The notes beneath the pieces were generated by a model that worked only from the letters and a program-made list of their open reading frames with translations, did no database searches and was not told where the DNA came from. The translations under genes and the position numbers were made by a program. A stretch of DNA of 64,000 nucleotides from a virus. The stretch spans positions 1 through 64,000 of the IMG/VR virus record IMGVR_UViG_3300013005_000002; one strand, given 5' to 3'. Below, in pieces: positions 1 through 64,000 of this stretch; position 1 is the first letter of the stretch, and each line of letters begins with the position of its first letter.

Positions 1-2
1 CA

Positions 3-1754
3 ATTTGTGAGAATAACTCGGCTATCTTGCTCGATGACCGAAGCTCCTTTTATTTTTCTGTAAGAAAGTAAAGGGTCAGAAACTGTTCCTGCTGATTTTT
101 GAGGTTGAAGTAATGTTATTAAACACACGTCTTTATCCTTAGCTAAATCAGATAAACGAGCAGCATTATAACCTGAGTTAGCTGTTGCATCAGAAAAAGG
201 TCCAATTATTTTTTCAAGGTAATCAACAACTACCATTCTTAATTTTTCTCCTTTTGATTGTTGATATTCTTCAATGGCGTTTCCTAAATCTTCAACCGTT
301 GGACCTGATTGAAAATTAAATCCTACATTTTTAAAATTCTCTTCTACTATTTTAAAAGCTTCTCTTAATTCTTTAGAAGGATTTCTTTTTTTCATCATTT
401 CTAAAATCTGCATCATATCCATATTAACATATTTTTGCAAGAGTCTTGTATATAAAAGAGAATCGTACATATCAAAAGAGCCAAAAAAACAATGATTTCC
501 ATTCAATGCATTGTGTTCAACAATATTAAGAACGTGCGAAGTTTTTCCTGAACTCGGTGCGCCTAACCATCCTACCATCATCCCTGTTGTAAGAACAACA
601 TCATCGTCAATCCTGCCTATTCCAGTCAAAATTCTATTTTTATCAATATTTTCAGCAAAATACGTAAACCTATTAGAAACATCTACAATAGAAGAAACTT
701 TTAAATCTTTTTTCTCGACAGCTTCTAATTTATATTTTTCAATGGTTTTCTTTAACAAATCATTTTCTTTTTCACTGTAAATTGCACCTCTCCATGTTGG
801 AGAATATACAACTTCAATAACATTAATCCAAAGCTCGTCCGTAGATTTAGGTTCTTGTCCTGTGCGTCTAGCTTGCAATCTATTTGTTGCTTTAAGCATA
901 TTGTATGCAAGTTCTTTATTGTATCCAAGAGACTTGTAAGTTGCAGCAAGAATCATATATGCTTCATTGCGCTCACCTGCGTTAAAAAATCCTTCTTGAA
1001 GCACAAATCTAGCAGAAGACATATGCTTTGGTTTATTAGATAGATTTGGTGTATCGTTTAATGATACAGGAATTTCATCCAATGTCTTTTTTTCCTTCTT
1101 AGATAGTGTTTTAAATTGTTTAATAGAATCAGGTAGTTGTACAACATTGTTAGAATACAATTCCACTAAGTCTTGCCATTTTTCCCAGTTGTCATCTACT
1201 TTTTCTGACATAGCTTGAATTGCGTCTATAGGCATAGACGTTAATTGATCGACTGTTAATGGAATTTTAAACTTACCTGTTTCTGGATGTTTTGTAAGAG
1301 CTACTCTAAAAATTCTATTTTCATCTCTTACTTTTTTATCAAATGTTTCCAAATCTCCAGCTAAAGCGTCAATCGTACTGTCAAATTGTTGCTTTGTAAA
1401 TTCATCATTAGTTTTTAGTTCAATGTGAAATCCTTTTGAACCACTATGATATACAGCGATAATATCTTTGTGTAATCCTTTTTGGATTAGTCTTGCTGTA
1501 AGTTCTACTGCATCTTTTCTGGCTTTTTCTAAATCTTCTTTAGAATCAAAATCAAAGATGAGTTTTTTTGTAGTAAGTCCTGTGAGCCCGGCTGCTGACT
1601 TCTTTTCTTCAAATTGCTTTTTATGAGATTCATCATAAGTAAAGATAGACTCATAATATGCATCGTTTGGATTAGCTACATGGCTAGATACGTCTTCAGT
1701 AAAAGGAATCATCTTGCGGTGATTATATCCTTTAGACACAATTTTATACTTCAT
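3..1754 (-). CDS. Primase-polymerase (AEP) / DnaB-like helicase fusion, runs off the window's left edge (absent from ORF track)
   Basis: Translated by hand from the ATG at 1754 (GGAGG upstream): MKYKIVSKG... It has AEP motifs LIFDFD and HSGSKGFH, Walker A GAPSSGKT, Walker B VVVDYLE and an SF4-like KGASVIEQDS. Confidence 0.85.
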   Translation of the reverse strand, partial: MKYKIVSKGYNHRKMIPFTEDVSSHVANPNDAYYESIFTYDESHKKQFEEKKSAAGLTGLTTKKLIFDFDSKEDLEKARKDAVELTARLIQKGLHKDIIAVYHSGSKGFHIELKTNDEFTKQQFDSTIDALAGDLETFDKKVRDENRIFRVALTKHPETGKFKIPLTVDQLTSMPIDAIQAMSEKVDDNWEKWQDLVELYSNNVVQLPDSIKQFKTLSKKEKKTLDEIPVSLNDTPNLSNKPKHMSSARFVLQEGFFNAGERNEAYMILAATYKSLGYNKELAYNMLKATNRLQARRTGQEPKSTDELWINVIEVVYSPTWRGAIYSEKENDLLKKTIEKYKLEAVEKKDLKVSSIVDVSNRFTYFAENIDKNRILTGIGRIDDDVVLTTGMMVGWLGAPSSGKTSHVLNIVEHNALNGNHCFFGSFDMYDSLLYTRLLQKYVNMDMMQILEMMKKRNPSKELREAFKIVEENFKNVGFNFQSGPTVEDLGNAIEEYQQSKGEKLRMVVVDYLEKIIGPFSDATANSGYNAARLSDLAKDKDVCLITLLQPQKSAGTVSDPLLSYRKIKGASVIEQDSRVILTN

Positions 1755-1774
1755 TTTTCCTCCAGATTGTAGCA

Positions 1775-2020
1775 TTAAAATTCCTTCCATTGAGCGTTTC
1801 TAAGACATTCAATATTATCATTATAGTATACAAAATTCTTTATATCAATATTTTCTACTTTACATTTATCAATTACCCAAGATTTTTCAAATCCCATATT
1901 CCAAATAGTTAAATTATATAGATAATCACCATTTAATTTCTTGACATTTGTTACTTCATAACATACGTCTTTTGCTTGCTTGTGTTTGATGTAAAATCCA
2001 ATAAGACATTCTGGTAGCAT
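1775..2020 (-). CDS. Hypothetical protein
   Basis: ORF track; GAGGT SD; in operon orientation. Confidence 0.6.
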   Translation of the reverse strand: MLPECLIGFYIKHKQAKDVCYEVTNVKKLNGDYLYNLTIWNMGFEKSWVIDKCKVENIDIKNFVYYNDNIECLRNAQWKEF

Positions 2021-2050
2021 ATAATCACCTCTCTCCTTAGTTTAGCATAT

Positions 2051-2092
2051 AAAAAAAGGCATTGCAACAGTGGAGGAGACTATTACAATGCC
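2051..2092 (-). terminator. Probable intrinsic terminator
   Basis: GGCATTG..AGT/ACT..CAATGCC stem followed on the minus strand by a T7 run. Confidence 0.6.
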
Positions 2093-2123
2093 CCAAGGTT
2101 ATGGCAGCCTTGACATGGAAGAC

Positions 2124-2438
2124 TTATTTAAGTTTTGCTTTAATAAAGGAAACAATTCCCCATTCTTTTTGCTGCTCAAGATTAGCTAGAATCTTTTCTG
2201 CTGTCTCAGATTTAAGCTTGCCTTCTTCAGCTAAAGAATTTACTTTTGCGATTTCATCTTCTACTTTATTTACATAAAGAAATACTCCGGTTTTACCGTT
2301 GTACTCAGAAGTCTCAAATTGAACTTCTTTACCATCCAAGAACATTTTAAGTCCTTTAGCTGGCTTTGCTGTTACACTATTCTTATTCTTTTTAAAAGAA
2401 AAAATAGTTACTGGATAGTTATTGCTCTGTTGTGACAT
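2124..2438 (-). CDS. Hypothetical protein (replication/recombination module)
   Basis: ORF track; AGGAG SD. Confidence 0.6.
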   Translation of the reverse strand: MSQQSNNYPVTIFSFKKNKNSVTAKPAKGLKMFLDGKEVQFETSEYNGKTGVFLYVNKVEDEIAKVNSLAEEGKLKSETAEKILANLEQQKEWGIVSFIKAKLK

Positions 2439-2787
2439 TTGTATCTCCTTGGGAATTTTCTTCCTCTTGTTTATTTTGTTTAACTGCTAAAATTGTATTT
2501 CTCATATCTAAAAGCTGTCCTAGATAGCCACCAAACTTGGCTTCTTTTTCATTCACTAATCTAGGGGCTAATCCAGAATCAACTCCAATATCTACAGCAT
2601 TAAACAATCCTCGGATTAGTTCTCTTGCTGATAATGAGTGTGATTCACTAAGAAGCGTCTTATAAAGATTATTGTACTTCATTTCAAATACTTCTGCAAG
2701 CTCTGAAAATTTTACATCTTTGCCTGTAGCTTCTTTAAGTTTTTGTTCTACAATTTGTTCTGTTGTAAGTTTAGATTCTTCAGACAT
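2419..2787 (-). CDS. Hypothetical protein
   Basis: ORF track; coupled to ERF gene. Confidence 0.6.
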   Translation of the reverse strand: MSEESKLTTEQIVEQKLKEATGKDVKFSELAEVFEMKYNNLYKTLLSESHSLSARELIRGLFNAVDIGVDSGLAPRLVNEKEAKFGGYLGQLLDMRNTILAVKQNKQEEENSQGDTNVTTEQ

Positions 2788-3359
2788 TAGAATACATCTC
2801 CTTGTGGAGCAGCGGCTGTGGGTTTAGGTTTACGCTTAAATCCTCCTGAAGTAGGTACTGTTGCTTCCTCTTTACTGACAACAGCGACATTTGTCACTGC
2901 TTGTCCGGATACTGATAATGTACCGGAAATTGGAATATTAGTATTAATAGAAGCTGCTGTATTTTGAGGTTTTCTTGCCATATTGCCTTCAGCGTCGTCG
3001 TCAACCGCTCCAACATTAAACATTGATTGTAGTCCATACCGACGAGCATAAGAAATTGCAGAACCGTATGCTTGAGGATCATTTACTTTTGCACAAACAA
3101 CTTCTGTGTCTGCTGTATAATTTTCTCCAGATTCATGCAGAACTGTAGTGCGAATAACCGATTTACCAGAATCCAAAAGAATTACCGGTTGTAATACTGC
3201 TAATTTATTTTTAGTAAGGGCTGGCATAATAGCTTCTCTTACTGCATTTAAATCTGCATACTTTGATTTAAAGAAAGGATTTTTTGCATCTTTAACTGCA
3301 TCTGTCATTTCCGCTTGTGATGATACTAATGCCTTAGCAAGATTAGCTCCGAATGTCAT
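2787..3359 (-). CDS. ERF-family single-strand annealing protein
   Basis: KNPFFKSKYADL and PQAYGSAISYARRYGL..DDDAEG signatures; start moved to MTFGA (3359) after AGGAG. Confidence 0.9.
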   Translation of the reverse strand: MTFGANLAKALVSSQAEMTDAVKDAKNPFFKSKYADLNAVREAIMPALTKNKLAVLQPVILLDSGKSVIRTTVLHESGENYTADTEVVCAKVNDPQAYGSAISYARRYGLQSMFNVGAVDDDAEGNMARKPQNTAASINTNIPISGTLSVSGQAVTNVAVVSKEEATVPTSGGFKRKPKPTAAAPQGDVF

Positions 3360-3927
3360 TTTGTCTCCTTGTTTTGTTTTTAATAAGATTACTAATATAA
3401 GCTCGACAACCGTTAAACTTTTTAGCAATATTTTTTATACTTATACCATTATTATATAAGTTTTTCATAGTGTCAATATCTAAATCGCTATATTTAAAAT
3501 ATCCTAAAGCTGCTGTATTTCTTTTGAAAAGTTTATTATCTCTGGCGTGTTTTAGATTTTCATATCTAGTTAACCATTCTAAATTGTATATAGAATTATC
3601 GTTTTTATTACCATTAATATGATTTGCTTCTAAAAATTGTTGAACCTCATCGTAAAATCCATAAAAAGATTCACAAACTGCTCTAGAAACCATATATGAT
3701 CTACGACCTCTTCCATCGTTAAATACAATATTAGTCATATAATAACCTTGTTTGTTTTTATGCAAAGAATATAATTTATCTGTCAATAATCCTTTAATTC
3801 TACCATAGTTAGAAACTAAAACTGAATCACTACGAGGATGTAGTACCCAAACCTCTTTATCTTTAGAAAAGTGATTGATTGTTGCATTTCTCATTTTCTT
3901 TCTAATTTCTAAATCAGGGAAATACAC
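3343..3927 (-). CDS. HNH homing endonuclease (NUMOD4-type)
   Basis: VSNYGRIK; NHINGNKNDNSIYNLEW..EN.KHA; C-terminal HTH. Confidence 0.85.
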   Translation of the reverse strand: MYFPDLEIRKKMRNATINHFSKDKEVWVLHPRSDSVLVSNYGRIKGLLTDKLYSLHKNKQGYYMTNIVFNDGRGRRSYMVSRAVCESFYGFYDEVQQFLEANHINGNKNDNSIYNLEWLTRYENLKHARDNKLFKRNTAALGYFKYSDLDIDTMKNLYNNGISIKNIAKKFNGCRAYISNLIKNKTRRQNDIRS

Positions 3928-4151
3928 TATTTCTCCTTTAATGATTTTTCTAATAATTGACGTAATTCAATTTCAGCTTTAAGCATAATCTTTAATTTAC
4001 TTGCTGTCAAGCTATCTTTTTTAATTACTTTAGTTTCACCAGTCTCACTTGAATGCTCGACTAGGCTTAGTGTATATTTACCTTTGTTACCAGTAATGAT
4101 AACACCCACTCCATCCATTTCTACTTCTTTTGTTTCTTTACTTTTTTTCAT
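3927..4151 (-). CDS. Hypothetical protein
   Basis: ORF track; overlaps both neighbours. Confidence 0.6.
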   Translation of the reverse strand: MKKSKETKEVEMDGVGVIITGNKGKYTLSLVEHSSETGETKVIKKDSLTASKLKIMLKAEIELRQLLEKSLKEK

Positions 4152-4983
4152 AATTTACTTCCTTTAATCCTGTTGTTTTACCTTCGTGACAATAACTATA
4201 ATACTGACACTTGCCATAAATTCCCATACAAGCTTGATGATTTTTATCAAACTGTGCAAGCTTTACGCCCATTAATGTATTATTAAAGTTTTCATGAGTT
4301 TTGTCAATAGTATTCTGTGGAATATTATCAATAATTACTTCAATTTTTACTAATGGTTTCTTCTGTTTATTTACTTTCTTTGGAATAACAATGTATCCAC
4401 AGGCATCCAAGTTGTACTCTTCTTTTAGTGCATCATAGTATATAGCAAGCTGATTGGATTCTTTTACTGAATTTTGGTCATACTTTACGCTGGATGTCTT
4501 GTTATCAAAAAGAATGCGTCTACCATCATGCCATACTGCAATAAAATCAGTTTTAATTACTAGCTCATCCCCTTGGTCATTGTGCATAGATTCATTTATC
4601 TGGACTTTAACTACTTCCTTAATTAAAGGCATAATTTGCTCATGGTACTCAGTGATAAGTATCTCACCCTTTTTAAGCCATGAGTAGTAGCCCCGGTCTG
4701 AGTCTTTTTTAATTTCTATTCCTTCTAGCAAGTGTTCTTCTACATCACTTTTGGAATATATAATATTCCCAGCCTTAGCTACTTCTTGCCATCTTTCTTT
4801 AAACTTTTGAATAGATGTTGGTAAGTCGCGTGTTTCAAGTAAATGATTGAGCCCGCAGTCCACAGCATCGCCAATTTTTAAGGCAGACTTCTCTTCAGTT
4901 GCTCGAAGCTTTAACATATAGTTTAAAAACCATTTGTAGCGGCATTCGAGATAAAGGGAAACTGAAGAATGGGATAATTTCAT
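4138..4983 (-). CDS. PD-(D/E)XK exonuclease (Cas4/RecB-like)
   Basis: LSHSS..YLEC; D..LFDNKT; QLAIY; C-terminal C..C...C cluster. Confidence 0.85.
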   Translation of the reverse strand: MKLSHSSVSLYLECRYKWFLNYMLKLRATEEKSALKIGDAVDCGLNHLLETRDLPTSIQKFKERWQEVAKAGNIIYSKSDVEEHLLEGIEIKKDSDRGYYSWLKKGEILITEYHEQIMPLIKEVVKVQINESMHNDQGDELVIKTDFIAVWHDGRRILFDNKTSSVKYDQNSVKESNQLAIYYDALKEEYNLDACGYIVIPKKVNKQKKPLVKIEVIIDNIPQNTIDKTHENFNNTLMGVKLAQFDKNHQACMGIYGKCQYYSYCHEGKTTGLKEVNYEKK

Positions 4984-5119
4984 TTATTTCTCATTTTTTC
5001 TATATTATTATCAATAGAAATTACTCTAGTTGTAATAGTATTTAAACTTTTATTAAGGTTTTGAAGGTCAGAAGCAATACTAAAAAGAAAAATTATAATA
5101 ACATATAAAGCAAAATCTT

Positions 5120-5686
5120 TCATCCGCTACCCATCCAGTATTTATTAGTTCTTCTGTAATTAGGGAAAGATTCATTTTTATATGCAAAAAATTTATCTTC
5201 CCATAAAATCATGTTATTAGGATATGCTACTAAATGTCCTGTGTCAAGCGCAAATATATTATGTGTTTTATGCTGGCTTGGCTCTTCTGTCAGTCCTTCA
5301 CCAAGATAATCTATTGTAAATAGGTAATTTCCTTGATGTTTTTCTTTACCAATACTAGCTTTAGCATTCTTTAGTAAATCATATGTAATTACGTTTATAT
5401 CGCCTTCTAAGCAAGAAAATGGCTGGGCTTCTTCAATTTCTAATGGAGGAGCATCGTAATTGATTGGATTGAATCTGTCACAGTATATCGCAGTAATAGG
5501 AAGCCCCGACCATGAGGCTCCAGTCTGAAGATATACAGTAAATAATAATGGTCTTCCTGGGATAGATTTTACCGCTACTAAATACGCATCTTCCAATCCA
5601 GACTCCGCTCCGTCTGTAAGATACGTCTTACACACTTTAACATTTATGGATGGAAGATTTTGTATAAACATATTAATTAAATTCAT
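5120..5686 (-). CDS. Conserved hypothetical phage protein
   Basis: ORF track, 188 aa. Confidence 0.65.
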   Translation of the reverse strand: MNLINMFIQNLPSINVKVCKTYLTDGAESGLEDAYLVAVKSIPGRPLLFTVYLQTGASWSGLPITAIYCDRFNPINYDAPPLEIEEAQPFSCLEGDINVITYDLLKNAKASIGKEKHQGNYLFTIDYLGEGLTEEPSQHKTHNIFALDTGHLVAYPNNMILWEDKFFAYKNESFPNYRRTNKYWMGSG

Positions 5687-6137
5687 TAGGAATACCTAAG
5701 AACATCTCCCTTATGTAGTTATGCTTAAACATTTGATAAAGATTGCCTGAGAAGTGATACGTATTCATTATTGACACTGGATATCCTTCTGGTGAGTTTA
5801 CTGTATCATTGTGTTTTAATCTCAAAACACAATGACCTAACTCGTGATACACCACTTGTTCTATATCGTAAAATAATTCTTGGCTTACATAATATTGATG
5901 ATAAGATTCATTTATTGTTATAATTGGTGTTTTTGTATATTCACATAATCCTACTAAATTTTTATCTAAATATCCAATTCTTAATATTAAGTTATTAATA
6001 TTTATTATTACTCCTAAAGATGCAGCATCGGAAATAAAAGAATCAACATATGGTTGAAGTCGATAATCAATTGACACTTGATTTTTATGAGCACAAGAAG
6101 AACAAAATAGGATTATAGCTAATAAAATAGTCTTCAT
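5673..6137 (-). CDS. Putative lipoprotein zinc metallopeptidase
   Basis: Signal peptide/lipobox-like FCSSC; HELGHCVLRLKH and SIM Met-turn (metzincin-like). Confidence 0.75.
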   Translation of the reverse strand: MKTILLAIILFCSSCAHKNQVSIDYRLQPYVDSFISDAASLGVIININNLILRIGYLDKNLVGLCEYTKTPIITINESYHQYYVSQELFYDIEQVVYHELGHCVLRLKHNDTVNSPEGYPVSIMNTYHFSGNLYQMFKHNYIREMFLGIPNEFN

Positions 6138-6146
6138 TATCTATTT

Positions 6147-6175
6147 ATTGTATATTTATATAAGCGATAAGTCAA
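6147..6175 (-). promoter_or_regulatory. sigma70-type promoter
   Basis: TTGACT-N17-TACAAT. Confidence 0.7.
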
Positions 6176-6177
6176 AT

Positions 6178-6206
6178 AAAAAAAGCCTAGTGGTTAGCTA
6201 GGCTTT
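6178..6206 (-). terminator. Intrinsic terminator downstream of RNR gene
   Basis: AAAGCCTAG-loop-CTAGGCTTT followed by a T-run on the minus strand. Confidence 0.8.
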
Positions 6207-6233
6207 AGTGGGTCAAGGTGTGCGTGTTTAAAT

Positions 6234-6262
6234 ATAATATATCAGTAAAAGAGTAATGTCAA
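6234..6262 (-). promoter_or_regulatory. sigma70-type promoter
   Basis: TTGACA-N17-TATTAT. Confidence 0.6.
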
Positions 6263-6267
6263 TAAGA

Positions 6268-8142
6268 TTATACAATCTCACAGGCCCCTCCTGCGCAAGA
6301 AATCGTCTCTATTCTGTTATTAGTGTCTCTTTCTTCTTTAATTTGTCTCAAGTCAACTTCTTTAATAAGCTTTGACATTTCAATAAATTTATCTTCTGTG
6401 CAGTCCTCAAATGGAGCCTGTAAATAAGTTCCACCGTTAAAGGGTAATAAACTAATCCCAGAATAAGAATCTCTATGATTCCACATCTCAAGCTTTAGTT
6501 GGTCCCATTCTTCTTCTTTAACGCTAATAGTTACAGACACATTATGGTGATTATCTCCATAGCGATATCCTTCTTCTACCCAGTTCTTTCTATAAGATAA
6601 GGTTCTGTCTAAAAGCGAGAATGCTGTTTCCTTGTGTCTTGTAATTGCATCTTTTGGAGACATCTGCGGAATACTTAATACAATACCCGTAGAGCTAAAA
6701 ACGTCATCCTCTACTAATTCAGGAATTGTATTTTTAAGATACACAGCAAGTGCGTCATCTTTATTCATTCTAATTCTTCGGATATAGTATTCAGAGTGTC
6801 TGGCATGAATTCCGCTGGAACTGGACAAAACGCATGAGCTAGAGCCTTCAGGTTTAATCGCTGTTGTTCTAGCTGCAAGGTTAATTCCCATCTTTTTAGC
6901 ATACTTTTCATTTACTTCTAAAACAAGCTTAGCTCCTTTTTGTAAAAGCTCTGAAGTAACAATACTTCCAGCATCAGCAATACCAGTAAAGCTTACACCT
7001 AGTAGTGCTTCTTTTTCTGTAGTCTCTCTCCATGATTTTCTTAAGTATCCAAAGTCTGTGTATGATGCTTGGAGTGTACCGATAAGAGATGCAGCGTAAA
7101 CTCTGTTTAAAAAATCCTTTTCTGATTTAATACCAGTTTGATTAATTGTAGTTAAGTTACAAAACTGCATAGAGTTTAGTGATATCTCACAGCATGGATT
7201 TGTACCAAGGTCTAAGTTATTAGTCCAGTAAAATCCAGGCTCTCCACTGCCAGACTTTTGACAAATTTCAAAGATAGAATTAAATTCTTCTTGTGTTACT
7301 TCACCTCTAGGCAATACTGCAGAGTTGTTGGACCTTGCTCTCCATGGAGCATGATTCCACCATTCACCACTCTTTGAATAAAGCATATCTTTATCATCTC
7401 TATCAAATAAACTAATCAACGCTGCTCTTCTGATTCCACCAGCAAGTACTGCATCTGAAATGATACAAATAATATCATGACACTCAATGCTACTAAGTGT
7501 TCTACCTACAGCTACTTTTAGTTTGGATTCTACTAGTTCTAGCATTTTCTTTAATGGTTCAGGACCAGGGGCGCTTGCACCTGTAGTTACTAAGTATGCA
7601 CCTTTAGGTCTAATATTTCCAAAATTAAACTGTGGTTTAATTCTTCCCAAGAAGTATGCATCCATAAGCATATCCAAAGCTTGAGCCCATCCTGAAATAG
7701 AATCATGACATACAAAGTATCCTTCTTCTCTAGGCTTTTGGATTCTTGGTAAATTTTTAATGTGTCTATTTTGTACAGAGAATCCTACACCTACTCCAGA
7801 AAGTAGTAGAAAAAGAATCTCACCAAATACGCGCTCATCTGAAACATTTACAAAAGAACAATTATATTGTCTAGCATTGTTTTTTAGAATAGGGTCTCCA
7901 GAAAACTGTAAGGCTCTCATGCTTGGCATTACTTCTAGCGCATGAACTTTTTGGTATGACTTAACAATATCTTTAGATAGCCCAGGAAATCTATCCAAGT
8001 GCATATTCATATTTCTATTTATAGTTTCAGCTAAAGATTCACGCCTACCTAAATGTGAAATAAATTTAGCATAAGTTCTATATGCTACCGTATCAGATAT
8101 AAGTTTATTAGAAATGGCTTGAAGATTTTTCAAGTCAGACAT
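6268..8142 (-). CDS. nrdJ: Class II (B12-dependent, RTPR-type) ribonucleotide reductase
   Basis: YNCSF, GVGVGFS, GGIRRAALI, TNPCCEI, FCNLT, KPEGS, C-terminal CAGGACEI; no small subunit gene nearby. Confidence 0.9.
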   Translation of the reverse strand: MSDLKNLQAISNKLISDTVAYRTYAKFISHLGRRESLAETINRNMNMHLDRFPGLSKDIVKSYQKVHALEVMPSMRALQFSGDPILKNNARQYNCSFVNVSDERVFGEILFLLLSGVGVGFSVQNRHIKNLPRIQKPREEGYFVCHDSISGWAQALDMLMDAYFLGRIKPQFNFGNIRPKGAYLVTTGASAPGPEPLKKMLELVESKLKVAVGRTLSSIECHDIICIISDAVLAGGIRRAALISLFDRDDKDMLYSKSGEWWNHAPWRARSNNSAVLPRGEVTQEEFNSIFEICQKSGSGEPGFYWTNNLDLGTNPCCEISLNSMQFCNLTTINQTGIKSEKDFLNRVYAASLIGTLQASYTDFGYLRKSWRETTEKEALLGVSFTGIADAGSIVTSELLQKGAKLVLEVNEKYAKKMGINLAARTTAIKPEGSSSCVLSSSSGIHARHSEYYIRRIRMNKDDALAVYLKNTIPELVEDDVFSSTGIVLSIPQMSPKDAITRHKETAFSLLDRTLSYRKNWVEEGYRYGDNHHNVSVTISVKEEEWDQLKLEMWNHRDSYSGISLLPFNGGTYLQAPFEDCTEDKFIEMSKLIKEVDLRQIKEERDTNNRIETISCAGGACEIV

Positions 8143-8189
8143 ATTCCCCCTTAAAATGTAATGTTAAAATGTGAACAAGATACCTAAAT

Positions 8190-8218
8190 AATATACACTA
8201 AATCCAATACAAAAGCAA
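8190..8218 (-). promoter_or_regulatory. sigma70-type promoter for nrdJ
   Basis: TTGCTT-N17-TATATT. Confidence 0.6.
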
Positions 8219-8248
8219 CAAAATAAAAGAAAAACTAATTCTTTTATA

Positions 8249-8446
8249 TTAGTCATCAAACACACTATCTGTTGAATTTCTTTGAGGAAATTCAAGTTTT
8301 ACATCAGGCTGTAATATAGACATTACGGCTTCAATCCAAGCTAAAGATACTTGTAGTTCTCCAGGTACATCGTATGTTGTACCATTGCGATAGTTTTGTT
8401 TAGCCATTTCATTAATTTTATTTATTTGTTCATTAGTTATTTTCAT
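8249..8446 (-). CDS. Hypothetical protein (MKITNEQ...)
   Basis: ORF track with the start moved to ATG 8446. Confidence 0.55.
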   Translation of the reverse strand: MKITNEQINKINEMAKQNYRNGTTYDVPGELQVSLAWIEAVMSILQPDVKLEFPQRNSTDSVFDD

Positions 8447-8606
8447 AAAAAACGCTCCAATATATATTAAACGCAATCTGATAATCTAAAATAAGTTCAA
8501 GTGGATAAAAAACTTTAATAAATTCATATGATGTATTTAAATGTGAGTATAAAATAGGTTCATACATGTCATAAAAACCAAAATCAATATTTTTATATTT
8601 TCTCAT
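8433..8606 (-). CDS. MKKY-family microprotein, 57 aa
   Basis: MRKYKNIDFGFYDMYEPILYSHLNTSYEFIKVFYPLELILDYQIAFNIYWSVFYENN; ATGA overlap with upstream ORF. Confidence 0.75.
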   Translation of the reverse strand: MRKYKNIDFGFYDMYEPILYSHLNTSYEFIKVFYPLELILDYQIAFNIYWSVFYENN

Positions 8607-8767
8607 GTAAAAAATCCAAAAAAATGATAAGTATAAAATTCAAAAAGTTTAAAATTTTGTGTTATTTTAAATTTCATTACATCATCCCAATATTTTTTAT
8701 ATAAAATATGTCTAAGATTAGGTGAAGAAATTTTATTAACAGTAAATATTATTTTATATTTTCTCAT
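8603..8767 (-). CDS. MKKY-family microprotein, 54 aa
   Basis: MRKYKIIFTVNKISSPNLRHILYKKYWDDVMKFKITQNFKLFEFYTYHFFGFFT; upstream ORF ends NEKI* inside the motif. Confidence 0.75.
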   Translation of the reverse strand: MRKYKIIFTVNKISSPNLRHILYKKYWDDVMKFKITQNFKLFEFYTYHFFGFFT

Positions 8768-9197
8768 TATTCCACTTTACTTGACACATTTTAAAAGCTT
8801 TATCTTCATCTATCTTCTTCATCGTTTCACTAATCACACAATTATTATAAAAAACCGCGCATTCATATGTCATATTTTTACTTGGTTCATTTAAACATAC
8901 ATTTGCAATAAGTGTAAGTAAAATTTTGCTCATTTTTTTATCCTATTGCATATTACTTCTGGCGTATTATATGCATTCCATACAGACATAAACATTAATC
9001 CAAGAATAAATGCACTAGACACTAAAAATGTTTGCTTACTCATAGTTCACCCACTTCAATCCAAGCGTCAGTTAATACCATAAATAATTTCATATCTTCT
9101 TGTATTTTTAAACATACTTTAGTAGTAAGTAAGCCTAGTATATCTTTTTCTGGATTATAGTATATTTTCAAAGTGTATTCCTTGGTACAATATTATT

Positions 9198-10010
9198 TTA
9201 ATTACGTTCATTAGAGATGACAGTTCCATTATTACTAATAGTAAAGCGACAATTAGTATTATCTGTTGTTATAAAATTTCCATTAGTTAATATCACAAAT
9301 CTTGTATTTCTACCTTCTATGTTTTCACTGAAACTTGCTAAATATTTTCCATTAGATAATTTTAAAAACACTTCGTTATACGCACCTTGGGCTCCACAAG
9401 GATCATAAATTTCAACAATGTTATTATATCCTTGTAAAATTGCTAGCTGGACTAGAATAGAATTCATTTGGGTTTGTAAGTAAGTAACATTACTTTGGAC
9501 AGACATATTGTTAGATTCCAAAGAGTTTACTTGTAGTTGTAATGCATTTAGTTGAACCTGAGTAATTGAGCTTTGATTGCTTAGACTTGTAAGTATTGTG
9601 TTAGTCATACTCAAATTATTTTGTAAATTATTAATAGACATTAATAAAAGAGACGTATTTTCTTCTGCTGCATTAATTTTACCTTCTAATACTGAAGTTA
9701 CTGACATTGTAGAAGTTATCTGAGAAGAAAGAGAGTCAAGTTGAGATTGTAAATCTACACTGTTGGCATTCAAAGCTAATAAACCAGAATTAATAGTGTC
9801 GATTCTTCCGTTTATATTAGATCCTTGTAAAATTAATGCTTCATCTAAAGCAACTAGTTGTGTCTGAGTGGACATATATTGTGACTCAAGTTGTGTTACT
9901 CTGGATTTTAAATCATCAATTTGATTTTGTAAGTAATTTGGATTAAATTTCTTCTGGCTACATCCCGATAAAATTATAATTATTGATACTAATAGAGATA
10001 TATTTTTCAT
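9198..10010 (-). CDS. Lipoprotein with long coiled coil and C-terminal Cys-containing beta domain
   Basis: Lipobox LSGC; heptad repeats; DPCG...TTD..C. Confidence 0.75.
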   Translation of the reverse strand: MKNISLLVSIIIILSGCSQKKFNPNYLQNQIDDLKSRVTQLESQYMSTQTQLVALDEALILQGSNINGRIDTINSGLLALNANSVDLQSQLDSLSSQITSTMSVTSVLEGKINAAEENTSLLLMSINNLQNNLSMTNTILTSLSNQSSITQVQLNALQLQVNSLESNNMSVQSNVTYLQTQMNSILVQLAILQGYNNIVEIYDPCGAQGAYNEVFLKLSNGKYLASFSENIEGRNTRFVILTNGNFITTDNTNCRFTISNNGTVISNERN

Positions 10011-10672
10011 TTTTTACATTCCTCCTGTAATAATTCATGAGTTCTTACTGCAGTAGCTTGACTTGTCCCACTCATTGTAACATATCTTTTTTTAATCCCA
10101 AAGGATTTTATCTCTTTACCTTTTCTCCAAATCATATCATTTAATCCATAATTACTATATTTATCTTTATTAAGTAATCCTGAGCCGCTTCCTACTACAT
10201 CGATGTTCTTCATGTTGTAACTAGCTGGATAGTATGGAGTTTTTGTTATATCATTATTATGATTTCCTGCTGCCACTACTACTTTTGTTCTTTGTGTAAG
10301 AACAAGTAATTGTAGGAATTCCGCAATATAGAAATCATTTCCACCAGCCGAGAAGTTTACATATTCCATTCCTAATTCTCTTGCTTTTTTAAAGCATTCA
10401 GCACTTAAATTTACTGGTTCTTTTTTACTATTTGTTGTTAAAAATTTACAAGAATAAAGCTTGACTCTGTTACACACTGGTGTTTTTAAGTCTGGACCAT
10501 ATAGTACAATACCAGCAATGTGTGTTCCGTGGCCGTGGTCATCAGATAAATCTACTTTATCCTGAGATGCTAAATACTTAGCAATTTCAGGTACTTGCGA
10601 CGATACTCCAGTATCTACTACCATTACTTTAATGTCTTGTGCTAATAAGAGTGAAAATAATAAATAAACCAT
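10007..10672 (-). CDS. Secreted subtilisin-like (S8) serine protease
   Basis: VVDTG, HGHGTHIAG, AAGN, SGTSQAT catalytic motifs; hydrophobic N-terminus. Confidence 0.9.
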   Translation of the reverse strand: MVYLLFSLLLAQDIKVMVVDTGVSSQVPEIAKYLASQDKVDLSDDHGHGTHIAGIVLYGPDLKTPVCNRVKLYSCKFLTTNSKKEPVNLSAECFKKARELGMEYVNFSAGGNDFYIAEFLQLLVLTQRTKVVVAAGNHNNDITKTPYYPASYNMKNIDVVGSGSGLLNKDKYSNYGLNDMIWRKGKEIKSFGIKKRYVTMSGTSQATAVRTHELLQEECKK

Positions 10673-10677
10673 AATTA

Positions 10678-10707
10678 ATTGTATACCTTATGTTTAAATT
10701 ATGTCAA
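10678..10707 (-). promoter_or_regulatory. sigma70-type promoter (near-leaderless)
   Basis: TTGACA-N18-TACAAT, 5 nt before ATG 10672. Confidence 0.6.
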
Positions 10708-10866
10708 ATATTTTAATTGTACTTCAGCAATTGTTTTAAGTCTTATAAAAAGAGGATAATAAATAGAATTACTAAGTTTTGATTCTAATTTAATTAAAAT
10801 TGTAATATTAAATTTATACCTTTCATAATTATTTAAATAAATTTTTAGATTTTGATATTTTTTCAT
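10699..10866 (-). CDS. MKKY-family microprotein, 55 aa
   Basis: MKKYQNLKIYLNNYERYKFNITILIKLESKLSNSIYYPLFIRLKTIAEVQLKYLT. Confidence 0.75.
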   Translation of the reverse strand: MKKYQNLKIYLNNYERYKFNITILIKLESKLSNSIYYPLFIRLKTIAEVQLKYLT

Positions 10867-10867
10867 A

Positions 10868-11035
10868 TTAAATCATTCCGAGTAATTTATGTTTATAAAT
10901 AAAAAAGGATTGTTTTATGGTGGGATAAATTGATTCAAAAGCCCATAAATGAAGTTTACTTCTAAGTGAATATATTACTTGTTCATCTATATTAGAATAA
11001 ATCATTTTAGCGCCAATATTTTTATACTTTTTCAC
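10868..11035 (-). CDS. MKKY-family microprotein, 55 aa (GTG start)
   Basis: MKKYKNIGAKMIYSNIDEQVIYSLRSKLHLWAFESIYPTIKQSFFIYKHKLLGMI; GTGA overlap with VWA gene stop. Confidence 0.75.
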   Translation of the reverse strand: MKKYKNIGAKMIYSNIDEQVIYSLRSKLHLWAFESIYPTIKQSFFIYKHKLLGMI

Positions 11036-12183
11036 ACTAACCTCAATACTTTACCAAAAGTAGCTGGGGGTTCTTGATTACCTACTCCTACCCATAGAAA
11101 TGGTTTTTTTGGGTCTTCTGGCTTATCGGCACAGTCAAAATCCCCAAGATACAATATAGCGTCACAATTTAATCCCAAAGCTTTAGTTATAGCAGGAGAA
11201 TATGCCGTTCCACCCGCGCCAAATCTCTCCATAGGAATTTTATTCTTATTGTCAATTTTGACAACTTTTTGCACAACACAATCCGCATATATTAAATGTG
11301 CTTCACTCACATTTTTACTAATGTCAACAATCTCACTCATAAATGTATTAAACTGTTCATCGCTTATAGACCCAGATGTATCTATGCATACACCAAGTCT
11401 AAGCTGTCTATCTTTTTTCTTACCTGGCACATCAAATCCAAAGCGTCTATTGGATTTTCTTCTTGTACCTATTGTCTTTCTACTAGTTGCATTAGCTACA
11501 AAATTTCTTAGAATTTGTTTCCAGTTATGTTGTGACTCGGGTTTAAGTGATTCTATTGTCTTAATTAAATCAGATGGTACATTGCCGTGACTTGCTTTTA
11601 CTGCATCCTCTGCAATTCTTGACAATATAGCTTTTTCTAATTGTTGCTCAGATTCTGATAATTCACCGTCTTGTTCATTTTTAGAATGGTCATCAACCGT
11701 TGACATACCAGCTACTTTTTGTTTACAAGAATCAGGAGCTTGTTCTATTAAATCATAATAATACTGCGCAGTTTGAAATCCTAATACATTATTATTTTTA
11801 ATAGCTTTTTTAAAAGTTTCTAAGGTTACAATGTTCTCACCAAGTACTTCTATCCCTTTAATGTATTGGTTAATACAACAATCCGTTGCGATATTCCAAT
11901 TATGCATTTCTGCTTTGTTATTAATATCATAGAATGATTTCTTTGTGTGTTTAAACAATTGATGTAATATTTCATGCTTCAGTACCTTAGTTACATTATC
12001 AGGTCCAATCTTTTTTAAGAATTCAGGATTAAACCCTAAAACGCTAGTATTATTTTGGATTGTTGCGTATGCAGTTTCTACTTTACTATCGTAAATAATT
12101 TTAGACATTAAAGTAAAATGAGCATAGAATGGCTCATCTTTTAATAAATTATAGATAGCATTTTCTAAACTGTACACAGACAT
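11032..12183 (-). CDS. Metallopeptidase-like/VWA domain protein (DUF2201-like)
   Basis: HEILH; WNIATDCCIN; MIDAS DTSGS; GGT. Confidence 0.85.
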   Translation of the reverse strand: MSVYSLENAIYNLLKDEPFYAHFTLMSKIIYDSKVETAYATIQNNTSVLGFNPEFLKKIGPDNVTKVLKHEILHQLFKHTKKSFYDINNKAEMHNWNIATDCCINQYIKGIEVLGENIVTLETFKKAIKNNNVLGFQTAQYYYDLIEQAPDSCKQKVAGMSTVDDHSKNEQDGELSESEQQLEKAILSRIAEDAVKASHGNVPSDLIKTIESLKPESQHNWKQILRNFVANATSRKTIGTRRKSNRRFGFDVPGKKKDRQLRLGVCIDTSGSISDEQFNTFMSEIVDISKNVSEAHLIYADCVVQKVVKIDNKNKIPMERFGAGGTAYSPAITKALGLNCDAILYLGDFDCADKPEDPKKPFLWVGVGNQEPPATFGKVLRLV

Positions 12184-12187
12184 ATCT

Positions 12188-13240
12188 CTACCTCTTATTA
12201 GCTATTTTATTACAGAATTCAACATCATTCAACAATAAAACTTTAGTAGTAAAATTACATTCACTTAATGTTTTAAATGTTTTTAATGCCAATTCCATTG
12301 GAATATCCAATAAAAATTGCTTTAAATTTGCCAAATCTTTTTCTTTTAAGAACTTTGGATTTGTCTCTATCTTGGATTCTAATTCTTTTAGTGGCTGATT
12401 TAAGTAATCCAGCCGGACTTCTTCTTTTTTTGTCATCATCTCTAAGATTTGCTCTCTTCTTTTAGGATAATTCTGTAAAATATCTTTTAAAGATAAAGTT
12501 TTCTCTTTTTTAAGCTTGAATGAAATAAAACTACTTGCGGCACTTGTCCCGACTAATCCAGCATAAAGCTCAAATCTTTGCTTATCAATAGTTGCTTCAT
12601 TTTCTAATGGATTAATAAAATCCATCCATGCTCTTGGATTAGGTTCTATTTTACTTGTGTCAAACTCTGATTTGCGTTCTTTCACTAACATCTCATGGTG
12701 ATTTCTAATGAAGTCAGCTATAACATCGGCACCTTTGGATTCTGCATATCCAATAAACTCTTCTACTGTCGGTTTAAAGTCAATGTGACAAAATCTTGAC
12801 ACCAAGGCAGAATCAGAGATATCAGTCGTAGAATATGAATTAGAATTATAATTTCCTGCTACAACAATATGCCATCCTTCTGGTAAAGTGTGAGTGTGCA
12901 TTTTGCGTGTTAGGACAAAAGGAAACATAGCTTGTAGTACATCGGGATGTGCTCTGTTAAACTCATCCAAAAAAATGACACCTTTACCTGATGTAGGAAA
13001 CCATTCGGGACGCATGTGGTAACTTGTTTTGCTATCCTGATCTTTATCCATTAAACCAATTAGGTCACCTACTTCTTGAGTAGCCAAGTATAATGGAATA
13101 AATCCAAAATCTTCGCCCAATTCTTTAGTACATTGTCCCACAACTTGTGTTTTACCCAAGCCATGAGAACCATGTAAGTATGGAACAATATTATGTTTTA
13201 AGAGTACAGGAAACACATTTTTAAAGCTTGCAATATTCAT
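12188..13240 (-). CDS. MoxR-like AAA+ ATPase
   Basis: GSHGLGKT; IFLDEFNRA; DSALVSRF; PRAW. Confidence 0.85.
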   Translation of the reverse strand: MNIASFKNVFPVLLKHNIVPYLHGSHGLGKTQVVGQCTKELGEDFGFIPLYLATQEVGDLIGLMDKDQDSKTSYHMRPEWFPTSGKGVIFLDEFNRAHPDVLQAMFPFVLTRKMHTHTLPEGWHIVVAGNYNSNSYSTTDISDSALVSRFCHIDFKPTVEEFIGYAESKGADVIADFIRNHHEMLVKERKSEFDTSKIEPNPRAWMDFINPLENEATIDKQRFELYAGLVGTSAASSFISFKLKKEKTLSLKDILQNYPKRREQILEMMTKKEEVRLDYLNQPLKELESKIETNPKFLKEKDLANLKQFLLDIPMELALKTFKTLSECNFTTKVLLLNDVEFCNKIANKR

Positions 13241-13270
13241 TTTATCCTCCGATATTGAATATGTTATTAT

Positions 13271-13918
13271 TTATTTCTCGTATTTACCAGCTAAAACTAC
13301 ATCCATGAGTGTTTTTTTAATTTCACCCTCTACTGCATACAAACCTTTACCATCTTTATATTCAATTGCCATGCCATCGGTGCTATGTAATTTTTTATTC
13401 TTTAATTTAATTGCAACTGGTTTTTCTGTGCAGACAACAATTTCATCAAAAGTCCAGTAAATACCACAGTCTTTGATTAAGTCATTAGTTATGTCAACTA
13501 GTGGATCTTTCTCTACTGGCAACTCATAAGCAATGAAAGAATAAAAAGCTACCCAGTAAGCGTCTAGTGATCCATATGATGCAGTTTCAGCTTGCTTTTT
13601 AATTTCATTTTCTGTTAATTCTTTTAAAGGTAAATCACCTACAATATCAGGAGCTACTTTTTGTAATTCTTTTGTTGGCTTACCTTCTGCTAGACTTGCT
13701 GCAATGCGCACACCTTCATATGGACTATCTGCCCAGATGACACGCTTAAACATCGGCAATTTTTGATATTCATAGACCTTAGCTAACGCTGCCTCGGCTT
13801 TTTGTCTATCACAAGGCTCTGTAGATAAACCAATATCCAGATATCTTTTTTCATATTCTGGTAGTTTAGCCTCTTGCTCTGGCGTCAATTTGTCAATTTG
13901 TTTTTTTTCTTTACTCAT
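13271..13918 (-). CDS. DUF6745-like protein
   Basis: LTPEQ..; WADSP; YGSLDAYWVAFY; LHSTDGMAIEYKDG. Confidence 0.65.
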   Translation of the reverse strand: MSKEKKQIDKLTPEQEAKLPEYEKRYLDIGLSTEPCDRQKAEAALAKVYEYQKLPMFKRVIWADSPYEGVRIAASLAEGKPTKELQKVAPDIVGDLPLKELTENEIKKQAETASYGSLDAYWVAFYSFIAYELPVEKDPLVDITNDLIKDCGIYWTFDEIVVCTEKPVAIKLKNKKLHSTDGMAIEYKDGKGLYAVEGEIKKTLMDVVLAGKYEK

Positions 13919-13928
13919 AAAATCTCCT

Positions 13929-14141
13929 TTAAGTTAAATTTTCTATTAAGTAATTAGTAAAATAATAAGCTTTTCTATAATCAATGTATACCGAATGAAA
14001 ACCAGAGTCTATATCATAATTAATTTTATCTAAAAATTGACCCATTTGATAATTAAGATGGTCACTAAGAAATAAAGATTCAATAGGCCAATTAACTACA
14101 TGTGTTTTTTGTTCAAACTTTAAATTACTGTACTTTTTCAC
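13929..14141 (-). CDS. MKKY-family microprotein, 70 aa (GTG start)
   Basis: ORF track MKKYSNLKFEQ...; GTGA overlap. Confidence 0.75.
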   Translation of the reverse strand: MKKYSNLKFEQKTHVVNWPIESLFLSDHLNYQMGQFLDKINYDIDSGFHSVYIDYRKAYYFTNYLIENLT

Positions 14142-15124
14142 TTAATCAAACCTTTACGTTTTGCCTCAATAAATCGATACATTAATTCATTACCATTCAT
14201 ATATTCACTATCTTTTTTTATCTTAAAAAAATCATAATAAACAGAATATGCATATAAAAACAAACCCATACTCCAAAAAAAGTGAGCAAAATATAATTTA
14301 AAAAAATCCATAAAATCATATAAAAATAACATTTAATTCTCCCTAGAATATTCATATTGTTTTTCCGCAAGGTATTCCAGCTTGTCACACCATGCATCAT
14401 AAGCCCACGCATCAACTAAGTCATTACATTTTTCTAGGATTGTCTCTTGTTCTTTTATTGGAAAACTAGAAAGCTTTCTTTCTACTTGACTATCGTGGTC
14501 AAATATTGAAGCAATGAAATAATCACAGTTATTTGCTGATGTAGCGTTTAGTTCAAGCTCTACTTCAATTTGTGCGCAATACTCACCATCGGTTGATGTA
14601 AAGTGATCCGACTCAAATAAAAATGTTTTTGTCATGTTCTTACTCCTTTAGTTATTATATCTTAGTCTTTAGTCCAAAGCAATTTATTTCCGAAGCTGGC
14701 TCTTATTGAGACGCGACCATTCATATACACTACAACTTTACCTTTAAGCATTCCGGCTCTAATAGAATTCTTTCTAAACCTACCAACAATATATTCTATT
14801 TCATCTAGAGATAACCCTGTGATATCACTAGCATATTCTATGTTGTTAGGGTCACTTAGGTAAAAAGATTGCTCAATCATATTTTAATCCTACAGGTAAG
14901 ATATAAGTATTTTCTTCTTTTTTGGATTTTGTTTTCTTATATTTATTTTTATAAATAAGATCTAGGTTTTTTCCACTAGACTTTATTTTTAAACTTCGGA
15001 TGATCCAATTAGCTGAGCCTTGTGAAACATTAAACATTTGAGCTAATTTATAATCACTATAATTAAATTTTTTGTAGGTTTCAATTATTTTATTTTTTAA
15101 ATCAACATTCATTTTATTTAACAT
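14138..15124 (-). other. Run of small hypothetical early genes (14138-14332, 14333-14635, 14662-14880, 14873-15124 HTH-like)
   Basis: Abutting same-strand ORFs. Confidence 0.55.
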
Positions 15125-15578
15125 TTTTTAGTTCCTTTCTTAAAATGTCTAATCCTCTTTTAATTGTTGCTTTTGTTGTATCATAATTTAAATTACGTTC
15201 TTTTGCTATTTCGGAAATAGTCATTTCTCCAAATAAATACTCTTTAACACGTTTTTTTGTTTTTCCATTTAATCTTTCTATTTGATTTATAACTTTAACA
15301 AAAAGCTTGTTGTCCGAGTAAATCACTTCATTATAATCTTTAAACATATTTTGATATTCTTTTGCTAATCTAACGCCATTCTTTTGATTAGTATCTACAT
15401 TTAATAGTGCCAATCTAAATCCTTTATGATAGTAAGTATTTAAATTTTCTATTTTAAGTCCTTTGTTTTTTATTAGAAGATTGTGAAATATGTCCTCAAT
15501 CAAATATTCATCACACTTTGGGTTTGTTTTTTTTAAATAAGATTTCACTTGTAAATACTCTTTTTCAGTTAGTTTCAT
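15114..15578 (-). CDS. ECF/sigma70-like factor
   Basis: Region-2-like IEDIFHNLLIK and region-4 HTH EMTISEIAKERNLNYDTTKATIKRGLDILRK. Confidence 0.65.
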   Translation of the reverse strand: MKLTEKEYLQVKSYLKKTNPKCDEYLIEDIFHNLLIKNKGLKIENLNTYYHKGFRLALLNVDTNQKNGVRLAKEYQNMFKDYNEVIYSDNKLFVKVINQIERLNGKTKKRVKEYLFGEMTISEIAKERNLNYDTTKATIKRGLDILRKELKNVK

Positions 15579-15714
15579 TATTTATTCCTTTACCCAGCCA
15601 AAAACCGCACCAATTAAAAAATATACATAAAATACTGGGAATAGTAAATATGTAAACATGCCGATAAGCCCAGGTAAGAATAGCACTGTTAATATTGTTA
15701 AAATTATAATCATA

Positions 15715-17412
15715 TTAATCCCTAAAATATCCGTAAAAGTTCATATCAGCCTCACAAATCTCATCGGCTAATAAGTCTGTCAACTCTTCTAGTTCATTGT
15801 CGTTTAAATCCTCAAGGTCACCATCAAGATATCCTCCTGAAGAAATGTGAGAGTCACAAGCTGAATGTCTACCTAATTCAATTTCGAGTTCTACAGGTCT
15901 ATTCTTATAAGTTGTTTTCATTTTACACGTCCTATTCTTTTTACTTCTTTAAGATTAAACCATATTCCAATTTGATATGGATTATTTTGAGTTACAAATA
16001 CATTAACAGATTCTCCGTCTACTCGATTTACAACACCTGTTTTACCTGGTAAGCCTTTTTTAATTCTAACAATATCTTTCGATTCAATAGGTCTATTTTT
16101 ATATGTTGTTTTCATTTTAAATATCCTCCCTAAAATAATCCTCAATTTCATTTTTTGCATCTCTAAAGTCACAGTTCAATAGAATGCTTGCAATTGAACT
16201 CGCCCACATGTATTGTATGTTTTTATAACAATATCTTAAAACATCATCTATTTGTTGTTTATCAAACAAGTCATTCATATTATCACTTGAATTACTCATT
16301 TAAACATTCCTTTCACTAATGCTTTAAAAATAGCATATATTGGATATAAAATATATAAAGAGTATAATAGTATAAACGGTGAGAATAGGATGAATATTGC
16401 TGTTAACATTTATTCTCCTCCAATTTGTTGTTTTAATTCATTTACAATATAATGATCGTAGTTTAGTGCATTTTCTTGATATTGCCCCACAAATCCCCAA
16501 CATGAGTCGATATGTTCCCAACCTATGTCAACTTCTGGATTCCATTTTTCTAGCACATATCCAAAGACACCGTCATCATTAATTCTTTGAATCATTTTCT
16601 TTTTATCAATTTCTAATTGTTTAGCGTCAATGTCTGGATTAGTCTTTGGACAGTAAGCATCTCCTAATAAATCATTGATTGGGCAACGATCGTCTGGAAT
16701 TTCTACAATGCGATAATTGTTTTGTTGTAAAATGATACGTTTCATAACTATGTCCTTTCACTTAAAGATTCATTTAAGTCATAAATAATTGAATTTACTA
16801 GGTTATTTCTTTCTTGATCTGTCATCTTGTATTTATTGATGCAATCCCCTGCATAGCTGGATAAAACGTCAATCAATAGTCTAGTACCTTGTCTTGACAG
16901 AATTTCATTTAAAACTTTAACATCATTCTTTACTTGGTCAACATCACCATAATTTGTTGTAATACTTGAAACATAACTCATAAAATCTCCTTTATTAAAA
17001 TGATTTATAAATAATTGTTTCGTCGTCAACTTGGATTACTGTCGTGTTGTCTTGTAAATCCTCCAAAGACTCGCACCCAGTCTCGCGCTCTATATCTTTG
17101 ACATCAATCTCGCTGTAGTCACAGCATAGTGCAATAACGTCAAGCTCTAATTCCATGTCGCAGTCTTGCTCAAGCTGCTCCAAGTGCTCAAATAACGCTC
17201 TTAATCCTGCCCGGCTGAACTGGTCTTGTCTGCCATAAGCTGTGAATGCTCTGATAAAGTCTGATTCATCGATTGTTTGTTTCATTTTACTTCCCTCCGT
17301 TTGATTGTTTAATAATACACATTAAAAACACAACAACACAAATTAAATATCCATATTGGCCTAAAGTGATATTAGCTACAGAACATAAGGATATTAATTT
17401 TACTGTTTCCAT
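15715..17412 (-). other. Cluster of small early genes (15715-15921, 15918-16115, 16117-16299, 16410-16745, 16748-16981, 16995-17285 and a 41-aa ORF starting at 17412)
   Basis: Tightly packed same-strand ORFs with GGAG/GAGG SDs. Confidence 0.6.
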
Positions 17413-17439
17413 TGTCGCCTCGCTTGTACATATATCTAT

Positions 17440-17455
17440 TGCAATCGTTCGGCCA
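17440..17455 (-). promoter_or_regulatory. sigma54 (-24/-12) promoter heading the early operon
   Basis: TGGCCG-AACGA-TTGCA; predicted +1 near 17429, GAGG SD and ATG at 17412. Confidence 0.65.
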
Positions 17456-17610
17456 CCCTTGAATCAATTATAACACTTACTCGCACCACCCACACTGTCA
17501 AAAAATCATACAATTTATCAGTTTACCCGGCTAACCTGTTGATTTTACGTGCATTTCGCCACTGTAAAACTTACATGCATTTTAAAAAACTTATACGCAT
17601 CAAAATTAGA

Positions 17611-17640
17611 TTGACAAAATAACAAGTTAGAGTGTATCAT
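17611..17640 (+). promoter_or_regulatory. sigma70-like promoter containing a TAACAAGTTAG motif in its spacer
   Basis: TTGACA-N18-TATCAT; motif at 17620-17630. Confidence 0.5.
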
Positions 17641-17644
17641 AATG

Positions 17645-18060
17645 AGAACAACTGGTTGACAAGGTAATAGCTGCAAAATCAAGGCCTTAGTCAATTTGAT
17701 ACAGGTAATAGCTCGGATGGCACAAGGGTATTCTTCCCTTGAGTAAGTGGATGAACCTCAAGACTTATAAACTTGAGGTGGCATTAAATAGGCTTTACTC
17801 ATAACCTGTATTGACGCTCACTAGAATAGCGAGACACTCTAGCCACTTCTAAATAACGTCTCAATCCGAGACAAATTATATCCTCACTGGATAGTTAGTG
17901 AATATTGTCTCAAAACAAAGCACATTTGCTGTTTTAGCTTGAACCTTAGAGTGAAGCCGAAACAAAGTGAAAGGCTGAACGCTTCAAGCGTAAAACCACA
18001 TCCCAAAATGATACGTCACGGATTAGTGGATTTTATTAAAAATCGGTGTATTAAATCGGG
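17645..18060 (+). ncRNA. Candidate structured RNA or structured DNA element
   Basis: ORF-free about 400 nt with several nested inverted repeats, downstream of a promoter-like site. Confidence 0.35.
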
Positions 18061-18070
18061 ACTACCCCAA

Positions 18071-20032
18071 TTAGTTTAAAAATTCATTGTTTTCATTGGA
18101 TATAATCTCAAAATGAATCAAGTCTAAAAATGAAAAATCATCCATTTCTACAATTTTAAAATCATAATCTGGAAAGTCATGAGACAATTGAAACATTTTA
18201 ATTTGAGACTCGGCATAATTATTGCAAGTGTTCTCAATTGAAGATACTTCTTTGTTATTTAATAGTTTAATACCTTTAATTTTCACCATAAAATGAACTC
18301 CTTATATCCAATAAGCGTTATAACTTGCCACTACCTTATTATAATGGCATATAATCCAAACATGAAGTGTATAATGTAGTATGTATCATATTGCTACATA
18401 TATAGACAAAGCATGAGTGTAGTAATTTGAGACATAATCCAGAAAGAGTGTATTAAACTGAGATTGGAATTATTCTCATCAATTTTCAATTCAATCATTT
18501 TCTGTTTACACTCCACTCAACAACACTATCAATATTCTGTCTACTTGTTGGCATAATTCTTGCAAACTCTAATGCTATTGCAAGTATCATACCAATGAGT
18601 ACTAATCCTATTATTTTTTCAAACATATATTCTCCTTTTGAGATAAATAAAAATCCATCCTGTTAACCCCCCGATTGCGTTTCCCCCCCTTAAGCTTCTA
18701 TCCACTGTAACAATGCCTCTATCGTCTTGTTGTGAATACCATTGAACCCCATGTCTCTTAGTACTTCGAACATGGCAAAGTCCATGTATCGAGGGCTACA
18801 ACTATACTTAGACTGCCACGTGACATTGAACTGCTCTGCCAGTCTTGTCTTGTCAACATGTTGTTTTATATCTTTGAACTTCATATCATCCAACCTTTGG
18901 AAGTATGAAGATTAACTCATAGACGTTATCCACGCAATTGTAGCCATAAGTCTCGCACAAGTTGATAACATGTCTATCAATTTGACTGATGTACTTCTTT
19001 GACTTGCGCTTAGACCTGACAATGCTGCTTGCAAGTTCTGTGCCAGAATAATGTTGTTGCAATTGTACCAGTCTTTGTGAGATGATATAGGATTCCGGAT
19101 TCTGGTTTGAATATTCTAGACCTAGTTGTTGTTTCATATAATCATCCTTTCCTGTTTACGTAAACGTGTCACTGTTGGCTTTGGTTGAATTTTTTTAGTC
19201 CGTTGGGGTTTAGTCACCCCATCGGCGTAACCGGGTTTGCAGACAACATAGAGCGCATTCATTGAGCCGACTGGTAGTTTCACTTGACACCCCCCTCTTG
19301 AATAGACATAGATCTGAATTCAAAGGGCAGGAACCCTTGACGGTCAACGGTGGACCCGTGAGCCTTGCAGATCTGCAGTCGGTAGGGTTCCAGGTCTTGC
19401 CATGAAAGATACAGCCTTAAGACTGAAGACTTGCCCTTGCCTCGGTATTCTGGTGGGAACTGATATCTGAAGCCAAGCCTATAGACATAGTTGCCTAGGT
19501 CTAGGGCCATGAGGCCTTTGTCCTTTGGAGTCTTGCCTAGGTGAATCTCTATGAAAGCCGGACACCCTGTTGGGCTGGTGTCGTGAGATACAAGGTTGAT
19601 TTTTAAAGTTTTAAAGTCCACGTTACTCCTCCCCATTGTAGCAAGTTTCATTCTGCAAAGTATCACTGATGTCCCACCCATTCTGAACTTGATCGTACAG
19701 GAAACTGATAGGGACATCGATGATAGACTCTGAACTTGAAGCTCTGAATGTATCGTTGTCTAGGGTTTCAATTTTGAGTTCATTCTCGACTGCGTATTGT
19801 ATACATAGAGCCTTAATTTGGATTGCATGTACTTGTTTCATTTTTTTTCTCCTTTGTTTGCGACCTATAAAATTTATCGGTTAATCTAAAAAAAACTTGA
19901 GTACTTTCTTAATTTATTTTTTTTCTCGGAACGGTACACTTGTTTCCGGTCTGAGTCAAACATTAAACCGTAGAGTCCCACAAGTAGAGATACACCCACC
20001 ATTATATTAGTTGTAACGTCGGGATTCAACAT
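18071..20032 (-). other. Small early genes (18071-18289, 18690-18893, 18886-19137, 19134-19283, 19280-19621, 19623-19841, 19886-20032)
   Basis: ORF track plus SD-based start revisions; visibly higher GC than the rest of the window. Confidence 0.55.
18549..18594. promoter_or_regulatory. Face-to-face pair of sigma54-type motifs
   Basis: + TGGCAT-AATTC-TTGCA at 18549-18564; - TGGTAT-GATAC-TTGCA at 18579-18594. Confidence 0.55.
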
Positions 20033-20035
20033 ACT

Positions 20036-20239
20036 GTCTCCTTTTGAGATGCGTATCATTATAGGATTTGTATACTGCATATGCTGTGCCAATGTCTAGA
20101 TGGGTTTTATTTGATCTGGAGTGGTGTCGGTGTCAACTGGATGAGCGTATCATTGTGGGATAGCTGAATGATTACATGGAGTTAGGTTGCAGGTGTTAGG
20201 ATGCTGACATGTCAATAAGTTATGCGTTTCATTTGATAC
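20036..20239. repeat. Second cluster of the GT(A/C)TCA-N3-TGA(G/T)AC palindrome
   Basis: 20036 GTCTCC-TTT-TGAGAT; 20053 GTATCA-TTA-TAGGAT; 20147 GTATCA-TTG-TGGGAT; 20226 GTTTCA-TT-TGATAC. Confidence 0.55.
20076..20091 (-). promoter_or_regulatory. sigma54 (-24/-12) promoter
   Basis: TGGCAC-AGCAT-ATGCA, followed by AGGAG SD and ATG at 20032. Confidence 0.65.
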
Positions 20240-20338
20240 GGGGGTATAGCGGTTCTGTGGGTCTTGATATGTGCAAATATAGCCACACAGCAAACGGACC
20301 ATTTTTTCATATTTTTTGCTAAATACATGTGTCCAAAA

Positions 20339-20349
20339 TAACAAGTTAG
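20339..20349 (+). promoter_or_regulatory. Late-promoter-like motif
   Basis: TAACAAGTTAG about 20 nt before ATG 20369. Confidence 0.65.
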
Positions 20350-20368
20350 ATAAACCCCTGGAGTTAGT

Positions 20369-21112
20369 ATGAAGATAATGTCTAGCACGTGTAAATGTTG
20401 CAAACAAACCAAAACAAAGATAGCTAAAAAAGAAGGAAATAAATTTAATTATGTTGATGAAAATAATACACTCTGGAAAGGTAGGTATTGCCCTTCCTGT
20501 AAAAAAGAATATACAGCAAGTTACAATAAACTAAAGCCCCGGCCATCCGCCTACAAAAAATCAACTAAACCTCTTTTGGATAAAACTTGTACTGTTTGCA
20601 AAACAGAGTTTAAAACAAAAAATCCAAGACAAGGACTATGTTCTAAGGAATGCAGAAGACAAGTTAAAAATTTAAAACGTAGAAAACCTCTATCTCCTAA
20701 AAAAGTAAAAGAACCAAAAATTGTACATCCTAAAAATTGTCTGACATGCAGTAAAAGCTTTTTACCTAAAAACTCACGAGGTAACTATTGTCAAAAAAAA
20801 TGTATGCCTAGTGAAATTAAGTATCGCAAGAAAAGTAATCATACCGCTGCTGCCAAAAAACTAAGAAAACAACGAAAGCTTGTGCAAAAGTTTAAACAAC
20901 CTATATCAAAGAAGTTTAAAAAAGAAATATTAGAAATATACGCTAGTAAACCTGAAGGATACGAGATAGACCACATTGTGCCTATAAACCATCCTGACGT
21001 ATGTGGATTACATGTGCCTTGGAATTTAAAAGTTTTAGCTAAAGAAGATAATTTAAAAAAGTCTAATAAGTTTGATGGTACTAATGAAAATAATAATTGG
21101 GCTATCCTATAA
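20369..21112 (+). CDS. HNH endonuclease with N-terminal zinc ribbons
   Basis: Multiple CxxC; EIDHIVP..CGLHVPWNL..N..KSNK. Confidence 0.85.
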   Translation: MKIMSSTCKCCKQTKTKIAKKEGNKFNYVDENNTLWKGRYCPSCKKEYTASYNKLKPRPSAYKKSTKPLLDKTCTVCKTEFKTKNPRQGLCSKECRRQVKNLKRRKPLSPKKVKEPKIVHPKNCLTCSKSFLPKNSRGNYCQKKCMPSEIKYRKKSNHTAAAKKLRKQRKLVQKFKQPISKKFKKEILEIYASKPEGYEIDHIVPINHPDVCGLHVPWNLKVLAKEDNLKKSNKFDGTNENNNWAIL

Positions 21113-21269
21113 ATAGTACACTATTCTTCATTACTCTCCAATACAACTTGCTATACAGGGATAAGGATAGTCCTGTATAAATGTTAGACCTTAAATCAAT
21201 TGGCATTGAAAGCACGTTAATTGTTCTATCTAAATTAAACACTATTACTACCCTATTATATTTTCTCAT
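21102..21269 (-). CDS. MKKY microprotein a, 55 aa
   Basis: MRKYNRVVIVFNLDRTINVLSMPIDLRSNIYTGLSLSLYSKLYWRVMKNSVLFIG. Confidence 0.75.
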   Translation of the reverse strand: MRKYNRVVIVFNLDRTINVLSMPIDLRSNIYTGLSLSLYSKLYWRVMKNSVLFIG

Positions 21270-21418
21270 TAATAATACACTTTCCGCATAATAGCTAGAT
21301 ACACCATAAAATACTGAGGACCACTTTCTGCAATTATAGTTTCTACGCTTGGTGACAATAATCCTATGTATTTAAATTTATAAACATTAGTTACTTCTAT
21401 GTTTTTATACTTTCTCAT
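21269..21418 (-). CDS. MKKY microprotein b, 49 aa
   Basis: MRKYKNIEVTNVYKFKYIGLLSPSVETIIAESGPQYFMVYLAIMRKVYY; paralogue of d. Confidence 0.8.
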   Translation of the reverse strand: MRKYKNIEVTNVYKFKYIGLLSPSVETIIAESGPQYFMVYLAIMRKVYY

Positions 21419-21569
21419 AAAGAGAATCTCTCATATTTTTAAACAACTGATTATAGTCACTAAAGTCTAACAAAGAAAATCTTCTTTCTGTTATAAGAAG
21501 TATATTATAACATATATCGTTACTCATTTGAAAAGATAAATTCATTTCAATTATTTTATATTTCTTCAT
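21405..21569 (-). CDS. MKKY microprotein c, 54 aa
   Basis: MKKYKIIEMNLSFQMSNDICYNILLITERRFSLLDFSDYNQLFKNMRDSLYEKV. Confidence 0.75.
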   Translation of the reverse strand: MKKYKIIEMNLSFQMSNDICYNILLITERRFSLLDFSDYNQLFKNMRDSLYEKV

Positions 21570-21721
21570 TAATAAAACACTTTTCTCATCACAGCAAGTC
21601 TCACCATAAAATACTGAGGTAAAGCCCCTGCAATTAAAGTTTGAAGATTAGGCGCTATTTGTTGATACATTCTATTTCTACCATTAATATTGTTTATTAC
21701 TATTCTATTATACTTCTTCAT
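21569..21721 (-). CDS. MKKY microprotein d, 50 aa
   Basis: MKKYNRIVINNINGRNRMYQQIAPNLQTLIAGALPQYFMVRLAVMRKVFY. Confidence 0.8.
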   Translation of the reverse strand: MKKYNRIVINNINGRNRMYQQIAPNLQTLIAGALPQYFMVRLAVMRKVFY

Positions 21722-21861
21722 ACCTTACCTATATACTTTGCATTCATATATAATGCCAAAAGTGGATAATAGTCACATACAGTCAAATCAAGTTCTCGGG
21801 CTAAGCGGTCATACGCTATCATTGGAATAAAATCTATACTTACTAAATTATATTTTTTCAT
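21718..21861 (-). CDS. MKKY microprotein e, 47 aa
   Basis: MKKYNLVSIDFIPMIAYDRLARELDLTVCDYYPLLALYMNAKYIGKV. Confidence 0.75.
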   Translation of the reverse strand: MKKYNLVSIDFIPMIAYDRLARELDLTVCDYYPLLALYMNAKYIGKV

Positions 21862-22018
21862 CATATCCCATTACCTTACTTATACTTAACATAGCAAAGA
21901 AATAAAACATTGCTATTCTAAGATTCCATACTGGCTTTAATTCTACAAGAGTATTATATTGTATAGAACGACGTAAGCTTTCTTTAATACGTAAATCTAA
22001 ATTGTTATATTTTTTCAT
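21848..22018 (-). CDS. MKKY microprotein f, 56 aa
   Basis: MKKYNNLDLRIKESLRRSIQYNTLVELKPVWNLRIAMFYFFAMLSISKVMGYDEKI. Confidence 0.75.
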   Translation of the reverse strand: MKKYNNLDLRIKESLRRSIQYNTLVELKPVWNLRIAMFYFFAMLSISKVMGYDEKI

Positions 22019-22021
22019 GTT

Positions 22022-22171
22022 TTACCAAAATAAAGGATACATTGGAATAAATATAAAACCACTTATAATTGTATGAATACGTAGTTCAGTTGCGTAATTT
22101 ACTTCATACTTGAGTCCTTCTATTTTATTTAGAGTTAACCCCTTTATTTTTATGCATTTATATTTTTTCAT
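22022..22171 (-). CDS. MKKY microprotein g, 49 aa
   Basis: MKKYKCIKIKGLTLNKIEGLKYEVNYATELRIHTIISGFIFIPMYPLFW; paralogue of i. Confidence 0.8.
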   Translation of the reverse strand: MKKYKCIKIKGLTLNKIEGLKYEVNYATELRIHTIISGFIFIPMYPLFW

Positions 22172-22335
22172 ATATTTTCTTTTAAAGCATAACACACTCT
22201 AGCATAAACCTGAAATCCAAAAGGTAAAAGAATTTCTTTAGACAGTTTATAATAAAATAAAACTTCAATTTGCGTTTTAAATACAGAGTTAAGATGACTG
22301 GATACTCCAGTATGTATATTTTTATATTTTCTCAT
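22168..22335 (-). CDS. MKKY microprotein h, 55 aa
   Basis: MRKYKNIHTGVSSHLNSVFKTQIEVLFYYKLSKEILLPFGFQVYARVCYALKENI. Confidence 0.75.
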   Translation of the reverse strand: MRKYKNIHTGVSSHLNSVFKTQIEVLFYYKLSKEILLPFGFQVYARVCYALKENI

Positions 22336-22487
22336 ATTTCACCAAAAAGAAACCACACAGGAAGATATGGAAACTGTCCTAGTATTATGTGGATATACAA
22401 TTCAGTTTTATAATCTACCTCATACTTATAGCTTTCTATTTTATTAAGAGTTAGTCCCCTCATTTTTATGCACTCATACTTCTTCAT
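22332..22487 (-). CDS. MKKY microprotein i, 51 aa
   Basis: MKKYECIKMRGLTLNKIESYKYEVDYKTELYIHIILGQFPYLPVWFLFGEI. Confidence 0.8.
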   Translation of the reverse strand: MKKYECIKMRGLTLNKIESYKYEVDYKTELYIHIILGQFPYLPVWFLFGEI

Positions 22488-22635
22488 AATATAATGCTTC
22501 ATTTCTTAATTTACACATTATTTGCCAAAATCCTTGGTCAAAGACCACATCTATTTGATGCGTAGTTTCAAAATTAAAACTCCGACATTGATATAAATTT
22601 TTATAGTACAGGTATATTCTATTATATTTCTTCAT
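22474..22635 (-). CDS. MKKY microprotein j, 53 aa
   Basis: MKKYNRIYLYYKNLYQCRSFNFETTHQIDVVFDQGFWQIMCKLRNEALYYEEV. Confidence 0.75.
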   Translation of the reverse strand: MKKYNRIYLYYKNLYQCRSFNFETTHQIDVVFDQGFWQIMCKLRNEALYYEEV

Positions 22636-22792
22636 AAATATAATGTTTCACTTTAAATTTTATTTGATGAGCAGTATGATGTGCACCTGTCGATAAAGCA
22701 GGAAATTTTATATATTTTGTCTGGTTTAAAAACAGTACACTTAACTGGTATCTTAAGCTAAACCATAAACTATAATTATGATATTTTCTCAT
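22622..22792 (-). CDS. MKKY microprotein k, 56 aa
   Basis: MRKYHNYSLWFSLRYQLSVLFLNQTKYIKFPALSTGAHHTAHQIKFKVKHYIYEEI. Confidence 0.75.
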   Translation of the reverse strand: MRKYHNYSLWFSLRYQLSVLFLNQTKYIKFPALSTGAHHTAHQIKFKVKHYIYEEI

Positions 22793-23202
22793 TTAACACA
22801 TATCACTTCTCTAATTAAAACTATAATCCAAGTTTTATCTCCCCTAGTTACTGTAATCTCTACTTTAGTACCAGGCTTACCCCTGATCTCTTCATTAGAG
22901 TGTATAACATCCCCGGCTTTAAGTCCAGCTTTAAATGCTGGGTATCCTTCATATACAGATTCAATTAAGGGAAATCCAGAAAGACCTATACCACCAAATG
23001 TATCCACACAGGCTTCACCTGGATTATCTCCTTTAGGAATAATAATGGTTTCTTCAAGTCCCCCTTTTGGATGATCGCCGCTACCTAATTCCTGCAAATC
23101 AACGGTGATTGATTTAGGCTGCTGAGGGGAGATGAAAATAAGCGACACCAATCCAAAATGGATAAGAGTACTAGCTATAAAAAATTTTATATCTCTAAAC
23201 AT
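22789..23202 (-). CDS. Membrane-anchored PDZ-domain protein
   Basis: N-terminal TM with S..IH; FGGIGL; PAFKAGLKAGDVI; IRGKPGTKVEITVTRG (S41/CtpA-type PDZ). Confidence 0.8.
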   Translation of the reverse strand: MFRDIKFFIASTLIHFGLVSLIFISPQQPKSITVDLQELGSGDHPKGGLEETIIIPKGDNPGEACVDTFGGIGLSGFPLIESVYEGYPAFKAGLKAGDVIHSNEEIRGKPGTKVEITVTRGDKTWIIVLIREVICVK

Positions 23203-23368
23203 TTTTTAATACACCACTGGATATCTTATAATTAAATACTAACGAAATAAATAGTTTGGATATTTTATTCTCCACCATGTACCCAGCATTTTTTCTAATA
23301 TAGCCGAGGTAGTGATAATACACTTGGTCATATACTTGACCTATGTGTACTGGTTTATATTTTTTCAA
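23195..23368 (-). CDS. MKKY-family microprotein, 57 aa (TTG start)
   Basis: MKKYKPVHIGQVYDQVYYHYLGYIRKNAGYMVENKISKLFISLVFNYKISSGVLKNV; TTGA overlap. Confidence 0.7.
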   Translation of the reverse strand: MKKYKPVHIGQVYDQVYYHYLGYIRKNAGYMVENKISKLFISLVFNYKISSGVLKNV

Positions 23369-24711
23369 GCTTTAGTCCAGTATTTATCTTGGATAGTTTT
23401 TCCACATACATTACCAAAGATTCCTGGCTTTACAAACTCAATACCATCTAAAGACGACACAAGTTCATCGGTAATTTCAGGATAGATTTTGCACATACGT
23501 TGTATGGCAAAATTATACACTTGCTTCTGATACCATAATCCAAGTTTGTGTAGTCCTGTGTATTTAGTAAAAGGTTTAGTAACGTGCCAATCAAAATTAT
23601 AAAGAAGAGGCCACTTTATCCAAACATAGCCTGGGTACAATAGTGAGTGTAACCCGCCATCCCAGAAATATGGATGGTCGCGGAATGTGCCATACTTTTC
23701 TTTTCCATGAGTACCAATTCTACCATAGGTTTTCCATGTACGCATAATATAACTAATAGCAATATCTAGCTTATCTCCATGTTCTTCAAACCATGTATCA
23801 CCCCACTGATGACTTGGCATATTTTCTCCTTTTTTTAGGTTTATATTTTTCTAATTTATAGAAAGAATTTTCTGTTTCTATTTGGTATCCGCCCTTAACT
23901 TTAATGCAACTTACAATAGGGGAGGATCTAAACCAACCAAATGCATTAGTAAGATAAATCCAAATAGATGTGCCTTTAGCAATAACCTGTACTTTAGATG
24001 CAGTCATAACTAGGTTTTTAACTTCATATAAAGCTTCTCTTCTATCCTTAGTTCCTATTTTAGTTAATGAATACATAGACTTATAATCAATTAGATCTAG
24101 TCCAGTGCTCTTAGCTAGCTTTATAGTTTCTTTTTTACTTAGTGGACTGTCTGGATATATTTTAATAGTGCCCATATATTACACTTTTTCTCCACAATCA
24201 GGACATTTATAGTAGGCAGTTCTATCTGTCTCATAGTCATAGTGTCCGATTTCTCTTCCCCAACGATTAGCTAATCCGTGCTGCTTCCAGCCAGCGTAGT
24301 TTTTAGAAATACTAAGAGCTTTTTTTTCAGTATAACCTTGATCCAGAAAGGTCTGATAAATGAGTTCCCCATCTAAGTTTGTTCCGCAATGTTTACAAGG
24401 TCTCATCTTATTTTTTTCCTTTCCTATAAATCAATACGTTTGAGCTGATATAGTAGTTTTAGTGTTTTTTTCAACGATAATTATTAGTATAGGCAATTAT
24501 GTGCCTTCATAGCTTTTAAACAAAATTTATATAATTCTTGAGGTACGGTAAAAATTGCTTCTTCACCCTCTTGAAAAGTGTATAACTTCCCGTCATCCTT
24601 TTTGTATTGCATTACTTTTTTATTGATTTTTCTAGCTGCCCGGAAATGTTCAACAAATACTTTGTAGCCGGATTTTGTTTTTACTATGTTTTGGAATTCT
24701 ACCATATGCAC
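23365..24711 (-). other. Hypothetical genes 23365-23820, 23798-24175, 24179-24406 (zinc ribbon), 24484-24711
   Basis: ORF track. Confidence 0.6.
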
Positions 24712-24720
24712 CTCTGGATT

Positions 24721-24749
24721 AGTTTAAAATATAATTTAGGACAAGTCAA
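24721..24749 (-). promoter_or_regulatory. sigma70-type promoter
   Basis: TTGACT-N17-TAAACT. Confidence 0.55.
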
Positions 24750-24945
24750 TATATAATACACTATTTATAAAAAAAGTGCTATCTAGAATATTATCCCATA
24801 GCCACCCCGGATTTTTTAAATCTTCAGGAGAATCTTTAGTCCATCTAGTAATGTATTCACTTATCTCATATCTTGGATCATCCATAAAATATTCTTTTAA
24901 TATTTCAAAGCCTTTATTAAATTCTACATTACGATATTTTCTCAT
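24736..24945 (-). CDS. MKKY-family microprotein, 69 aa
   Basis: ORF track MRKYRNVEF...; ATGA overlap. Confidence 0.75.
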   Translation of the reverse strand: MRKYRNVEFNKGFEILKEYFMDDPRYEISEYITRWTKDSPEDLKNPGWLWDNILDSTFFINSVLYIDLS

Positions 24946-25121
24946 AAAAATAGATTATTATTCCAAAGCAATCGGTTTAATAGAAGTTCTTCTATTAATC
25001 TTACTTCAAGAAAATTAATACTTTTTAATGTTGTGTACATATGATCACTAATGTAGCGTCTATATTGTGTATGAATTTCAAATACTTCGTATACAAGCAC
25101 TGTTTTTTTATACTTTCTCAT
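24942..25121 (-). CDS. MKKY-family microprotein, 59 aa
   Basis: MRKYKKTVLVYEVFEIHTQYRRYISDHMYTTLKSINFLEVRLIEELLLNRLLWNNNLFL; TTGATT-N16-TATTAT 6 nt upstream. Confidence 0.75.
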   Translation of the reverse strand: MRKYKKTVLVYEVFEIHTQYRRYISDHMYTTLKSINFLEVRLIEELLLNRLLWNNNLFL

Positions 25122-25168
25122 TTAAATATAATACACTTTTATTTAAATTAATCAAGGAAAATATGATG

Positions 25169-25180
25169 TTAACAAGTTTA
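25169..25180 (+). promoter_or_regulatory. Late-promoter-like motif
   Basis: TTAACAAGTTTA about 20 nt before ATG 25200. Confidence 0.65.
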
Positions 25181-25199
25181 ATTAGAGGTAGATAAGATT

Positions 25200-25463
25200 A
25201 TGTCAGATAAATCCCCGGCCAAAGGTAAAAGATTTAGTAAGCTGTTTAAGAATCCTGAGACTGGTAGGATGAATAAGGTATCTTATGGACAAGCTGGTAA
25301 AGCTTCTGACGGTGGAGATAGGATTAGGCCGGGCACAGATAAAGCTGCGGCTTACTGCGCTAGGAGTAACAAGATTAAAGGTGACTGGAGAAGTGACCCC
25401 AATAGTCCTAATAATTTAAGCAGACGTAAGTGGAAGTGTGTAGGGGATAAGTCTAGGAAGTAA
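25200..25463 (+). CDS. Small basic phage protein (YCARS..W family)
   Basis: ORF track; GAGGT SD. Confidence 0.7.
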   Translation: MSDKSPAKGKRFSKLFKNPETGRMNKVSYGQAGKASDGGDRIRPGTDKAAAYCARSNKIKGDWRSDPNSPNNLSRRKWKCVGDKSRK

Positions 25464-25534
25464 ATCTCTAGCAAGCAGAGCTTGCGGTGATTTTCGGTAG
25501 AAAATCTATTGTGTAGTAGTCAAAGGAAGCGCGA

Positions 25535-25711
25535 ATGAAAAAAATGTTAAAAAGAGAAGATGGTAGTAAATCACAAAAAGGTCTCTGGGATAATATCCGA
25601 GCTAAGCGTGAACGTGGTGAACCTAAAGCTAAACCAGGAAGTAAAGACTATCCTGAGAAAAAAGCTTTTGCTAAAGCTAGTGGTAGATTTAAAAAACTAT
25701 TTAAAAAGTAA
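25535..25711 (+). CDS. Small basic protein, 58 aa (not in ORF track)
   Basis: MKKMLKREDGSKSQKGLWDNIRAKRERGEPKAKPGSKDYPEKKAFAKASGRFKKLFKK. Confidence 0.7.
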   Translation: MKKMLKREDGSKSQKGLWDNIRAKRERGEPKAKPGSKDYPEKKAFAKASGRFKKLFKK

Positions 25712-27048
25712 TTAGTTACCTTTAAAATATTTACTAATATCTATTGTAAATCCTTTAGGTAAATTTATAACACAATCCATACTGCTATCGGTGCTATCAT
25801 CAAAATAATAAGCATCACTAGAACTAGTATACGGACTAAATCCATATTGTTTAGGGTCCCAGTTTGATCCACCAAAAAGAGTAGGCGCAACTTCAGGTTC
25901 TGTATATGTGGGCTCTTTCTTACAAGACCTACAGAACCAAAACTCAGACCTACCCCATACTTGTTTAGCGATATCTAAACTATTACAATGATTACATTTA
26001 CTTGGCTCTTTTTTGTCCATTTTTGTTTTTCCTAAAAACGACAGTTCCTGTCGCTTTATTAAAATAGATTTTCATATTTAATAGTAATAAAAATTGATTA
26101 AAAACAAAAGACTTTAATCCTGATTCGGCTAAATAAATGTCGTAAGACAAATCCCATGAGTTTGTTTTAAAATGTGATTTTATATCATTAGCCATTAACT
26201 TTAACTTTGGATTAGTTTTTAATTCATCTTTTGCTTTTTTATTCATATTGGATACAAAGTTTTTTCTTAATTCTGCTATTTGTTTACTCATTTATTTCCC
26301 CAATGTTTCAATTTCATCAATTGTTATTGTAACTACTTTATAATCTTTATCAATACATACAAAAATAATATCAGGCTTACCTATTGTTTTAGGAATACCT
26401 AATATACTTACTACTTTTAAGTTTAGTCCGGATTTAGTCTTTAATAATTGCATTATAGTTCTCCTAAAAAAACAATTTCTTTTTCAAAATTAGTTAGCAA
26501 TTCATTAACCATTGTTTCTCTTGTTTTTTCTTCCCACCAAAAATCATCGATTTTAGCCGAGTGTTTATTAATAAGCCAAATAGCAAAGCTATTATGTATT
26601 TTTTTTGGCACAAAACTAATATGATCCGTTAATGGAAAATAGTACACATACTCTTTATCCACGGTCACGTCTTTGTGCAATAAGTTCTTCTTTAACTAAA
26701 GTAAAATTATACAATTGATTCAATGTGATAAAACCATAAGCTTCATTGACATTGTCAAAAAAGCGCACATCCCACATTGAACTGGAATCTTCTTTAGGCA
26801 TAAGATATTCTAATCTATACTCTATTCTTTTTTCTTTTTCCATATATACCTTCCTTTGGTCCATAATAATATAAAGGTTTAGATCCGTCAAGATATTCTT
26901 CAATAGATTCGGGATTATGTACTTCAATGTGTGCTTTTACTAAAGCCAGTATATCACCTAGTTGTAATTCCTGGTTTATACACATTTCATCAATAATACA
27001 CTCTAAATCTAATAAAATCTTACCCATTGACCGAGTTTTTTTATCCAT
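25712..27048 (-). other. Minus-strand accessory cassette of small hypothetical genes (25712-26020, 25998-26291, 26453-26680, 26655-26843, 26815-27048)
   Basis: ORF track; preceded by TTGCTT-N17-TATTAT at 27058-27086. Confidence 0.6.
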
Positions 27049-27092
27049 GGTAAGTATATAATACAACGAATTAAATATAAAAGCAAGGTATA

Positions 27093-27104
27093 TTAACAAG
27101 TTAG
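27093..27104 (+). promoter_or_regulatory. Late-promoter-like motif
   Basis: TTAACAAGTTAG about 15 nt before TTG 27119. Confidence 0.7.
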
Positions 27105-27118
27105 GAAGTGAGGTGTAA

Positions 27119-28096
27119 TTGGCTGGTATTAATACAAAACTAGATGCTAACCAAGTTCTTAAACAGGCTTATGATGAGCCTAATCAAAGACTTAGAGTAG
27201 ATGCAACGCTAAGTGCAACTATTGGTGACGTAATAATTAAGGACGCTGACGGCGATGAATTGGCCGTTAATCCTGATGGAAGCATCAATGTACAGATTGC
27301 TGGAGGTGGGCTCCAGGTAGAAATTAGTGCAGCAGATGGTGATAATATTGCCATCTCAGATGGTACTAATACTGCTTCAGTAAATCCAGACGGTAGTCTA
27401 AATGTAAATTTAGTGGGAACTAGTGAAGTTAAAATTACTGACGGAACTGATGATTTAGCAATCAACGCCGATGGAAGTATTAATTCTATAGTAACTGCAA
27501 CAGATTTAGATATTAGAAATTTACAATTTTCTACGGACAAAGTAGATATTACTGGTTCTAACGTAGGAATACAAGGAACCGTTACAGTTCAGGCTACCGA
27601 TTTAGATATTAGAAATTTACAGTTTACTCAAGATAAAGTTGACGTAAGTGGTTCTTCTGTAACCGAAGTAAATAGTTCTGGTATATTAACTGAATTACAA
27701 TCTATTGATTCTAAGCTTCCTTCTCTTGGACAACAAACTGCTGCTAATTCAATAAGCGTTACTTTAGCTAGTGACATTGGTCCTCTAGTAGCTAATGTAG
27801 AATTAAATGCTTTTACTAATACAAATCCAGACAATGTCCAATTAGTTGGAAGTATTAATGGAACTGCTACTGGAACTAAATACGGTATTGTTAATAATCT
27901 GCGTTTACAAATTTTAGATGCTCATGATAGAATTGCTAATTTTATTTATGCAGATTTTGGTACAAAAAATCAAAGAATTATACAAGTAAATTATATCAGT
28001 GCTACGTTTTTAGGAACTACTGTTCAAAGAGTTTTTTCTTATACATTAGTTGGAAATAATTATAGGCGCGATAATGAAACTTGGACTATAGTTTAA
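27119..28096 (+). CDS. Virion structural protein with internal repeats
   Basis: 3x (D)G..LA(V/I)N.DGS(I/L)N and 2x ATDLDIRNLQF..DKVD. Confidence 0.65.
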   Translation: MAGINTKLDANQVLKQAYDEPNQRLRVDATLSATIGDVIIKDADGDELAVNPDGSINVQIAGGGLQVEISAADGDNIAISDGTNTASVNPDGSLNVNLVGTSEVKITDGTDDLAINADGSINSIVTATDLDIRNLQFSTDKVDITGSNVGIQGTVTVQATDLDIRNLQFTQDKVDVSGSSVTEVNSSGILTELQSIDSKLPSLGQQTAANSISVTLASDIGPLVANVELNAFTNTNPDNVQLVGSINGTATGTKYGIVNNLRLQILDAHDRIANFIYADFGTKNQRIIQVNYISATFLGTTVQRVFSYTLVGNNYRRDNETWTIV

Positions 28097-28106
28097 GGAG
28101 AATAAA

Positions 28107-30449
28107 ATGAAATTGCTAGATGTAAAATTATTGGAAAGTGTTAATGGGACGTATGACCAAACGAGAACCACAACTCAAGGTCGTGTAACCCAGAGAACAA
28201 TTGACTCCAAGCCAGTGCTGGGACCATCACCCACTCGATTTCTTGATGTGTTTTCTGATACTGCTGGCGCATTCACACCTACGACCACATTGTTTGCGAC
28301 TGATAATGGACGAATCTTTATGATCGGTGCCATTGCCGCTGGTGCCATTCCTGTTGTTTGTTATGAAATCAACCAAACTACAGGCGTTCATACCTATGTT
28401 GGTCGTATCAATATTTCTGTTCCTTCATCCCCTGCGATTGTTCACACTATTCGTTCGATTAAAGTAATTGATAACGGAACTTCAGGATGGAAAATTTACA
28501 TTATTGCGACCGGTACTTTATTAGTCGGTGGATCAGGTGTATTGCTTGCGAACAACATTGCACGAGCGGATTTTTCGCAGGTTTCTCCACCCGTCATTCC
28601 ATTTGCAACAGGTAACAACCAAAAAGCTGTTTATCAGCTTGGGAAACTTGCATCATTAAATTCAAGATCAATGACTATTACTCTGGGAACTCCAGTAAAA
28701 TTTAACTTTGTTGGTCATGGTTTTCAAAACAACGATCAAGTCTATTTTACATCGCAAGTTGGTTCTGCTTGGACAACTTCAACATTCGCAATTAACGTTA
28801 AGTATTTCGTGAGAAATGCCTCCGCCAATGACTTTGAACTGTCAGCTTCATTTAACGGCGCTTCAATTGGCGCTGCTGCTGGTCCAACTTCTGTTGTCAT
28901 GCAACCACTAAATCAAGAGATTGATGCCTTTGGTGCTATCATCGACGTTGCAGCAAACAGGCTTTATACGCACGTAGGAACAGCCGCCAATCCACAATAC
29001 TTTGTACGAGACACATCGGTTGCGCCAACTTATTCAACTCAGACAGCGGCTATTGTGGCTGGAACTCCAGGAAAAATCCAAATCAATGCTCATGGATTAA
29101 CTGAAAACGAACCAATTAAGTTTTTAGCTGGATCGTTGCCAGTGGCTTTTGCTCTCAATACGACTTATTTTGTTCGTAATTTGACAGTCAATGATTTTGA
29201 ACTCTCTGCAACAGCAGGCGGTGCTTCAATTACCGTTGTTGGTAGCGCAACAGGCGTAACAGTCGGCAAGTCTTTTGGTTACACTGACTCTCAGTGGTTA
29301 CATCAAACAAGCATCATGCCAGCTATAACTGGTACTCTACTTGCCTCAACTGACGTTGAAGCAATTGCTACACCCGTAAATGCTCCACTCAACGGACCAC
29401 TTCTTAATGGTCAAAAATGTGCTTTCTTTGCGACATCTTCAAACCTTTACCTCGGAAGACTTGACGAGCTTACTGCTGGTGCAACCACATGGCCTTCATT
29501 GACCACGTCTAATATGCTAGGACTGCCTTCTCAGATTGTTACTCCGATTGTGTTAAGTGCCTCATGGTCAGATTCTCTTGATCATGCCATTGTGTTGATT
29601 GGTCAAACCTCAACTAACGCATATAGGTTTATGCTTAAGAAGGTTGAAAATAATAAATTAACAGCTCTTTTTGGTGATATGTGTATGGATTTTTATGAAA
29701 CAACTACTAGAGAGGCATATGAGCTAAGACCAGCATTGCAATATATTAACTTCACAAATCACGCAGGTTGGTTGTTTGCTCTATCTTCAGCAGTAGGACA
29801 AAGAGGTGTTTTTGCAGCAGATTTAAGATCGGATACACTTGCAGATCAAAGTTATATTGTTTCTAAAGTCGTAGATTTTCCAGACAATGCTGTTTTAAAA
29901 AACATTCAAGTTATGAAAGAGCTTGTAAAAACTGGAGGAGAGGTTAAAGTTGAATATAGAACCAGTGGATTTGCTTCTATTTCAGGAGGTTGGTTAGAAT
30001 TAGACCCTGATCAGGAGCTGTCTATTCCTGTAGCAGATAAAATTCAATTTAAATTATCATTTAAAACTTTTTCTTTTGACAGAACTAGCCATGTTCAGAT
30101 TTCTGATATTTTTATTGGGTATGAAGCACAGGAAGATTTATCTGATAACTGGGAATATAGCTACGATGACTCTTCTTCTGGTTCTCCAACTCGTATTGGG
30201 TTCCGTTTAAAACAAACATATGTAACGTCTGTGCCGTCTACACTTAAGTTTCAAGCAGCCGATCTTAGTGGATTAATTCTTGTAAGTCAAACAATTACAA
30301 CAAATCCTTCTAATTTCCAGTATTCTACAGATGGTGGAACAACATGGATTGCTCTTGGAACAATTCCAAACACAGTTGGAACGCTTGTAAGATACACATT
30401 TACAAGTCCTCCAGGAACAGATATTCGTCCGAGTTTAAAGGATAGCTAA
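28107..30449 (+). CDS. Tail fibre/receptor-binding-like structural protein
   Basis: Beta-rich; 2x HG..N...F....YFVRN....FELSA..G repeat. Confidence 0.65.
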   Translation: MKLLDVKLLESVNGTYDQTRTTTQGRVTQRTIDSKPVLGPSPTRFLDVFSDTAGAFTPTTTLFATDNGRIFMIGAIAAGAIPVVCYEINQTTGVHTYVGRINISVPSSPAIVHTIRSIKVIDNGTSGWKIYIIATGTLLVGGSGVLLANNIARADFSQVSPPVIPFATGNNQKAVYQLGKLASLNSRSMTITLGTPVKFNFVGHGFQNNDQVYFTSQVGSAWTTSTFAINVKYFVRNASANDFELSASFNGASIGAAAGPTSVVMQPLNQEIDAFGAIIDVAANRLYTHVGTAANPQYFVRDTSVAPTYSTQTAAIVAGTPGKIQINAHGLTENEPIKFLAGSLPVAFALNTTYFVRNLTVNDFELSATAGGASITVVGSATGVTVGKSFGYTDSQWLHQTSIMPAITGTLLASTDVEAIATPVNAPLNGPLLNGQKCAFFATSSNLYLGRLDELTAGATTWPSLTTSNMLGLPSQIVTPIVLSASWSDSLDHAIVLIGQTSTNAYRFMLKKVENNKLTALFGDMCMDFYETTTREAYELRPALQYINFTNHAGWLFALSSAVGQRGVFAADLRSDTLADQSYIVSKVVDFPDNAVLKNIQVMKELVKTGGEVKVEYRTSGFASISGGWLELDPDQELSIPVADKIQFKLSFKTFSFDRTSHVQISDIFIGYEAQEDLSDNWEYSYDDSSSGSPTRIGFRLKQTYVTSVPSTLKFQAADLSGLILVSQTITTNPSNFQYSTDGGTTWIALGTIPNTVGTLVRYTFTSPPGTDIRPSLKDS

Positions 30450-31537
30450 TGTCTAATTTACTTTTTGCCGGGGGGGCTATCGTACAAGGTACAACCCTTG
30501 GTGCTATATTTGGTAACCAGCTTGTGACAGGAGGAGCGTTTCAGCCCTCCTCACAGGCTTGTATTGTAGATCTAACTCCACCCATTTTTGGAGGAATTAC
30601 CTTTCTTACTAGAGGGGCTTTAGGTCAACTTAGAGCGTCTTGGGCAGCAGCTACCGATCTATCGTCTCCTATCAAATACGAAGTTTATGTACAAGCAGAA
30701 ACAAGTTTAAATTTATTTAATGTTGTAAATATTGCATTTATTACTCCTAACTTACAAGCAGATATATTTTCTTTAGCTAATGGAACTCTTTTGCTATCTG
30801 GAGTTAGATATTATGTTGGAGTTAGAGCGGTAGATTCTATTGGCAATAGAGATAACAATACAATAAATTTCTTTCAAACAACTCCTGGGATTACCGGAGC
30901 AACAAATGCAGAAATCAATGGAGTATTTGCAGTAAATACAAACAATCAACTTATTGCTAGTTTTTGGGTTAATGATAATGATGGCGTTATAAATAATCCT
31001 AGTAGATTAGGGTTAGCTAGTTATGTAATTTACGATCAAAACGGTAATCTTGTGCCTAGCATGGCTCAAAATAATATTACAGCAGACGCTGAGGGATTTT
31101 ACGAAATTACTCCTGTAAATTCTGTTTTAAGTTTAGATAATACATTTTACACAGTTAAAGTAACTATTTATGTTGATGGTATTGCTATTGTTTATAATCT
31201 ACCAATCAGCTATGCTGAAGCTGGTCAGCAATATGAACCAAGAGCAGTGTTCTCTATTGATGCAGCAAATCAGTTACAAGCTACTATTTGGATTACTAAA
31301 AATGGAGAACAGATTAGTAGTAATTTAGGAACTGCTTCTTACGCAGTTTATAACAAAGAAGGAACAGCTTTAGGAATATCTCAATCGGGAATTATTGCAG
31401 ACGTTAATGGTCTATATAAAACAACTCCAGTATTAGCAACAGCTTTAACAGACTTGACGCATTATACTGTACTATTTAACATAACAGCAGATGGTGCAGT
31501 AAGAAAAGGCGCAATTGGTATCACGGTGGCCGACTAA
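30449..31537 (+). CDS. Structural protein with FN3-like and duplicated C-terminal domains
   Basis: DLTPP.FGG, W.AATD, YYVGVRAVD..GN; 2x VF.....NQL.A..W. Confidence 0.6.
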   Translation: MSNLLFAGGAIVQGTTLGAIFGNQLVTGGAFQPSSQACIVDLTPPIFGGITFLTRGALGQLRASWAAATDLSSPIKYEVYVQAETSLNLFNVVNIAFITPNLQADIFSLANGTLLLSGVRYYVGVRAVDSIGNRDNNTINFFQTTPGITGATNAEINGVFAVNTNNQLIASFWVNDNDGVINNPSRLGLASYVIYDQNGNLVPSMAQNNITADAEGFYEITPVNSVLSLDNTFYTVKVTIYVDGIAIVYNLPISYAEAGQQYEPRAVFSIDAANQLQATIWITKNGEQISSNLGTASYAVYNKEGTALGISQSGIIADVNGLYKTTPVLATALTDLTHYTVLFNITADGAVRKGAIGITVAD

Positions 31538-32082
31538 TGGCTAGTAGAAGAGTAATGATGCTTACTAATAATGAATATATACAACCACTTAAGTTGTCAT
31601 TTAATAATAAAAAAGTTATTACACCAAATGCTGCATATAATTCTATTATAACAAAAATTAGTTTTGAAAGACCACAAAATAAAGAGTATCGAGTAAAAGC
31701 CTGGTTGCGATTTAATTCAAACACATTTAATGGTGTACAAATGGTAGGCTCTCTTTTTAGAGGTAAAACGGCTAAAACAATTGCTAGTTGTACATTTAAA
31801 ATATACTCAATAGATGTTACTGATAATTGGACAGAAACTTTGCTTGTAACAACATCAGGAACAGCAGTTAATCAAAATAAGTTTACAGCAAGTTCACCTG
31901 AGTCGGCTTTGGCTCCTGCATTTCTGACTGGTGAATTAACTTATAAAATGGAAGTTGAAATTACAAGATTTAGTAAAACTTATTCTGATATATTTTATTT
32001 TAATCACTTGGGTATTTACGATAGTTTTATTCGACTTAAAAATGATGTAGAGTTTTTAGATATAACTAAAAAAGATTTATAA
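31537..32082 (+). CDS. Hypothetical structural protein
   Basis: ORF track; coupled. Confidence 0.6.
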   Translation: MASRRVMMLTNNEYIQPLKLSFNNKKVITPNAAYNSIITKISFERPQNKEYRVKAWLRFNSNTFNGVQMVGSLFRGKTAKTIASCTFKIYSIDVTDNWTETLLVTTSGTAVNQNKFTASSPESALAPAFLTGELTYKMEVEITRFSKTYSDIFYFNHLGIYDSFIRLKNDVEFLDITKKDL

Positions 32083-32179
32083 GGTAAAAAAATGGCTAGA
32101 ATTACAGCTAAAGAAGCACCTAAAAAATTAACTAAAAAAATATCTATAAAAAGAATTATGGATTTATTGCAGTTTGTAG

Positions 32180-33449
32180 CTATTTGCTATCTAGTTCTGG
32201 AACAGAGCAAGCTCCTCGATAAGATCCTTTTATTGTTTTAAAAAATTCAACAACACAAGGTTTTCTTATTCCTATACAATACATTTTTAGTTCCGAAAAT
32301 CCAGCAATGTCTTCCTTAGACCAAGGAGGACTAACGTTAGTTTTCATTGGTTTACAAGTAGCAGATAATACAGTAAATAATAATAAATTTATCAAAATGT
32401 ATCCTCATATTTTCTAATTTCTTTATTACAATAACAACAATGACTTGTAATTTTTGTTATCCTTTTATTTTTAAAAGAATAAAAATGTATTTCAGTTATT
32501 TTAAATTTATGCTTACATAAATCAAATAAATCTACTAAATTAGTGTAAATTTGTTTTATTTTTTTTATCATTACTATCTTCTATTGATTCAATTTTTTCT
32601 ACTTCCATGCCAGTACTTTCTACGGCATCCATAACGAATTGTTCTGTTCCAACGATAAGACCATGCACGTTGTCTTCTTCAGATTCAACAATAGGAATAC
32701 CAATAATCCACCCAAGCTCTTCTACAATTTCAGTTAAAGCTTGAATTAATTCTTGTTGACGTTCTGTTGATAGTTCAGTTTTCAAGCTTTACCTCCTGGT
32801 AAATTACTTCTTCAATATCTCCACTTGTTTTACTAAATGATACGTTTACAAACTTAGTATTTATAATACTAGGATTAACATAATAGCCAGTCATTGACAT
32901 AAAATCAAAAACTTTATTTATATCTGATTCAATAAAAGATCCATCTAATCTTAGAATTTTAATTCTATACGTCATCTTTTAACCTCACTGATTTAGTCAA
33001 TTCTGGAAATTTACTTACAGATTCGGGGTGTACGTGTATTGTTACAAATTCACTTTTTAAATTACTAGCTTTAAGTGTTAGTTTAGATTCATTAGGTTCG
33101 ATGTATATATCTACACTACTCCCTGGACATTTCTTAGTTAAATACTCAGTAATTTCTTTTACATCACTTGCGCTTATTTTAAATCCCATTAAAACTCCAT
33201 TTTATATGTTATTCTTTTATCAACAATTACGCTATACATTGTTCCAAAAAAAGGTATATACTTTTCATACTGTTTAGGTAATATTTCTTTTTGGATTCTT
33301 CTAAAAACTTCTTCTCCTAAAGCATCTACTCCATAAAATTTAGCAACAGCATCAATAGTTTTTTTTTGCATCTGCTCTTCTGTATAAGTTTGAGCATTGC
33401 AAATACTAGTTAAAAGACTTAGGATTAGTAATATTTTCATATATCTCAT
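32180..33449 (-). other. Small hypothetical genes (32180-32395, 32540-32785, 32775-32975, 32965-33189, 33189-33449)
   Basis: ORF track, overlapping junctions. Confidence 0.55.
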
Positions 33450-34764
33450 CTTCTAATAGTACCATAACTGCAAGCTCACTTAAACCACTAAATACTCTAT
33501 CTCCTGTATTTAATTGATTGTATTGGTCTAATTTATCTCCATAAGCAAATTCTGAGTGCTTTAGTAATCCTAGAGGAATTGGAGTTGTATTAGTTTTAAG
33601 TCCAATAGAATTATCATAGGTCCAGGTTAATGGATCTTCTTCATACATATATTCTTTAGCTTCTTCTAAGTACTTAGCGGTAATCATGTCTGGTGCTACT
33701 TCTTTAATTAATCCAACAAAATACAAGTTATACCAGGATTTACTTAAGTTAAAGATATATCTAAGCGCAAATCTATACACAAACTTTTCAACCTTAGTGT
33801 CAGCAAGCTTTAAAAGGATGTAAAGCGCATGAACACAATTGGCATCATTGAAATATCCACGTCTATCTGGTAAATATGCGGTAGGTAATAATGATAACAA
33901 TGAATAACCTTTTTTATAGAAAAGATTCCAATATTCTTTTTCACTGCTTTTGGATTTATTCTTTTTAGCGTTAGTTTTAAGTGCTGCCAGAATTGTTAAA
34001 GCTTGTGCTCCTACAGTTTCTAGTCCAGGTTGAAACATTGCCCGACTGGATTTCATTCTTACTGCCTCTGGTCTTAAACTAGCTTCTTTTAATCGTTTAT
34101 TCCATAGAGTTTTATATGGTTCATCTGGTGGTTCTTGTGCTTCAAGTATAGAATAATCAAACTCTATGATATTACTAACTAATTGGTCATATTTTTCAAG
34201 AAGCAGTTCTTGAGATGAATTTTGTAAATTAGTATCAAGCATAGCTAAAGATAAACCTAAAAGCATATCACCTGATGTAGATTTCATATTAAATATAAAT
34301 TTATTCTCTGTGTAATCCCACTTGTAGCCGCGAGCTAAGTAGTTACCTTGCATACACTGAGTAAGAGCATAATCCATCTGAGCATTTCTTTTGCCTAGTT
34401 TAGACATTAAAAATACATACTGACCATGTCTCAATAGCTGATGGTCCGGACTGTGGTTTGCTCCGTTTAAAACATCAATAAGCTTATTTCTAGGTAAGTA
34501 TAGCTCATAGAATTCATTCTTAAGTACAGGAAGAAATTTAAGGATTTTTTGCATCCGTTGAGTCTTTTGCGTTTTATTTAAACGCCTAGCGACAGGAGGA
34601 CGTTTTTTATATTTAAATTTATTGTATAAAATACCGTAGATGCCTAAACATCCAATAAGTAATAGTTTAATTGGAAGACTAATCCAATGTAAAGTATCTC
34701 TAATAATATTTTTAAATGTATTGGTTTTAACATCAGTAACAATTTCTAAATATTTATTTAACAC
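33406..34764 (-). CDS. Hypothetical 452-aa protein with N-terminal membrane anchor
   Basis: ORF track; AGGAG SD. Confidence 0.7.
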   Translation of the reverse strand: MLNKYLEIVTDVKTNTFKNIIRDTLHWISLPIKLLLIGCLGIYGILYNKFKYKKRPPVARRLNKTQKTQRMQKILKFLPVLKNEFYELYLPRNKLIDVLNGANHSPDHQLLRHGQYVFLMSKLGKRNAQMDYALTQCMQGNYLARGYKWDYTENKFIFNMKSTSGDMLLGLSLAMLDTNLQNSSQELLLEKYDQLVSNIIEFDYSILEAQEPPDEPYKTLWNKRLKEASLRPEAVRMKSSRAMFQPGLETVGAQALTILAALKTNAKKNKSKSSEKEYWNLFYKKGYSLLSLLPTAYLPDRRGYFNDANCVHALYILLKLADTKVEKFVYRFALRYIFNLSKSWYNLYFVGLIKEVAPDMITAKYLEEAKEYMYEEDPLTWTYDNSIGLKTNTTPIPLGLLKHSEFAYGDKLDQYNQLNTGDRVFSGLSELAVMVLLEDEIYENITNPKSFN

Positions 34765-34922
34765 AAATAATCTCCTAAATTAAAAAATTCATCTTCTCTA
34801 AGAATATCTACAGTATCAACTAATTTAGTAGTATATTTAATAAAAAAGTTATCCCTAAAAAATGGGTATTTTTTAGCTAATATACCAGGAGTGTCTACCT
34901 CTATTTTTTGATATCTTTTCAT
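34758..34922 (-). CDS. MKKY-family microprotein, 54 aa
   Basis: MKRYQKIEVDTPGILAKKYPFFRDNFFIKYTTKLVDTVDILREDEFFNLGDYLC; ATGA overlap. Confidence 0.7.
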   Translation of the reverse strand: MKRYQKIEVDTPGILAKKYPFFRDNFFIKYTTKLVDTVDILREDEFFNLGDYLC

Positions 34923-35143
34923 AGTTCCCATAACTTTTCATACCATTTAATTAGCGCGTCTTCTGCTTGATGTTTTTTCTTAGTCTCATTGTAGTACGCG
35001 GCTAAATCCATTTCAAGAGAAAAAAGACATTGCTTAAATAAAGTTTTGTTTCTTCTATTATAAGCTTCAGCCAAAGCGTCTATATCGTTTAATACACTTT
35101 TATTTAATCTAATTTCTTTAAACATATTAGTAGCATAGCACAT
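34919..35143 (-). CDS. Hypothetical protein
   Basis: ORF track. Confidence 0.5.
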   Translation of the reverse strand: MCYATNMFKEIRLNKSVLNDIDALAEAYNRRNKTLFKQCLFSLEMDLAAYYNETKKKHQAEDALIKWYEKLWEL

Positions 35144-35165
35144 CTTGGGTATAAAAGCAAGAAGA

Positions 35166-35177
35166 TTAACAAGTTAG
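35166..35177 (+). promoter_or_regulatory. Late-promoter-like motif
   Basis: TTAACAAGTTAG ahead of the packaging operon. Confidence 0.65.
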
Positions 35178-35281
35178 ACTGTAAACCTTTGATTTCATAC
35201 AAACGGCATAGTGGTGTTTCCACAATATAAATATAGGCCATGACGTACAAATCATTGTTTTTACTAAAGAAAAGGTAATAT

Positions 35282-35569
35282 ATGAATAAGATGAATGAAT
35301 TCTTATCAAAACTACCAGAGATGGCGTTTTTGATTTTTTCAATAAGACTTGCCATATTAGGCGCATCTATTGGTGACGCTTTAGCTCTAATCTCAGTTGT
35401 TGCTTATATTGCATATAAACAATTTATTGAGGCTGGAGTAGTTAAAAAGTCAGACGAAGTTAACATTCGGTTGGAAGAATTAGAAAAATCTATTTCTGCA
35501 TTAAAAATGGACAAAGTGATTCAGAGAGGTCCACAACCAAATGAGCAAAAAACAAAAAGATACTTCTAA
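35282..35569 (+). CDS. Small membrane protein (holin-like candidate)
   Basis: Two hydrophobic segments, M-N-K-M dual start, charged C-terminus. Confidence 0.4.
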   Translation: MNKMNEFLSKLPEMAFLIFSIRLAILGASIGDALALISVVAYIAYKQFIEAGVVKKSDEVNIRLEELEKSISALKMDKVIQRGPQPNEQKTKRYF

Positions 35570-36005
35570 GACAGAAGTAGCAACAATTCATGAACTTGCT
35601 GAAAAATTTGTTCAAACTACAGTTGTAGAAAAATTTGAACAGGACAATGTCTCTTTAGCTCAAGAGATTATTAATTTAAAACAACAATTATCAGAAAAAA
35701 CTAAACATATTCAACACTTAGAAGATATACTAAAACATACAGTATCTTCCTATTCCCCTGTTTTTAATGAAGTAACAGATGAGGAAATGATTGCATTAAA
35801 GCAATTAGAGCGCCTTAAAGAAGCAGCACAAATTAGACCATTAAGTCTAGAAGAAGTGCGCATATACGATTTATTAGTAAAAAATAAAAGATTAGCACAA
35901 GGTAAAGAAACTGGGATTATTGACACAGTTAAATTACCACAAGATAAAAAAGAATTAATTAAAATTGCAGCTAAAAAGATTCAAGTAGTAGACCAAGATG
36001 AATAA
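35541..36005 (+). CDS. Hypothetical protein, possible terminase small subunit
   Basis: Position immediately before TerL only. Confidence 0.4.
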   Translation: MSKKQKDTSKTEVATIHELAEKFVQTTVVEKFEQDNVSLAQEIINLKQQLSEKTKHIQHLEDILKHTVSSYSPVFNEVTDEEMIALKQLERLKEAAQIRPLSLEEVRIYDLLVKNKRLAQGKETGIIDTVKLPQDKKELIKIAAKKIQVVDQDE

Positions 36006-37497
36006 AAAGGGAATCTCTCTTAAAGAAAAAGAGATTCAAAAGAAAGCCAGGGAACAACTCTGGCGTGAAGGTATACTAGAGTGGAAATTACATCCTTCTC
36101 AAAAGGATATGTATGATTTTTTCCACGGTAAAAAAGATAAAACTATAATCTTTAATTGCTCTCGACGGCTAGGTAAATCCTGGCTTTTACTATTGATAGC
36201 AATTGAAGTTTGTCTTAAAAAAAAATCAACAGTTAAATTTGTACTTCCTGAAACTGGATGGGCTAGGAAAGTAATTAAGCCTGTAATGCAAAAAATATTA
36301 GAAGACTGTCCAAATGAATTAATCCCTACGTTTAAAACTCAAGATAACATGTATGTTTTTGCTAATGGCTCAGAAATCCAGTTAGCAGGAACAGATAATG
36401 GTAATTATGAGAAGTTGCGTGGAGGAGATGCCGACCTTTGTCTAGTGGATGAGGCTGGATTTTGCTCTGATCTAAATCACATCATTTCATCCATTCTTAT
36501 TCCTACTACTTTACTTACAAAAGGTAGAATCATTCTTTCCTCTACAACCCCCGACAATCCAAATCATGAATTTATCCAACAGATGAAAATGGCAGCTAGT
36601 GATAAGCGTATGATAGTTAAGACTTTATACGATGGACTTGAAGATAGCAAAAGGTCTGACTCTCCACACATTACCCCAGAGATTATTGAAGAGATTATCT
36701 TAGGTATTCCTGGTGGAGTAGACTCAGATGCATTTAAAACTGAGTTTTTATGTCAACTTATTTCAGATAGCGATAAATCCGTTGTCCCTGAATTTTCTAG
36801 ACATGAAGAGGATGTAGTGTCTGATTGGCGTATGCCTAATTTTTGCGACAAATACGTTTCTATGGATATAGGATTTAAAGACTTAACTGCTGTACTATTT
36901 GCTTATTATGATTTTGAAAATGCAGTCCTTGTAGTCCAAGATGAAGTTATTATAAATGGACCAGAGCTTACCACTAAAAAACTTGCTGATGAAATCCAAA
37001 TAAAAGAATCTAAGCTTTGGACTAGTCCTTTGACTGGTGAGCAGGATAAGCCTTATTTAAGGGTATCAGACAATAACCTTTTAGTTATCAATGACTTAGC
37101 TAAGCTACATGGCATCTATTTTAGCCCTACTGAGAAGCAAAACAAGGACGCAGCTATTAATCAGGTCAGAATGATGATAGACGAGGGTCAAATCAAAATT
37201 AACCCTAAATGTGTTCATTTAATAGACCATATAAAGCTTGCTACGTGGGGACCTAATAAAAAAGATTACGCTAGAGTTAGCGGACATCACTACGATGCCT
37301 TAGACGCTTTTATCTATTTAGTAAGAAACGTGAGCTTTACACACAATCCTTTTCCAAAAGGTTATAGATATCAAGGACTTGGGAGCCGTGATAACGTGTT
37401 TTTTAAGGAATCAGCTTATGAGCCCACCACAGACATAGAAAAACATCTGTCTGAACAATTTAAGCCAAGAACCACATATCGTAGAAAATCCAATTAA
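35998..37497 (+). CDS. terL: Terminase large subunit
   Basis: LHPSQ; SRRLGKS; LRG; LVDEAG; SSTT; SMDIGFKD; HYDALDA. Confidence 0.9.
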   Translation: MNKKGISLKEKEIQKKAREQLWREGILEWKLHPSQKDMYDFFHGKKDKTIIFNCSRRLGKSWLLLLIAIEVCLKKKSTVKFVLPETGWARKVIKPVMQKILEDCPNELIPTFKTQDNMYVFANGSEIQLAGTDNGNYEKLRGGDADLCLVDEAGFCSDLNHIISSILIPTTLLTKGRIILSSTTPDNPNHEFIQQMKMAASDKRMIVKTLYDGLEDSKRSDSPHITPEIIEEIILGIPGGVDSDAFKTEFLCQLISDSDKSVVPEFSRHEEDVVSDWRMPNFCDKYVSMDIGFKDLTAVLFAYYDFENAVLVVQDEVIINGPELTTKKLADEIQIKESKLWTSPLTGEQDKPYLRVSDNNLLVINDLAKLHGIYFSPTEKQNKDAAINQVRMMIDEGQIKINPKCVHLIDHIKLATWGPNKKDYARVSGHHYDALDAFIYLVRNVSFTHNPFPKGYRYQGLGSRDNVFFKESAYEPTTDIEKHLSEQFKPRTTYRRKSN

Positions 37498-37498
37498 T

Positions 37499-37510
37499 TT
37501 AACAAGTTAG
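37499..37510 (+). promoter_or_regulatory. Late-promoter-like motif
   Basis: TTAACAAGTTAG about 23 nt before the portal ATG. Confidence 0.7.
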
Positions 37511-37532
37511 TGTATCCGGGAGAACACAATAA

Positions 37533-39602
37533 ATGTCTGATAATCAATATTTTGCAGCTAAAGACGGTAAAGAAACCGCTAATATTGTTCTTCAAAAAGC
37601 TAATATGTGGTTTAACGGATTAGATGCCAATGGCTATCTTGATCAATTGCGCGCTATGTATGCTGCTTATTATGGAGCTTACTATACCGACAACGGAAAT
37701 GCTAATTCTATTACATTCTCCGGTGAGCAAGGTGAGCTAGTAAATATTGCTGTAAATCATTTAAATAACTTAGCGTTACATATGCTTAACATGATTACAA
37801 GTGTTAGACCTACAATGCAAGCAAGATCTGTAAATACTGATTATAAATCAATGACTCAAACTAAGCTTGCTAATGGAATTCTTGATTACTACATGCGTGA
37901 AAAACGTTTAGAGTATTATATTAAAACTGCCACAGAAATGGCAATAGTTTTAGGTTCTGGATATATCAAAATTGAATGGAATGCTACTAGTGGTGAAGTT
38001 TACGATTATTCAGAAGAAACAGATAATGAAATTTATGAAGGAGATATTGAAGTTTCAAATCTTTCTCCATTTGATGTAATTTTTGACATCAGCAGAGAAG
38101 ACCAAAAACATGACTGGATTCTAACTCGGTCATGGAAAAATAAATATGACATTGCAGCAAAATTTCCCGAACTTGAAGAAAAAATTAAACAACTTGAAAC
38201 TAAAACACAACTATCTAATCTTTATCTTGATTCTTTCTTTGGTGATGATACAGATTTAGTTCCCGTATATGAGTTTTATCATAAAAAAACAGAAAGCATG
38301 CCACAAGGTAGATACTTAATGTTTTGTTCTGATGACGTAGTTCTTATGGATAGTCCTATGCCATACAGAAATTTACCAGTATATAGAATTGCTCCTAGTA
38401 ATATTATGGGTACGCCTTTTGGATATTCTCCGCTTTTTGGTATTTTACCAATACAAGATGCAGTAAATGCTCTTCATTCTACAGTACTTACTAATCAAAC
38501 AGCGTTTGGTGTTCAAAGTGTTGTTGGTCCTAAAGGTGGAGATATTTCTGTTTCTGAACTTTCAAGTGGTCTTACTTACATCGAAGTAGATGAAACTAAG
38601 GGTCAGCTCAGACCTTTAAACTTAACACAAACTCCAGAAGAAATATTTAAATACATGCAAATGCTTGAAAAAGCTATGGAAACTATTTCTGGTGTAAACT
38701 CTGTTGCACGGGGAAATCCAGATCCTAATTTACGTTCTGGTAACGCTCTTGCTCTAGTACAATCTATGACTTTGCAATTTATGTCTGGTCTTCAACAATC
38801 ATACGTTGCGTTAATTGAAGATTTGGGTACTGGTATCATTAACATTCTTAAAGACTACGCTGCAGTTCCTAGAATGGCGGCTATTGTTGGTAAATCTAAT
38901 CGTACATACATGAAAGAGTTTACTGGAGATGATTTATCTTCAATCAACAGAGTTGTTGTTGAGCTTGGTAACGCACTTTCACGTACTACTGCTGGACGTG
39001 TTGAAATGGCAGAACAGTTATTACAAATGGGTTTAATTAAAACTCCACAACAATATTTTTCTGTTATGAACACAGGAAATCTGGATGTTATGACTGAAGA
39101 TGAGCAAGCACAATTATTTTTAGTTAAAGGTGAAAATGAATTTTTAATTGAAGGTAAACCAGTAATTGCAATCTTTACTGATGACCATAATCTTCATATT
39201 AAAGAACATTCTGCAGTTCTTGCTGATCCTGAAATGCGTTTTGACCCTGAATTAGTACAAAGAACTTTGACTCATATTAATGAGCATATTGCTTTACTTA
39301 ATGGTTCAAGTATGGCACCAAAGCCTGAAAGCAATCCAGATTATTTAACTATTAATAATCAACAACCTTTAGCTCCCGTAGGCGGAATGCCAGCAAATCA
39401 ACCGCAACAAAATGTACCAGATGCTAGTATGACAGGACAAGCTATTCCCCAGGCACTTGATGCATCACAACAACTTGATCCTCAAGCTCAACTTAATGTA
39501 AATATTCCTCAACCTGCTCAACCTCCAGCAATAAATGGAATTCCTCAACCGACTACACCAGAACAAGTTTTAGCATCTAGTGGAGGGATTTCTGTTGGAT
39601 AA
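37533..39602 (+). CDS. Portal protein (P22-like)
   Basis: 689 aa after TerL; podovirus portal features; P/Q-rich tail. Confidence 0.85.
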   Translation: MSDNQYFAAKDGKETANIVLQKANMWFNGLDANGYLDQLRAMYAAYYGAYYTDNGNANSITFSGEQGELVNIAVNHLNNLALHMLNMITSVRPTMQARSVNTDYKSMTQTKLANGILDYYMREKRLEYYIKTATEMAIVLGSGYIKIEWNATSGEVYDYSEETDNEIYEGDIEVSNLSPFDVIFDISREDQKHDWILTRSWKNKYDIAAKFPELEEKIKQLETKTQLSNLYLDSFFGDDTDLVPVYEFYHKKTESMPQGRYLMFCSDDVVLMDSPMPYRNLPVYRIAPSNIMGTPFGYSPLFGILPIQDAVNALHSTVLTNQTAFGVQSVVGPKGGDISVSELSSGLTYIEVDETKGQLRPLNLTQTPEEIFKYMQMLEKAMETISGVNSVARGNPDPNLRSGNALALVQSMTLQFMSGLQQSYVALIEDLGTGIINILKDYAAVPRMAAIVGKSNRTYMKEFTGDDLSSINRVVVELGNALSRTTAGRVEMAEQLLQMGLIKTPQQYFSVMNTGNLDVMTEDEQAQLFLVKGENEFLIEGKPVIAIFTDDHNLHIKEHSAVLADPEMRFDPELVQRTLTHINEHIALLNGSSMAPKPESNPDYLTINNQQPLAPVGGMPANQPQQNVPDASMTGQAIPQALDASQQLDPQAQLNVNIPQPAQPPAINGIPQPTTPEQVLASSGGISVG

Positions 39603-40269
39603 GGTTAAAGCTTTAGCTAAAGAAAAACTAAAGGAATTTGAAGGCTCTTTAAATGAAGTGCATCAAGATAGCAAAGGTATTGACACTATTGGTTCAGGGA
39701 TGGCTTTGCGAAGTCCTGCAACTAAAAACGCTTTTGCTAATTTAGGATATGATACTGAAAAAATTAGAACAGGTGAAACTTCCGTACCACAAAAAGATTT
39801 AGATTCAGCTATGGATAAAGTTCTTAATGAAAAGTATGATCTTTTAAATAACATTAAAGAACGTTCTTTTCCTCAAAAAAACTTAAATGAGCAACAACAA
39901 GCTGCTCTATTATCTATGGTTTATAATAGTCCAGAACTTCTTGGACCTAATATTAGACAATATTTAAATGAAGATAAAGACGTAGATGTAATGCGTGAGA
40001 TTGTTTTAAATAGTAATAAAGATAAGTCTCCTGGAGTTCTTTTTAGAAGATTACAAGAAGCCGAGCTTTATGGTGGAGATATGGGCTTTAGTGACATGCT
40101 TTCTACTATGTCAGAACAAGAAAAAAATTATATTTTTAATACATTAAATGAAACTAAAAATGAGCAACAAAAACAAAAGATGATAGAGAAGTATCCACAA
40201 TTTGCTCCATCTTATGTACCTACTGAAGCTCCTAAGTTTAACAAAGTACTTAAACTATTTAAAGGATAA
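39580..40269 (+). CDS. T4-type (GH24-like) lysozyme-fold protein
   Basis: E-x8-D-x5-T (EGSLNEVHQDSKGIDTIG); LNEQQQAALLSMVYN; G...RR..EAELY. Confidence 0.75.
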   Translation: MEGFLLDKVKALAKEKLKEFEGSLNEVHQDSKGIDTIGSGMALRSPATKNAFANLGYDTEKIRTGETSVPQKDLDSAMDKVLNEKYDLLNNIKERSFPQKNLNEQQQAALLSMVYNSPELLGPNIRQYLNEDKDVDVMREIVLNSNKDKSPGVLFRRLQEAELYGGDMGFSDMLSTMSEQEKNYIFNTLNETKNEQQKQKMIEKYPQFAPSYVPTEAPKFNKVLKLFKG

Positions 40270-40272
40270 TAA

Positions 40273-40680
40273 ATGGCTGATGAAAGATTTCCACTATTAA
40301 AAAAAGCTTACAAGGCAGTAAAGGAAGCTACAGAACCTGCAACTGAGTATGAGCAAGGTATGGCTAATGCATACGATGAAATGCAAGGATTGCACAATTT
40401 AAAACAAATATTTGGTGGATCAGAAATAGAACAAAGAAAACCTATTAAAAATATTGAACGAACCACTCCTCCTCCATATGGCACTAACTATATGTCTGGA
40501 GACTATGGAAAAAGCAAAAATCCAATGAGTTTAGAAGAAGCAGATAGTAGATTAAATGATGCATATAAAATGCAACAAATGAAACAATTAGAAGATTTGG
40601 AGCAAATTGGGGAATTTGAAGAACCAGATTCTGAAGCTAATTTACGTGCTGCTAAATTGAGGGCTTTACTCGGTAAGTAA
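40273..40680 (+). CDS. Hypothetical late protein
   Basis: ORF track. Confidence 0.6.
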   Translation: MADERFPLLKKAYKAVKEATEPATEYEQGMANAYDEMQGLHNLKQIFGGSEIEQRKPIKNIERTTPPPYGTNYMSGDYGKSKNPMSLEEADSRLNDAYKMQQMKQLEDLEQIGEFEEPDSEANLRAAKLRALLGK

Positions 40681-40754
40681 TTAAATTATATAAAATTGAC
40701 ACTATTTAAAACTACCTATCTCAATTAAGAGACGGTATATAACAAGGAGAATAT

Positions 40755-41714
40755 ATGTCAGACGCACAACCAGCAGCAGTAGCTGCGGAAACAGCACCAG
40801 TTGAATCGACTGGTCAAGCAGTAGAATCACTAGATACAGGCTCTGCGCCTGTAGAAGCACAAGCTGATGCAATCGATCAAGCTGAAGCTTCAGGTGAAAT
40901 TACTAAAAAAGAAGCACAATCTTTAAAAAAACAACTAAAGATTAAAATTGATGGTGTTGAAGAGACTATTGATTTGGATTTGTCTAATGATGAAGAATTA
41001 AAAAGACACATTCAAAAAGGCAGAGCTTTTGATAAACGCGCTAAAGAATATGCATCATTAAAAAATACAGTAGAAGGCTTTATTCAACAACTAACTTCTG
41101 GTGATGAATCCGCAGAAAAAGCATTAGCTCAACTTGGAATGAATCCTGAAGAATTTGCTGTAAAATTAATGGAGCGCAAGATTAAAGAACTTGAGAAATC
41201 TCCAGAGCAAGTTGAACGTGAAAAAATGCAAAAAGAGCTTGAAGAGCTTCGCAATGAAAAAAAACGTGCTGAAGAAGAAAAACAACAGATGCAAATGGAA
41301 AAGCTCAGAAATCAATATGCTGCTGAAATTGAAAATGAGATTGAATCTGGACTTAATGATGCTAAATCAAAGCTTCCTAAAGGTAACCCTAGAGTAATTA
41401 AACGTATTGCTCAAACTATGCTTCATGCTATGGAAAATGGATATAATGACGTAACTGTACGTGATGTTATTCCTGTTGTAGAAAAAGAGTGGCAAGAAGA
41501 ATTACGTTCTTACTTTGATACATCTGCTGAAGATTTATTAGAAGAATTAGTTGGTAAGCACAATTTGGATAGAGTTAGAAAGAAGCGTTTAGGTTCACGT
41601 CCAAATGCACCTAAGACAAGTGCTAGTTCTATTAAAGATACAGGCTCTAGCAAAATCCAAGAAGATGTTGAAAGACCTAAGAAAAGTTTAAAATCATTTT
41701 TAAGAGATGACTAA
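40755..41714 (+). CDS. Capsid scaffolding protein
   Basis: Acidic N-terminus, KIKIDGVEE, coiled coil, located before the capsid gene. Confidence 0.75.
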   Translation: MSDAQPAAVAAETAPVESTGQAVESLDTGSAPVEAQADAIDQAEASGEITKKEAQSLKKQLKIKIDGVEETIDLDLSNDEELKRHIQKGRAFDKRAKEYASLKNTVEGFIQQLTSGDESAEKALAQLGMNPEEFAVKLMERKIKELEKSPEQVEREKMQKELEELRNEKKRAEEEKQQMQMEKLRNQYAAEIENEIESGLNDAKSKLPKGNPRVIKRIAQTMLHAMENGYNDVTVRDVIPVVEKEWQEELRSYFDTSAEDLLEELVGKHNLDRVRKKRLGSRPNAPKTSASSIKDTGSSKIQEDVERPKKSLKSFLRDD

Positions 41715-41725
41715 ACGGAGATAAT

Positions 41726-42007
41726 ATGAAAGTACATCATACAAGAATCAGATATGAAGACTCGGGGATCTCTAAACAGATCCTTACTCCTCATGGAATG
41801 ATGCAAATAAAATTAAATAAAGAAGAAGGCAGCTTTAGTATTACAAATCATGTTGGATATGAAGTTGCTAATGGTAAGTCAAAAAGTTTAGCCGGACTTA
41901 AAAAGAAAGCCAAAAGTGTATTATGTAAGCTTACTGGCATTCAGTTTAAGAAAGAAGCTAAACCTAGTAGACAAGGCAAGCGTATTGGTGGAATTATTTC
42001 TAAATAG
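41726..42007 (+). CDS. Small basic hypothetical protein
   Basis: ORF track; GGAG SD. Confidence 0.6.
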   Translation: MKVHHTRIRYEDSGISKQILTPHGMMQIKLNKEEGSFSITNHVGYEVANGKSKSLAGLKKKAKSVLCKLTGIQFKKEAKPSRQGKRIGGIISK

Positions 42008-42028
42008 TACACTAGCTAAGTATATAAA

Positions 42029-42040
42029 TTAACAAGTTAA
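42029..42040 (+). promoter_or_regulatory. Late-promoter-like motif
   Basis: TTAACAAGTTAA upstream of the capsid gene. Confidence 0.7.
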
Positions 42041-42175
42041 ATCGAAGGAATAAATTTATAAGTAATTTTTAAGATTCATTAATACCCGTAAAAGGATTTA
42101 ATGATACCAAGATTATAAAAGTAATATTTAAAAATTCACTAAATAAAATATAAAAAACTATAAAAGGAAAATAAA

Positions 42176-43384
42176 ATGGCTGTAGCAAATACACTAGACA
42201 CATTAAATGGTCTATTCAAACAAGTTTATGCAGATCAACTGCAAGACTTAATCCCCGATGGCGTAAAACTATTAACAATGATCGATTTCTCTAAAAGAGA
42301 CAGCATCGGTCAAGCTTATAACCAACCCGTAGTTCTTGGAATGGAACATGGCGTTACTTTTGCTGGTCCTACTGAAGATGCATTTACTTTGCAAGACGCA
42401 GTTGCTGGTCAAATCAAAAATGCTGAAGTTAAATCTTCTCAGTTACTTTTGAAATCATTACTTGGTTATGCTTCTGCTTCACGATCTGCTGAAGGCGGAG
42501 CTAAAGCTTTTAAATCTGCTACTAAGTTCCTAGTTGGAAACATGCTCCGATCAGTAACTAAGAAGCTTGAAATTGAAATGCTTTATGGACAAGTTGGATA
42601 TGCTACTCTTGCAGCGGCTGCTTCAAGCGTAACTATTGCTATCCCTGCTTCTGAATGGGCTCCTGGAATCTGGGCTGGTGCTGAAAACATGCCTATCGAT
42701 ATCCGTGACTCTGTTGGTGGTAACTCACGTCTACGCACAGTAACTGCTGTTAACTTTGAGACACGTTCAATCACTGTTGATTCTGCTGTAGTTATTGCTT
42801 TGAATGACGTAATTTATCACAAAGGCGCTTTCGGAAAGCAATTTGCTGGTATTCACAAAATCATCACTAACACTGGTCTTTTGTTTGGTATCAATGCTTC
42901 TGAATACTCTCTCTGGAAGGGTAACACATACGACGCAGGAGCTGCTCCTTTGTCTTTCCAAAAACTTCAAGAGGCAGTTGCTAAAGCTGTTGAAAAAGGT
43001 TTGGATTCTGATGTTAAAGTTATCGTAAATCCAGACGTATGGGCTGATCTTTTGACAGACCAAGCTGCTCTCCGAATGTACGATTCTTCTTACTCTCCTG
43101 CTAAGATGGAAAATGGTTCTAAAGAAATCAAGTTCCACGGTCAGAATGGTATGATTGAAATCGTTCCTTCAATCTATTGCAAGCGTGGCTTTGCTTACGT
43201 ATTGTCAATGGACGAGTGGTTACGTATCGGTTCTACTGAGGTTACTTTCCGACGACCTGGTCGTGGTGATGAGTTTTTCCGCGATGTAGAAAATGCCGCG
43301 GCATATGAGCTGCGTTGCTACACGGATCAGTGCGTTTTTAGTCATGCTCCTGGTAAGAACGTTTTGATTCTTAATATTGCTTAA
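42176..43384 (+). CDS. Major capsid protein
   Basis: 402 aa after scaffold; strongly biased codons; followed by terminator. Confidence 0.85.
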   Translation: MAVANTLDTLNGLFKQVYADQLQDLIPDGVKLLTMIDFSKRDSIGQAYNQPVVLGMEHGVTFAGPTEDAFTLQDAVAGQIKNAEVKSSQLLLKSLLGYASASRSAEGGAKAFKSATKFLVGNMLRSVTKKLEIEMLYGQVGYATLAAAASSVTIAIPASEWAPGIWAGAENMPIDIRDSVGGNSRLRTVTAVNFETRSITVDSAVVIALNDVIYHKGAFGKQFAGIHKIITNTGLLFGINASEYSLWKGNTYDAGAAPLSFQKLQEAVAKAVEKGLDSDVKVIVNPDVWADLLTDQAALRMYDSSYSPAKMENGSKEIKFHGQNGMIEIVPSIYCKRGFAYVLSMDEWLRIGSTEVTFRRPGRGDEFFRDVENAAAYELRCYTDQCVFSHAPGKNVLILNIA

Positions 43385-43410
43385 TAATATCATATAGATA
43401 GCAAGTAGAG

Positions 43411-43436
43411 AGCCCTGGGGAAGCCCGGGGTTTTTT
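43411..43436 (+). terminator. Intrinsic terminator
   Basis: AGCCCTGGG-GAAG-CCCGGGGTT plus T-run. Confidence 0.85.
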
Positions 43437-43471
43437 ATTTTTTAATTACTTGTATTTTTTAGAGATTATCC

Positions 43472-43500
43472 TTGACTTTTATGTATTTTTTAGAGATAAT
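43472..43500 (+). promoter_or_regulatory. sigma70-type promoter
   Basis: TTGACT-N17-GATAAT. Confidence 0.65.
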
Positions 43501-43521
43501 AATTTACATAGGAGTTTTTCA

Positions 43522-44985
43522 GTGACAAAAAAATGTAGTAAATGTAATTTAGAAAAAACTTTAGATTTATTTCCTAATTTAAAAAGGTCTAAAGACGGCA
43601 AGTATCCTCAATGTAAAGAATGTAAATCAAGTATAGATAAACAATATTATAGTTTTAATTCCGATAAAGTTAAAAATAATGCAAAAAATTATTATTCTAA
43701 TAATAAAGAAAACATTCTTCAAAATATAAACAAAGAAGCTAAGTCTCTATATAGAAAACAATATTACGAAAAAAATAAACATATTGAATTAGAAAACGGC
43801 AAGCAATATAAAGAACACAATAAAGAGTTTCTTTCTAAAAAAAGATCAGAGTATCGTAAAGAAAATAGAAATAAAATTAATGAATATACTAGAAATCGTA
43901 AAAAAGTAGACCCGTTGTTTAGACTAGGTATTAATTTAAGAAAAAGACTTGGTGAAGTATTAAGAAATAAAGATATCATTAAAACCCAAAAACTTAATGA
44001 TTATATAGGATGTTCTAAAGATGAACTAATTAAACACATAGAATCTCAATTTAAATCTAATATGAATTGGGAAAATTACGGAACTGTTTGGAATATAGAC
44101 CACATAATCCCTTTGTCTGCTGGCAAAACAGAAAACCATCTATATCAGCTTTCACATTATAAAAATTTACGCCCATTAGACTGTATGGAAAATTTTAAAA
44201 AGAATAATAAAATTGAAGTGTGTTGGCAAAAATTTCAAAGAGATAAAAACTTAGATAATGATATTAAAAGTGGATTTAATTTTAATTTAACTCCTTCTGA
44301 TTTCATTCTTTCTATAGAAAAGCTTTCATTAGAGCATAGAAAATTTATTCAAAAATATGAATGGTTAGGTACAATTGGATTTGGGGTTAAGTGGGTATTT
44401 ACCGCTAGATATAAGGACGATTTGGCTGGGGTTGTTATGGTATCCGAACCTAATTCATACCATTTTGGTAAGGAAGAGGCTTTGATCCAAAGAGGAGCGG
44501 TATCTAGTTGGGCTCCTAAAAATTTAAATAGTAAATTAGTTATGTTTGCTTGTAGATGGATGGTTAGAAATACAGAAAAAAGAATTTTTACTGCTTATTC
44601 TGACGTTGAAGCTGGTGAAATAGGAACTATCTATCAAGCTTGTAATTTTGATTACTTAGGGCAAGGATTTGGTGCGTCGGTTTACTATAAATTAGCTGAT
44701 GGTAGAGTGAAAGGATCTAGATATTTTACTAGAACTTCTGCTATGAAAAAATGGGCTAAGGAGTTAAACATTGAATGGAAATCAGAATGGTGTAAGGCAA
44801 ATGGGTTTCAAGACGTAGCTAAAATCCCTCAAATCATAAAAGATTATGCTAAAGAAAAGATGAAAGAATGTGAAAAAGTACAACAATTGTCCAAACACAA
44901 GTATGCATTATTATTAAATTATGGTAAAAATAAAATTAATAAGCAATGGATACCTAAACCATATCCAAAAAGGATTAAGGATTAA
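43522..44985 (+). CDS. HNH endonuclease fused to a Mom-like (GNAT-fold) DNA adenine modification domain
   Basis: GTG start after AGGAG; N-terminal CxxC..CxxC and W.IDHIIPL..HYKNLRPL..EN.KK; C-terminal FIQKYEWLG..APKNLNSKL..AYSDVEAGEIGTIYQACNFDYLG. Confidence 0.7.
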   Translation: MTKKCSKCNLEKTLDLFPNLKRSKDGKYPQCKECKSSIDKQYYSFNSDKVKNNAKNYYSNNKENILQNINKEAKSLYRKQYYEKNKHIELENGKQYKEHNKEFLSKKRSEYRKENRNKINEYTRNRKKVDPLFRLGINLRKRLGEVLRNKDIIKTQKLNDYIGCSKDELIKHIESQFKSNMNWENYGTVWNIDHIIPLSAGKTENHLYQLSHYKNLRPLDCMENFKKNNKIEVCWQKFQRDKNLDNDIKSGFNFNLTPSDFILSIEKLSLEHRKFIQKYEWLGTIGFGVKWVFTARYKDDLAGVVMVSEPNSYHFGKEEALIQRGAVSSWAPKNLNSKLVMFACRWMVRNTEKRIFTAYSDVEAGEIGTIYQACNFDYLGQGFGASVYYKLADGRVKGSRYFTRTSAMKKWAKELNIEWKSEWCKANGFQDVAKIPQIIKDYAKEKMKECEKVQQLSKHKYALLLNYGKNKINKQWIPKPYPKRIKD

Positions 44986-45400
44986 ACATCCTACTCTTTC
45001 TATCAGTTCTCACACCTAAGTCAAGGTGAACCCACGTCGTGACCTTACCTTTAGTAAAATCAGGATTTTCCAACCACAGCTCATATTTCTTTAGTACCTC
45101 AGGCTTCCCTTTCAGTATCCCCGCTATACTCTGCTTACTATCATCCAAAATGTCCACAGCTAAGCACTGTGTATGCAAGCTCTTCTTAGCAGCATTTGCA
45201 ATCTGCGCATTTACAGCACTTGGTCTAAATCCTGAACTCACCTTAAGCTTAGTTGTATCAATCCCGCACTCAGCCAAACAAGCATTTACAGCTTTAAGCA
45301 ACTTTGCTGCATTATCCAAATATTCTTGCGTAAGTTCCTTATTTTTTTCTCTGTCTGGATATGCTCCGCTTGCTGTCAAATATTCACGTAAATCAATCAT
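44975..45400 (-). CDS. Peptidase M15-type endolysin
   Basis: SSGFRP..N; KSLH....AVD; WVHLD. Confidence 0.85.
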   Translation of the reverse strand: MIDLREYLTASGAYPDREKNKELTQEYLDNAAKLLKAVNACLAECGIDTTKLKVSSGFRPSAVNAQIANAAKKSLHTQCLAVDILDDSKQSIAGILKGKPEVLKKYELWLENPDFTKGKVTTWVHLDLGVRTDRKSRMFNP

Positions 45401-45557
45401 AAATTTCCTCTATTGATGTTATAATATGGTGTATTTCTTGTCTAGTACTAATTATTTTCCAAAATAACCATCCATAATTAGTGCGATAAGTCATGTCAGA
45501 AAGAAATCTAGAAATTCTAAACGTGTCTCTACTCAATACGTTATTATATTTTTTCAT
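45393..45557 (-). CDS. MKKY-family microprotein, 54 aa
   Basis: MKKYNNVLSRDTFRISRFLSDMTYRTNYGWLFWKIISTRQEIHHIITSIEEIYD. Confidence 0.75.
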   Translation of the reverse strand: MKKYNNVLSRDTFRISRFLSDMTYRTNYGWLFWKIISTRQEIHHIITSIEEIYD

Positions 45558-45736
45558 ATTAAATTATCTCCCGATAAATCATTACACAAAAAATATAGTA
45601 AATTATAAACATTAAAATCCATAAATAATCCATGAAAAAATATACTACCATAATAAGCTACTCCTAATTGTATAAACAAAAAAGGAGCCATTTTTGCGTT
45701 AGAATCTGTTCTTAAAACTGCATTATACTTTCTCAT
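45554..45736 (-). CDS. MKKY-family microprotein, 60 aa
   Basis: MRKYNAVLRTDSNAKMAPFLFIQLGVAYYG...; upstream gene ends DEKV* inside the motif. Confidence 0.75.
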   Translation of the reverse strand: MRKYNAVLRTDSNAKMAPFLFIQLGVAYYGSIFFHGLFMDFNVYNLLYFLCNDLSGDNLI

Positions 45737-46177
45737 CTGCTTCAACTACATTACCTTTTTTATCATAAAATTTTAAAATCAAGCATTGCTCGTGAGTATC
45801 ACCATCCATAGTAGTTTCCAGCGTATATTTCTTAACTTTACTAATATCTACAATATCAGCAAAATCCTCTAAGTCCAAGTAACAATTACCTTTTTTATCT
45901 TTTTTCACTTTAATATTTTTCATAACTTTACCTCATATTCATTAAATAATTCATATAGTTGCTCTCTTACTGCCTCAAGTACTGCTACTGTAATCTCTGG
46001 ATGTGTCTTTAATAACTCAGCAAGTTTAGGATCACTCGATGATTCATACTTTAATGCTGATCGTAAATATGTCATGTCTAGTTCCCATAAAATACAGTGC
46101 ATGGCTCCGGCTTTGCAAGTAGTTTCATATTCTTCTCTTTCTTCTGGTAAGTTAAATTCTAGTATAGCTTTTGGCAT
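45723..46177 (-). other. Two hypothetical genes (45723-45923, 45920-46177)
   Basis: ORF track. Confidence 0.65.
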
Positions 46178-46332
46178 ATTACACTTCCTGTCTTATTTAG
46201 TACGTCTAGTTTTACCCACCAACGTTCTAGTTTAGCCGGGCGTTTCACATAAGTTACACCTAGCTGCATCCATAACACAAATCCAAAACGCAGAGGGTAT
46301 TTGTAATTAGAAATAGGTTGATATTTTCTCAT
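46159..46332 (-). CDS. MKKY-family microprotein, 57 aa
   Basis: MRKYQPISNYKYPLRFGFVLWMQLGVTYVKRPAKLERWWVKLDVLNKTGSVICQKLY; GAGG SD. Confidence 0.75.
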   Translation of the reverse strand: MRKYQPISNYKYPLRFGFVLWMQLGVTYVKRPAKLERWWVKLDVLNKTGSVICQKLY

Positions 46333-46352
46333 TTTTCCTCAATATTTACATA

Positions 46353-46381
46353 ACTTTACCATAGTGTACTATATATGTCAA
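46353..46381 (-). promoter_or_regulatory. sigma70-type promoter
   Basis: TTGACA-N17-TAAAGT. Confidence 0.65.
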
Positions 46382-46404
46382 GTTCTTTGTAAAAATCAAT
46401 AAAA

Positions 46405-46416
46405 TTAACAAGTTAG
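46405..46416 (+). promoter_or_regulatory. Late-promoter-like motif
   Basis: TTAACAAGTTAG about 30 nt before TTG 46446. Confidence 0.7.
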
Positions 46417-46445
46417 ATTGTCAGCCCTTATAAGGAGCATTTTCA

Positions 46446-46937
46446 TTGAGTAGACCATTAATAGTCAATAATAAGACATTTAATTATCCAGATCCAGGTG
46501 AAGATCCTTCTTGGGGTGGTGAGGCAAGTGACTGGGCAAGTGAAGTAACTGAAGTCTTAAATACTATTCTTGCTCCTGGTGATATATTAGCTACAGCATT
46601 TGACATAAATGATAACACCACAGTTCCTACAAATATCCAAGGACTAGCATTTGATTCATCTTTAGCTAGATCCGCTAAAATTGTATATTCAGTTTATCGT
46701 ACATCTACAAATACACCAAGTGGTAATGCTGAAACTGGTGAAATGGACATAATTTATGATAATGGCGCACCCGTAAATACAAAATGGAAAATGACACAAA
46801 ATAAAAATGGTGATGCTGGAATTGTTTTTAGTATTAATGACTTAGGTCAATTTACGTACACAACTACACAAATAGATTTAGGTGCTGGTGGATATGTTGG
46901 AATTTTAAAATTCTCAGCAAAATCTACAGCAATTTAA
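46446..46937 (+). CDS. Virion protein (homologous to the C-terminus of 51288-53081)
   Basis: Shared GLAF..RS and G.VFSI...GQ..Y..G..KF.A motifs. Confidence 0.7.
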   Translation: MSRPLIVNNKTFNYPDPGEDPSWGGEASDWASEVTEVLNTILAPGDILATAFDINDNTTVPTNIQGLAFDSSLARSAKIVYSVYRTSTNTPSGNAETGEMDIIYDNGAPVNTKWKMTQNKNGDAGIVFSINDLGQFTYTTTQIDLGAGGYVGILKFSAKSTAI

Positions 46938-46950
46938 GGAGTATTTTTAC

Positions 46951-49900
46951 ATGGCTTTTAATCCCTTCACAATTATTAAATCTTTATTAATTAAAGAAGA
47001 AAATGTTTTAAATCCAAAACAAATTGAAATTGTTCCTGGCGGTACAGCAAATACTAAAACAACACTAGTCGGTTCACAAACTACTGACAAAACTCTTACT
47101 TTACCAAATGCTACTGACACTTTGACAGCAAATGCCGCAACTCAGTCTTTAACAAATAAAACAATTGATGCAGATTTAAATACAATTACTAATATTGAAA
47201 ATGCCGATATTAAAGTAGGAGCAGCTATCGACGCTGCTAAAATCCATAATGGTTCCGTTTCTAACACAGAATTTGGATACCTTGATGGTGTTACGTCAAG
47301 CATACAGACACAATTAAATACTAATGCTACAAATATTGCTGATCATATTTCTGATGCAGTTGGTGCTCATGCTGCAAGTGCTATTTCAAATACACCTGCA
47401 GGTACAATTGCTGCTACTGATCTTCAAGCTGCTGTAAATGAACTTGATGGTGATATTCAAGCGCATATTAATGATACAGTAGGAGCCCACGGTGCTGGTG
47501 CTATTTCAAACACTCCTTCTGGTAATTTAGTTGCTACCGATGTTCAAGGTGCATTAAATGAAATCCAGACAGAATTAGATGCTGCTGTTATTGTTGGCAA
47601 TAATGCTGCTACTAGAACTTTAAATAACTTAACTACTACTTCTCTTAACGCGGATCTTCTTCCTTCTGGAGCTGGTGCAAGAAATTTAGGCTCTAGCTCT
47701 TTACCTTTTGGAACAACTAATACAGAAACACTTACTCGTCAAACTGTTGGAAATTTAACAATTTCTACAAGTTCTGGATCTTTACTTTTAAATCCTTCTA
47801 CAATTATTGATGTTAATAATAAATTAGTATCTAATGTTGCTGCTCCTGTTTCTGCTGGCGATGCTGTAAACAAAGAATACGCAGACAGTATTGCTGCAGG
47901 ATTTGATCCTAAAGCCGCTGTACGTGTTGCAACTACTGCTTCTCTTGGCGGTTCTTATGCTGCTACTCCTAGTAACGGAAGATTCACAGGCGCAGCTACT
48001 GTAGTTGATGGTGTTACTTTAGCAGCTAATGATCGAGTATTAGTTAAAGATCAAGTTGATTTAAAACAAAACGGTATTTACGTCTACGATGGTGCTGGTC
48101 AATATACTAGAGCTGCAGATTCCGATGGAACTCCTGCTGCTGAAGTATCCAGCGGTAATTTTACTTTTGCCACACAAGGAACTATAAATTCTGCTGCAGG
48201 ATTTGTTCTTCTTGGTAATGGAATTTTAACATTAAATACTGATAATCTTGCATGGACACAAAGCTCTGGTGGTTCAGGCGGAGCTTCTAGATTCTTAGAT
48301 AATCTTTTATCTCCTGTAGCTATTAATCAAGATTTATTGCCTGGAGCAACAAATTCTAGAGATTTAGGTTCTAGTTCATTACGTTTTAAAGATGCACATT
48401 TACAAGGAAATTTAAATTTTAATGGTTCTTTAATAGGAACAAATATTTCAGGATTAACGAATGATGTAACAACATCTAGTGTTAACAGCGTTCTTGAATC
48501 TCCAACATTAAATTTACGTAGTGGTAATAATTCAGGAGCTGGTGGGAGCGGAAATGTTATTTTAGACCCCGGTACAGCAGGAGGAACTAGAGGTTCTACT
48601 TTATTAAGAGGTAACAGAATTTCTGTTGAATCTACTTTAAATTTAGTTCAAGGTCAAAATGCAATTCCTTTGTCTGGTCAGCAATCTTTAACTATTCCAT
48701 CTAATAGTAACGCTGAAGGATTAGTTACGCTTACAGCAAGCGATTCTACTACAAGAAATATTTTAACTGCTGCGTCTACTGGACTTCCTCAAGCTCCAAA
48801 TTTAATTATTAATGGAGATGCTGAAGGAAAACTTGTCAGTTCTACATCAATTTTTATACCTTATGCTGATGCTGCAGGAACATCTCCCGTAGATGGTATT
48901 GGTGGCTCTCCTAACGTTACATCCTCAGTAACAGCAACTACACCATTATCTGGTTCTAAATCTTATTTACTTACAAAAGATGCAGTAAATAGACAAGGTC
49001 AAGGCTGGTCTATTTTAGACGTAGCTGTTCCTCAAGCAATGCGAGCAAGAGTGTTATCAATTAAATTTGATTATATTGTAAACTCTGGAACATTTAATGC
49101 TGGTACTTCTTCTGCAGATTCAGATGTAACAATTTGGATTTATGATATTGGTAATCTAAGATTAATTCAACCAAGTTCATACAAATTATTATCTAATTCA
49201 ACGACAGTTGTAGACCAATTCCAAGCTGAATTTCAAACACCAATTGACATGTCTTCTTTTAGACTTATTGCTCACATTGGTACTACAAATGCTTCTGCAT
49301 ATACTTTGGAATTAGACAACATTGTTGTATCTCCTAGTGAATATGTATTTGGTACACCAATTTCTGACTGGGCAGATTTTCCTAGTGTTGCTGCGGGAAC
49401 ATTAATTAAAGGAACTACAACAAATCCTACTTATGGAACAGTTTTAAGAAATCAGGCTAGATACCGAAGAGTTGGTAGTGATTTAGAAATTAGATGGGAT
49501 TACGCTCAAACTTCAGCAGGAAGTGCTGGTTCAGGCGAAATGCTTTTTGACATTAGTCAATTAGGTTTAGCAATTGATACAACTAAAGTTCCAGCAAGTA
49601 CTAGTCCTTTTATTTACACAAGAGCAAATGGAGTTGGAGTTTTTTCTGGAAGTGACACATCAAATGCACACACTGGAGCAGTTGGAGTTTATGATTCTAC
49701 TAGATTAGTTGCTTATGGAAATTTTACTGGAGCTTCTCAAGGTGTAACTACTTGGAATTCTACAGGAGTTGCTCGATTTAATATTGCAACTGTCTCTATG
49801 TCCTTAAATGCAAAAGTACCTATTGCTGGTTGGTCTTCTTCTGTCCAAATGGCAGACCAAACTTCAACTAGAATTGTTGCTGCTAGGTATACAACGGCTT

Positions 49901-50682
49901 CAGCCACGGCGTACTCAAATTCTGCTCCGCTAAATTTTGCTACACAAGTTTATGATACGCATAGCGCGGTTACGGTTGGTGCGGCATGGAAGTTTACTGC
50001 TCCGGTCCCTGGAATCTACCGAGTTGTGGCAGGAACAAGAAACAATGCTTTTTCTGGTGGCGACAGATTGTCCCTTTATAAAAATGGAACAGCATTTGCT
50101 AACGCAAATACTCCAAGCAGCGACGGAGCGTCTTTTACTGGGGGAGGTACATTAAGTGCTGAAGTCCAGTTAAATGTTGGCGACTTTATTGATATTAGAA
50201 ACTCAACTGCGACCTCTAGAACCACAATTGCTGACGCATTAGAAACTCATGTTGAAATAAACAGAATCTCCGGCCCGAGCCAAATTGCTGCTTCAGAAAA
50301 AGTTTTATTCTCTGGATATGTTTCTACTAACCAAGCGTTAACTGCAAACGTAACTAATTTACCAGTACTCGCAGTTAAAGATACACATGCGGCTTGGAAT
50401 GGGAGTTTATTTACATGTCCGTTGCCTGGCGATTACCAATTAAATTTAGTTGCATTTGCATCTAGTGGTGGAGCCTCTATGAAAATTTATAGAAATGGTT
50501 CTTTGTACGGAGTCCTTCAGGGGATTGGTATTGTTGCATGGACTGGCGGAGTAGTTGTTGTAGAGAATTGTTTAGCAGGTGACACAATTTCAGTAAGAGG
50601 CGATAGCGCAGTTACTGTAGTTGGTGGAGCAAGTACTGCGGGTTCTAAATTATCTATTGCTAGAATTCCTGGGAGTAACTAA
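46951..50682 (+). CDS. Long tail fibre protein
   Basis: 1243 aa; KAAVRVATTA..DGVTLAANDRVLVKDQ..QNGIY fibre motif; C1q-like C-terminal domains. Confidence 0.8.
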   Translation: MAFNPFTIIKSLLIKEENVLNPKQIEIVPGGTANTKTTLVGSQTTDKTLTLPNATDTLTANAATQSLTNKTIDADLNTITNIENADIKVGAAIDAAKIHNGSVSNTEFGYLDGVTSSIQTQLNTNATNIADHISDAVGAHAASAISNTPAGTIAATDLQAAVNELDGDIQAHINDTVGAHGAGAISNTPSGNLVATDVQGALNEIQTELDAAVIVGNNAATRTLNNLTTTSLNADLLPSGAGARNLGSSSLPFGTTNTETLTRQTVGNLTISTSSGSLLLNPSTIIDVNNKLVSNVAAPVSAGDAVNKEYADSIAAGFDPKAAVRVATTASLGGSYAATPSNGRFTGAATVVDGVTLAANDRVLVKDQVDLKQNGIYVYDGAGQYTRAADSDGTPAAEVSSGNFTFATQGTINSAAGFVLLGNGILTLNTDNLAWTQSSGGSGGASRFLDNLLSPVAINQDLLPGATNSRDLGSSSLRFKDAHLQGNLNFNGSLIGTNISGLTNDVTTSSVNSVLESPTLNLRSGNNSGAGGSGNVILDPGTAGGTRGSTLLRGNRISVESTLNLVQGQNAIPLSGQQSLTIPSNSNAEGLVTLTASDSTTRNILTAASTGLPQAPNLIINGDAEGKLVSSTSIFIPYADAAGTSPVDGIGGSPNVTSSVTATTPLSGSKSYLLTKDAVNRQGQGWSILDVAVPQAMRARVLSIKFDYIVNSGTFNAGTSSADSDVTIWIYDIGNLRLIQPSSYKLLSNSTTVVDQFQAEFQTPIDMSSFRLIAHIGTTNASAYTLELDNIVVSPSEYVFGTPISDWADFPSVAAGTLIKGTTTNPTYGTVLRNQARYRRVGSDLEIRWDYAQTSAGSAGSGEMLFDISQLGLAIDTTKVPASTSPFIYTRANGVGVFSGSDTSNAHTGAVGVYDSTRLVAYGNFTGASQGVTTWNSTGVARFNIATVSMSLNAKVPIAGWSSSVQMADQTSTRIVAARYTTASATAYSNSAPLNFATQVYDTHSAVTVGAAWKFTAPVPGIYRVVAGTRNNAFSGGDRLSLYKNGTAFANANTPSSDGASFTGGGTLSAEVQLNVGDFIDIRNSTATSRTTIADALETHVEINRISGPSQIAASEKVLFSGYVSTNQALTANVTNLPVLAVKDTHAAWNGSLFTCPLPGDYQLNLVAFASSGGASMKIYRNGSLYGVLQGIGIVAWTGGVVVVENCLAGDTISVRGDSAVTVVGGASTAGSKLSIARIPGSN

Positions 50683-51274
50683 TGGCAAATTTAGTTAAAG
50701 AAAGAACAAAATTAGATCATCAACAAGTTCAGGAGTTTTCTTTTAACGACGTAGACAAGTCAGTTACTGTTGCTGGATTTATTTCTTCTAAAGTAGGAAA
50801 TAAAATTGAAAGAACTCCAGTAAGTTCTAGTATTGATGATTACAGTTATTTTGATGGAACTAACTTGCTTTATACATTACGAGTTACATATTCATCTTCA
50901 TCAAAAGATCAAGTTAATTCTGTAGAAAGAATTGCTTAATGGGAACAACCTTTAATCCATTAAATCCGTTTTTTTTGGATTTTACAGGTTCTGGAGGCTC
51001 AGGGCCTGCTAGTGGTCCCGCTGAAAGATTTACTGATACATTTAATAATACAACAGATTGGGGCTCTCCTTCTTCTGGATTGTATTCTTTATCTGTTACA
51101 GCTCTTGTTCATGGAAAAGGCACTAATCCAAATGTTCAAGTGTATGAATTAGTTAGTGGAAGTTACGAGCAAGTGCAACCAAATTCAATAGTAATTAATA
51201 TGTCTGGAGATATTACTATTAGCGCGCTACAAACTCCAGACACAAGATTTACTGGTTTAATTTTAATATTATAA
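50682..51274 (+). other. Two small structural genes (50682-50939, 50939-51274)
   Basis: ORF track, TAATG coupling. Confidence 0.65.
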
Positions 51275-51287
51275 TAGGAGCAGAGAG

Positions 51288-53081
51288 ATGTCATTTAAAA
51301 TAAAAGGTTCAGCAGAAATTAGTGGTAAACTAAAACTAAATCCAGAAGCAATTAATAGAGCTTTGACTGTTGATGCAAATGGAGAACTTACTTCTTCTAC
51401 TGTTACATCTACTGAGCTTGGACAATTGTCTGGCGTTACAGGCCCTATCCAAACGCAATTAACAAACAATGGTACAGCAATTACTGACCATATTAATGAC
51501 GCTACAGACGCACATGACGCTTCTGCTATTAGCAATGTTCCTTCTGGAAACTTAGCAGCTACAGACGTTCAAGGCGCTTTAAATGAGCTACAAACTGACA
51601 TTAACTCTAGAGCACTAGATGCTGATGTAATTAAAAAAGATGGTTCTGTTGCTTTTACTGCAGATCAATCAATGGGTGGAAATCAGCTTACTAACGTAGG
51701 CGCTCCTTCTGCTTCTAACGATGCTGCTACTAAATCCTATGTTGACTCTGTTGCTGAAGGTCTTAAACCTAAAGCTGCAGCACGTGTTGCAACTACTGCT
51801 AATATTACTTTATCTGCCCCTCAAACAATTGACGGTGTAGCTGTTGTTGCAGGAAATAGAGTATTAGTAAAAGATCAAACATTAGTTGAAAATAATGGTA
51901 TATACATTGTTGCCGCTGGCGCTTGGTCAAGGTCATTAGATTTTGACTCCCTTACTCCTGTTGATGAAGTAAACGGAGCAATGGTAGCAGTACAAGAAGG
52001 AACATCTAATGCCGGAAAAGTTTTTGTTCAATCCGGAGTTGTTGCAACAATTGGTACCGACCCTATTAATTTTGTATTCTTTAATTCTTCCGCTTCTCTC
52101 GTAGGCGGAGATGGTATAACTGTTTCTGGTTCTAATATTTCTGTTGATCATGACGGTGAAGGTCTTACTTTTGTTGCTACGCAATTAGCATTAGAGCTTG
52201 ATGGTACAACTCTTACTAAATCGGCTTCTGGATTAAAACTTTCTAATACAGCAGTAACTCCAGCAACTGTTGGATCTGCTACACAAACTGTGACATTGAC
52301 TGTAGACCAACAAGGTCGATTGACTGCTGCTTCTCAACAAGCTATTGCAATTCCTGCTTCTCAAGTCACTGATTTTAATGAAGCAGCCCAAGATGCTATA
52401 GGAAACATTTTTACAGACTCTGCGTCTGTTGATTTTACTTATGACGACGCATTAAACACAGTTAGTGCTGCAGTTTTACCTGCTGGCGTAAATCATAATG
52501 CTTTACAAAATTACGTAGCAAATCAACATGTTGACCACTCTGCTGTTCAGATTACTACTATTGCTGACTCTGGTCTTACAGGCGGCGGAGATATCACTAC
52601 TACTAGAGCATTAAGTGTTGATATTAATGGCACTACTGCTGAAACTGTACCATCTAATCTAGATAAAATTCTTATTTACGATGCTTCAGCTACAGCATTA
52701 AAGAGCATGACAAGAGGAAACTTTTTATCTGGACTTCCTGTTAGCTCTACTGGCGACATTAACGAGACAAGTTTTTCATTAGCTAATAATCAAGCAACAC
52801 CAGCTAATGTGACAGGACTTGCTTTTGCTGCAGGTGTAGTTAGAAGTTTTGAAGCTTTAGTAAGTGTTGAAATCGACGCTACTGCTGATTTATTTGAAGT
52901 ATTTACATTAAGAGGAATCCAAAAAAATGGATCTTTTGACATGTCAATTACTGCAAATGGTGATGATTCTGGAGTTGTTTTTAGTATTACAAATGCTGGC
53001 CAGGTTCAATACCTTTCTAGTAATAATGCGGGTTTTGTTTCTGGATTAATTAAATTCCGCGCACAAACATTGTCGGTATAA
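51288..53081 (+). CDS. Second tail fibre-like protein
   Basis: Paralogous blocks with 46951-50682. Confidence 0.75.
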   Translation: MSFKIKGSAEISGKLKLNPEAINRALTVDANGELTSSTVTSTELGQLSGVTGPIQTQLTNNGTAITDHINDATDAHDASAISNVPSGNLAATDVQGALNELQTDINSRALDADVIKKDGSVAFTADQSMGGNQLTNVGAPSASNDAATKSYVDSVAEGLKPKAAARVATTANITLSAPQTIDGVAVVAGNRVLVKDQTLVENNGIYIVAAGAWSRSLDFDSLTPVDEVNGAMVAVQEGTSNAGKVFVQSGVVATIGTDPINFVFFNSSASLVGGDGITVSGSNISVDHDGEGLTFVATQLALELDGTTLTKSASGLKLSNTAVTPATVGSATQTVTLTVDQQGRLTAASQQAIAIPASQVTDFNEAAQDAIGNIFTDSASVDFTYDDALNTVSAAVLPAGVNHNALQNYVANQHVDHSAVQITTIADSGLTGGGDITTTRALSVDINGTTAETVPSNLDKILIYDASATALKSMTRGNFLSGLPVSSTGDINETSFSLANNQATPANVTGLAFAAGVVRSFEALVSVEIDATADLFEVFTLRGIQKNGSFDMSITANGDDSGVVFSITNAGQVQYLSSNNAGFVSGLIKFRAQTLSV

Positions 53082-53090
53082 AGGTGATTT

Positions 53091-54432
53091 ATGAGTAATT
53101 TAGTAAGAAGTAAATATGATGCTAACACAGTTCTTGGATTTGTCCTTGATGAGGAGCGCGGAGCCCTTATTACTGTTCCACATGAAAATCAAGAGTTTGC
53201 AATAGAGCTTAGTCATCAAGATGGAGATAGCGTTCTTTCTGTACTTCCTACTATAGAACTCCAAGGAAATCAAGAAAAACCTTGCATTGGTATTAAAAAT
53301 GTGGTACTATATGTAGTAAAAGGTATAGCAAAAGTTGAAGTTTCTCCTCTTTCTGAGGGTGATCTATTTTTTGAGTTAAATCTTCTACACATGATTCCTA
53401 AAGACATTTGTGCTAAAAGAATCCGTTTAACTGTAGATGAAAATAGTGAAGCTTACATTTGCGGACAGGGCTAATGGGAAAAGTAAAAGTTACTATAGAT
53501 AAAAATAAAGAATATAAAGCTGTAGAAAAACAATCTACAAGTGAAATTATTTATTTAGAAAAACCAATAGAAACAATTATTGAAAAAATAGTTGAAGTTC
53601 CAGGCATATGTCAATGTAAGTGTGAAAAAGCTAAACCTGACACTAAGCTTAGAAATTACGCAAAAGCATTAAGAAAAGAAAATGATAAAACACAAAGATT
53701 GTGTTCAATTCTTTTTGAAAAAGCTGATGAAACTATGCAAGGATTTGATGAAATGCATAAACAAATCCAAGAGCTTGAAAATAAAATTTTAAGTCAATCT
53801 AGTTTTTGTAAAGTACAAAATGAGGATATTCAACGTTTAAGTAAAGAACAAGATAAGTTGACTCATCATTTAGAATTAATTGATGAAGATTTAAAAGTAA
53901 AGCCTGTTAGTATTAAAACTGAAAAAGTTATACACACGTTTGACCATAAGTTAGTTGTATTTAATATTTTAATGTTATTTTTAAATGTAGTATTTTTACT
54001 ACAAATATTATCCAATTAAGGGGAGATAGAATGAAAAAGGGAATGAGAGAGATGATGGAGGAAATGAATCCTTCTAAAAAGATGGGTAAAGAGGATATGT
54101 CCGCTAAAATGGACGTACTTAAAGAATTACTCCAAATGGCAGAATCTGAGCTTAAAGGCCGTTCTAAAATGGGACTTGATGGAGCCAAGGCTATGAAGGT
54201 TTCTGTAATGGCTAAAGATAAAGAAAGTCTTAAAGAAGGCTTAGAAAAAGCTGAAGACGTTCTTGAATCTGAAATGATGCCAGAAGAAATGTCTGAAGAA
54301 TCTGAAGATGAAATGTCTGATGAGTCTGAGGATGAAATGGAAGAAATGCCTAAAAAAATGATGGCTGATTCTTCTATGGTTGATGAAGAGGAAGAAGAGC
54401 CTAGTTTCTTTAAGAAAAAGAAAAAAGTTTAA
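53091..54432 (+). other. Three late genes (53091-53474; 53474-54019 coiled coil with C-terminal TM; 54031-54432 acidic Met/Glu-rich)
   Basis: ORF track. Confidence 0.6.
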
Positions 54433-54461
54433 TTCTTGTCTCTAAATATTAAGGAAGTAAA

Positions 54462-55412
54462 ATGAAGTTACCTTATTTCACTACAGATGAATTAATTAAA
54501 GCGATTAAAAGAAACGTCACTGTACCTGTTTCACAAAAAACATTCCAGGACGAGGATTTTATTGCTTTTCTTAATGAGGAAATGTCTTTAGGACTTGTTC
54601 CTCAAATCATGAAAATGAAAGAAGACTATCTTCTTACTATTGTAAATATTCCTATCCAAGCAGGATTACGTGAGTATGAAATTCCTGCTAGAGCTGTAGG
54701 AAATAAACTAAAAGAACTAGCATATGTTGATGGAAACGGTAACATATGCGAAATGACTAAAGTTGATATTGGCGATCTTCCTTTTTGGAATAATGAACAA
54801 AGAAATAACTCTGTTCCTTACGCATATTTTATTGCAAACAATGTAATAAATTTAATATCCACTTTTAATGTTGCTTCTGGATTTTTACAGTTTACTTATT
54901 ATATGCGTCCTAACCAGTTAGTACTTTTAAAAGAAGTTGGTATTGTTCAAAGTATTGATACTATCACAGGTCAAGTCTTTTTGGATAAGATTCCTACAGA
55001 TTTTAATGTTAATAAACAGTACGATGTTGTTCAGCAAATATCTCCCCATAAATGCTTGACGATTGATTTAACAATTACTGGACTTAACACTGTAAATAAA
55101 TCTGTTACTTTTGCTACAGTTCCTAATGGTCTTAAAATTGGAGACCATTTAACTTTAGCTCAACAAAGTGCTATACCTCAAATACCTTCTGATATGCATC
55201 CTATCCTTGGTCATAGAGCTGGCCGCAGATGTGTGTCTTCTCAAGGTGACACTGAAGCAGTACAAGTAACTACTGGTATGGTAAATGAATTTCAAGAAAA
55301 CTCAATGAATATTATATCCGATAGAGTTGAAGATTCACCTAAGAAAATCGTAGGTAATCGCAATCTTATCCGTACAGGAATCTCTAGAAAACGCTATAGA
55401 TTTAGAGGTTAA
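54462..55412 (+). CDS. Head-tail adaptor-like protein
   Basis: Position and ELI..IKR..D.D....LNE pattern typical of podovirus adaptors. Confidence 0.6.
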   Translation: MKLPYFTTDELIKAIKRNVTVPVSQKTFQDEDFIAFLNEEMSLGLVPQIMKMKEDYLLTIVNIPIQAGLREYEIPARAVGNKLKELAYVDGNGNICEMTKVDIGDLPFWNNEQRNNSVPYAYFIANNVINLISTFNVASGFLQFTYYMRPNQLVLLKEVGIVQSIDTITGQVFLDKIPTDFNVNKQYDVVQQISPHKCLTIDLTITGLNTVNKSVTFATVPNGLKIGDHLTLAQQSAIPQIPSDMHPILGHRAGRRCVSSQGDTEAVQVTTGMVNEFQENSMNIISDRVEDSPKKIVGNRNLIRTGISRKRYRFRG

Positions 55413-55414
55413 TT

Positions 55415-58400
55415 ATGTCTTCACAAAATGTTGTACTTAAAGCCTCGGGCCTAAATACATTTCAAAATTATTTTAATGTTGCACCAGGAACATTAATTGA
55501 AGCTCTTAATGTTAATATTGATAGAGATCAAATTATTGAGCCGCGCAGAGGCTATCCCCAATATGGAAATACTTTTGGTGGAGTAAATGACCGCTGCAAA
55601 CAACTATTATCCTATAAAAATACAGTATTAAGACACGTTCTTACTAAGCTACAATATGACAATGGTAATGGTCAGTTTTTAGACATCGCAGGATTAGTCA
55701 ACGAAGTAAGTGAAGGTCTTAGGATTAAATCTATTGAACAAAATGGTAATCTTTATTTAACTACAAAAGATGGTATACAAAAAATATCTATAGCTAATTC
55801 CACACAGTTTGGTACAGCTTCTGTTGTTCCTGCTGGCGGAGTTAAAGCTTTAAATTTAACAGCTAATGTTGACTATTCTACTAATGGATTTTTACTTCCT
55901 AAACATAAAGTAGCGTATAGATTAGTGTGGGGAATTACAGATCCAAATGACAATTTAATATTAGGTACACCTAGTAATAGGATTGTTCTTGAAAACGTCT
56001 CTGGATCTAGTGCTGTTGTAGAACTTAGTTTTCCTGTACCTAGTGATGTTACTAATATTAGTTATTTTTATCAAATATATAGAACTGCAATTTTTGATAA
56101 TAGTACTACGGAGATAGACCCTGGAGATGAGATGTATCTTGTCTTTGAGGAATTTGTTACTCCCGCTGAACTTATTTCAAAACAAGTTGGTCCTATTGTA
56201 GATATAACTCCAGAAGACATCAGGTCTGGTGGAGCTTTACTTTATACTAATCCCACAAGTGGTGAAGGTATTGAGCAAGCTAATGATAAGCCTCCTTTTG
56301 CTAGAGACATAGATAATTATAAAGGATATACGTTTTATTCTAATACATCTACAGTACAAAGATTAAATTTATCAGTATTGGCAATAGATGATTTTGTAAG
56401 TGGTACTTCTAATATTACTATTACAAATGGAACTACTTCTAATACATATACGTTTAGAGGAACAAATGCTTCTGCAACATTAACTTTTACTGGCAATAAA
56501 AATGATTATCATAATGCTTCCCCAGGAATAGCTAAATACTTCACTTTAAATTCTAGTTCTAATGAAAGAGAATATTTATTTTGGTTTAATCATAATCCAA
56601 CTCATGATTTAGAACCTAGTGTTACTGGTAAAATAAATATAGAGCTTGATGTTTCAGCAGCAAGTAATGTTGCTCAAATTCAAGCTATTGTTGATCAAGC
56701 TTTAGTAAATACTACCGATTTTAATGTAATTTCTTCTGTATCTACTTTAAATATTTCTTGGTCAAATAATGGATCTGTTGCTGCAAATGGTGGATATTTA
56801 GATACAGTAGGAACGTCGTTAAATATTAGCGCATTTGTAAATGGTACAGGAGAAAATTCGGCTAGTAACTTAATATTTTTACCTAGAGTTCCTGGGCTTG
56901 GTGAAGTGGGATTAACTCCATCACAACAGATTGAACAATTTGCGTTATCTTTAGTTAATGTTGTAAATTCAAAAGACACTTTAGTAAATGTTTACTATCT
57001 TTCTGGATTTAATGATGTTCCTGGACAATTACTTTTTGAAAATAGATTAGTTACTGGTCCCGCTTTTTACTTATACGCAAATTCTGTTGCCTCTGGATCA
57101 GAATTTAGTCCATCTTTACCAGCAACTAATACACAACTTGTAATATCAACAAATGAAGTAAGACCCAACAGATTATATTATTCTAAATTCCAACAACCTG
57201 ATGCTGTACCTTTAGTTAATTTTCTAGATGTAGGCCCTAAAGATAAAGGTATTACTAGGATTGTTGCTTTAACTGATAGTTTATTTATTTTTAAAGAAGA
57301 TGAAATTTATAGACTTTCCGGTGATAGTATTCCTTTTCAAGTTACCTCATTTGATAAATCTGTGTATTTAACTGCTCCAGATTCTGCTGCAGTTTTAAAC
57401 AATCAGATATATGCTTTAACTACACAAGGTATTGTTGCAGTAACTGAAGGCGGAGTACAAGTAGTTTCCCGTCCTATTGAAAATTTAATTTTAGGAGTTC
57501 AGCGTTTTGGAAACAAATATCAAACTATATCTTTTGGCGTATCGTATGAGTCAGATAGAGCTTACCATATTTGGACTTTATCTAATCAAAACGACACTGT
57601 AGCTACTCAATGCTTTAGATACAATACTTTCACTAGTTCTTGGACTAGATGGGATGTTTCAGCTACTTGTGGATTTGTAAATTTTACTGACACTAAGATG
57701 TATCTTGGTGCAGGTGATGATAACATTATCCTTCAAGAAAGAAAAACTTTAACAAGGCTTGACCATGCCGATAGACAGTATGATTTAAATTTATTATTAA
57801 ATCAAGTTAATGAAAATGTGATTAAATTAAGTTCTATTGGTTTGTCCGATATTGGAGACAGAGTAATCCAAAAACAATATTTAACTATTGGCCAGTACAA
57901 TAGATTACTTAAAATGATTGATAGAGATGTATTTATTAATCAATTTAGCACATCTAATTATTTCTCGACACTAGAAGCTTTACCTGGAAATAATGTTAGA
58001 TCTAAACTTGTACAGTTAGCTACAAAGTTAGATATAGATCCTCAAGTTAATTTTACTAATTATTTATCTTCAATAAATACAGTAACTTATCCAATACTTT
58101 CTACAACTCATACTTTAAATCAAGTTGTTATTAATGTAACTGCCAATACTATTCCTGTAGGTAGATATATTAGTATTACTGGTTTAAATACAGTCCCTGC
58201 TATATCAGGAGTTTATGAAGTTGTTGCTTCTAGTGCAACTAGCTTAACTATTAATGCTAAAATTAATACTAATGGTAACACTGGAACATTAATTACTGCA
58301 GACCAAGACTTTAGAGATGCACAAGCTTGTTTTAATATTATTACAAATAAAATGAATCTTGATGATGGTCTTTTCTTTTCTAATTATTTTCAATCTACAG

Positions 58401-58888
58401 GAAGCGTAGATGAAGAAGATGTTATTTTAGATTTTGATTCTGTAAACAATACATTAACACTTCAGTATTCTTTACCTTACTTCCAAGGTACAATTACTCT
58501 TTATAAAGCAATTGAAACAGAAGTAGTATATTCTCCTCAGTTTTTTGGTGACCCTTCAATGACTAAGCAAGTTAGTGAAGGAACTATGATGTTTGAAAAT
58601 TCTAACTTTTCAAATGTAAGTTTATCTTATTCCTCGGATTTATCTCCTGCTTTTGAGACTATTGAGTTTGAAGGTCAGGGATTGGGAGACTTTGGTCAAT
58701 TTCCTTGGAGTAATCAAAACTGGGGTGGAATTGGCGCTGCTATTCCATTACGTACATACATACCTCGTCAAAAACAAAGATGTCGATTTTTAAATGTAAT
58801 GTTTAAACATAAAGCAGCTTTTGAGAAATTTAGTATATACGGTATGAGCTTAAGCTTTAGAATTATAAGTAATCGTGGGTATAAATAA
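55415..58888 (+). CDS. Tail nozzle/stabilisation protein
   Basis: 1157 aa, beta-rich; A.NV.ID....PRRG; NRLYYSK; LFIFKED.IY. Confidence 0.65.
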   Translation: MSSQNVVLKASGLNTFQNYFNVAPGTLIEALNVNIDRDQIIEPRRGYPQYGNTFGGVNDRCKQLLSYKNTVLRHVLTKLQYDNGNGQFLDIAGLVNEVSEGLRIKSIEQNGNLYLTTKDGIQKISIANSTQFGTASVVPAGGVKALNLTANVDYSTNGFLLPKHKVAYRLVWGITDPNDNLILGTPSNRIVLENVSGSSAVVELSFPVPSDVTNISYFYQIYRTAIFDNSTTEIDPGDEMYLVFEEFVTPAELISKQVGPIVDITPEDIRSGGALLYTNPTSGEGIEQANDKPPFARDIDNYKGYTFYSNTSTVQRLNLSVLAIDDFVSGTSNITITNGTTSNTYTFRGTNASATLTFTGNKNDYHNASPGIAKYFTLNSSSNEREYLFWFNHNPTHDLEPSVTGKINIELDVSAASNVAQIQAIVDQALVNTTDFNVISSVSTLNISWSNNGSVAANGGYLDTVGTSLNISAFVNGTGENSASNLIFLPRVPGLGEVGLTPSQQIEQFALSLVNVVNSKDTLVNVYYLSGFNDVPGQLLFENRLVTGPAFYLYANSVASGSEFSPSLPATNTQLVISTNEVRPNRLYYSKFQQPDAVPLVNFLDVGPKDKGITRIVALTDSLFIFKEDEIYRLSGDSIPFQVTSFDKSVYLTAPDSAAVLNNQIYALTTQGIVAVTEGGVQVVSRPIENLILGVQRFGNKYQTISFGVSYESDRAYHIWTLSNQNDTVATQCFRYNTFTSSWTRWDVSATCGFVNFTDTKMYLGAGDDNIILQERKTLTRLDHADRQYDLNLLLNQVNENVIKLSSIGLSDIGDRVIQKQYLTIGQYNRLLKMIDRDVFINQFSTSNYFSTLEALPGNNVRSKLVQLATKLDIDPQVNFTNYLSSINTVTYPILSTTHTLNQVVINVTANTIPVGRYISITGLNTVPAISGVYEVVASSATSLTINAKINTNGNTGTLITADQDFRDAQACFNIITNKMNLDDGLFFSNYFQSTGSVDEEDVILDFDSVNNTLTLQYSLPYFQGTITLYKAIETEVVYSPQFFGDPSMTKQVSEGTMMFENSNFSNVSLSYSSDLSPAFETIEFEGQGLGDFGQFPWSNQNWGGIGAAIPLRTYIPRQKQRCRFLNVMFKHKAAFEKFSIYGMSLSFRIISNRGYK

Positions 58889-59298
58889 TGGCTAAAATTG
58901 AAATCCCCAGTAAGATTAGAGCTGAGAACTTTAAAGAAGATGAGCGTGGAGTAGCTTCTGGTATAGGGGCTATTTACAATCAATTTGTAGATCAAATCTA
59001 TTTTTTAGTTAATGGTGGTCTGGATTTTGAAAATCTTAATAGGCAATTAGTTACTGTTATAGTTACTATGGATAGTACTGGAAAAGTGGTAAATTCTCCA
59101 GCAGTACGCTATAGTCTAAGAACTAGGGTACAAGGTGTAAATTGCGTTAAAGCTGTGTGTTTATCTAGTAATACCCTTACGCCGTTAAGCCAACCGTTCA
59201 TAACCTTTGGTTTAAACCTAAATACGCTCATTATAACGAATATAACGGGGTTACAGGCAGATACTCAGTATGAATTAACCCTGGAGTTGATAGGTTAA
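58888..59298 (+). CDS. Hypothetical tail protein
   Basis: ORF track. Confidence 0.6.
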   Translation: MAKIEIPSKIRAENFKEDERGVASGIGAIYNQFVDQIYFLVNGGLDFENLNRQLVTVIVTMDSTGKVVNSPAVRYSLRTRVQGVNCVKAVCLSSNTLTPLSQPFITFGLNLNTLIITNITGLQADTQYELTLELIG

Positions 59299-59310
59299 AC
59301 CTGAGTTAAA

Positions 59311-59322
59311 TTAACAAGTTAG
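59311..59322 (+). promoter_or_regulatory. Late-promoter-like motif
   Basis: TTAACAAGTTAG about 19 nt before ATG 59341. Confidence 0.7.
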
Positions 59323-59340
59323 GATACAGGATACAACATA

Positions 59341-61113
59341 ATGGCTTTTATATCAAATCAACAGACTAATCCAAATGATCCTCAAGCTAATCAGGCTCCG
59401 TCTGCTCAGCCGTCTGTTACTGCACCAAATCTTGCTCAAACCTCTAGTCCTGCTGCTAATACTCCACAACAAAAAGGTTCTGGACGTTTTACTAATATCC
59501 AAAAATATATAAGTGCTAATCAAGGAGCAGGTGAAAGACTTGCTAGTGGTGTTGGTAAAAAAATTGAGTCTCAAATTAATCCACAAGCTACTCAGGCTCA
59601 ACAACAAGCTCAATCTGTTAGAGAAGGTATTCAGTCCGCTGAAAGTCAACTTCAACAAGGTCAGCAATTAAGGTCGCAAGCAGAACAACAAAATTTTGAT
59701 GCTGCTGGATTTGTTGCTAATCAAGACAATTTAAATAAGTTTACACAATTTAGAACTGGTCAAGGAATTGATGAGAAAGCTTTACAACAAAGCGCAATTG
59801 CTAACCAACAAAATGCTCTAGCTGCACAACAAGCAGCTCAAGGCTTTGGTCAGCAATTAGGAACAGAGCAAGGTAGACAACAGTTACTGAAGCAAACATT
59901 TAGTCCTACTAAAAATTATAGTGCAGGACAGCAACGTTTGGATAATTTGTTTTTATCTCAAGCTAATCCTCAGCTTCAAGGTATCCAAGGTAATTTAAAT
60001 ACTACTAGTCAAAACTTAGGTACATTGATAAATGAAAATCAAGTTAAACAACAAAAGATTCAAGATTTAACTAACCAAGAACAAGAATTATCTCAAGGTT
60101 TAAACAAAGCTATCCAAGATAGAGATGTAGAATTAGAGCAGCAATTAACTCAAAGAATTGGTGAAGTTAATGCTCAGCGTGATTTAGAGCGTAAAAAATA
60201 TACAGATTTTACTGATTCATTGTTAAAATCAGGTCAGGGTCAGAAAATTGAAACTCCTTTAGATGAGAGTCTTATTTCTGAAGCAGGACTTAATTTAGGT
60301 CAGCAAACATTTAATGTATTTAAAAATCCAGCACTTGCTTCAAATGAATTATTAAACTTATCTACTAGACAAGCACAAGGAATTCAAGACGTAGCACAAC
60401 AATCTGATGTAGATAGATACAGAGCACTTGCCGCATTAGGTGGAATAGAGCCGAGTAAATTAACTCAAGCAGGACAATTAGAACGTGCTGCTGGATTTAG
60501 AACTGGTGAAGGTTCTATCCAAAATAGAATTCAAGATGCTAAAATGAAATTTTTAGAAGACGCAATTAAGCAGAATCTTGTTGGTTCTGGTGCACAAAAT
60601 TGGAAGTCTAAAGATACATTTAGGGGTAAAAAAGGAACAGAAACTGCTTCTGCTACATTAAATTTGGCTGATGTTTTAGGTGGAGATTATCAAACAGCTA
60701 TAAATAATGCTTCTGCGTCTAAAGCTGGAACTTTAGCGCAACAATCTTTTCAAAATGATTTAGGTGATTTTTCAAATAATTTAGGAGCAATTCCTATCGG
60801 AATTGCAAATGCTCCTGGGGCTTTTCTTGGTAGAACTCTTAGTGCTGTTGCCAACGCTCTTCCTGGAGTTTTTGGAGACCCTAATGCAGGAAAGCAATCT
60901 AGAGCCAGGACTGCTGCTCAATCTCAAGCAAATCAAGATGTTATGAATAAGTTAAATGCTTACTTGCAACAAGCAGGATTTGACCAGTATTTAGGTAGCC
61001 AAGGTATTGCTTCTGGCACTACTAAACTAGAAGATTATGGATACGGTGCTACTACTGATAAAACTAATCAAGGTAGATTTAATATGTTAAAAAAGCTACC
61101 AAAGGTTGAATAG
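59341..61113 (+). CDS. Internal virion/ejection protein
   Basis: Q/A/G-rich helical protein in the podovirus ejection module position. Confidence 0.55.
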   Translation: MAFISNQQTNPNDPQANQAPSAQPSVTAPNLAQTSSPAANTPQQKGSGRFTNIQKYISANQGAGERLASGVGKKIESQINPQATQAQQQAQSVREGIQSAESQLQQGQQLRSQAEQQNFDAAGFVANQDNLNKFTQFRTGQGIDEKALQQSAIANQQNALAAQQAAQGFGQQLGTEQGRQQLLKQTFSPTKNYSAGQQRLDNLFLSQANPQLQGIQGNLNTTSQNLGTLINENQVKQQKIQDLTNQEQELSQGLNKAIQDRDVELEQQLTQRIGEVNAQRDLERKKYTDFTDSLLKSGQGQKIETPLDESLISEAGLNLGQQTFNVFKNPALASNELLNLSTRQAQGIQDVAQQSDVDRYRALAALGGIEPSKLTQAGQLERAAGFRTGEGSIQNRIQDAKMKFLEDAIKQNLVGSGAQNWKSKDTFRGKKGTETASATLNLADVLGGDYQTAINNASASKAGTLAQQSFQNDLGDFSNNLGAIPIGIANAPGAFLGRTLSAVANALPGVFGDPNAGKQSRARTAAQSQANQDVMNKLNAYLQQAGFDQYLGSQGIASGTTKLEDYGYGATTDKTNQGRFNMLKKLPKVE

Positions 61114-61502
61114 TGAATTTAAAAAAATATAAACTCTCAGATTATTCAGAACTTACTCAATGGTGGAAAGCACACAATCATCCAGTAATGAATGAATCTG
61201 CTATACCGTCAGAAGGTATAATTGTTTCTGAAAATGGTCTTAATGTTTGTATGGGGTTTATATATTTAGCCAGTAACGCTAATCTTGCTCAGATTGCTTG
61301 GATAACTACAAATCCAGAAATATCTTTGAGAAAACGGTATAATGCTGTAAACTTATTTATGGATGGTTGTGTTAGTTATATCAATAGTTTAAATGTAAAA
61401 AATGTAATGTGCTTTACCGACAGTTATGCTATGGCTAAAATGTTTAATCGCAAAGGTTTTAGAGTTGGCAATTCACATAATCTTTGTATTGGGAGTTTTT
61501 AA
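61113..61502 (+). CDS. GNAT-like acetyltransferase
   Basis: GNAT-sized alpha/beta pattern ending .KMFNRKGF; common position in podoviruses. Confidence 0.55.
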   Translation: MNLKKYKLSDYSELTQWWKAHNHPVMNESAIPSEGIIVSENGLNVCMGFIYLASNANLAQIAWITTNPEISLRKRYNAVNLFMDGCVSYINSLNVKNVMCFTDSYAMAKMFNRKGFRVGNSHNLCIGSF

Positions 61503-62404
61503 TGGGTGCTGGAAATAGAGAAGCAAAAAAATCTAGGAATATTCTACGTGAAAACGTTGCTCAAGTTGATGCATTAAAACTGCCTGAACTTCAACAGCTT
61601 TATTTAGAGCAGTTACAGAGCGCAGGGAACTTGACTCCAGATATGGAGCAAGCTATTCTTCAACAAGCTTCTGCAATGGGAGAAATCTCAGTTGACCCTA
61701 GACTTAAGAGTCAACAAATGTCTGCTTTAGAGCAGCTTGCTGGTATTGCAGAAACTGGTATGTCTCCTGCAGACCAAGCAGCTTTTGAACTAGCTAGACG
61801 TGGTGCTGCTCAAGAAGAACAAGCACGCCAAGGACAAATCTTGCAAGAAATGCAAGCCCGTGGTCAAGGTGGTTCTGGAATAGAATTAATTTCTAGACTT
61901 AAATCTAATCAGTCTGCTGCTGATAGATTACAAGAAGCGCAGCTTCAACAAGCGCAAGCACAACAACAAGCTCGTATGCAAGCATTAGGTCAAGTGGGTA
62001 ATTTATCTTCTCAAGTACGTGAACAAGATTTTGGTGAGCAAGCAAGAATTGCTCAAGCTACTGATATGATTAATCAATTTAATGCTCAAAATCAACAAGG
62101 TGTGCAGTCGCGTAATGTTGGTTCTAAAAATCAAGCACAAATGGCTAATTTACAAAATCAACAGAATATTCTGAATCAGAATGTTGGATTACGTAATCAG
62201 CAACAGCAATTTAATAAAGGTTTAAGTCAGCAACAGTTTCAAAATGAGATTACTAAACAGGGTTTAAAGAGTGGTGCTAATTTACAATTAGGTAGTAACT
62301 ATGCTCAGTCTGCTGCCAATGCTGCTGCTATGGAAGGTCAATTACTTGGGGCTGCTATTGGTGCTGGAGCTACAGCATTCACTGGTGGAGCCAAAGGGGG
62401 CTAA
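61502..62404 (+). CDS. DNA ejection/pilot protein
   Basis: Q/A-rich with C-terminal LLGAAIGAGA; start moved to MGAG (TAATG). Confidence 0.55.
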   Translation: MGAGNREAKKSRNILRENVAQVDALKLPELQQLYLEQLQSAGNLTPDMEQAILQQASAMGEISVDPRLKSQQMSALEQLAGIAETGMSPADQAAFELARRGAAQEEQARQGQILQEMQARGQGGSGIELISRLKSNQSAADRLQEAQLQQAQAQQQARMQALGQVGNLSSQVREQDFGEQARIAQATDMINQFNAQNQQGVQSRNVGSKNQAQMANLQNQQNILNQNVGLRNQQQQFNKGLSQQQFQNEITKQGLKSGANLQLGSNYAQSAANAAAMEGQLLGAAIGAGATAFTGGAKGG

Positions 62405-62406
62405 TT

Positions 62407-63744
62407 ATGCGTAAATTTGATTTACCAGAATTAGAAGATGAAGAAAAAAATCAATTTGAGACTAGTCTTTTAATGGATGAACTTGCTCGTCAACAAGCTC
62501 CTACTACAGACATTCCTGATATGTCTCAAGACATAGTTGAGCGTGAAGTTTCTGCTGCTGATGAAATTTCTAGTGAATCTCAAGATTTACAAGATAAACA
62601 GCCAGACCAAAAACAACAATATGAACAAATGCTTTCTCAATTTTCTAAACTTAAACCTAAAGAACAATCAGCAGTTCAAGATGATTTAAAGGCTTTGCAA
62701 GAAGAATCAAGAAAAAAATCAAGTAATTTAAACTGGTTTAGACTTGGTGATAAAATTGCACAGGCATATGGTCAGCGTCATGGTGGTAAGGTTGCTGGAT
62801 TTCAAGACATTTATGATAGTCTAGAAAAGCAAGCACAACAGCCTGTTCTGGATTATAAGAATTTACAAAAAAATGAATTAGATAAATTAGGACTTCAATT
62901 ACAACAAGAACAAATTGACCCTAACTCTCCTCTAGCTAAGACTCAAAGAGATATAAATACTCAACTAGCTAAAGAAGCAGGTATTAACTTGCAAGATTAT
63001 GGTGACATGAGTGCCAAATCTCAAGAACAGCAAATGCGTTCTTTGGCGTATATATTAGGTAATCGTAGACAAGCAGAGCAGTCTGAACTAAATCGATTAC
63101 AACGAAATCAAGATATATTAATGCGGATGAATGAAGCAAGAGAAGCTCGTAAAGATAAAAAAGAAGCTCAAGATGTTGCTAAATTAGATAAAAAAGTAGA
63201 AACTATTTCTAAAAGAATAGAAACAGACCAAGTTATTCCTAAGAATAATGCTCTAGAAAACATTAATAGTTATTTAGACCGTAAATTTAATGTTAATTTA
63301 AATTCTAATGAAAAAGATTTAAAAAAAGTAGATATTGAAGGTATCGGATTTTTAGGAGCTATGCGTCCTGACTTTCTTACTAATAAAGAAGATGTTGAAT
63401 TTAGACAGCAAGTTTCATCTTTAGCTAATGCATTATTAAAATCACGTTCAGGTGCTGCAGTAACGGACCAAGAATATGGTAGATTTTTGAAAGAAGTAGG
63501 TTCTGGTAATTTTTCAACTGAATCAAACTTACTCTCTGGTCTAAAGAAAATGCAAAGAGATATTGAAGACCAAAATAAAAATATCGGTAAGATTTATGGT
63601 AAGGATGTTTTAGATGAGTATCAGTCTAGAACTGGTATTCAGTTAAAAACTGAGCCTACTCCTAGTCCAGAATCCGGAAGTGGGCTTACTCCAGAGCAAA
63701 GAAAAAAAAGAATACAAGAACTAAAAGCTAAGCAAGGTAAATAA
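62407..63744 (+). CDS. Internal virion protein
   Basis: Coiled coil; RSGAAVTDQEY.R motif. Confidence 0.55.
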   Translation: MRKFDLPELEDEEKNQFETSLLMDELARQQAPTTDIPDMSQDIVEREVSAADEISSESQDLQDKQPDQKQQYEQMLSQFSKLKPKEQSAVQDDLKALQEESRKKSSNLNWFRLGDKIAQAYGQRHGGKVAGFQDIYDSLEKQAQQPVLDYKNLQKNELDKLGLQLQQEQIDPNSPLAKTQRDINTQLAKEAGINLQDYGDMSAKSQEQQMRSLAYILGNRRQAEQSELNRLQRNQDILMRMNEAREARKDKKEAQDVAKLDKKVETISKRIETDQVIPKNNALENINSYLDRKFNVNLNSNEKDLKKVDIEGIGFLGAMRPDFLTNKEDVEFRQQVSSLANALLKSRSGAAVTDQEYGRFLKEVGSGNFSTESNLLSGLKKMQRDIEDQNKNIGKIYGKDVLDEYQSRTGIQLKTEPTPSPESGSGLTPEQRKKRIQELKAKQGK

Positions 63745-63745
63745 A

Positions 63746-64000
63746 ATGGCACTAACTGAAAAAGAAGAGCTAGAACTTTTAGAGCTAGAAGAGGCTGAGT
63801 ATCAGGATTCTTTAAAAGCTCAAAAAAATACAGAACCTTTTGTTGCAGATACTGCCGTTGGTAGTGCTTTACAGGGTGCTACTTTTGGATTTGGTGATGA
63901 ACTCACTGCTGCTGGTGCTGCCCTTACTGACATAGCTGTAGGTGACCCTAAGCTTAATGATTACAAAGATTTATATAATAAGTATTTACAAGATGAGCGC
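63746..64000 (+). CDS. Large internal virion protein, partial
   Basis: MALTEKEELELLELEE...QGATFGFGDEL, open to the window end. Confidence 0.6.
   Translation, partial: MALTEKEELELLELEEAEYQDSLKAQKNTEPFVADTAVGSALQGATFGFGDELTAAGAALTDIAVGDPKLNDYKDLYNKYLQDER

Follow-up and report, generated by a model that had tools for sequence, protein, structure and literature searches.

A lineage-restricted family of 23 predicted microprotein genes with a common N-terminal head in an uncultured lake phage

How does one short N-terminal motif come to recur between unrelated genes all along a phage genome? The question was raised by a stretch of 64,000 nucleotides (the window; positions 1 to 64,000 of IMG/VR record IMGVR_UViG_3300013005_000002) from the ~80-kb genome (79,790 bp) of an uncultured lake phage. 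In this window the initial annotation had listed twelve dispersed minus-strand ORFs with MKKY-like starts, and had proposed that they spread into early and middle transcription units like a miniature mobile gene. All twelve ORFs were present on the minus strand (Table 1) and start with M/V/L-(K/R)-(K/R)-Y. The GTG starts of the units at 10868 and 13929 and the TTG start at 23195 were verified, each keeping an NTGA overlap with the upstream stop. For two units possible alternative starts lie slightly upstream (ATG at 34931 and TTG at 45745); the head-based starts fit the family.

A regular-expression scan for the head motif over the whole 79,790-bp genome returned 27 matches, 23 of which open minus-strand ORFs of 47-70 aa; the remaining four are stubs of 4, 11, and 15 aa and one site within the gene at 73541-74365. 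Order-2 Markov simulations predicted 2.8 matches in total and 0.18 ORFs of 40-85 aa opened by the motif (maximum 2 in 200 runs), compared to the 23 observed. Besides the twelve scattered ORFs, which make up half of the units and are inserted one or two at a time among ordinary genes, the set comprises eleven units in a tandem array at 21102-22792 that had not been among those listed before. The consensus start across the 23 ORFs is M-(K/R)-K-Y-(K/N/Q)-x-(I/V/L), and the scattered ORFs and the array form one recognisable family, which accounts for ~15% of the phage's genes. Not a single member was found on the plus strand in the whole-genome scan, in agreement with the initial annotation. This bias arises in part because the accessory genes sit on the minus strand. 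Of the ~150 ORFs, ~100 are on the minus strand, among them almost every small accessory ORF.

Table 1. Positions of the MKKY units in the window, with their immediate context and alleles in relatives.
Feature	Position	Strand	Remarks
MKKY unit, 57 aa, MRKYKNI...	8433..8606	-	second of a pair upstream of nrdJ; near-identical allele P0008 in the protein library
MKKY unit, 54 aa	8603..8767	-	14-nt overlap between its head and the stop of ORF 8754-8933
MKKY unit, 55 aa	10699..10866	-	26 nt upstream of the S8 subtilase gene; L005: same head, unrelated body
MKKY unit, 55 aa, GTG start	10868..11035	-	GTGA overlaps the stop of the DUF2201/VWA gene; L005 orthologue: in-frame 3-nt indel
MKKY unit, 70 aa, GTG start	13929..14141	-	upstream of the DUF6745 gene; three mosaic alleles; dN/dS ~1
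Tandem array, 11 MKKY units a-k, 47-56 aa	21102..22792	-	immediately downstream of the TM-PDZ gene; the family's parent cluster; 6 units in L005/L152
MKKY unit, 57 aa, TTG start	23195..23368	-	between ORF 23365-23820 and the TM-PDZ gene, both overlapped; L005 orthologue: dN/dS 0.09
MKKY unit, 69 aa, acidic	24736..24945	-	allelic heads: MRKYR (window), MRKCY (L005), MRKYY (P0001)
MKKY unit, 59 aa	24942..25121	-	heads its operon; no upstream ORF, no Shine-Dalgarno sequence
MKKY unit, 54 aa, MKRYQKI...	34758..34922	-	missing in L110: 7 bp in place of 162 bp
MKKY unit, 54 aa	45393..45557	-	8-nt overlap between its stop and the M15 endolysin start
MKKY unit, 60 aa	45554..45736	-	most hydrophobic member; possibly membrane-associated
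MKKY unit, 57 aa	46159..46332	-	first gene of the endolysin island; good Shine-Dalgarno sequence

Judged by dN/dS and by their stop/start overlaps, the 23 units are real genes. The pooled dN/dS of seven orthologue pairs was 0.31 (binomial p = 2e-4 vs neutrality); values for neighbouring enzymes were ~0.03. GC content by codon position falls from 0.35 to 0.26 and 0.19 in the units, ORFs of such length are improbable in DNA of 27-32% GC, and the indel that separates the unit u10868 from its counterpart in a relative keeps the frame. One might dismiss the units as spurious or as ORFs in decay, frames that a repeated DNA motif has opened by accident: in amino-acid composition the bodies resemble what random translation of AT-rich DNA would give (r = 0.92, a partly circular value), the Shine-Dalgarno (SD) sequences are weak, and structure models are of low confidence. 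This is scarcely credible in view of the dN/dS value, of frames that stay open in all orthologues at 4-16% nucleotide divergence, of ORFs that abut one another, their stops and starts overlapping, and of ~50 open codons with a probability of ~0.02 each, as estimated from base composition. Given that composition, some of the units may nevertheless be barely functional.

The conserved head consists of the first seven codons, ATG-ARA-AAR-TAT-[K/N/Q]-x-[I/V/L]. As read from its codons, the head was shown to be conserved as a peptide. Six different codons, which vary at the first and third bases, encode I/V/L at position 7; position 9 is hydrophobic in 17 of the 23 units, and the AAA/AAG wobble within the head (31% AAG) is at or above background. 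Upstream of the ATG no conservation was detected across the units. The bodies are hypervariable and rich in aromatic residues (mean z 0.27 over 253 pairs, with a DNA comparison in agreement), and likeness between them is limited to two paralogue pairs, b/d and g/i. The motif F..(I/M)QLGV.Y, noted before as common to the units at 45554 and 46159, does exist, although the similarity is weak (body alignment z = 4.1).

Searches of the unit products against Pfam-A and PHROGs profiles gave no significant match; the best E-values were 0.014-0.1, each for another family. An identity with DUF3310, a weak feature-level lead in the ESM Atlas (0.90), was not supported by Pfam and was discarded. The idea that the whole family consists of membrane proteins was rejected as well, since a strongly hydrophobic segment is found in just 4 of 23 units. 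AlphaFold2 modelling of unit g and the 13929 unit yielded low-confidence helices only (pLDDT 49-59), so that these models fail to establish either a folded body or a free tag at the N-terminus. Complex prediction for residues 50-137 of the TM-PDZ protein with unit k gave a score of 0.04, a value that bears on binding in neither direction.

Examination of the gene junctions showed that the units are joined into polycistronic operons through stop/start overlaps, mostly without an SD of their own, as far as such coupling can be read from sequence. The heads of 19 units overlap the stop of the upstream gene (11 by 4 nt, 6 by 14 nt, and 2 by 1 nt), and an SD of -4 kcal/mol or better was found in 22% of the units vs 78-88% of the phage's other genes (p = 3e-4). 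A-rich codons after AUG raise initiation, and the A-rich head probably also aids SD-independent (re)initiation. The head is short; could this be its main role? The head would then be an RNA-level module (AUGARAAARUAU) for A/U-rich, SD-independent initiation or for termination-reinitiation, and the MKKY peptide a by-product. Such a module would let packed micro-ORFs be translated by coupling, as the overlaps and the scarcity of usable SDs suggest; moreover, the first 12 nt vary by A/G transitions only, and arginine is encoded by AGA in 10/10 cases vs ~64% expected. We regard this explanation as unlikely, although it deserves some weight. It is at odds with the six codons that specify I/V/L at position 7 and with a position 9 that stays hydrophobic, and the use of AAA and AAG equals background. 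The phage's other A-rich starts (MKN, MKT) are also devoid of the Y4/hydrophobic-7 pattern, and a RegA-like translational regulator was looked for and not found.

Presence/absence variation, which a spreading cassette would leave behind, was indeed observed in close relatives that are 94-98% identical (L110, L005/L152). The genome of L110 (98% identical) contains an exact empty site for the unit at 34758-34922. In L005/L152 (94% identical) four array units are absent; here the PDZ gene is joined straight to unit g, and the two alignments overlap by the 12-nt head. The same relatives contain a unit X in place of units c and b, and homology with unit c ends 20 nt into X; their array comprises six units. 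At the 10699 site of L005 the head was retained and the body is new, and P0012 is a mosaic allele. The aligned loci thus showed that relatives differ by gain or loss of units, by replacement and by mosaic alleles, with breakpoints at or just after the head. Each of these changes may be a gain or a loss; the more distant relatives, which would show the direction, do not contain the flanking genes. The accessory genes flanking the units of the nrdJ region are not shared with family-level relatives.

Is the unit then a miniature mobile gene? Of that proposal the description held: the units are one family, lie on the minus strand, and vary among close relatives. The self-mobility that it implied did not find support, as defined ends, hairpins, an enzyme, and near-identical dispersed copies were all lacking. 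The placement in early or middle transcription units was likewise left unproven, as three units lie within the endolysin operon (44975-46332). Endolysin is usually a late function. A cassette that actively inserts itself into transcription units could produce the precise presence/absence that distinguishes two genomes of 98% identity at one of the dispersed sites, as well as the position of units exactly between unrelated genes with reading-frame junctions intact. Indels of the homing-endonuclease type do occur nearby, in L005 with a GIY-YIG ORF and at the array end with a plus-strand ORF. Nevertheless, we consider it very unlikely. Only the coding head recurs, without terminal repeats, target duplications or a conserved 3' boundary, and no inverted repeats, hairpins or attC-like hairpins bound the units. 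The 47-70-aa products match no enzyme family in Pfam or PHROG, the dispersed units include no near-identical pair and have bodies that are unrelated in protein and DNA, and the family is absent beyond one narrow lineage. Recombination at the head together with duplication and fast divergence fits the pattern better than transposition; the family is a set of fast-changing accessory genes and not an autonomous mobile element.

The explanation that we favour, and hold to be probable as a whole, is a lineage-specific family of 23 microprotein genes with a conserved head and hypervariable bodies, reshuffled through the head, not autonomously mobile, and endowed with a heptapeptide handle. The family would have grown and scattered by tandem duplication and by unequal or ectopic recombination, for which the 12-21-nt head may serve as a microhomology handle. 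As the head contains stops in both other frames, junctions formed there stay well formed. Rapid divergence of the bodies would follow, under selection that is weakly purifying or diversifying. A related situation has been described for the promoter-early stem-loop (PeSL) cassettes in the hyperplastic regions of T4-type phages, where a short repeated motif beside small orphan genes is a recombination point (Arbiol et al., 2010, PMC2839356; PMC4122927), and recombination results in insertion, deletion, and replacement between near-identical phages (PMC2839356, PMC4122927). Like these, the MKKY indels and replacements between close relatives break in a repeated motif; unlike them, the motif is made of the first 12-21 coding nt and not of an intergenic promoter and terminator. 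Promoter-like sites were not enriched (42 vs 38.9 expected), and no conserved stem-loop or hairpin flanking the MKKY units was found. Close relatives reveal how such genes come, go, and swap through a head that is coding sequence.

At the protein level, the heptapeptide may be a common handle, either an address tag or a docking peptide, through which a single partner would be offered many different short bodies. [quoted passage not shown] Related T-even phages differ in their set of internal proteins (IPI, IPII, IPIII, and the variable IP locus), which has been read as an arms-race toolkit (PMC3012670, PMC9026906). The MKKY units similarly encode otherwise unrelated small proteins with a shared N-terminus, here of 7-9 conserved positions, in a strain-variable set, and their conserved positions M1, K2, Y4, and hydrophobic 7 coincide with the T4 CTS (PMC8442874). 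In contrast to the T4 internal proteins, the MKKY products are far smaller (47-70 aa) and hydrophobic or aromatic, and their 23 copies are scattered in non-structural operons on the opposite strand.

If the head were a CTS-like tag for capsid targeting or ejection, the units would be variable microproteins packaged in the virion and injected with the DNA. In addition to the four coinciding positions, Q5 occurs in three units, and three units lie within the structural/lysis region. Even so, we give this model little chance. Positions 8-10 are variable and without an L/I-x-E cleavage site (E at position 8 in 4/23), and no S77/S78 prohead protease (PF03420, PF04586) was detected in the complete genome, though a divergent protease could escape such a search. 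The structural genes and the units lie on opposite strands throughout, T4 internal proteins are hydrophilic and basic whereas the bodies here are aromatic and hydrophobic, and starts of the form MK.Y often arise by chance in AT-rich phages.

As to function, our best guess is a variable accessory toolkit whose members have an N-terminal peptide handle in common. Handle and variable bodies together would form a strain-variable toolkit for host interaction or anti-defence, comparable to the proteins that carry the T4 CTS. The most far-reaching version of this, which we think rather improbable, is that the heptapeptide would be a true address tag, T4-CTS-like at positions 4 and 7. Through this tag 23 microproteins, an arsenal that differs between strains, would reach a single machine of phage or host, either packaged in the virion and ejected or guided by a common docking partner, and the coding DNA of the tag would double as the recombination handle for reshuffling. 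If the head is a peptide tag, it offers a simple experimental entry to hypervariable phage micro-genes and a link to the T4 internal-protein paradigm.

The family is lineage-restricted. A family profile matched 23 times in the phage's own genome; five related ~80-kb records (according to CheckV, four are at least 95% complete and one 82%) gave no match. These five phages share ~25% of genes with this phage. The endolysin junction of the relative G001 carries no MKKY unit. Across ~1.02 Mb of related-phage loci only three such ORFs occurred in all, the family was not found there, and other repeated N-terminal tags were not detected in these loci either. Profile search of 1.84 billion representative proteins returned own-lineage alleles only, and a word-based homologue search with the 69-aa unit found nothing beyond these alleles. 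A scan of IMG/VR for two heads 137-167 nt apart yielded 84 stretches; those outside the own-lineage contig were dismissed as chance matches or pairs of paralogues starting with MKKY (MKKYRVTL..., MKKYIHINQH...). In AT-rich phages at large, small proteins often begin with MKKY. The family stands as an orphan microprotein family that makes up about one in seven of the phage's genes and was missed by gene callers and family databases.

The phage itself is distant from cultured phages: megablast of 20 kb against these gave no match, and the terminase has a 27%-identical match only, to a Silvanigrella phage. The samples of runs X3-X5 contain 68-77% of the words. Three lake metatranscriptome runs contain 8-10% of the sampled words, a value that reflects word overlap only and not expression.

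The initial annotation had listed twelve MKKY cassettes in minus-strand operons. All twelve ORFs were found on that strand, with starts M/V/L-(K/R)-(K/R)-Y. Scanning the whole genome with the regular expression [ATG]TG-ARR-ARR-TAY gave 27 matches, 23 of which begin minus-strand ORFs of 47-70 aa (hereafter MKKY units, named by lower coordinate): the twelve listed and eleven in a tandem array (units a-k, 21102-22792). The other four are stubs of 4, 11 and 15 aa and one site within a larger gene. Order-2 Markov simulations predicted 2.8 matches by chance and 0.18 opening an ORF of unit size; about 1 Mb of related-phage loci contained three ORFs of this type, and a family profile run against the genome returned exactly the 23 unit sites. 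Chance thus falls far short of explaining the pattern, which is real. The restriction to one strand is also real, but arises partly because nearly all small accessory genes here are on the minus strand.

The window covers the first 64 kb of a viral contig of 79,790 bp that has a terminal overlap, which indicates a complete genome, either circularly permuted or with direct terminal repeats. GC is about 32%. The sequencing runs containing the phage are lake-water metagenomes, and no close relative was found among cultured phages. Minus-strand blocks hold nucleotide-metabolism and accessory genes, and plus-strand blocks the terminase, P22-like portal, major head protein and tail genes. The subtilase, metallopeptidase/VWA, MoxR-like AAA_5 and DUF6745 genes form a minus-strand cluster (10007-13918); G001, a more distant relative, also has its AAA, VWA and DUF6745 genes in changed order. 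A plus-strand gene (43450-44985) encodes a 511-aa protein with an N-terminal endonuclease VII/HNH-like region and a C-terminal Mom-like DNA-modification domain (PF25680, phrog_1384).

Minus-strand genes and ARTGTWYTAT sites in the window
Feature	Positions	Strand
nrdJ-type ribonucleotide reductase	6268-8142	minus
S8 subtilase	10007-10672	minus
DUF2201 metallopeptidase/VWA gene	11032-12183	minus
AAA_5 ATPase	12188-13240	minus
DUF6745 gene	13271-13918	minus
TM-PDZ protein	22789-23202	minus
M15 endolysin	44975-45400	minus
ARTGTWYTAT site	20463-20472	minus
ARTGTWYTAT site	21113-21122	minus
ARTGTWYTAT site	21272-21281	minus
ARTGTWYTAT site	21572-21581	minus
ARTGTWYTAT site	23315-23324	minus
ARTGTWYTAT site	24753-24762	minus
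ARTGTWYTAT site	25128-25137	minus
ARTGTWYTAT site	26993-27002	minus

Conservation among the units begins at the ATG and stops at about +21 nt (the head); none was seen upstream of the ATG, and no inverted repeats or hairpins bounding the units were found. The head reads M, K/R (13/10), K (22/23), Y (23/23), K/N/Q (19/23), mostly N, and I/V/L (21/23); position 9 is hydrophobic in 17 of the 23. As six different codons are used at the aliphatic position 7 and AAA/AAG usage equals background, the head appears to be conserved as a peptide and not merely as DNA. The bodies behind it are mutually unrelated except for clear homology in 2 of 253 pairs (b/d and g/i, both within the array); comparison at the DNA level added only some common 3' ends. 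Bodies contain many aromatic and aliphatic residues (Y 9.3%, F 7.7%) but little alanine, a composition close to a random translation of 27%-GC DNA, yet they retain a coding-type GC gradient over codon positions. No unit matched Pfam or PHROGs, and ESM and AlphaFold2 gave low-confidence models of one or two helices behind an unmodelled head. A small membrane-anchored PDZ-domain protein has units on both sides; the C-terminal residue is hydrophobic in 15/23 units, but many such C-termini are fixed by the overlap that they form with the following head. The 10-mer ARTGTWYTAT, expected about 4 times, was counted 14 times, with most copies on the minus strand. Several units have it at their 3' ends, and it also precedes two operon starts. 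Its translation in two different frames (..NSVLFIG* and ..RKVYY*) points to conservation as DNA or RNA, and it includes a TATTAT -10-like hexamer; a common -35 was not seen.

Judged by their substitution pattern, the units are with good probability genes. Seven orthologous pairs, compared with a 94%-identical relative, retain open frames; pooled, they carry 19 synonymous and 25 non-synonymous changes (dN/dS 0.31; neutrality rejected at p = 2e-4). Constraint on the neighbouring enzymes is about ten times tighter (0.03). For the 13929 unit, dN/dS is close to 1, and three mosaic alleles occur.

Nineteen of the 23 heads overlap the upstream ORF's stop (NTGA in 11, 14 nt in 6, TAATG in 2), and at their other end several units extend over the start of the large gene that follows (PDZ, 33406 gene, endolysin). 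Shine-Dalgarno pairing of -4 kcal/mol or better was found for 22% of units, compared with 78-88% of other phage genes and 15% of random positions (p = 3e-4). Given these overlaps and the scarcity of Shine-Dalgarno sites, translation of the units probably relies on coupling or reinitiation, possibly aided by the A-rich head. These features are also the chief argument for the main rival explanation, that the head is an RNA-level initiation module, against which the codon usage within the head favors a peptide. A RegA-like regulator was not found. A promoter-like TTGATT-16-TATTAT (25128-25155, minus) ends 7 nt ahead of the ATG of the first unit at 25121, which has no Shine-Dalgarno site, so its transcript could be leaderless.

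For a head conserved as a peptide, the closest functional precedent by analogy is the T-even internal proteins, which are diverse and share only the N-terminal capsid-targeting sequence MKTYQEFIAE, with residues 4 and 7 decisive (PMC3012670, PMC8442874, PMC9026906). The conserved M1, K2, Y4 and hydrophobic position 7 of the units match this sequence. As the units lack the cleavage motif and no prohead protease was detectable, we commit only to the head as a putative common peptide handle of a variable accessory toolkit.

The family profile had no match in the five nearest IMG/VR records of about 80 kb (four at least 95% complete by CheckV, one 82%; nrdJ 66-74% identical, about 25% of genes in common), and motif matches numbered 0-2. 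Searched with the profile, 1.84 billion representative proteins yielded ten matches, all alleles of the same lineage. The family is thus a young, lineage-restricted expansion. At the endolysin junction G001 has one unrelated ORF in place of five.

Presence/absence variation among relatives, which the initial annotation had wanted checked, was found in the close-relative contigs L110 (98% identical) and L005/L152 (94% identical, from two different samples). The 34758-34922 unit is exactly missing from L110, where 7 bp replace 162 bp; there TAATG closes the upstream gene, and the downstream gene has an ATG start in place of GTG. In L005/L152 the array has 6 units compared with 11: k, j, i and h are absent, and the two alignments flanking this gap overlap by exactly the 12-nt head. 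A different unit, X, replaces c and b, with homology stopping after the first 20 nt of the head; identity is down to about 50% in unit a, and the 10699 unit retains its head in front of an unrelated body. Altogether, about ten of some 18 comparable units are variably present, replaced, strongly diverged or mosaic.

These data fit a family that would multiply by tandem duplication, with recombination at the shared head, acting as a microhomology handle, reshuffling and scattering units. Since the head also gives stops in both other frames, recombination junctions would remain intact. The annotation had envisaged something like a miniature mobile gene that spreads into early and middle transcription units, but the data do not fit an autonomous mobile element: the units have neither ends nor an enzyme, and none is a recent identical copy of another. 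Modular shuffling works alike at PeSL in T4-type hyperplastic regions (PMC2839356); unlike PeSL, the units share a repeat that is coding sequence and neither promoter nor terminator.

Comparison of the genomes suggests that the entire accessory region is plastic, not the MKKY units alone. Between 14900-20250 and L005 4900-9980, small non-family ORFs are only patchily alignable (83-89% in islands), while the genomes are 94-96% identical elsewhere. A 247-aa plus-strand ORF (20369-21112; phrog_26577, weak DUF7564 match), Cys-rich at its N-terminus, adjoins the last array unit and is missing in L005/L152, which are without about 20244-21101, a strain-level indel. Conversely, L005 carries a 232-aa GIY-YIG homing-endonuclease-type ORF (567-1265 on the minus strand of that locus; equivalent position about 25390-25457) that is absent from the window and sits between plus-strand genes 25200-25463 and 25535-25711.

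Follow-up and report, generated by a model that had tools for sequence, protein, structure and literature searches.

A Tandem Array of Variable Small Genes with a Common 14-nt Head in an Uncultured Lake Phage

Introduction

In T4-type phages, PeSL cassettes are the sites at which hyperplastic regions are shuffled (Arbiol et al. 2010, PMC2839356). Each PeSL lies between genes, is about 100 bp long, associates a sigma-70 promoter with a terminator stem-loop and acts on transcription (PMC2839356). The T-even internal proteins are another group of polymorphic small phage proteins, a highly diverse defence-countering set whose members have only a tag in common (PMC3012670). In T4, this capsid targeting sequence is MKTYQEFIAE (PMC8442874), and residues 4 and 7 are the main determinants of targeting (PMC9026906).

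Several properties of gene starts are also relevant here. Overlaps of 4 nt and of 1 nt between genes lead to strict termination-reinitiation coupling (PMC6728339, PMC10666635). Among more than 250,000 E. coli reporters, Lys/Asn-Tyr encoded by AADUAU at codons 3-4 is one of the two most enriched motifs of high expressers (PMC6920384), and A-rich first codons favour 70S initiation complexes (PMC12661326).

The locus described here belongs to the complete genome (79.8 kb) of an uncultured lake phage. It lies in a window of 64,000 nt, positions 1 to 64,000 of the IMG/VR record IMGVR_UViG_3300013005_000002, and consists of an array of small minus-strand ORFs at 21102-22792, which is regarded here as a variant of phage hyperplastic ORFan regions.

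Organization of the Array and of Its Family

Eleven minus-strand ORFs, of 47-56 aa when read from their M[KR]KY start, tile positions 21102-22792 back to back, with start-to-start spacings of 157, 148, 152, 164, 153, 157, 140, 152, 151 and 149 bp. The array was thus confirmed as originally predicted, with the same coordinates and lengths and with the same spacings, listed there in reverse order. Of its 1,691 bp, 99.8% lie within ORFs that begin with ATG and reach 45 aa or more. The original prediction had proposed a comparison with shuffled sequence, and the tiling is indeed far above what 1,000 first-order Markov simulations of the stretch produced (mean of 0.27 such ORFs, maximum of 3, top coverage of 29%). 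The repeat of about 150 bp was not seen by Tandem Repeats Finder, the array being hidden at the DNA level.

The first unit, U11 (22622..22792, 56 aa, MRKY), overlaps through its ATGA the stop of the gene located directly upstream of the array (22789..23202, minus strand, 137 aa), whose product combines a PDZ-like region, below Pfam's threshold, with a hydrophobic segment at the N-terminus. The stop of U11 is found 14 nt inside the head of U10 (22474..22635, 53 aa). U9 (22332..22487, 51 aa) also starts within a 14-nt overlap, nt 12-14 of its head being TGA. This unit is followed by U8 (22168..22335, 55 aa, ATGA overlap), by its own paralogue U7 (22022..22171, 49 aa) and by U6 (21848..22018, 56 aa), for which the upstream stop stands one codon ahead of the ATG. 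U5 (21718..21861, 47 aa) begins with a 14-nt overlap, U4 (21569..21721, 50 aa) with an ATGA overlap, U3 (21405..21569, 54 aa) with a TAATG overlap, and U2 (21269..21418, 49 aa), a paralogue of U4, again with a 14-nt overlap. The end of the last unit, U1 (21102..21269, 55 aa), overlaps a convergent plus-strand gene (20369..21112) that is HNH-like by motif only.

The head common to all units is the 14-nt sequence ATG-ARA-AAR-TAT-AA. Over the whole genome, this pattern is found 25 times on the minus strand and twice on the plus strand, when 1.7 occurrences are expected and the maximum in 200 simulations is 6. ORFs of 47-70 aa are opened by 23 of the 25 minus-strand heads, giving a family of 11 members in the array and 12 elsewhere in the genome, all on the strand opposite to that of the structural module and all within this narrow length range.

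The other 12 members, also on the minus strand, include pairs at 8433-8606 and 8603-8767, at 10699-10866 and 10868-11035 (the latter with a GTG start), and at 24736-24945 and 24942-25121. The member that begins at 25121 lacks an upstream ORF and seems to be the first gene of the minus-strand run ending in the array. Single members are located at 13929..14141 (70 aa, GTG start, TAC at codon 4), at 23195..23368 (57 aa, with TTG as start codon and a single gene between it and the array) and at 34758..34922 (variant head MKRY). The last three (45393-45557, 45554-45736 and 46159-46332) belong to an island at 45393..46332 that also contains two other small genes.

Coding Signatures

The codon-model log-likelihood per codon reaches +0.24/+0.39 in the annotated frame, as compared to -0.6 to -0.87 in the shifted frames and -0.5 in antisense. 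The pooled pN/pS calculated with the orthologues of a relative (L001) is 0.50, and falls to about 0.31 (arithmetic from per-gene counts) when the member at 13929, which changes fast between the two phages (dN/dS 1.1), is left out. Within the array, U7 and U9 have a dN/dS of 0.21 and keep 61% identity while their synonymous sites are saturated; for U2 and U4, dN/dS is 0.63. The folding energy of the start window (-20..+25) is -2.95 kcal/mol for the family, -3.04 for other genes and -4.25 for random positions (p 0.026). Taken together, the ORFs above chance, the frame-specific codon usage and a pN/pS below 1 argue in favour of protein-coding units.

The regular period, the conserved 14-nt element and the variable spacers could also evoke a non-coding DNA or RNA repeat of about 150 bp, such as a regulatory array, a series of phage-polymerase promoters or integron or DGR cassettes. 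This explanation is highly improbable, and on sequence grounds close to refuted, given the open frames and the coding signatures described above. Furthermore, nothing is conserved upstream of the ATG, no tandem repeat and no Rfam match were found, and promoter-like sites are not above chance in the region (32 versus 29.2 +/- 4.8 expected). No per-unit promoter and no minus-strand terminator were found there either. The absence of any Rfam match led to the rejection of an RNA element. Integron cassettes and DGR targets were rejected in the same way, as the complete genome encodes neither a tyrosine integrase (PF00589, whose control matched 14/14 genomes) nor a reverse transcriptase (PF00078), and no further stretch of the genome resembles the unit bodies.

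Shuffling between Relatives and Distribution

The flanks of the array are 93-99% identical in the relative L001, which carries 6 units versus 11 here. U4, U5, U6 and U7 are kept in L001, U8-U11 are absent, and U1 shares only 68% nt identity with its counterpart. One unrelated unit replaces U2-U3, with a breakpoint about 20 nt after the head. In a second relative, L002, a different unit replaces the one at 10699, the switch taking place just after the head. All 3 breakpoints mapped against L001, L002 and a third relative, L018, lie in the head or within about 25 nt after it. The original prediction of a cassette-like locus, and its proposal to compare relatives for gain and loss of cassettes, were therefore borne out by units that are absent, replaced or diverged in the relative, with breakpoints at the heads. 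Changes are also seen beyond the units: about 55 nt replace the HNH-like gene and its surroundings (about 20244-21101 of the window) in L001, and in the relative G001 the homologues of the genes flanking the 45393..46332 island adjoin each other.

No relatives of the family were found outside this phage lineage in any of the collections searched. PHROGs, Pfam, the ESM Atlas and a phage DNA collection gave no real match to the units, and a profile search of 1.84 billion proteins, along the lines initially suggested, gave 12 matches that are all the family itself, so that no described family matches. Close relatives of the units occur on contigs of 79-81 kb. A scan for three successive heads detected only this lineage in IMG/VR. 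Among its 22 matches in JGI metagenomes, one (L018) belongs to this lineage, the other 21 being plain satellite repeats or repeats within proteins whose copies are nearly identical, and its 4 matches in GTDB species genomes are all plain repeats. DNA sequencing runs share 67-87% of sampled words and five lake metatranscriptome runs 5-12%, the latter figure concerning word shares alone and being no evidence of transcription.

The sister phages (50-58% portal identity) lack the family, with 0-2 heads in each of five near-complete sister genomes, and 38 portal loci (452 kb) contain no family heads. Reading G001-G003 in full revealed no other over-represented N-terminal tetrapeptide among small ORFs. 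From their sequences, the 23 ORFs look like genuine mini-genes that evolve fast and are confined to this phage lineage.

Variable Bodies

As initially proposed, the family associates a constant head with a variable body, and most bodies cannot be aligned. Clear similarity is limited to two pairs, 22022/22332 (z 27) and 21269/21569 (z 18), with a few weakly related ones such as 45554/46159. In-register comparison of the bodies reveals no positional conservation, whether anchored at the N-end (z -0.8) or at the C-end (z 1.9). An amphipathic helix or strand pattern common to the bodies was looked for and not found. Structure prediction, which had been suggested at the outset as a check for a common fold, gave no confident structure: the AlphaFold models of two units (pLDDT 64 and 56) each consist of one long low-confidence helix. 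Since the bodies lack an amphipathic pattern, common positions and a confident fold, their usefulness as proteins is putative only.

Several units end in E-[KE]-[VI], which was considered as a PDZ ligand for the adjoining PDZ-like gene. This was rejected because the 14-nt overlap forces the ending: in our own reading, this C-terminus is the head of the next unit read in another frame. RiPP precursors were rejected as well, since only 4-9 residues are conserved and no enzyme family was matched among the neighbours scanned.

Such bodies could be those of proto-genes, i.e., translated but mostly useless units whose head would be a selfish start cassette spread by recombination that keeps whatever AT-rich sequence follows it open. 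Most bodies would then evolve almost neutrally, and units would be lost freely. The amino-acid composition of the bodies is nearer to that of randomly translated DNA with equal base content (KL 0.064, r 0.91) than to that of the large (KL 0.161) or small (KL 0.098) proteins of the phage, and the lack of periodicity, of conserved positions and of confident folds goes in the same direction. So do the dN/dS of 1.1 of one member, the dispensability of 5/11 units in a relative and the absence of the family from sister phages. However, all 23 frames remain open over about 50 codons despite DNA of 31-33% G+C, the pooled pN/pS is below 1, and U7 and U9 have retained their similarity over saturated synonymous sites. 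Furthermore, relative to random expectation, the bodies are depleted in Cys and enriched in Asp, Glu, Tyr and Trp. Proto-genes are thus regarded as quite unlikely.

The 14-nt Head as a Proposed Translation Junction

Conservation in the family extends from nt +1 to +14, with additional T residues at +20 and +26. At the protein level, M1, [KR]2, K3 and Y4 are nearly invariant and 4-9 residues in all are conserved. In frame +2 the head contains TGA, and in frame +3 either TAA or TGA. Almost all members (21/23) abut or overlap an upstream ORF, the exceptions being those starting at 25121 and 46332. The upstream ORF stops at the TGA of ATGA in 11 cases, at nt 12-14 of the head in 6 and in TAATG in 2; in the remaining two, it abuts the start or stops one codon ahead. 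A stop at nt 12-14 is found in 17/23 family genes versus 8/54 others, and ATGA at the start in 23/23 versus 25/54.

The other genes of the phage have clear Shine-Dalgarno (SD) sites of AAGGAG type. The median anti-SD duplex energy is -3.3 kcal/mol for the family, versus -5.8 for large genes and -5.5 for small non-family genes (p 1e-4 and 2e-3), random positions giving -1.0. AADUAU is found at codons 3-4 in 21/23 heads, and no other listed N-terminus of the phage carries Lys-Tyr or Asn-Tyr at residues 3-4. In the family, A makes up a fraction of 0.66 in codons 2-6, versus 0.43 and 0.51 in the genes compared. The weak SD sites and the stops located inside the heads make a start/stop junction a simpler explanation of the head than a protein signal.

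These data suggest that the head is a compact translation junction that also serves as recombination homology, a reading that, taken as a whole, has about an even chance of being right. The family genes would be parts of polycistronic messages in accessory minus-strand regions. The head would supply the start codon, while an upstream ORF arriving in either of the other frames would end inside it. The A-rich run and Lys-Tyr at codons 3-4 should then favour restart and early elongation despite the weak SD sites. Ribosomes would probably restart at the heads, a point that is most conjectural for the 14-nt overlaps, and the Lys-Tyr effect seen in E. coli would presumably carry over to the host of the phage. 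As every unit bears the same head, the heads would act as short homologies, and head-to-head recombination could delete, add or replace whole units while the translational chain stays unbroken. By analogy with the general picture of variable early phage regions, the products may be accessory peptides that act on the host and are each dispensable. The more specific roles first suggested for them, as effectors in anti-defence, host takeover or superinfection exclusion, gained no support.

Some observations go against this reading. Six different codons are used to make residue 7 aliphatic (Ile, Val or Leu) in 21/23 members, and residue 9 tends to be hydrophobic, so that the peptide too seems to be under some constraint, not just the 14 nt. 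Moreover, the two members without an upstream ORF, at 25121 and 46332, still carry the head, although coupling is of no use to them. The lack of a pattern, of common positions and of a confident fold in the bodies also counts against it.

The principal rival to the junction is a protein-level tag of T4 type, in which the first 7-9 residues would dock the 23 peptides to one partner, e.g., the assembling capsid, for packaging and injection, or another common machine. The invariance of Tyr4 and the aliphatic residue 7 encoded by varied codons fit this possibility, as does the precedent of the T-even internal proteins, which are likewise diverse with only their tag in common (PMC3012670). However, no residue is conserved or preferred at positions 8-10, where T4 processing is specified. 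The complete genome gave no match to the S77 (PF03420) and S78 (PF04586) prohead proteases, but a divergent protease could escape such a search, and the control for PF03420 had no match anywhere. The phage also has a P22-like portal, its virion head not being of T4 type, and the members are narrowly sized (47-70 aa) and encoded on the strand opposite to that of the structural module. No tag is needed to account for the weakness of the SD sites or for stops located within the heads. Such a tag is considered unlikely.

A bolder version of the junction, which seems distinctly improbable, would make the head a portable gene-start cassette able to end any preceding frame and to restart translation efficiently without a ribosome-binding site. 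Arbitrary AT-rich sequence would then become a translated mini-gene, moved by head-to-head recombination, and the array would be a natural nursery where new small proteins are made, tried out and discarded by the phage.

Comparison with Known Systems

If the head does work as a junction, 14 bases would be sufficient to end the previous gene in any frame, to restart the ribosome without a Shine-Dalgarno site and to provide a safe point of recombination. The Lys-Tyr start motif, so far known from synthetic E. coli libraries, would then have a use in nature, and the head could serve as a compact coupling element in synthetic operons. More generally, the array offers a concrete and testable example of the birth and turnover of tiny ORFan genes in phages.

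The claim that no described system has this layout was too strong, as PeSL-shuffled regions and the tagged internal proteins of T4 are close analogues. The head shares with the T4 capsid targeting sequence the principle of a constant N-terminus of about 10 residues on unrelated polymorphic small proteins. They also have M-K-x-Y-x-x-hydrophobic in common, at the positions 4 and 7 that are critical in T4. It differs from the T4 tag by the lack of a conserved processing site at residues 8-10 and by the type of virion head.

As in coupled gene pairs (PMC6728339, PMC10666635), 13/23 junctions are -4 or -1 overlaps with a weak downstream SD site. Unlike these pairs, the array chains up to 11 junctions with one fixed head and, whereas those papers tested -4 and -1 overlaps, six junctions here are 14-nt overlaps. 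The K|N-Y ramp motif (Verma et al. 2019, PMC6920384), defined in synthetic E. coli reporters, is the same hexanucleotide as in 21/23 heads; no description of a natural gene family in which AADUAU is a constant element was found in the literature.

Like PeSL regions, the array is made up of small ORFan genes that follow one another in an accessory part of the genome. In either case, whole genes are inserted, deleted or replaced between close relatives at a short conserved motif that borders every gene and keeps recombinants expressible. Unlike the PeSL, the head consists of 14 nt inside the coding sequence and is proposed to act on translation. If this is true, it would be the translational counterpart to the transcriptional PeSL cassettes.

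The Array and the Mini-Gene Family

The virus record is complete (79,790 bp, with direct terminal repeats) and the window, whose G+C content is about 33%, is its first 64 kb. The genes of the window include a P22-like portal, a large terminase, a major head protein and a class II ribonucleotide reductase. No tRNA gene was found in it. None of the GenBank phages is similar at the DNA level, and the public runs that contain the stretch are lake-water metagenomes.

The original prediction that the region 21102-22792 is tiled by 11 minus-strand ORFs (U11, 22622-22792, being the first and U1, 21102-21269, the last) was borne out exactly. ORFs that start with ATG and have 45 codons or more account for 99.8% of it. 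Such a tiling is far beyond chance: 1,000 Markov-simulated stretches averaged 0.27 ORFs, with a maximum of 3, versus 11 in the real one. The units share a 14-nt start, ATG-ARA-AAR-TAT-AA (hereafter the head), encoding M[KR]KY. The whole genome carries 25 heads on the minus strand and 2 on the plus strand (1.7 expected). Twenty-three of the minus-strand heads open ORFs of 47-70 codons, which constitute the family; the other two are internal to larger genes. All 23 members are found between 8.4 and 46.3 kb, within minus-strand accessory regions, and none of the remaining N-termini in the gene listing of the genome has an M[KR]KY-type opening.

Past the head, the bodies of the units share little. 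Tandem Repeats Finder detected no 150-bp repeat, in-register comparison of the bodies gave no excess over shuffles, and a stretch similar to the unit bodies was found nowhere else in the genome. The only clearly related pairs are U7/U9 (22022-22171 and 22332-22487) and U2/U4 (21269-21418 and 21569-21721), besides a few weaker ones. Two units (minus strand, 22332-22502 and 22022-22195) have in-frame upstream starts resembling partial extra heads, e.g., M-K-H-Y-I right before M-K-K-Y.

Coding Capacity

Four lines of sequence evidence argue that the ORFs of the array and of the family are genes. A codon model trained on the long genes of the phage scores the annotated family frames at +0.24/+0.39 per codon, versus -0.6 to -0.87 for shifted frames and about -0.5 for antisense; small non-family genes score about +0.4. 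Comparison with close-relative orthologues gives the family a pooled pN/pS of 0.50 (about 0.31, from per-gene counts, without one fast member), the flanking genes having values of 0.08-0.25. For U7/U9, dN/dS is 0.21 with saturated synonymous sites. Furthermore, folding at family start regions is as weak as at the starts of other genes and weaker than at random positions, and several family proteins were already predicted by public gene callers. The 70-aa member at 13929-14141 (minus strand) has a dN/dS of 1.1 against its orthologue at 10741-10953 of the close-relative contig L001, its neighbours being about 95% identical.

Confinement to One Phage Lineage

The family is real and confined to one phage lineage. 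Profile searches of the databases, as suggested with the original prediction, gave no match outside this lineage, the exhaustive one, over 1.84 billion proteins, yielding only the family itself. All matches of the word-seeded and exhaustive profile searches come from the same phage or near-identical contigs, and PHROGs, Pfam and the ESM Atlas hold no family match. In the same way, a three-head DNA pattern recovered only the lineage of the same phage in IMG/VR, and its matches in JGI metagenomes and GTDB genomes were to this lineage or to ordinary satellite repeats. Sister phages (50-58% portal identity; three estimated to be at least 94% complete) have 0-2 heads each, and the small ORFs of the three read whole show no other common N-terminal motif. 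In one of these (G001), the genes on either side of the 45.4-46.4 kb island have homologues that are direct neighbours, the island and its three members being missing. No head was found in 38 portal loci totalling 452 kb.

Turnover between Close Relatives

Close relatives differ by the gain, loss and replacement of units, which behave as cassettes. The contigs L001/L002 and L018 (which comes from a separate record and has 99.8% identity to L002) match the array flanks at 93-99% and contain six array units versus 11 here, in agreement with the cassette gain and loss anticipated originally. U4-U7 are retained at 96% identity, U8-U11 are missing, and a single unrelated unit is in place of U2-U3. 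The junction of the U8-U11 loss is within the head, the U2-U3 replacement starts about 20 nt past a head, and at one of the dispersed loci the orthologue of the 10868 member is followed by a different unit, divergence beginning about 25 nt past the head. Thus each of the three mapped breakpoints lies at a head. Elsewhere in the same accessory region, L001 has about 730 nt extra (567-1301, versus 25414-25458 of the window), with no ORF on the strand shown.

A gene convergent to the array (20369-21112, plus strand) encodes a protein of 247 aa that contains CxxC-rich repeats and, at its C terminus, an HNH-like motif. It matches phrog_26577, to which no function is assigned, and has neither a Pfam HNH match nor a PDB relative. 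The gene is missing from the relative, L001 having about 55 nt in place of it and its surroundings. The gene has the look of a free-standing homing-endonuclease insertion; the adjacent U1 is only 68% identical in the relative, an unusual divergence that is as expected beside an insertion of this type. Another HNH-like region, of the endonuclease VII type, forms the N-terminal part of a 511-aa protein (43450-44985, plus strand) that also carries a Mom-like DNA modification domain (phrog_1035, phrog_1384). Directly upstream of the array, a gene also present in L001 (22789-23202, minus strand) overlaps U11 by ATGA; its 137-aa product is hydrophobic over an N-terminal segment and contains a PDZ-like region scoring 24.5 bits, under the Pfam threshold of 27.

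The Head as a Proposed Start/Stop Junction

The other genes of the phage have strong AAGGAG-type sites, whereas the family lacks them: the anti-SD duplex energy of its members has a median of -3.3 kcal/mol, compared with -5.8 in large genes, -5.5 in small genes outside the family and -1.0 at random positions (p 1e-4 and 2e-3). Almost all members (21/23) overlap or abut an upstream ORF, through ATGA in 11 cases, a stop at head nt 12-14 (14-nt overlap) in six, TAATG in two and a stop just ahead of the start in two. The head thus holds stops in both other frames; that at nt 12-14 occurs in 17/23 members versus 8/54 other genes. Overlaps of 4 nt and 1 nt lead to strict termination-reinitiation coupling (PMC6728339, PMC10666635). 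Codons 3-4 read AADUAU in 21 of the 23 heads, and this Lys/Asn-Tyr motif was one of the two most enriched in the high expressers of an E. coli library with over 250,000 reporters (PMC6920384). [quoted passage not shown] Individual units show no sign of having a promoter or terminator of their own. Taken together, the weak Shine-Dalgarno sites, overlaps, in-head stops, codon 3-4 motif and lack of per-unit promoters suggest that the head is a start/stop junction for genes whose Shine-Dalgarno sites are weak, and that it would double as recombination homology. This reading supposes translation restart at the 14-nt overlaps and a transfer of the E. coli motif result to the phage's host. A combined translational and recombinational role of the constant head is plausible.

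A promoter-like sequence (25121-25160, minus strand; TTGATT, 16 nt, TATTAT) ends 7 nt ahead of the ATG of the 25121 member. This member, the first gene of the minus-strand run ending in the array, may have a leaderless or near-leaderless message.

Probable Constraint on the Peptides

In composition, the bodies are close to what random translation would give from DNA with equal base content (KL 0.064, r 0.91), except that Cys is under-represented and there is an excess of Asp, Glu, Tyr and Trp. No amphipathic periodicity was seen in them, and their structure models are of low confidence. They have the appearance of peptides that are young and under weak constraint. A host-interaction role for the products is a prior from phage biology and no result of this analysis.

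However, the junction reading does not explain everything. Residue 7 is aliphatic in 21/23 members, encoded by six codons, residue 9 is hydrophobic in most, and two members without an upstream ORF still carry the head. Some constraint on the peptide itself is therefore likely.

Comparison with Known Systems

An integrase-based mechanism and one relying on a reverse transcriptase were both rejected, as the complete genome encodes neither enzyme, and an RNA element was rejected since no Rfam family was found.

At the protein level, T4 provides the closest analogue of the head in its capsid targeting sequence, MKTYQEFIAE. Targeting in T4 depends chiefly on residues 4 and 7, and the same two positions are fixed in the family. 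Several points speak against grouping the family with the T4 tag: family residues 8-10 lack conservation and the members sit outside the structural module; the head type of the phage also differs from that of T4, and no prohead protease was found in the complete genome (the S77 search was uninformative). On present evidence, the array belongs, as a variant, with the hyperplastic ORFan regions known from phages and is not a categorically new system.

Follow-up and report, generated by a model that had tools for sequence, protein, structure and literature searches.

Introduction

Several described systems each resemble part of the gene arrangement reported here. Termination-reinitiation is an established process at start/stop overlaps of -4 or -1 nt and acts very locally (Huber et al. 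2019, PMC6728339; PMC10666635), with efficient coupling in the range -8 to +6 (PMC10666635). At the level of early elongation, a screen of 250,000 reporters found AADUAU (Lys or Asn, then Tyr) at codons 3-4 to be the most enriched motif among high-yield variants; this ramp effect spans codons 3-5, and in vitro the peptide MVKYQK appeared within 10 s, with the wild-type peptide barely visible after 5 min (Verma et al. 2019, PMC6920384). The PeSL is a mobile regulatory cassette of T4-type hyperplastic regions, consisting of an intergenic early promoter and a terminator stem-loop (Arbiol et al. 2010, PMC2839356; PMC4122927). Finally, the small, diverse internal proteins of T-even phages have nothing in common but an N-terminal tag of 10 residues, the capsid targeting sequence or CTS (PMC3012670, PMC9026906), whose determinants in T4 lie mainly at residues 4 and 7 (PMC9026906).

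The phage genes described here compare with each of these in turn. Like coupled pairs, they are co-directional and densely packed into polycistronic units with -4 and -1 overlaps, the downstream gene having a weak Shine-Dalgarno sequence (SD) or none; unlike them, six junctions are fixed at -14, an overlap that is rare prokaryote-wide (-4, then -1, then -8) and falls outside the range of efficient coupling. As in the ramp motif, Lys-Tyr stands exactly at codons 3-4 (22 of 23 genes) and TAT is used over TAC; yet that motif is known from synthetic reporters, and here it occurs in a natural gene family. The PeSL shares with our motif the position of a short repeat between small orphan early genes and the presence of homing endonuclease genes nearby, and its indel and replacement breakpoints at the repeat between close phages may have a counterpart here. 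In contrast to it, the family repeat is 12-14 nt long, intragenic, and neither promoter nor terminator, the sigma70-like early promoter and stem-loop terminator of a PeSL not being found in it. With the T-even CTS, our proteins have in common that diverse small products carry only a short N-terminal tag with key positions 4 and 7 (here Tyr4 and an aliphatic residue 7), but they show neither a processing site nor a recognised prohead protease, and the phage is not T4-like.

Results and Discussion

The window analysed is a stretch of 64,000 nucleotides from an uncultured lake phage (positions 1 to 64,000 of the IMG/VR virus record IMGVR_UViG_3300013005_000002). The motif ATGARAAARTATAA matches it 11 times, on the minus strand only, with 0.02 matches expected; the looser ATGARRAARTAT matches 20 times versus 0.41 expected, and genome-wide 22 times, 21 of them on the minus strand. 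Extension of the matches to open reading frames gave 22 genes of 47-70 aa, and a 23rd, an M-K-R-Y variant with an ATGA overlap (34758-34922), was read directly from the sequence. The family, whose size reproduces exactly the count of the initial annotation, comprises 23 minus-strand genes of 47-70 codons that start [AGT]TG-ARR-AAR-TAY and are spread over nine loci of the phage. It includes an array of eleven open reading frames of about 50 codons. Their head-to-tail packing in DNA of 31% GC, together with an in-frame pN/pS of 0.31 between two haplotypes (0.54 and 0.94 in the other frames), demonstrates that the family genes are real coding sequence under purifying selection. The features are as follows (window coordinates).

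22622..22792, minus: U1, MRKY; 4-nt ATGA overlap with the PDZ-like gene upstream
22474..22635, minus: U2, MKKY; 14-nt overlap, U1 ending IYEEI*
22332..22487, minus: U3, MKKY; 14-nt overlap via TGA at nt 12-14; paralogue of U5
22168..22335, minus: U4, MRKY; 4-nt overlap
22022..22171, minus: U5, MKKY; 4-nt overlap; comes directly after the PDZ-like gene in L051
21848..22018, minus: U6, MKKY; 3-nt gap
21718..21861, minus: U7, MKKY; 14-nt overlap, U6 ending YDEKI*
21569..21721, minus: U8, MKKY; 4-nt overlap; paralogue of U10
21405..21569, minus: U9, MKKY; 1-nt overlap (TAATG); unrelated body V5 instead in L051
21269..21418, minus: U10, MRKY; 14-nt overlap, U9 ending LYEKV*
21102..21269, minus: U11, MRKY; 1-nt overlap (TAATG); final gene of the array
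22174..22781, minus: four-cassette block U1-U4, present here and missing in L051/L144; crossover in the motif ATGA
22789..23202, minus: gene of a 137-aa protein with weak PDZ matches below the Pfam cut-off; its stop comes from the array's first motif
23195..23368, minus: family member, TTG start; 4-nt overlap
24736..24945, minus: family member, MRKY; 4-nt overlap
24942..25121, minus: family member, MRKY; operon head without SD, a promoter-like site ending 7 nt before the ATG
34758..34922, minus: family member, M-K-R-Y variant; 4-nt overlap
45393..45557, minus: family member, MKKY; 4-nt overlap
45554..45736, minus: family member, MRKY; 14-nt overlap, upstream protein ending ADEKV*
46159..46332, minus: family member, MRKY; operon head with SD-like GAGG
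8433..8606, minus: family member, MRKY; 4-nt overlap
8603..8767, minus: family member, MRKY; 14-nt overlap, upstream protein ending NNEKI*
10699..10866, minus: family member, MKKY; 1-nt gap
10868..11035, minus: family member, GTG start; 4-nt overlap
13929..14141, minus: family member, GTG start; 4-nt overlap; the only TAC Tyr codon in the family
15926..16295, minus: non-family gene cassette, absent from L051; crossover inside AAATGA, at two ordinary start/stop overlaps; serves as motif control

Junctions, Off-Frame Stops, and Shine-Dalgarno Sequences

Wherever a family gene has an upstream neighbour (21 cases), the two either overlap or are at most 3 nt apart. A recount agreed in full with the earlier tally of 11 NTGA overlaps of 4 nt, six 14-nt overlaps, two TAATG junctions, two gaps (1 and 3 nt), and two operon heads, which places -4 or -1 overlaps at 13 of 21 junctions, -14 at six, and gaps of 1-3 nt at two. 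At the 14-nt overlaps, the C-termini of the upstream proteins read NNEKI, LYEKV, YDEKI, YYEEV, IYEEI, and ADEKV, again as first described, and the statement that most members lack an SD holds equally well: an anti-SD duplex of -6 kcal/mol or stronger is reached by only 3 of 22 family genes, versus 41% of other phage genes and 4% of random sites. No minus-strand terminator was found in the array, TRF detected no tandem DNA repeat there, and Rfam gave no family match within the window; promoter-like sites number 35, versus 30.7 in shuffles.

The motif bears stop codons in both other frames (TGA at nt 2-4 and TAA at nt 12-14), and both fall within the first 14 nt at 77% of family starts, compared with 27% among other genes and 10% among internal windows. 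Such an excess favours the proposal of the initial annotation that the 14 nt are selected as DNA or RNA, forming a plug-in junction that guarantees termination and serves as a dedicated recombination site, as does the retention of Lys or Asn at residue 5, which creates the TAA, in 11 of the 16 members that do not use that stop. However, since 50% of non-family genes also start with NTGA and over a quarter of them are double-stopped within 14 nt, the stops are a near-automatic by-product of M-K/R-K-Y-K/N codons in an AT-rich genome. The peptide and the genome's codon bias already predict both stops in most copies, and nt 6-11 are irrelevant to punctuation, although Lys3 and Tyr4 are the most invariant residues. 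The -14 overlap itself owes its presence here solely to the lack of any earlier stop in that frame of the conserved start.

Conservation at the Codon and Peptide Levels

Met1, Lys3 (22 of 23), and Tyr4 are conserved, residue 2 is basic, and residue 5 is polar; beyond them, hydrophobic residues 7 and 9 are also conserved through varied codons, residue 7 being Ile, Val, or Leu in 20 of 22 members by means of six different codons. Position by position, the signal starts at +1, extends to +14, and reappears as a T in the middle of the codons for residues 7 (+20) and 9 (+26); upstream of the ATG nothing is conserved (at most 0.35 bits per position). Codons 3-4 read AAA or AAG plus TAT in 21 genes, AAG plus TAC in one, and AGA plus TAT in one. 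Free wobble sites, an unconserved upstream flank, and the codon structure at residues 7 and 9 speak against conservation of the motif as DNA or RNA instead of peptide. Nor is codon choice tighter than genome-wide: minor codons make up 12 of 56, similar to their baseline share of 12-25% (AAG at 7/22 in codon 3 and 4/12 in codon 2, TAC at 1/22), and only TAT, at 21/22 versus 75-83%, is marginally high. Arg2 is always AGA (10 of 10; baseline 0.57-0.75), which would suit a nucleic acid signal, yet AGA is one step from AAA, and positions 6 and 9 vary freely. Because Lys codons differ solely by A/G, the wobble pattern expected of a purine-rich RNA signal is identical to that expected of a peptide signal, and the codon test cannot tell the two apart. 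Two further readings of the motif were dropped: slippery-heptamer frameshifting, with AAA-AAA in only 8 of 22 genes, and a TATAAT promoter, present in only 6 of 22.

Cassette Gain and Loss between Haplotypes

Sister phages differ by gains and losses of whole genes, and these take place at start/stop overlaps. The sister haplotype L051/L144, 93-96% identical, is without exactly the four cassettes U1-U4, the crossover lying in the motif ATGA, and the homology tract between U3 and U5 begins 1 nt ahead of one ATG and ends 23 nt beyond the next. In a third haplotype, protein P0019 has a different sequence directly upstream of the same ATG. The motif had been proposed as the recombination point for cassette shuffling, and the four-cassette indel, both breakpoints of which fall in the motif, bears this out in part, in line with the plug-in junction. 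A dedicated site is made less likely by one further case: a non-family gene was gained or lost just as cleanly at a plain AAATGA, so recombination at start/stop overlaps is not motif-specific. Other mosaic boundaries lie within cassettes, as where the V5 tail matches the U11 tail, and the start of one replacement lies some 21 nt past the ATG. These breakpoints come from the two haplotypes readable as DNA. Taken with the codon data, selection of the 14 nt as a nucleic acid junction appears highly improbable. Related loci of the PDZ-like protein are found in L051/L143 and L144 only, and those of P0019 in L051 only.

Relatives and Origin of the Family

The family is an orphan, confined to this phage species. 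Its HMM, searched against 1.84 billion representatives, recovered this phage's own proteins and near-identical variants and nothing else; Pfam and PHROGs hold no described protein family with a significant profile match (no PHROGs family at E<0.06), and a search for related loci with the family alignment revealed no conserved stretch. The MKKY expansion is absent from five near-complete relatives and 65 further related loci, none of which shows an over-represented N-terminal tetrapeptide of another kind. Megablast of positions 20000-26000 against GenBank phages gave no match, and tblastn with the portal protein only distant ones (at most 29%). Cluster members P0023 and P0026 proved to be unrelated long proteins, that is, cluster noise.

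Could the 23 genes simply be diverged copies of one gene, whose N-terminus is the most constrained element (the first beta-strand) of a common fold and has no special role in translation or recombination? Lengths are alike, there are three clear paralogue pairs, and weak similarity among the bodies is in slight excess (mean z 0.36). Tandem small MKKY-x-V proteins on unrelated viral contigs would also fit, and they indicate that other small phage proteins, too, can begin with MKKY; they came from an IMG/VR scan for two motifs 126-155 nt apart, which returned mainly single matches and some of these unrelated, acidic proteins with SDs of their own. Against plain paralogy, a fold whose sole invariant part is its first four residues would be unusual, and no common pattern exists among the bodies. 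The AF2 model of U5 (15-row alignment; one long helix, pLDDT 59) is weak, shows no shared fold, and was set aside for its low confidence. We consider this explanation improbable. From residue 8 onward the bodies are unrelated apart from the three pairs, so the start is preserved whatever the fold.

This same contrast raises the main rival to the reading that we prefer (a start module, set out below), namely an N-terminal address or interaction tag, M-K/R-K-Y-polar-x-I/V/L, that would send diverse small proteins to one destination or partner, on the model of the T-even CTS, the junction properties being by-products. The diverse bodies have only the first 7-9 residues in common, Tyr4 and the aliphatic residue 7 are conserved at the peptide level and coincide with the positions that matter in T4, and a role in an arms race would suit fast-evolving accessory proteins. 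Nevertheless, the cleavage motif [LI]-x-E at residues 8-10 is not conserved, no prohead protease is recognised among the head genes in the window, and the genes all lie in minus-strand accessory operons, outside the structural module. Relatives with portal or RNR proteins 50-74% identical have no tagged genes, and a tag leaves the family-specific lack of SD unexplained. We regard an address tag as possible but unlikely.

A Proposed Start Module

Our preferred explanation, tentative but with a substantial chance of being right, is that the 14-nt motif is a start module of a microprotein family, kept for SD-less reinitiation and early elongation. The motif, which encodes the first residues (Met, Lys/Arg, Lys, Tyr, Lys/Asn) of 23 lineage-specific genes, would be independent of the remaining protein and passed on by cassette duplication, and would stay fixed, while the bodies diverge beyond recognition, because family genes have almost no SD. 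Ribosomes would finish the upstream gene and restart on the spot, as the junctions suggest; such a restart may depend on a start that is rich in A and free of structure, followed by efficient early elongation, and Lys3-Tyr4 (AAR-UAU) would then act as the AADUAU enhancer, which points to retention of Lys-Tyr for translation yield. The stops, arising as by-products, fix the overlaps at 4 or 14 nt. As the sole sequence common to all cassettes, the module, chiefly its ATGA, would also be the site where unequal or microhomology recombination adds or removes whole cassettes. Two results run against a start module: Lys-Tyr at codons 3-4 occurs in none of 110 other phage genes, highly expressed structural genes included, and the start-region folding energy of family genes equals that of other genes. 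In addition, the span of the ramp effect leaves hydrophobic residues 7 and 9 unexplained. The ramp was measured with reporters in E. coli and eukaryotic systems, from which the phage's host may differ.

In a stronger form, the module might be an evolved portable gene launcher, combining SD-independent restart, a Lys-Tyr ramp, out-of-frame termination, and homology for excision and reinsertion of cassettes. Cassettes would then be excised in the manner of mini-circles and reinserted at any other copy or ATGA junction, and the phage could seed, shuffle, and test new microproteins across its accessory operons; we judge all of this quite improbable.

If the Lys-Tyr start is kept for translation, the start module would represent a natural family fixed on an enhancer known so far from synthetic screens; to our knowledge, no natural gene family fixed on the AADUAU or K-Y ramp motif has been described. 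Its 23 natural variants would in that case provide a test bed for SD-less expression by reinitiation. Gene gain and loss at start/stop overlaps in the accessory region of a non-T4 phage extends modular shuffling beyond PeSLs. Annotation also calls for caution, given that a conserved C-terminal E-K-V/I may be the start of the next gene in another frame; that such tails are PDZ ligands is pure speculation. The studied stretch is contained in lake-water metagenome runs, and sister contigs of 80,961 bp and 79,697 bp appear in the protein tables.

The Motif and the Genes It Begins

The 14-nt gene start encoding Met-Lys/Arg-Lys-Tyr-(Lys/Asn) is real and lies well above chance, with ATGARAAARTATAA present 11 times (0.02 expected) and ATGARRAARTAT 20 times (0.41 expected). 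Over the whole genome, 21 of 22 matches fall on the minus strand, and every match begins an ORF of 47–70 codons. The family reaches 23 members when starts with GTG (two) and TTG (one) and an M-K-R-Y variant at 34922 are included; eleven of them (U1–U11) form an unbroken array from 22792 to 21102. The array ORFs are genes: eleven ORFs of ~50 codons adjoin without gaps where the expected spacing of stops is about 13 codons, and pN/pS against a 93–96% identical haplotype is 0.31 in the annotated frame versus 0.54 and 0.94 in the other two. The junctions were as initially counted, namely 11 NTGA, six 14-nt overlaps, two TAATG, two gaps, and two operon heads; the upstream C-terminal tails ([YDN]-E-[KE]-[VI]) and the scarcity of Shine–Dalgarno sequences (SDs; 3/22 family genes vs. 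41% of other genes) were likewise borne out. Many array proteins end in E-x-V/I, PDZ-ligand-like in look. Other features of the family's surroundings are as follows.

22789–23202 (−): small protein directly upstream of the array; hydrophobic helix at its N terminus, PDZ match below threshold
24942–25121: operon-head family gene without an SD
25121–25155 (−): promoter-like TTGATT-16-TATTAT, ending 7 nt 5′ of the ATG of the preceding gene
10007–12183 (−): subtilase (Peptidase_S8) gene and DUF2201 metallopeptidase/VWA-like gene, with family members on the flanks
73541–73660 of the full genome, outside the window: internal in-frame ATGAAAAAATATAAT (MKKYN) within a 274-codon ORF, rejected as a family member by size and context

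The mRNA of 24942–25121 may be leaderless, since the gene has no SD and the promoter-like site lies 7 nt before its ATG; the promoter evidence is weak, because such sites there are not above shuffles.

The source genome (79,790 bp with direct terminal repeats, its first 64 kb being the window, of ~33% GC) carries recognizable phage genes for a P22-like portal, large terminase, and major head protein, and also encodes a class II-like ribonucleotide reductase (RNR) and a Mom-like domain. The runs containing the stretch are lake-water metagenomes; no close cultured relative was found, the top portal match among GenBank phages being 29%. The family has no match in Pfam or PHROG. Its HMM against 1.84 billion representative proteins, and likewise a word-indexed search of 5.8 billion, returned only proteins of this phage and near-identical variants, and no such genes occur in relatives with 50–74% identical portal or RNR proteins. 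From residue 8 on, the bodies are clearly related only in U3/U5, U8/U10, and U11/V6 (V6 being a cassette, a small gene with the motif start, of a sister haplotype), and weakly in 46159/45554. Acidic tandem pairs of 45–67 aa beginning MKKY-[RKL]-V, each protein with its own SD, occur in the unrelated IMG/VR contigs L111, L084, L131, L127/L052/L135, L107, and L139/L134; thus, MKKY starts recur on small phage proteins beyond this lineage. What is new and testable here is the family, the Lys-Tyr with which its members start, and a clean indel of cassettes described below.

Conservation and Punctuation at the Codon Level

The initial annotation had supposed that the motif may be conserved as DNA or RNA rather than as peptide. 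The codon-choice test it proposed lent this no support, minor codons making up 12 of 56 synonymous choices, as codon bias alone would give, with the limit that a purine-rich RNA signal and a Lys-Lys peptide are inseparable here because Lys codons vary by A/G only. The excess of TAT at codon 4 is marginal, and Arg2 uses solely AGA, one step from AAA. A position table of the family starts gave no conservation upstream of the ATG, a strong signal from +1 to +14, and then T at +20 and +26. Both T's are the middle base of their codons, those for residues 7 and 9; in 20/22 members the former residue is I/V/L, via six different codons. The pattern is codon-structured and at the amino-acid level, and does not resemble a DNA site.

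Codon choice and off-frame stops at gene starts
Codon 2 Lys, minor codon AAG: 4/12 (baseline elsewhere 12–21%)
Codon 3, minor codon AAG: 7/22 (baseline elsewhere 12–21%)
Codon 4 Tyr, TAT: 21/22 (baseline elsewhere 75–83%)
NTGA starts among non-family genes: 50%
Both off frames stopped within 14 nt, family: 77%
Same, non-family gene starts: 27%
Same, internal windows: 10%

The description of the motif as a self-punctuating junction was correct insofar as both other frames are stopped. Given M-K/R-K-Y followed by K/N, however, TGA at nt 2–4 is forced if codon 2 begins with A, and TAA at nt 12–14 results if Tyr is TAT. Since the stops follow from the codons, and nt 6–11 have no punctuation role yet encode the most invariant residues, Lys3 and Tyr4, punctuation would most simply be a by-product of the coding start. 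Non-family overlaps of the 3n+2 class vary in length (8 nt six times, 11 nt three times, and 14 nt three times); that of the family is always 14 nt, for the sole reason that the conserved start has no stop before that point in the frame concerned. Such a junction is what a conserved coding start plus common phage gene packing would ordinarily produce.

A Proposed Start Module and Its Main Rival

The restriction of constraint to the first four codons points to translation. AAR-TAT stands exactly at codons 3–4 in 22/23 members. In a screen of >250,000 reporter variants randomized at codons 3–5, AADUAU (K|N-Y at codons 3–4) was the most enriched motif in high-yield variants, and MVKYQK was synthesized within seconds in vitro, whereas the wild-type start was barely elongated (Verma et al., PMC6920384). 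Termination-reinitiation is an established and strongly local mechanism (PMC6728339, PMC10666635). Taken together, K-Y at codons 3–4, the missing SDs, and the universal upstream overlap support a putative start module that would serve SD-less genes through termination-reinitiation on the upstream gene. Classic SDs precede many genes of the phage, so a host that ignores SDs is unlikely. The start module has weak points: a ramp leaves residues 7 and 9 unexplained, K-Y at codons 3–4 occurs in no other gene of the phage, and folding near family starts is not below that of other genes.

The main rival is an N-terminal peptide address tag on diverse small proteins. The T-even internal proteins are highly diverse and have in common only a 10-residue capsid targeting sequence (CTS; PMC3012670), whose targeting determinants map mainly to residues 4 and 7 (PMC9026906), positions prominent in our family too. 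Yet the family shows no processing motif, no prohead protease was recognized, the phage is not T4-like, and the genes sit in accessory operons. Besides the T4 CTS, known systems that come closest include coupling by termination-reinitiation, the translational ramp with K|N-Y, and the promoter/stem-loop elements (PeSLs) behind modular shuffling of T4-type hyperplastic regions (PMC2839356), whose defining promoter-plus-terminator structure the motif lacks.

Cassette Exchange between Haplotypes

A sister haplotype, 93–96% identical to the source genome, is represented by two contigs that share 99.8% identity: L051 from IMG/VR (14.1 kb) and L144 from a metagenome. In this haplotype, the U5 orthologue directly follows the PDZ-like gene, U1–U4 (607 bp) are missing, and the junction sequence places the crossover inside the motif's ATGA. 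A single cassette, V5, stands in place of U9–U10, with only its first 21 nt common to U9 and its last 19 nt matching U11. Homology between U3 and U5 sets in 1 nt before one ATG and extends 23 nt beyond the next, and P0019, a protein of a third haplotype, has the U8 sequence but carries other residues immediately before the shared ATG. These comparisons fit cassettes bounded by the motif. The motif as a recombination point, suggested initially, is borne out in part by the four-cassette crossover, but recombination at start/stop overlaps is not motif-specific: the non-family gene 16295–15926 was gained or lost by a crossover inside the AAATGA of two ordinary start/stop overlaps. Given this indel and many further replacements between haplotypes in 15–21.5 kb, whole-gene indels at start/stop overlaps are a general trait of the accessory region, and may arise from microhomology or because selection keeps operons intact. 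As a substrate for such indels the motif is well suited, its role as a dedicated site being only putative.

Between haplotypes, 15000–21500 is most variable (81–89% identity, at least six replacements or indels); 10840–14902 (94.5% identical) and 22781–25414 (93%) are less so. Each haplotype has its own endonuclease-like gene.

L051 567–1265 (minus strand of the locus): 232-aa GIY-YIG-type gene (GIYQI...YIGSS by eye), flanked by two small conserved genes, at a place that corresponds to window ~25414–25458, where the source genome has none
20369–21112 (+): Cys-rich protein of 247 aa whose C terminus bears an HNH-like motif by eye, without a counterpart in L051; only a weak Pfam match (DUF7564), and PHROG 26577 of unknown function

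The HNH-like gene, probably a mobile endonuclease gene, directly adjoins the array end in convergent orientation, and the neighboring U9–U11 are the array's most diverged part.
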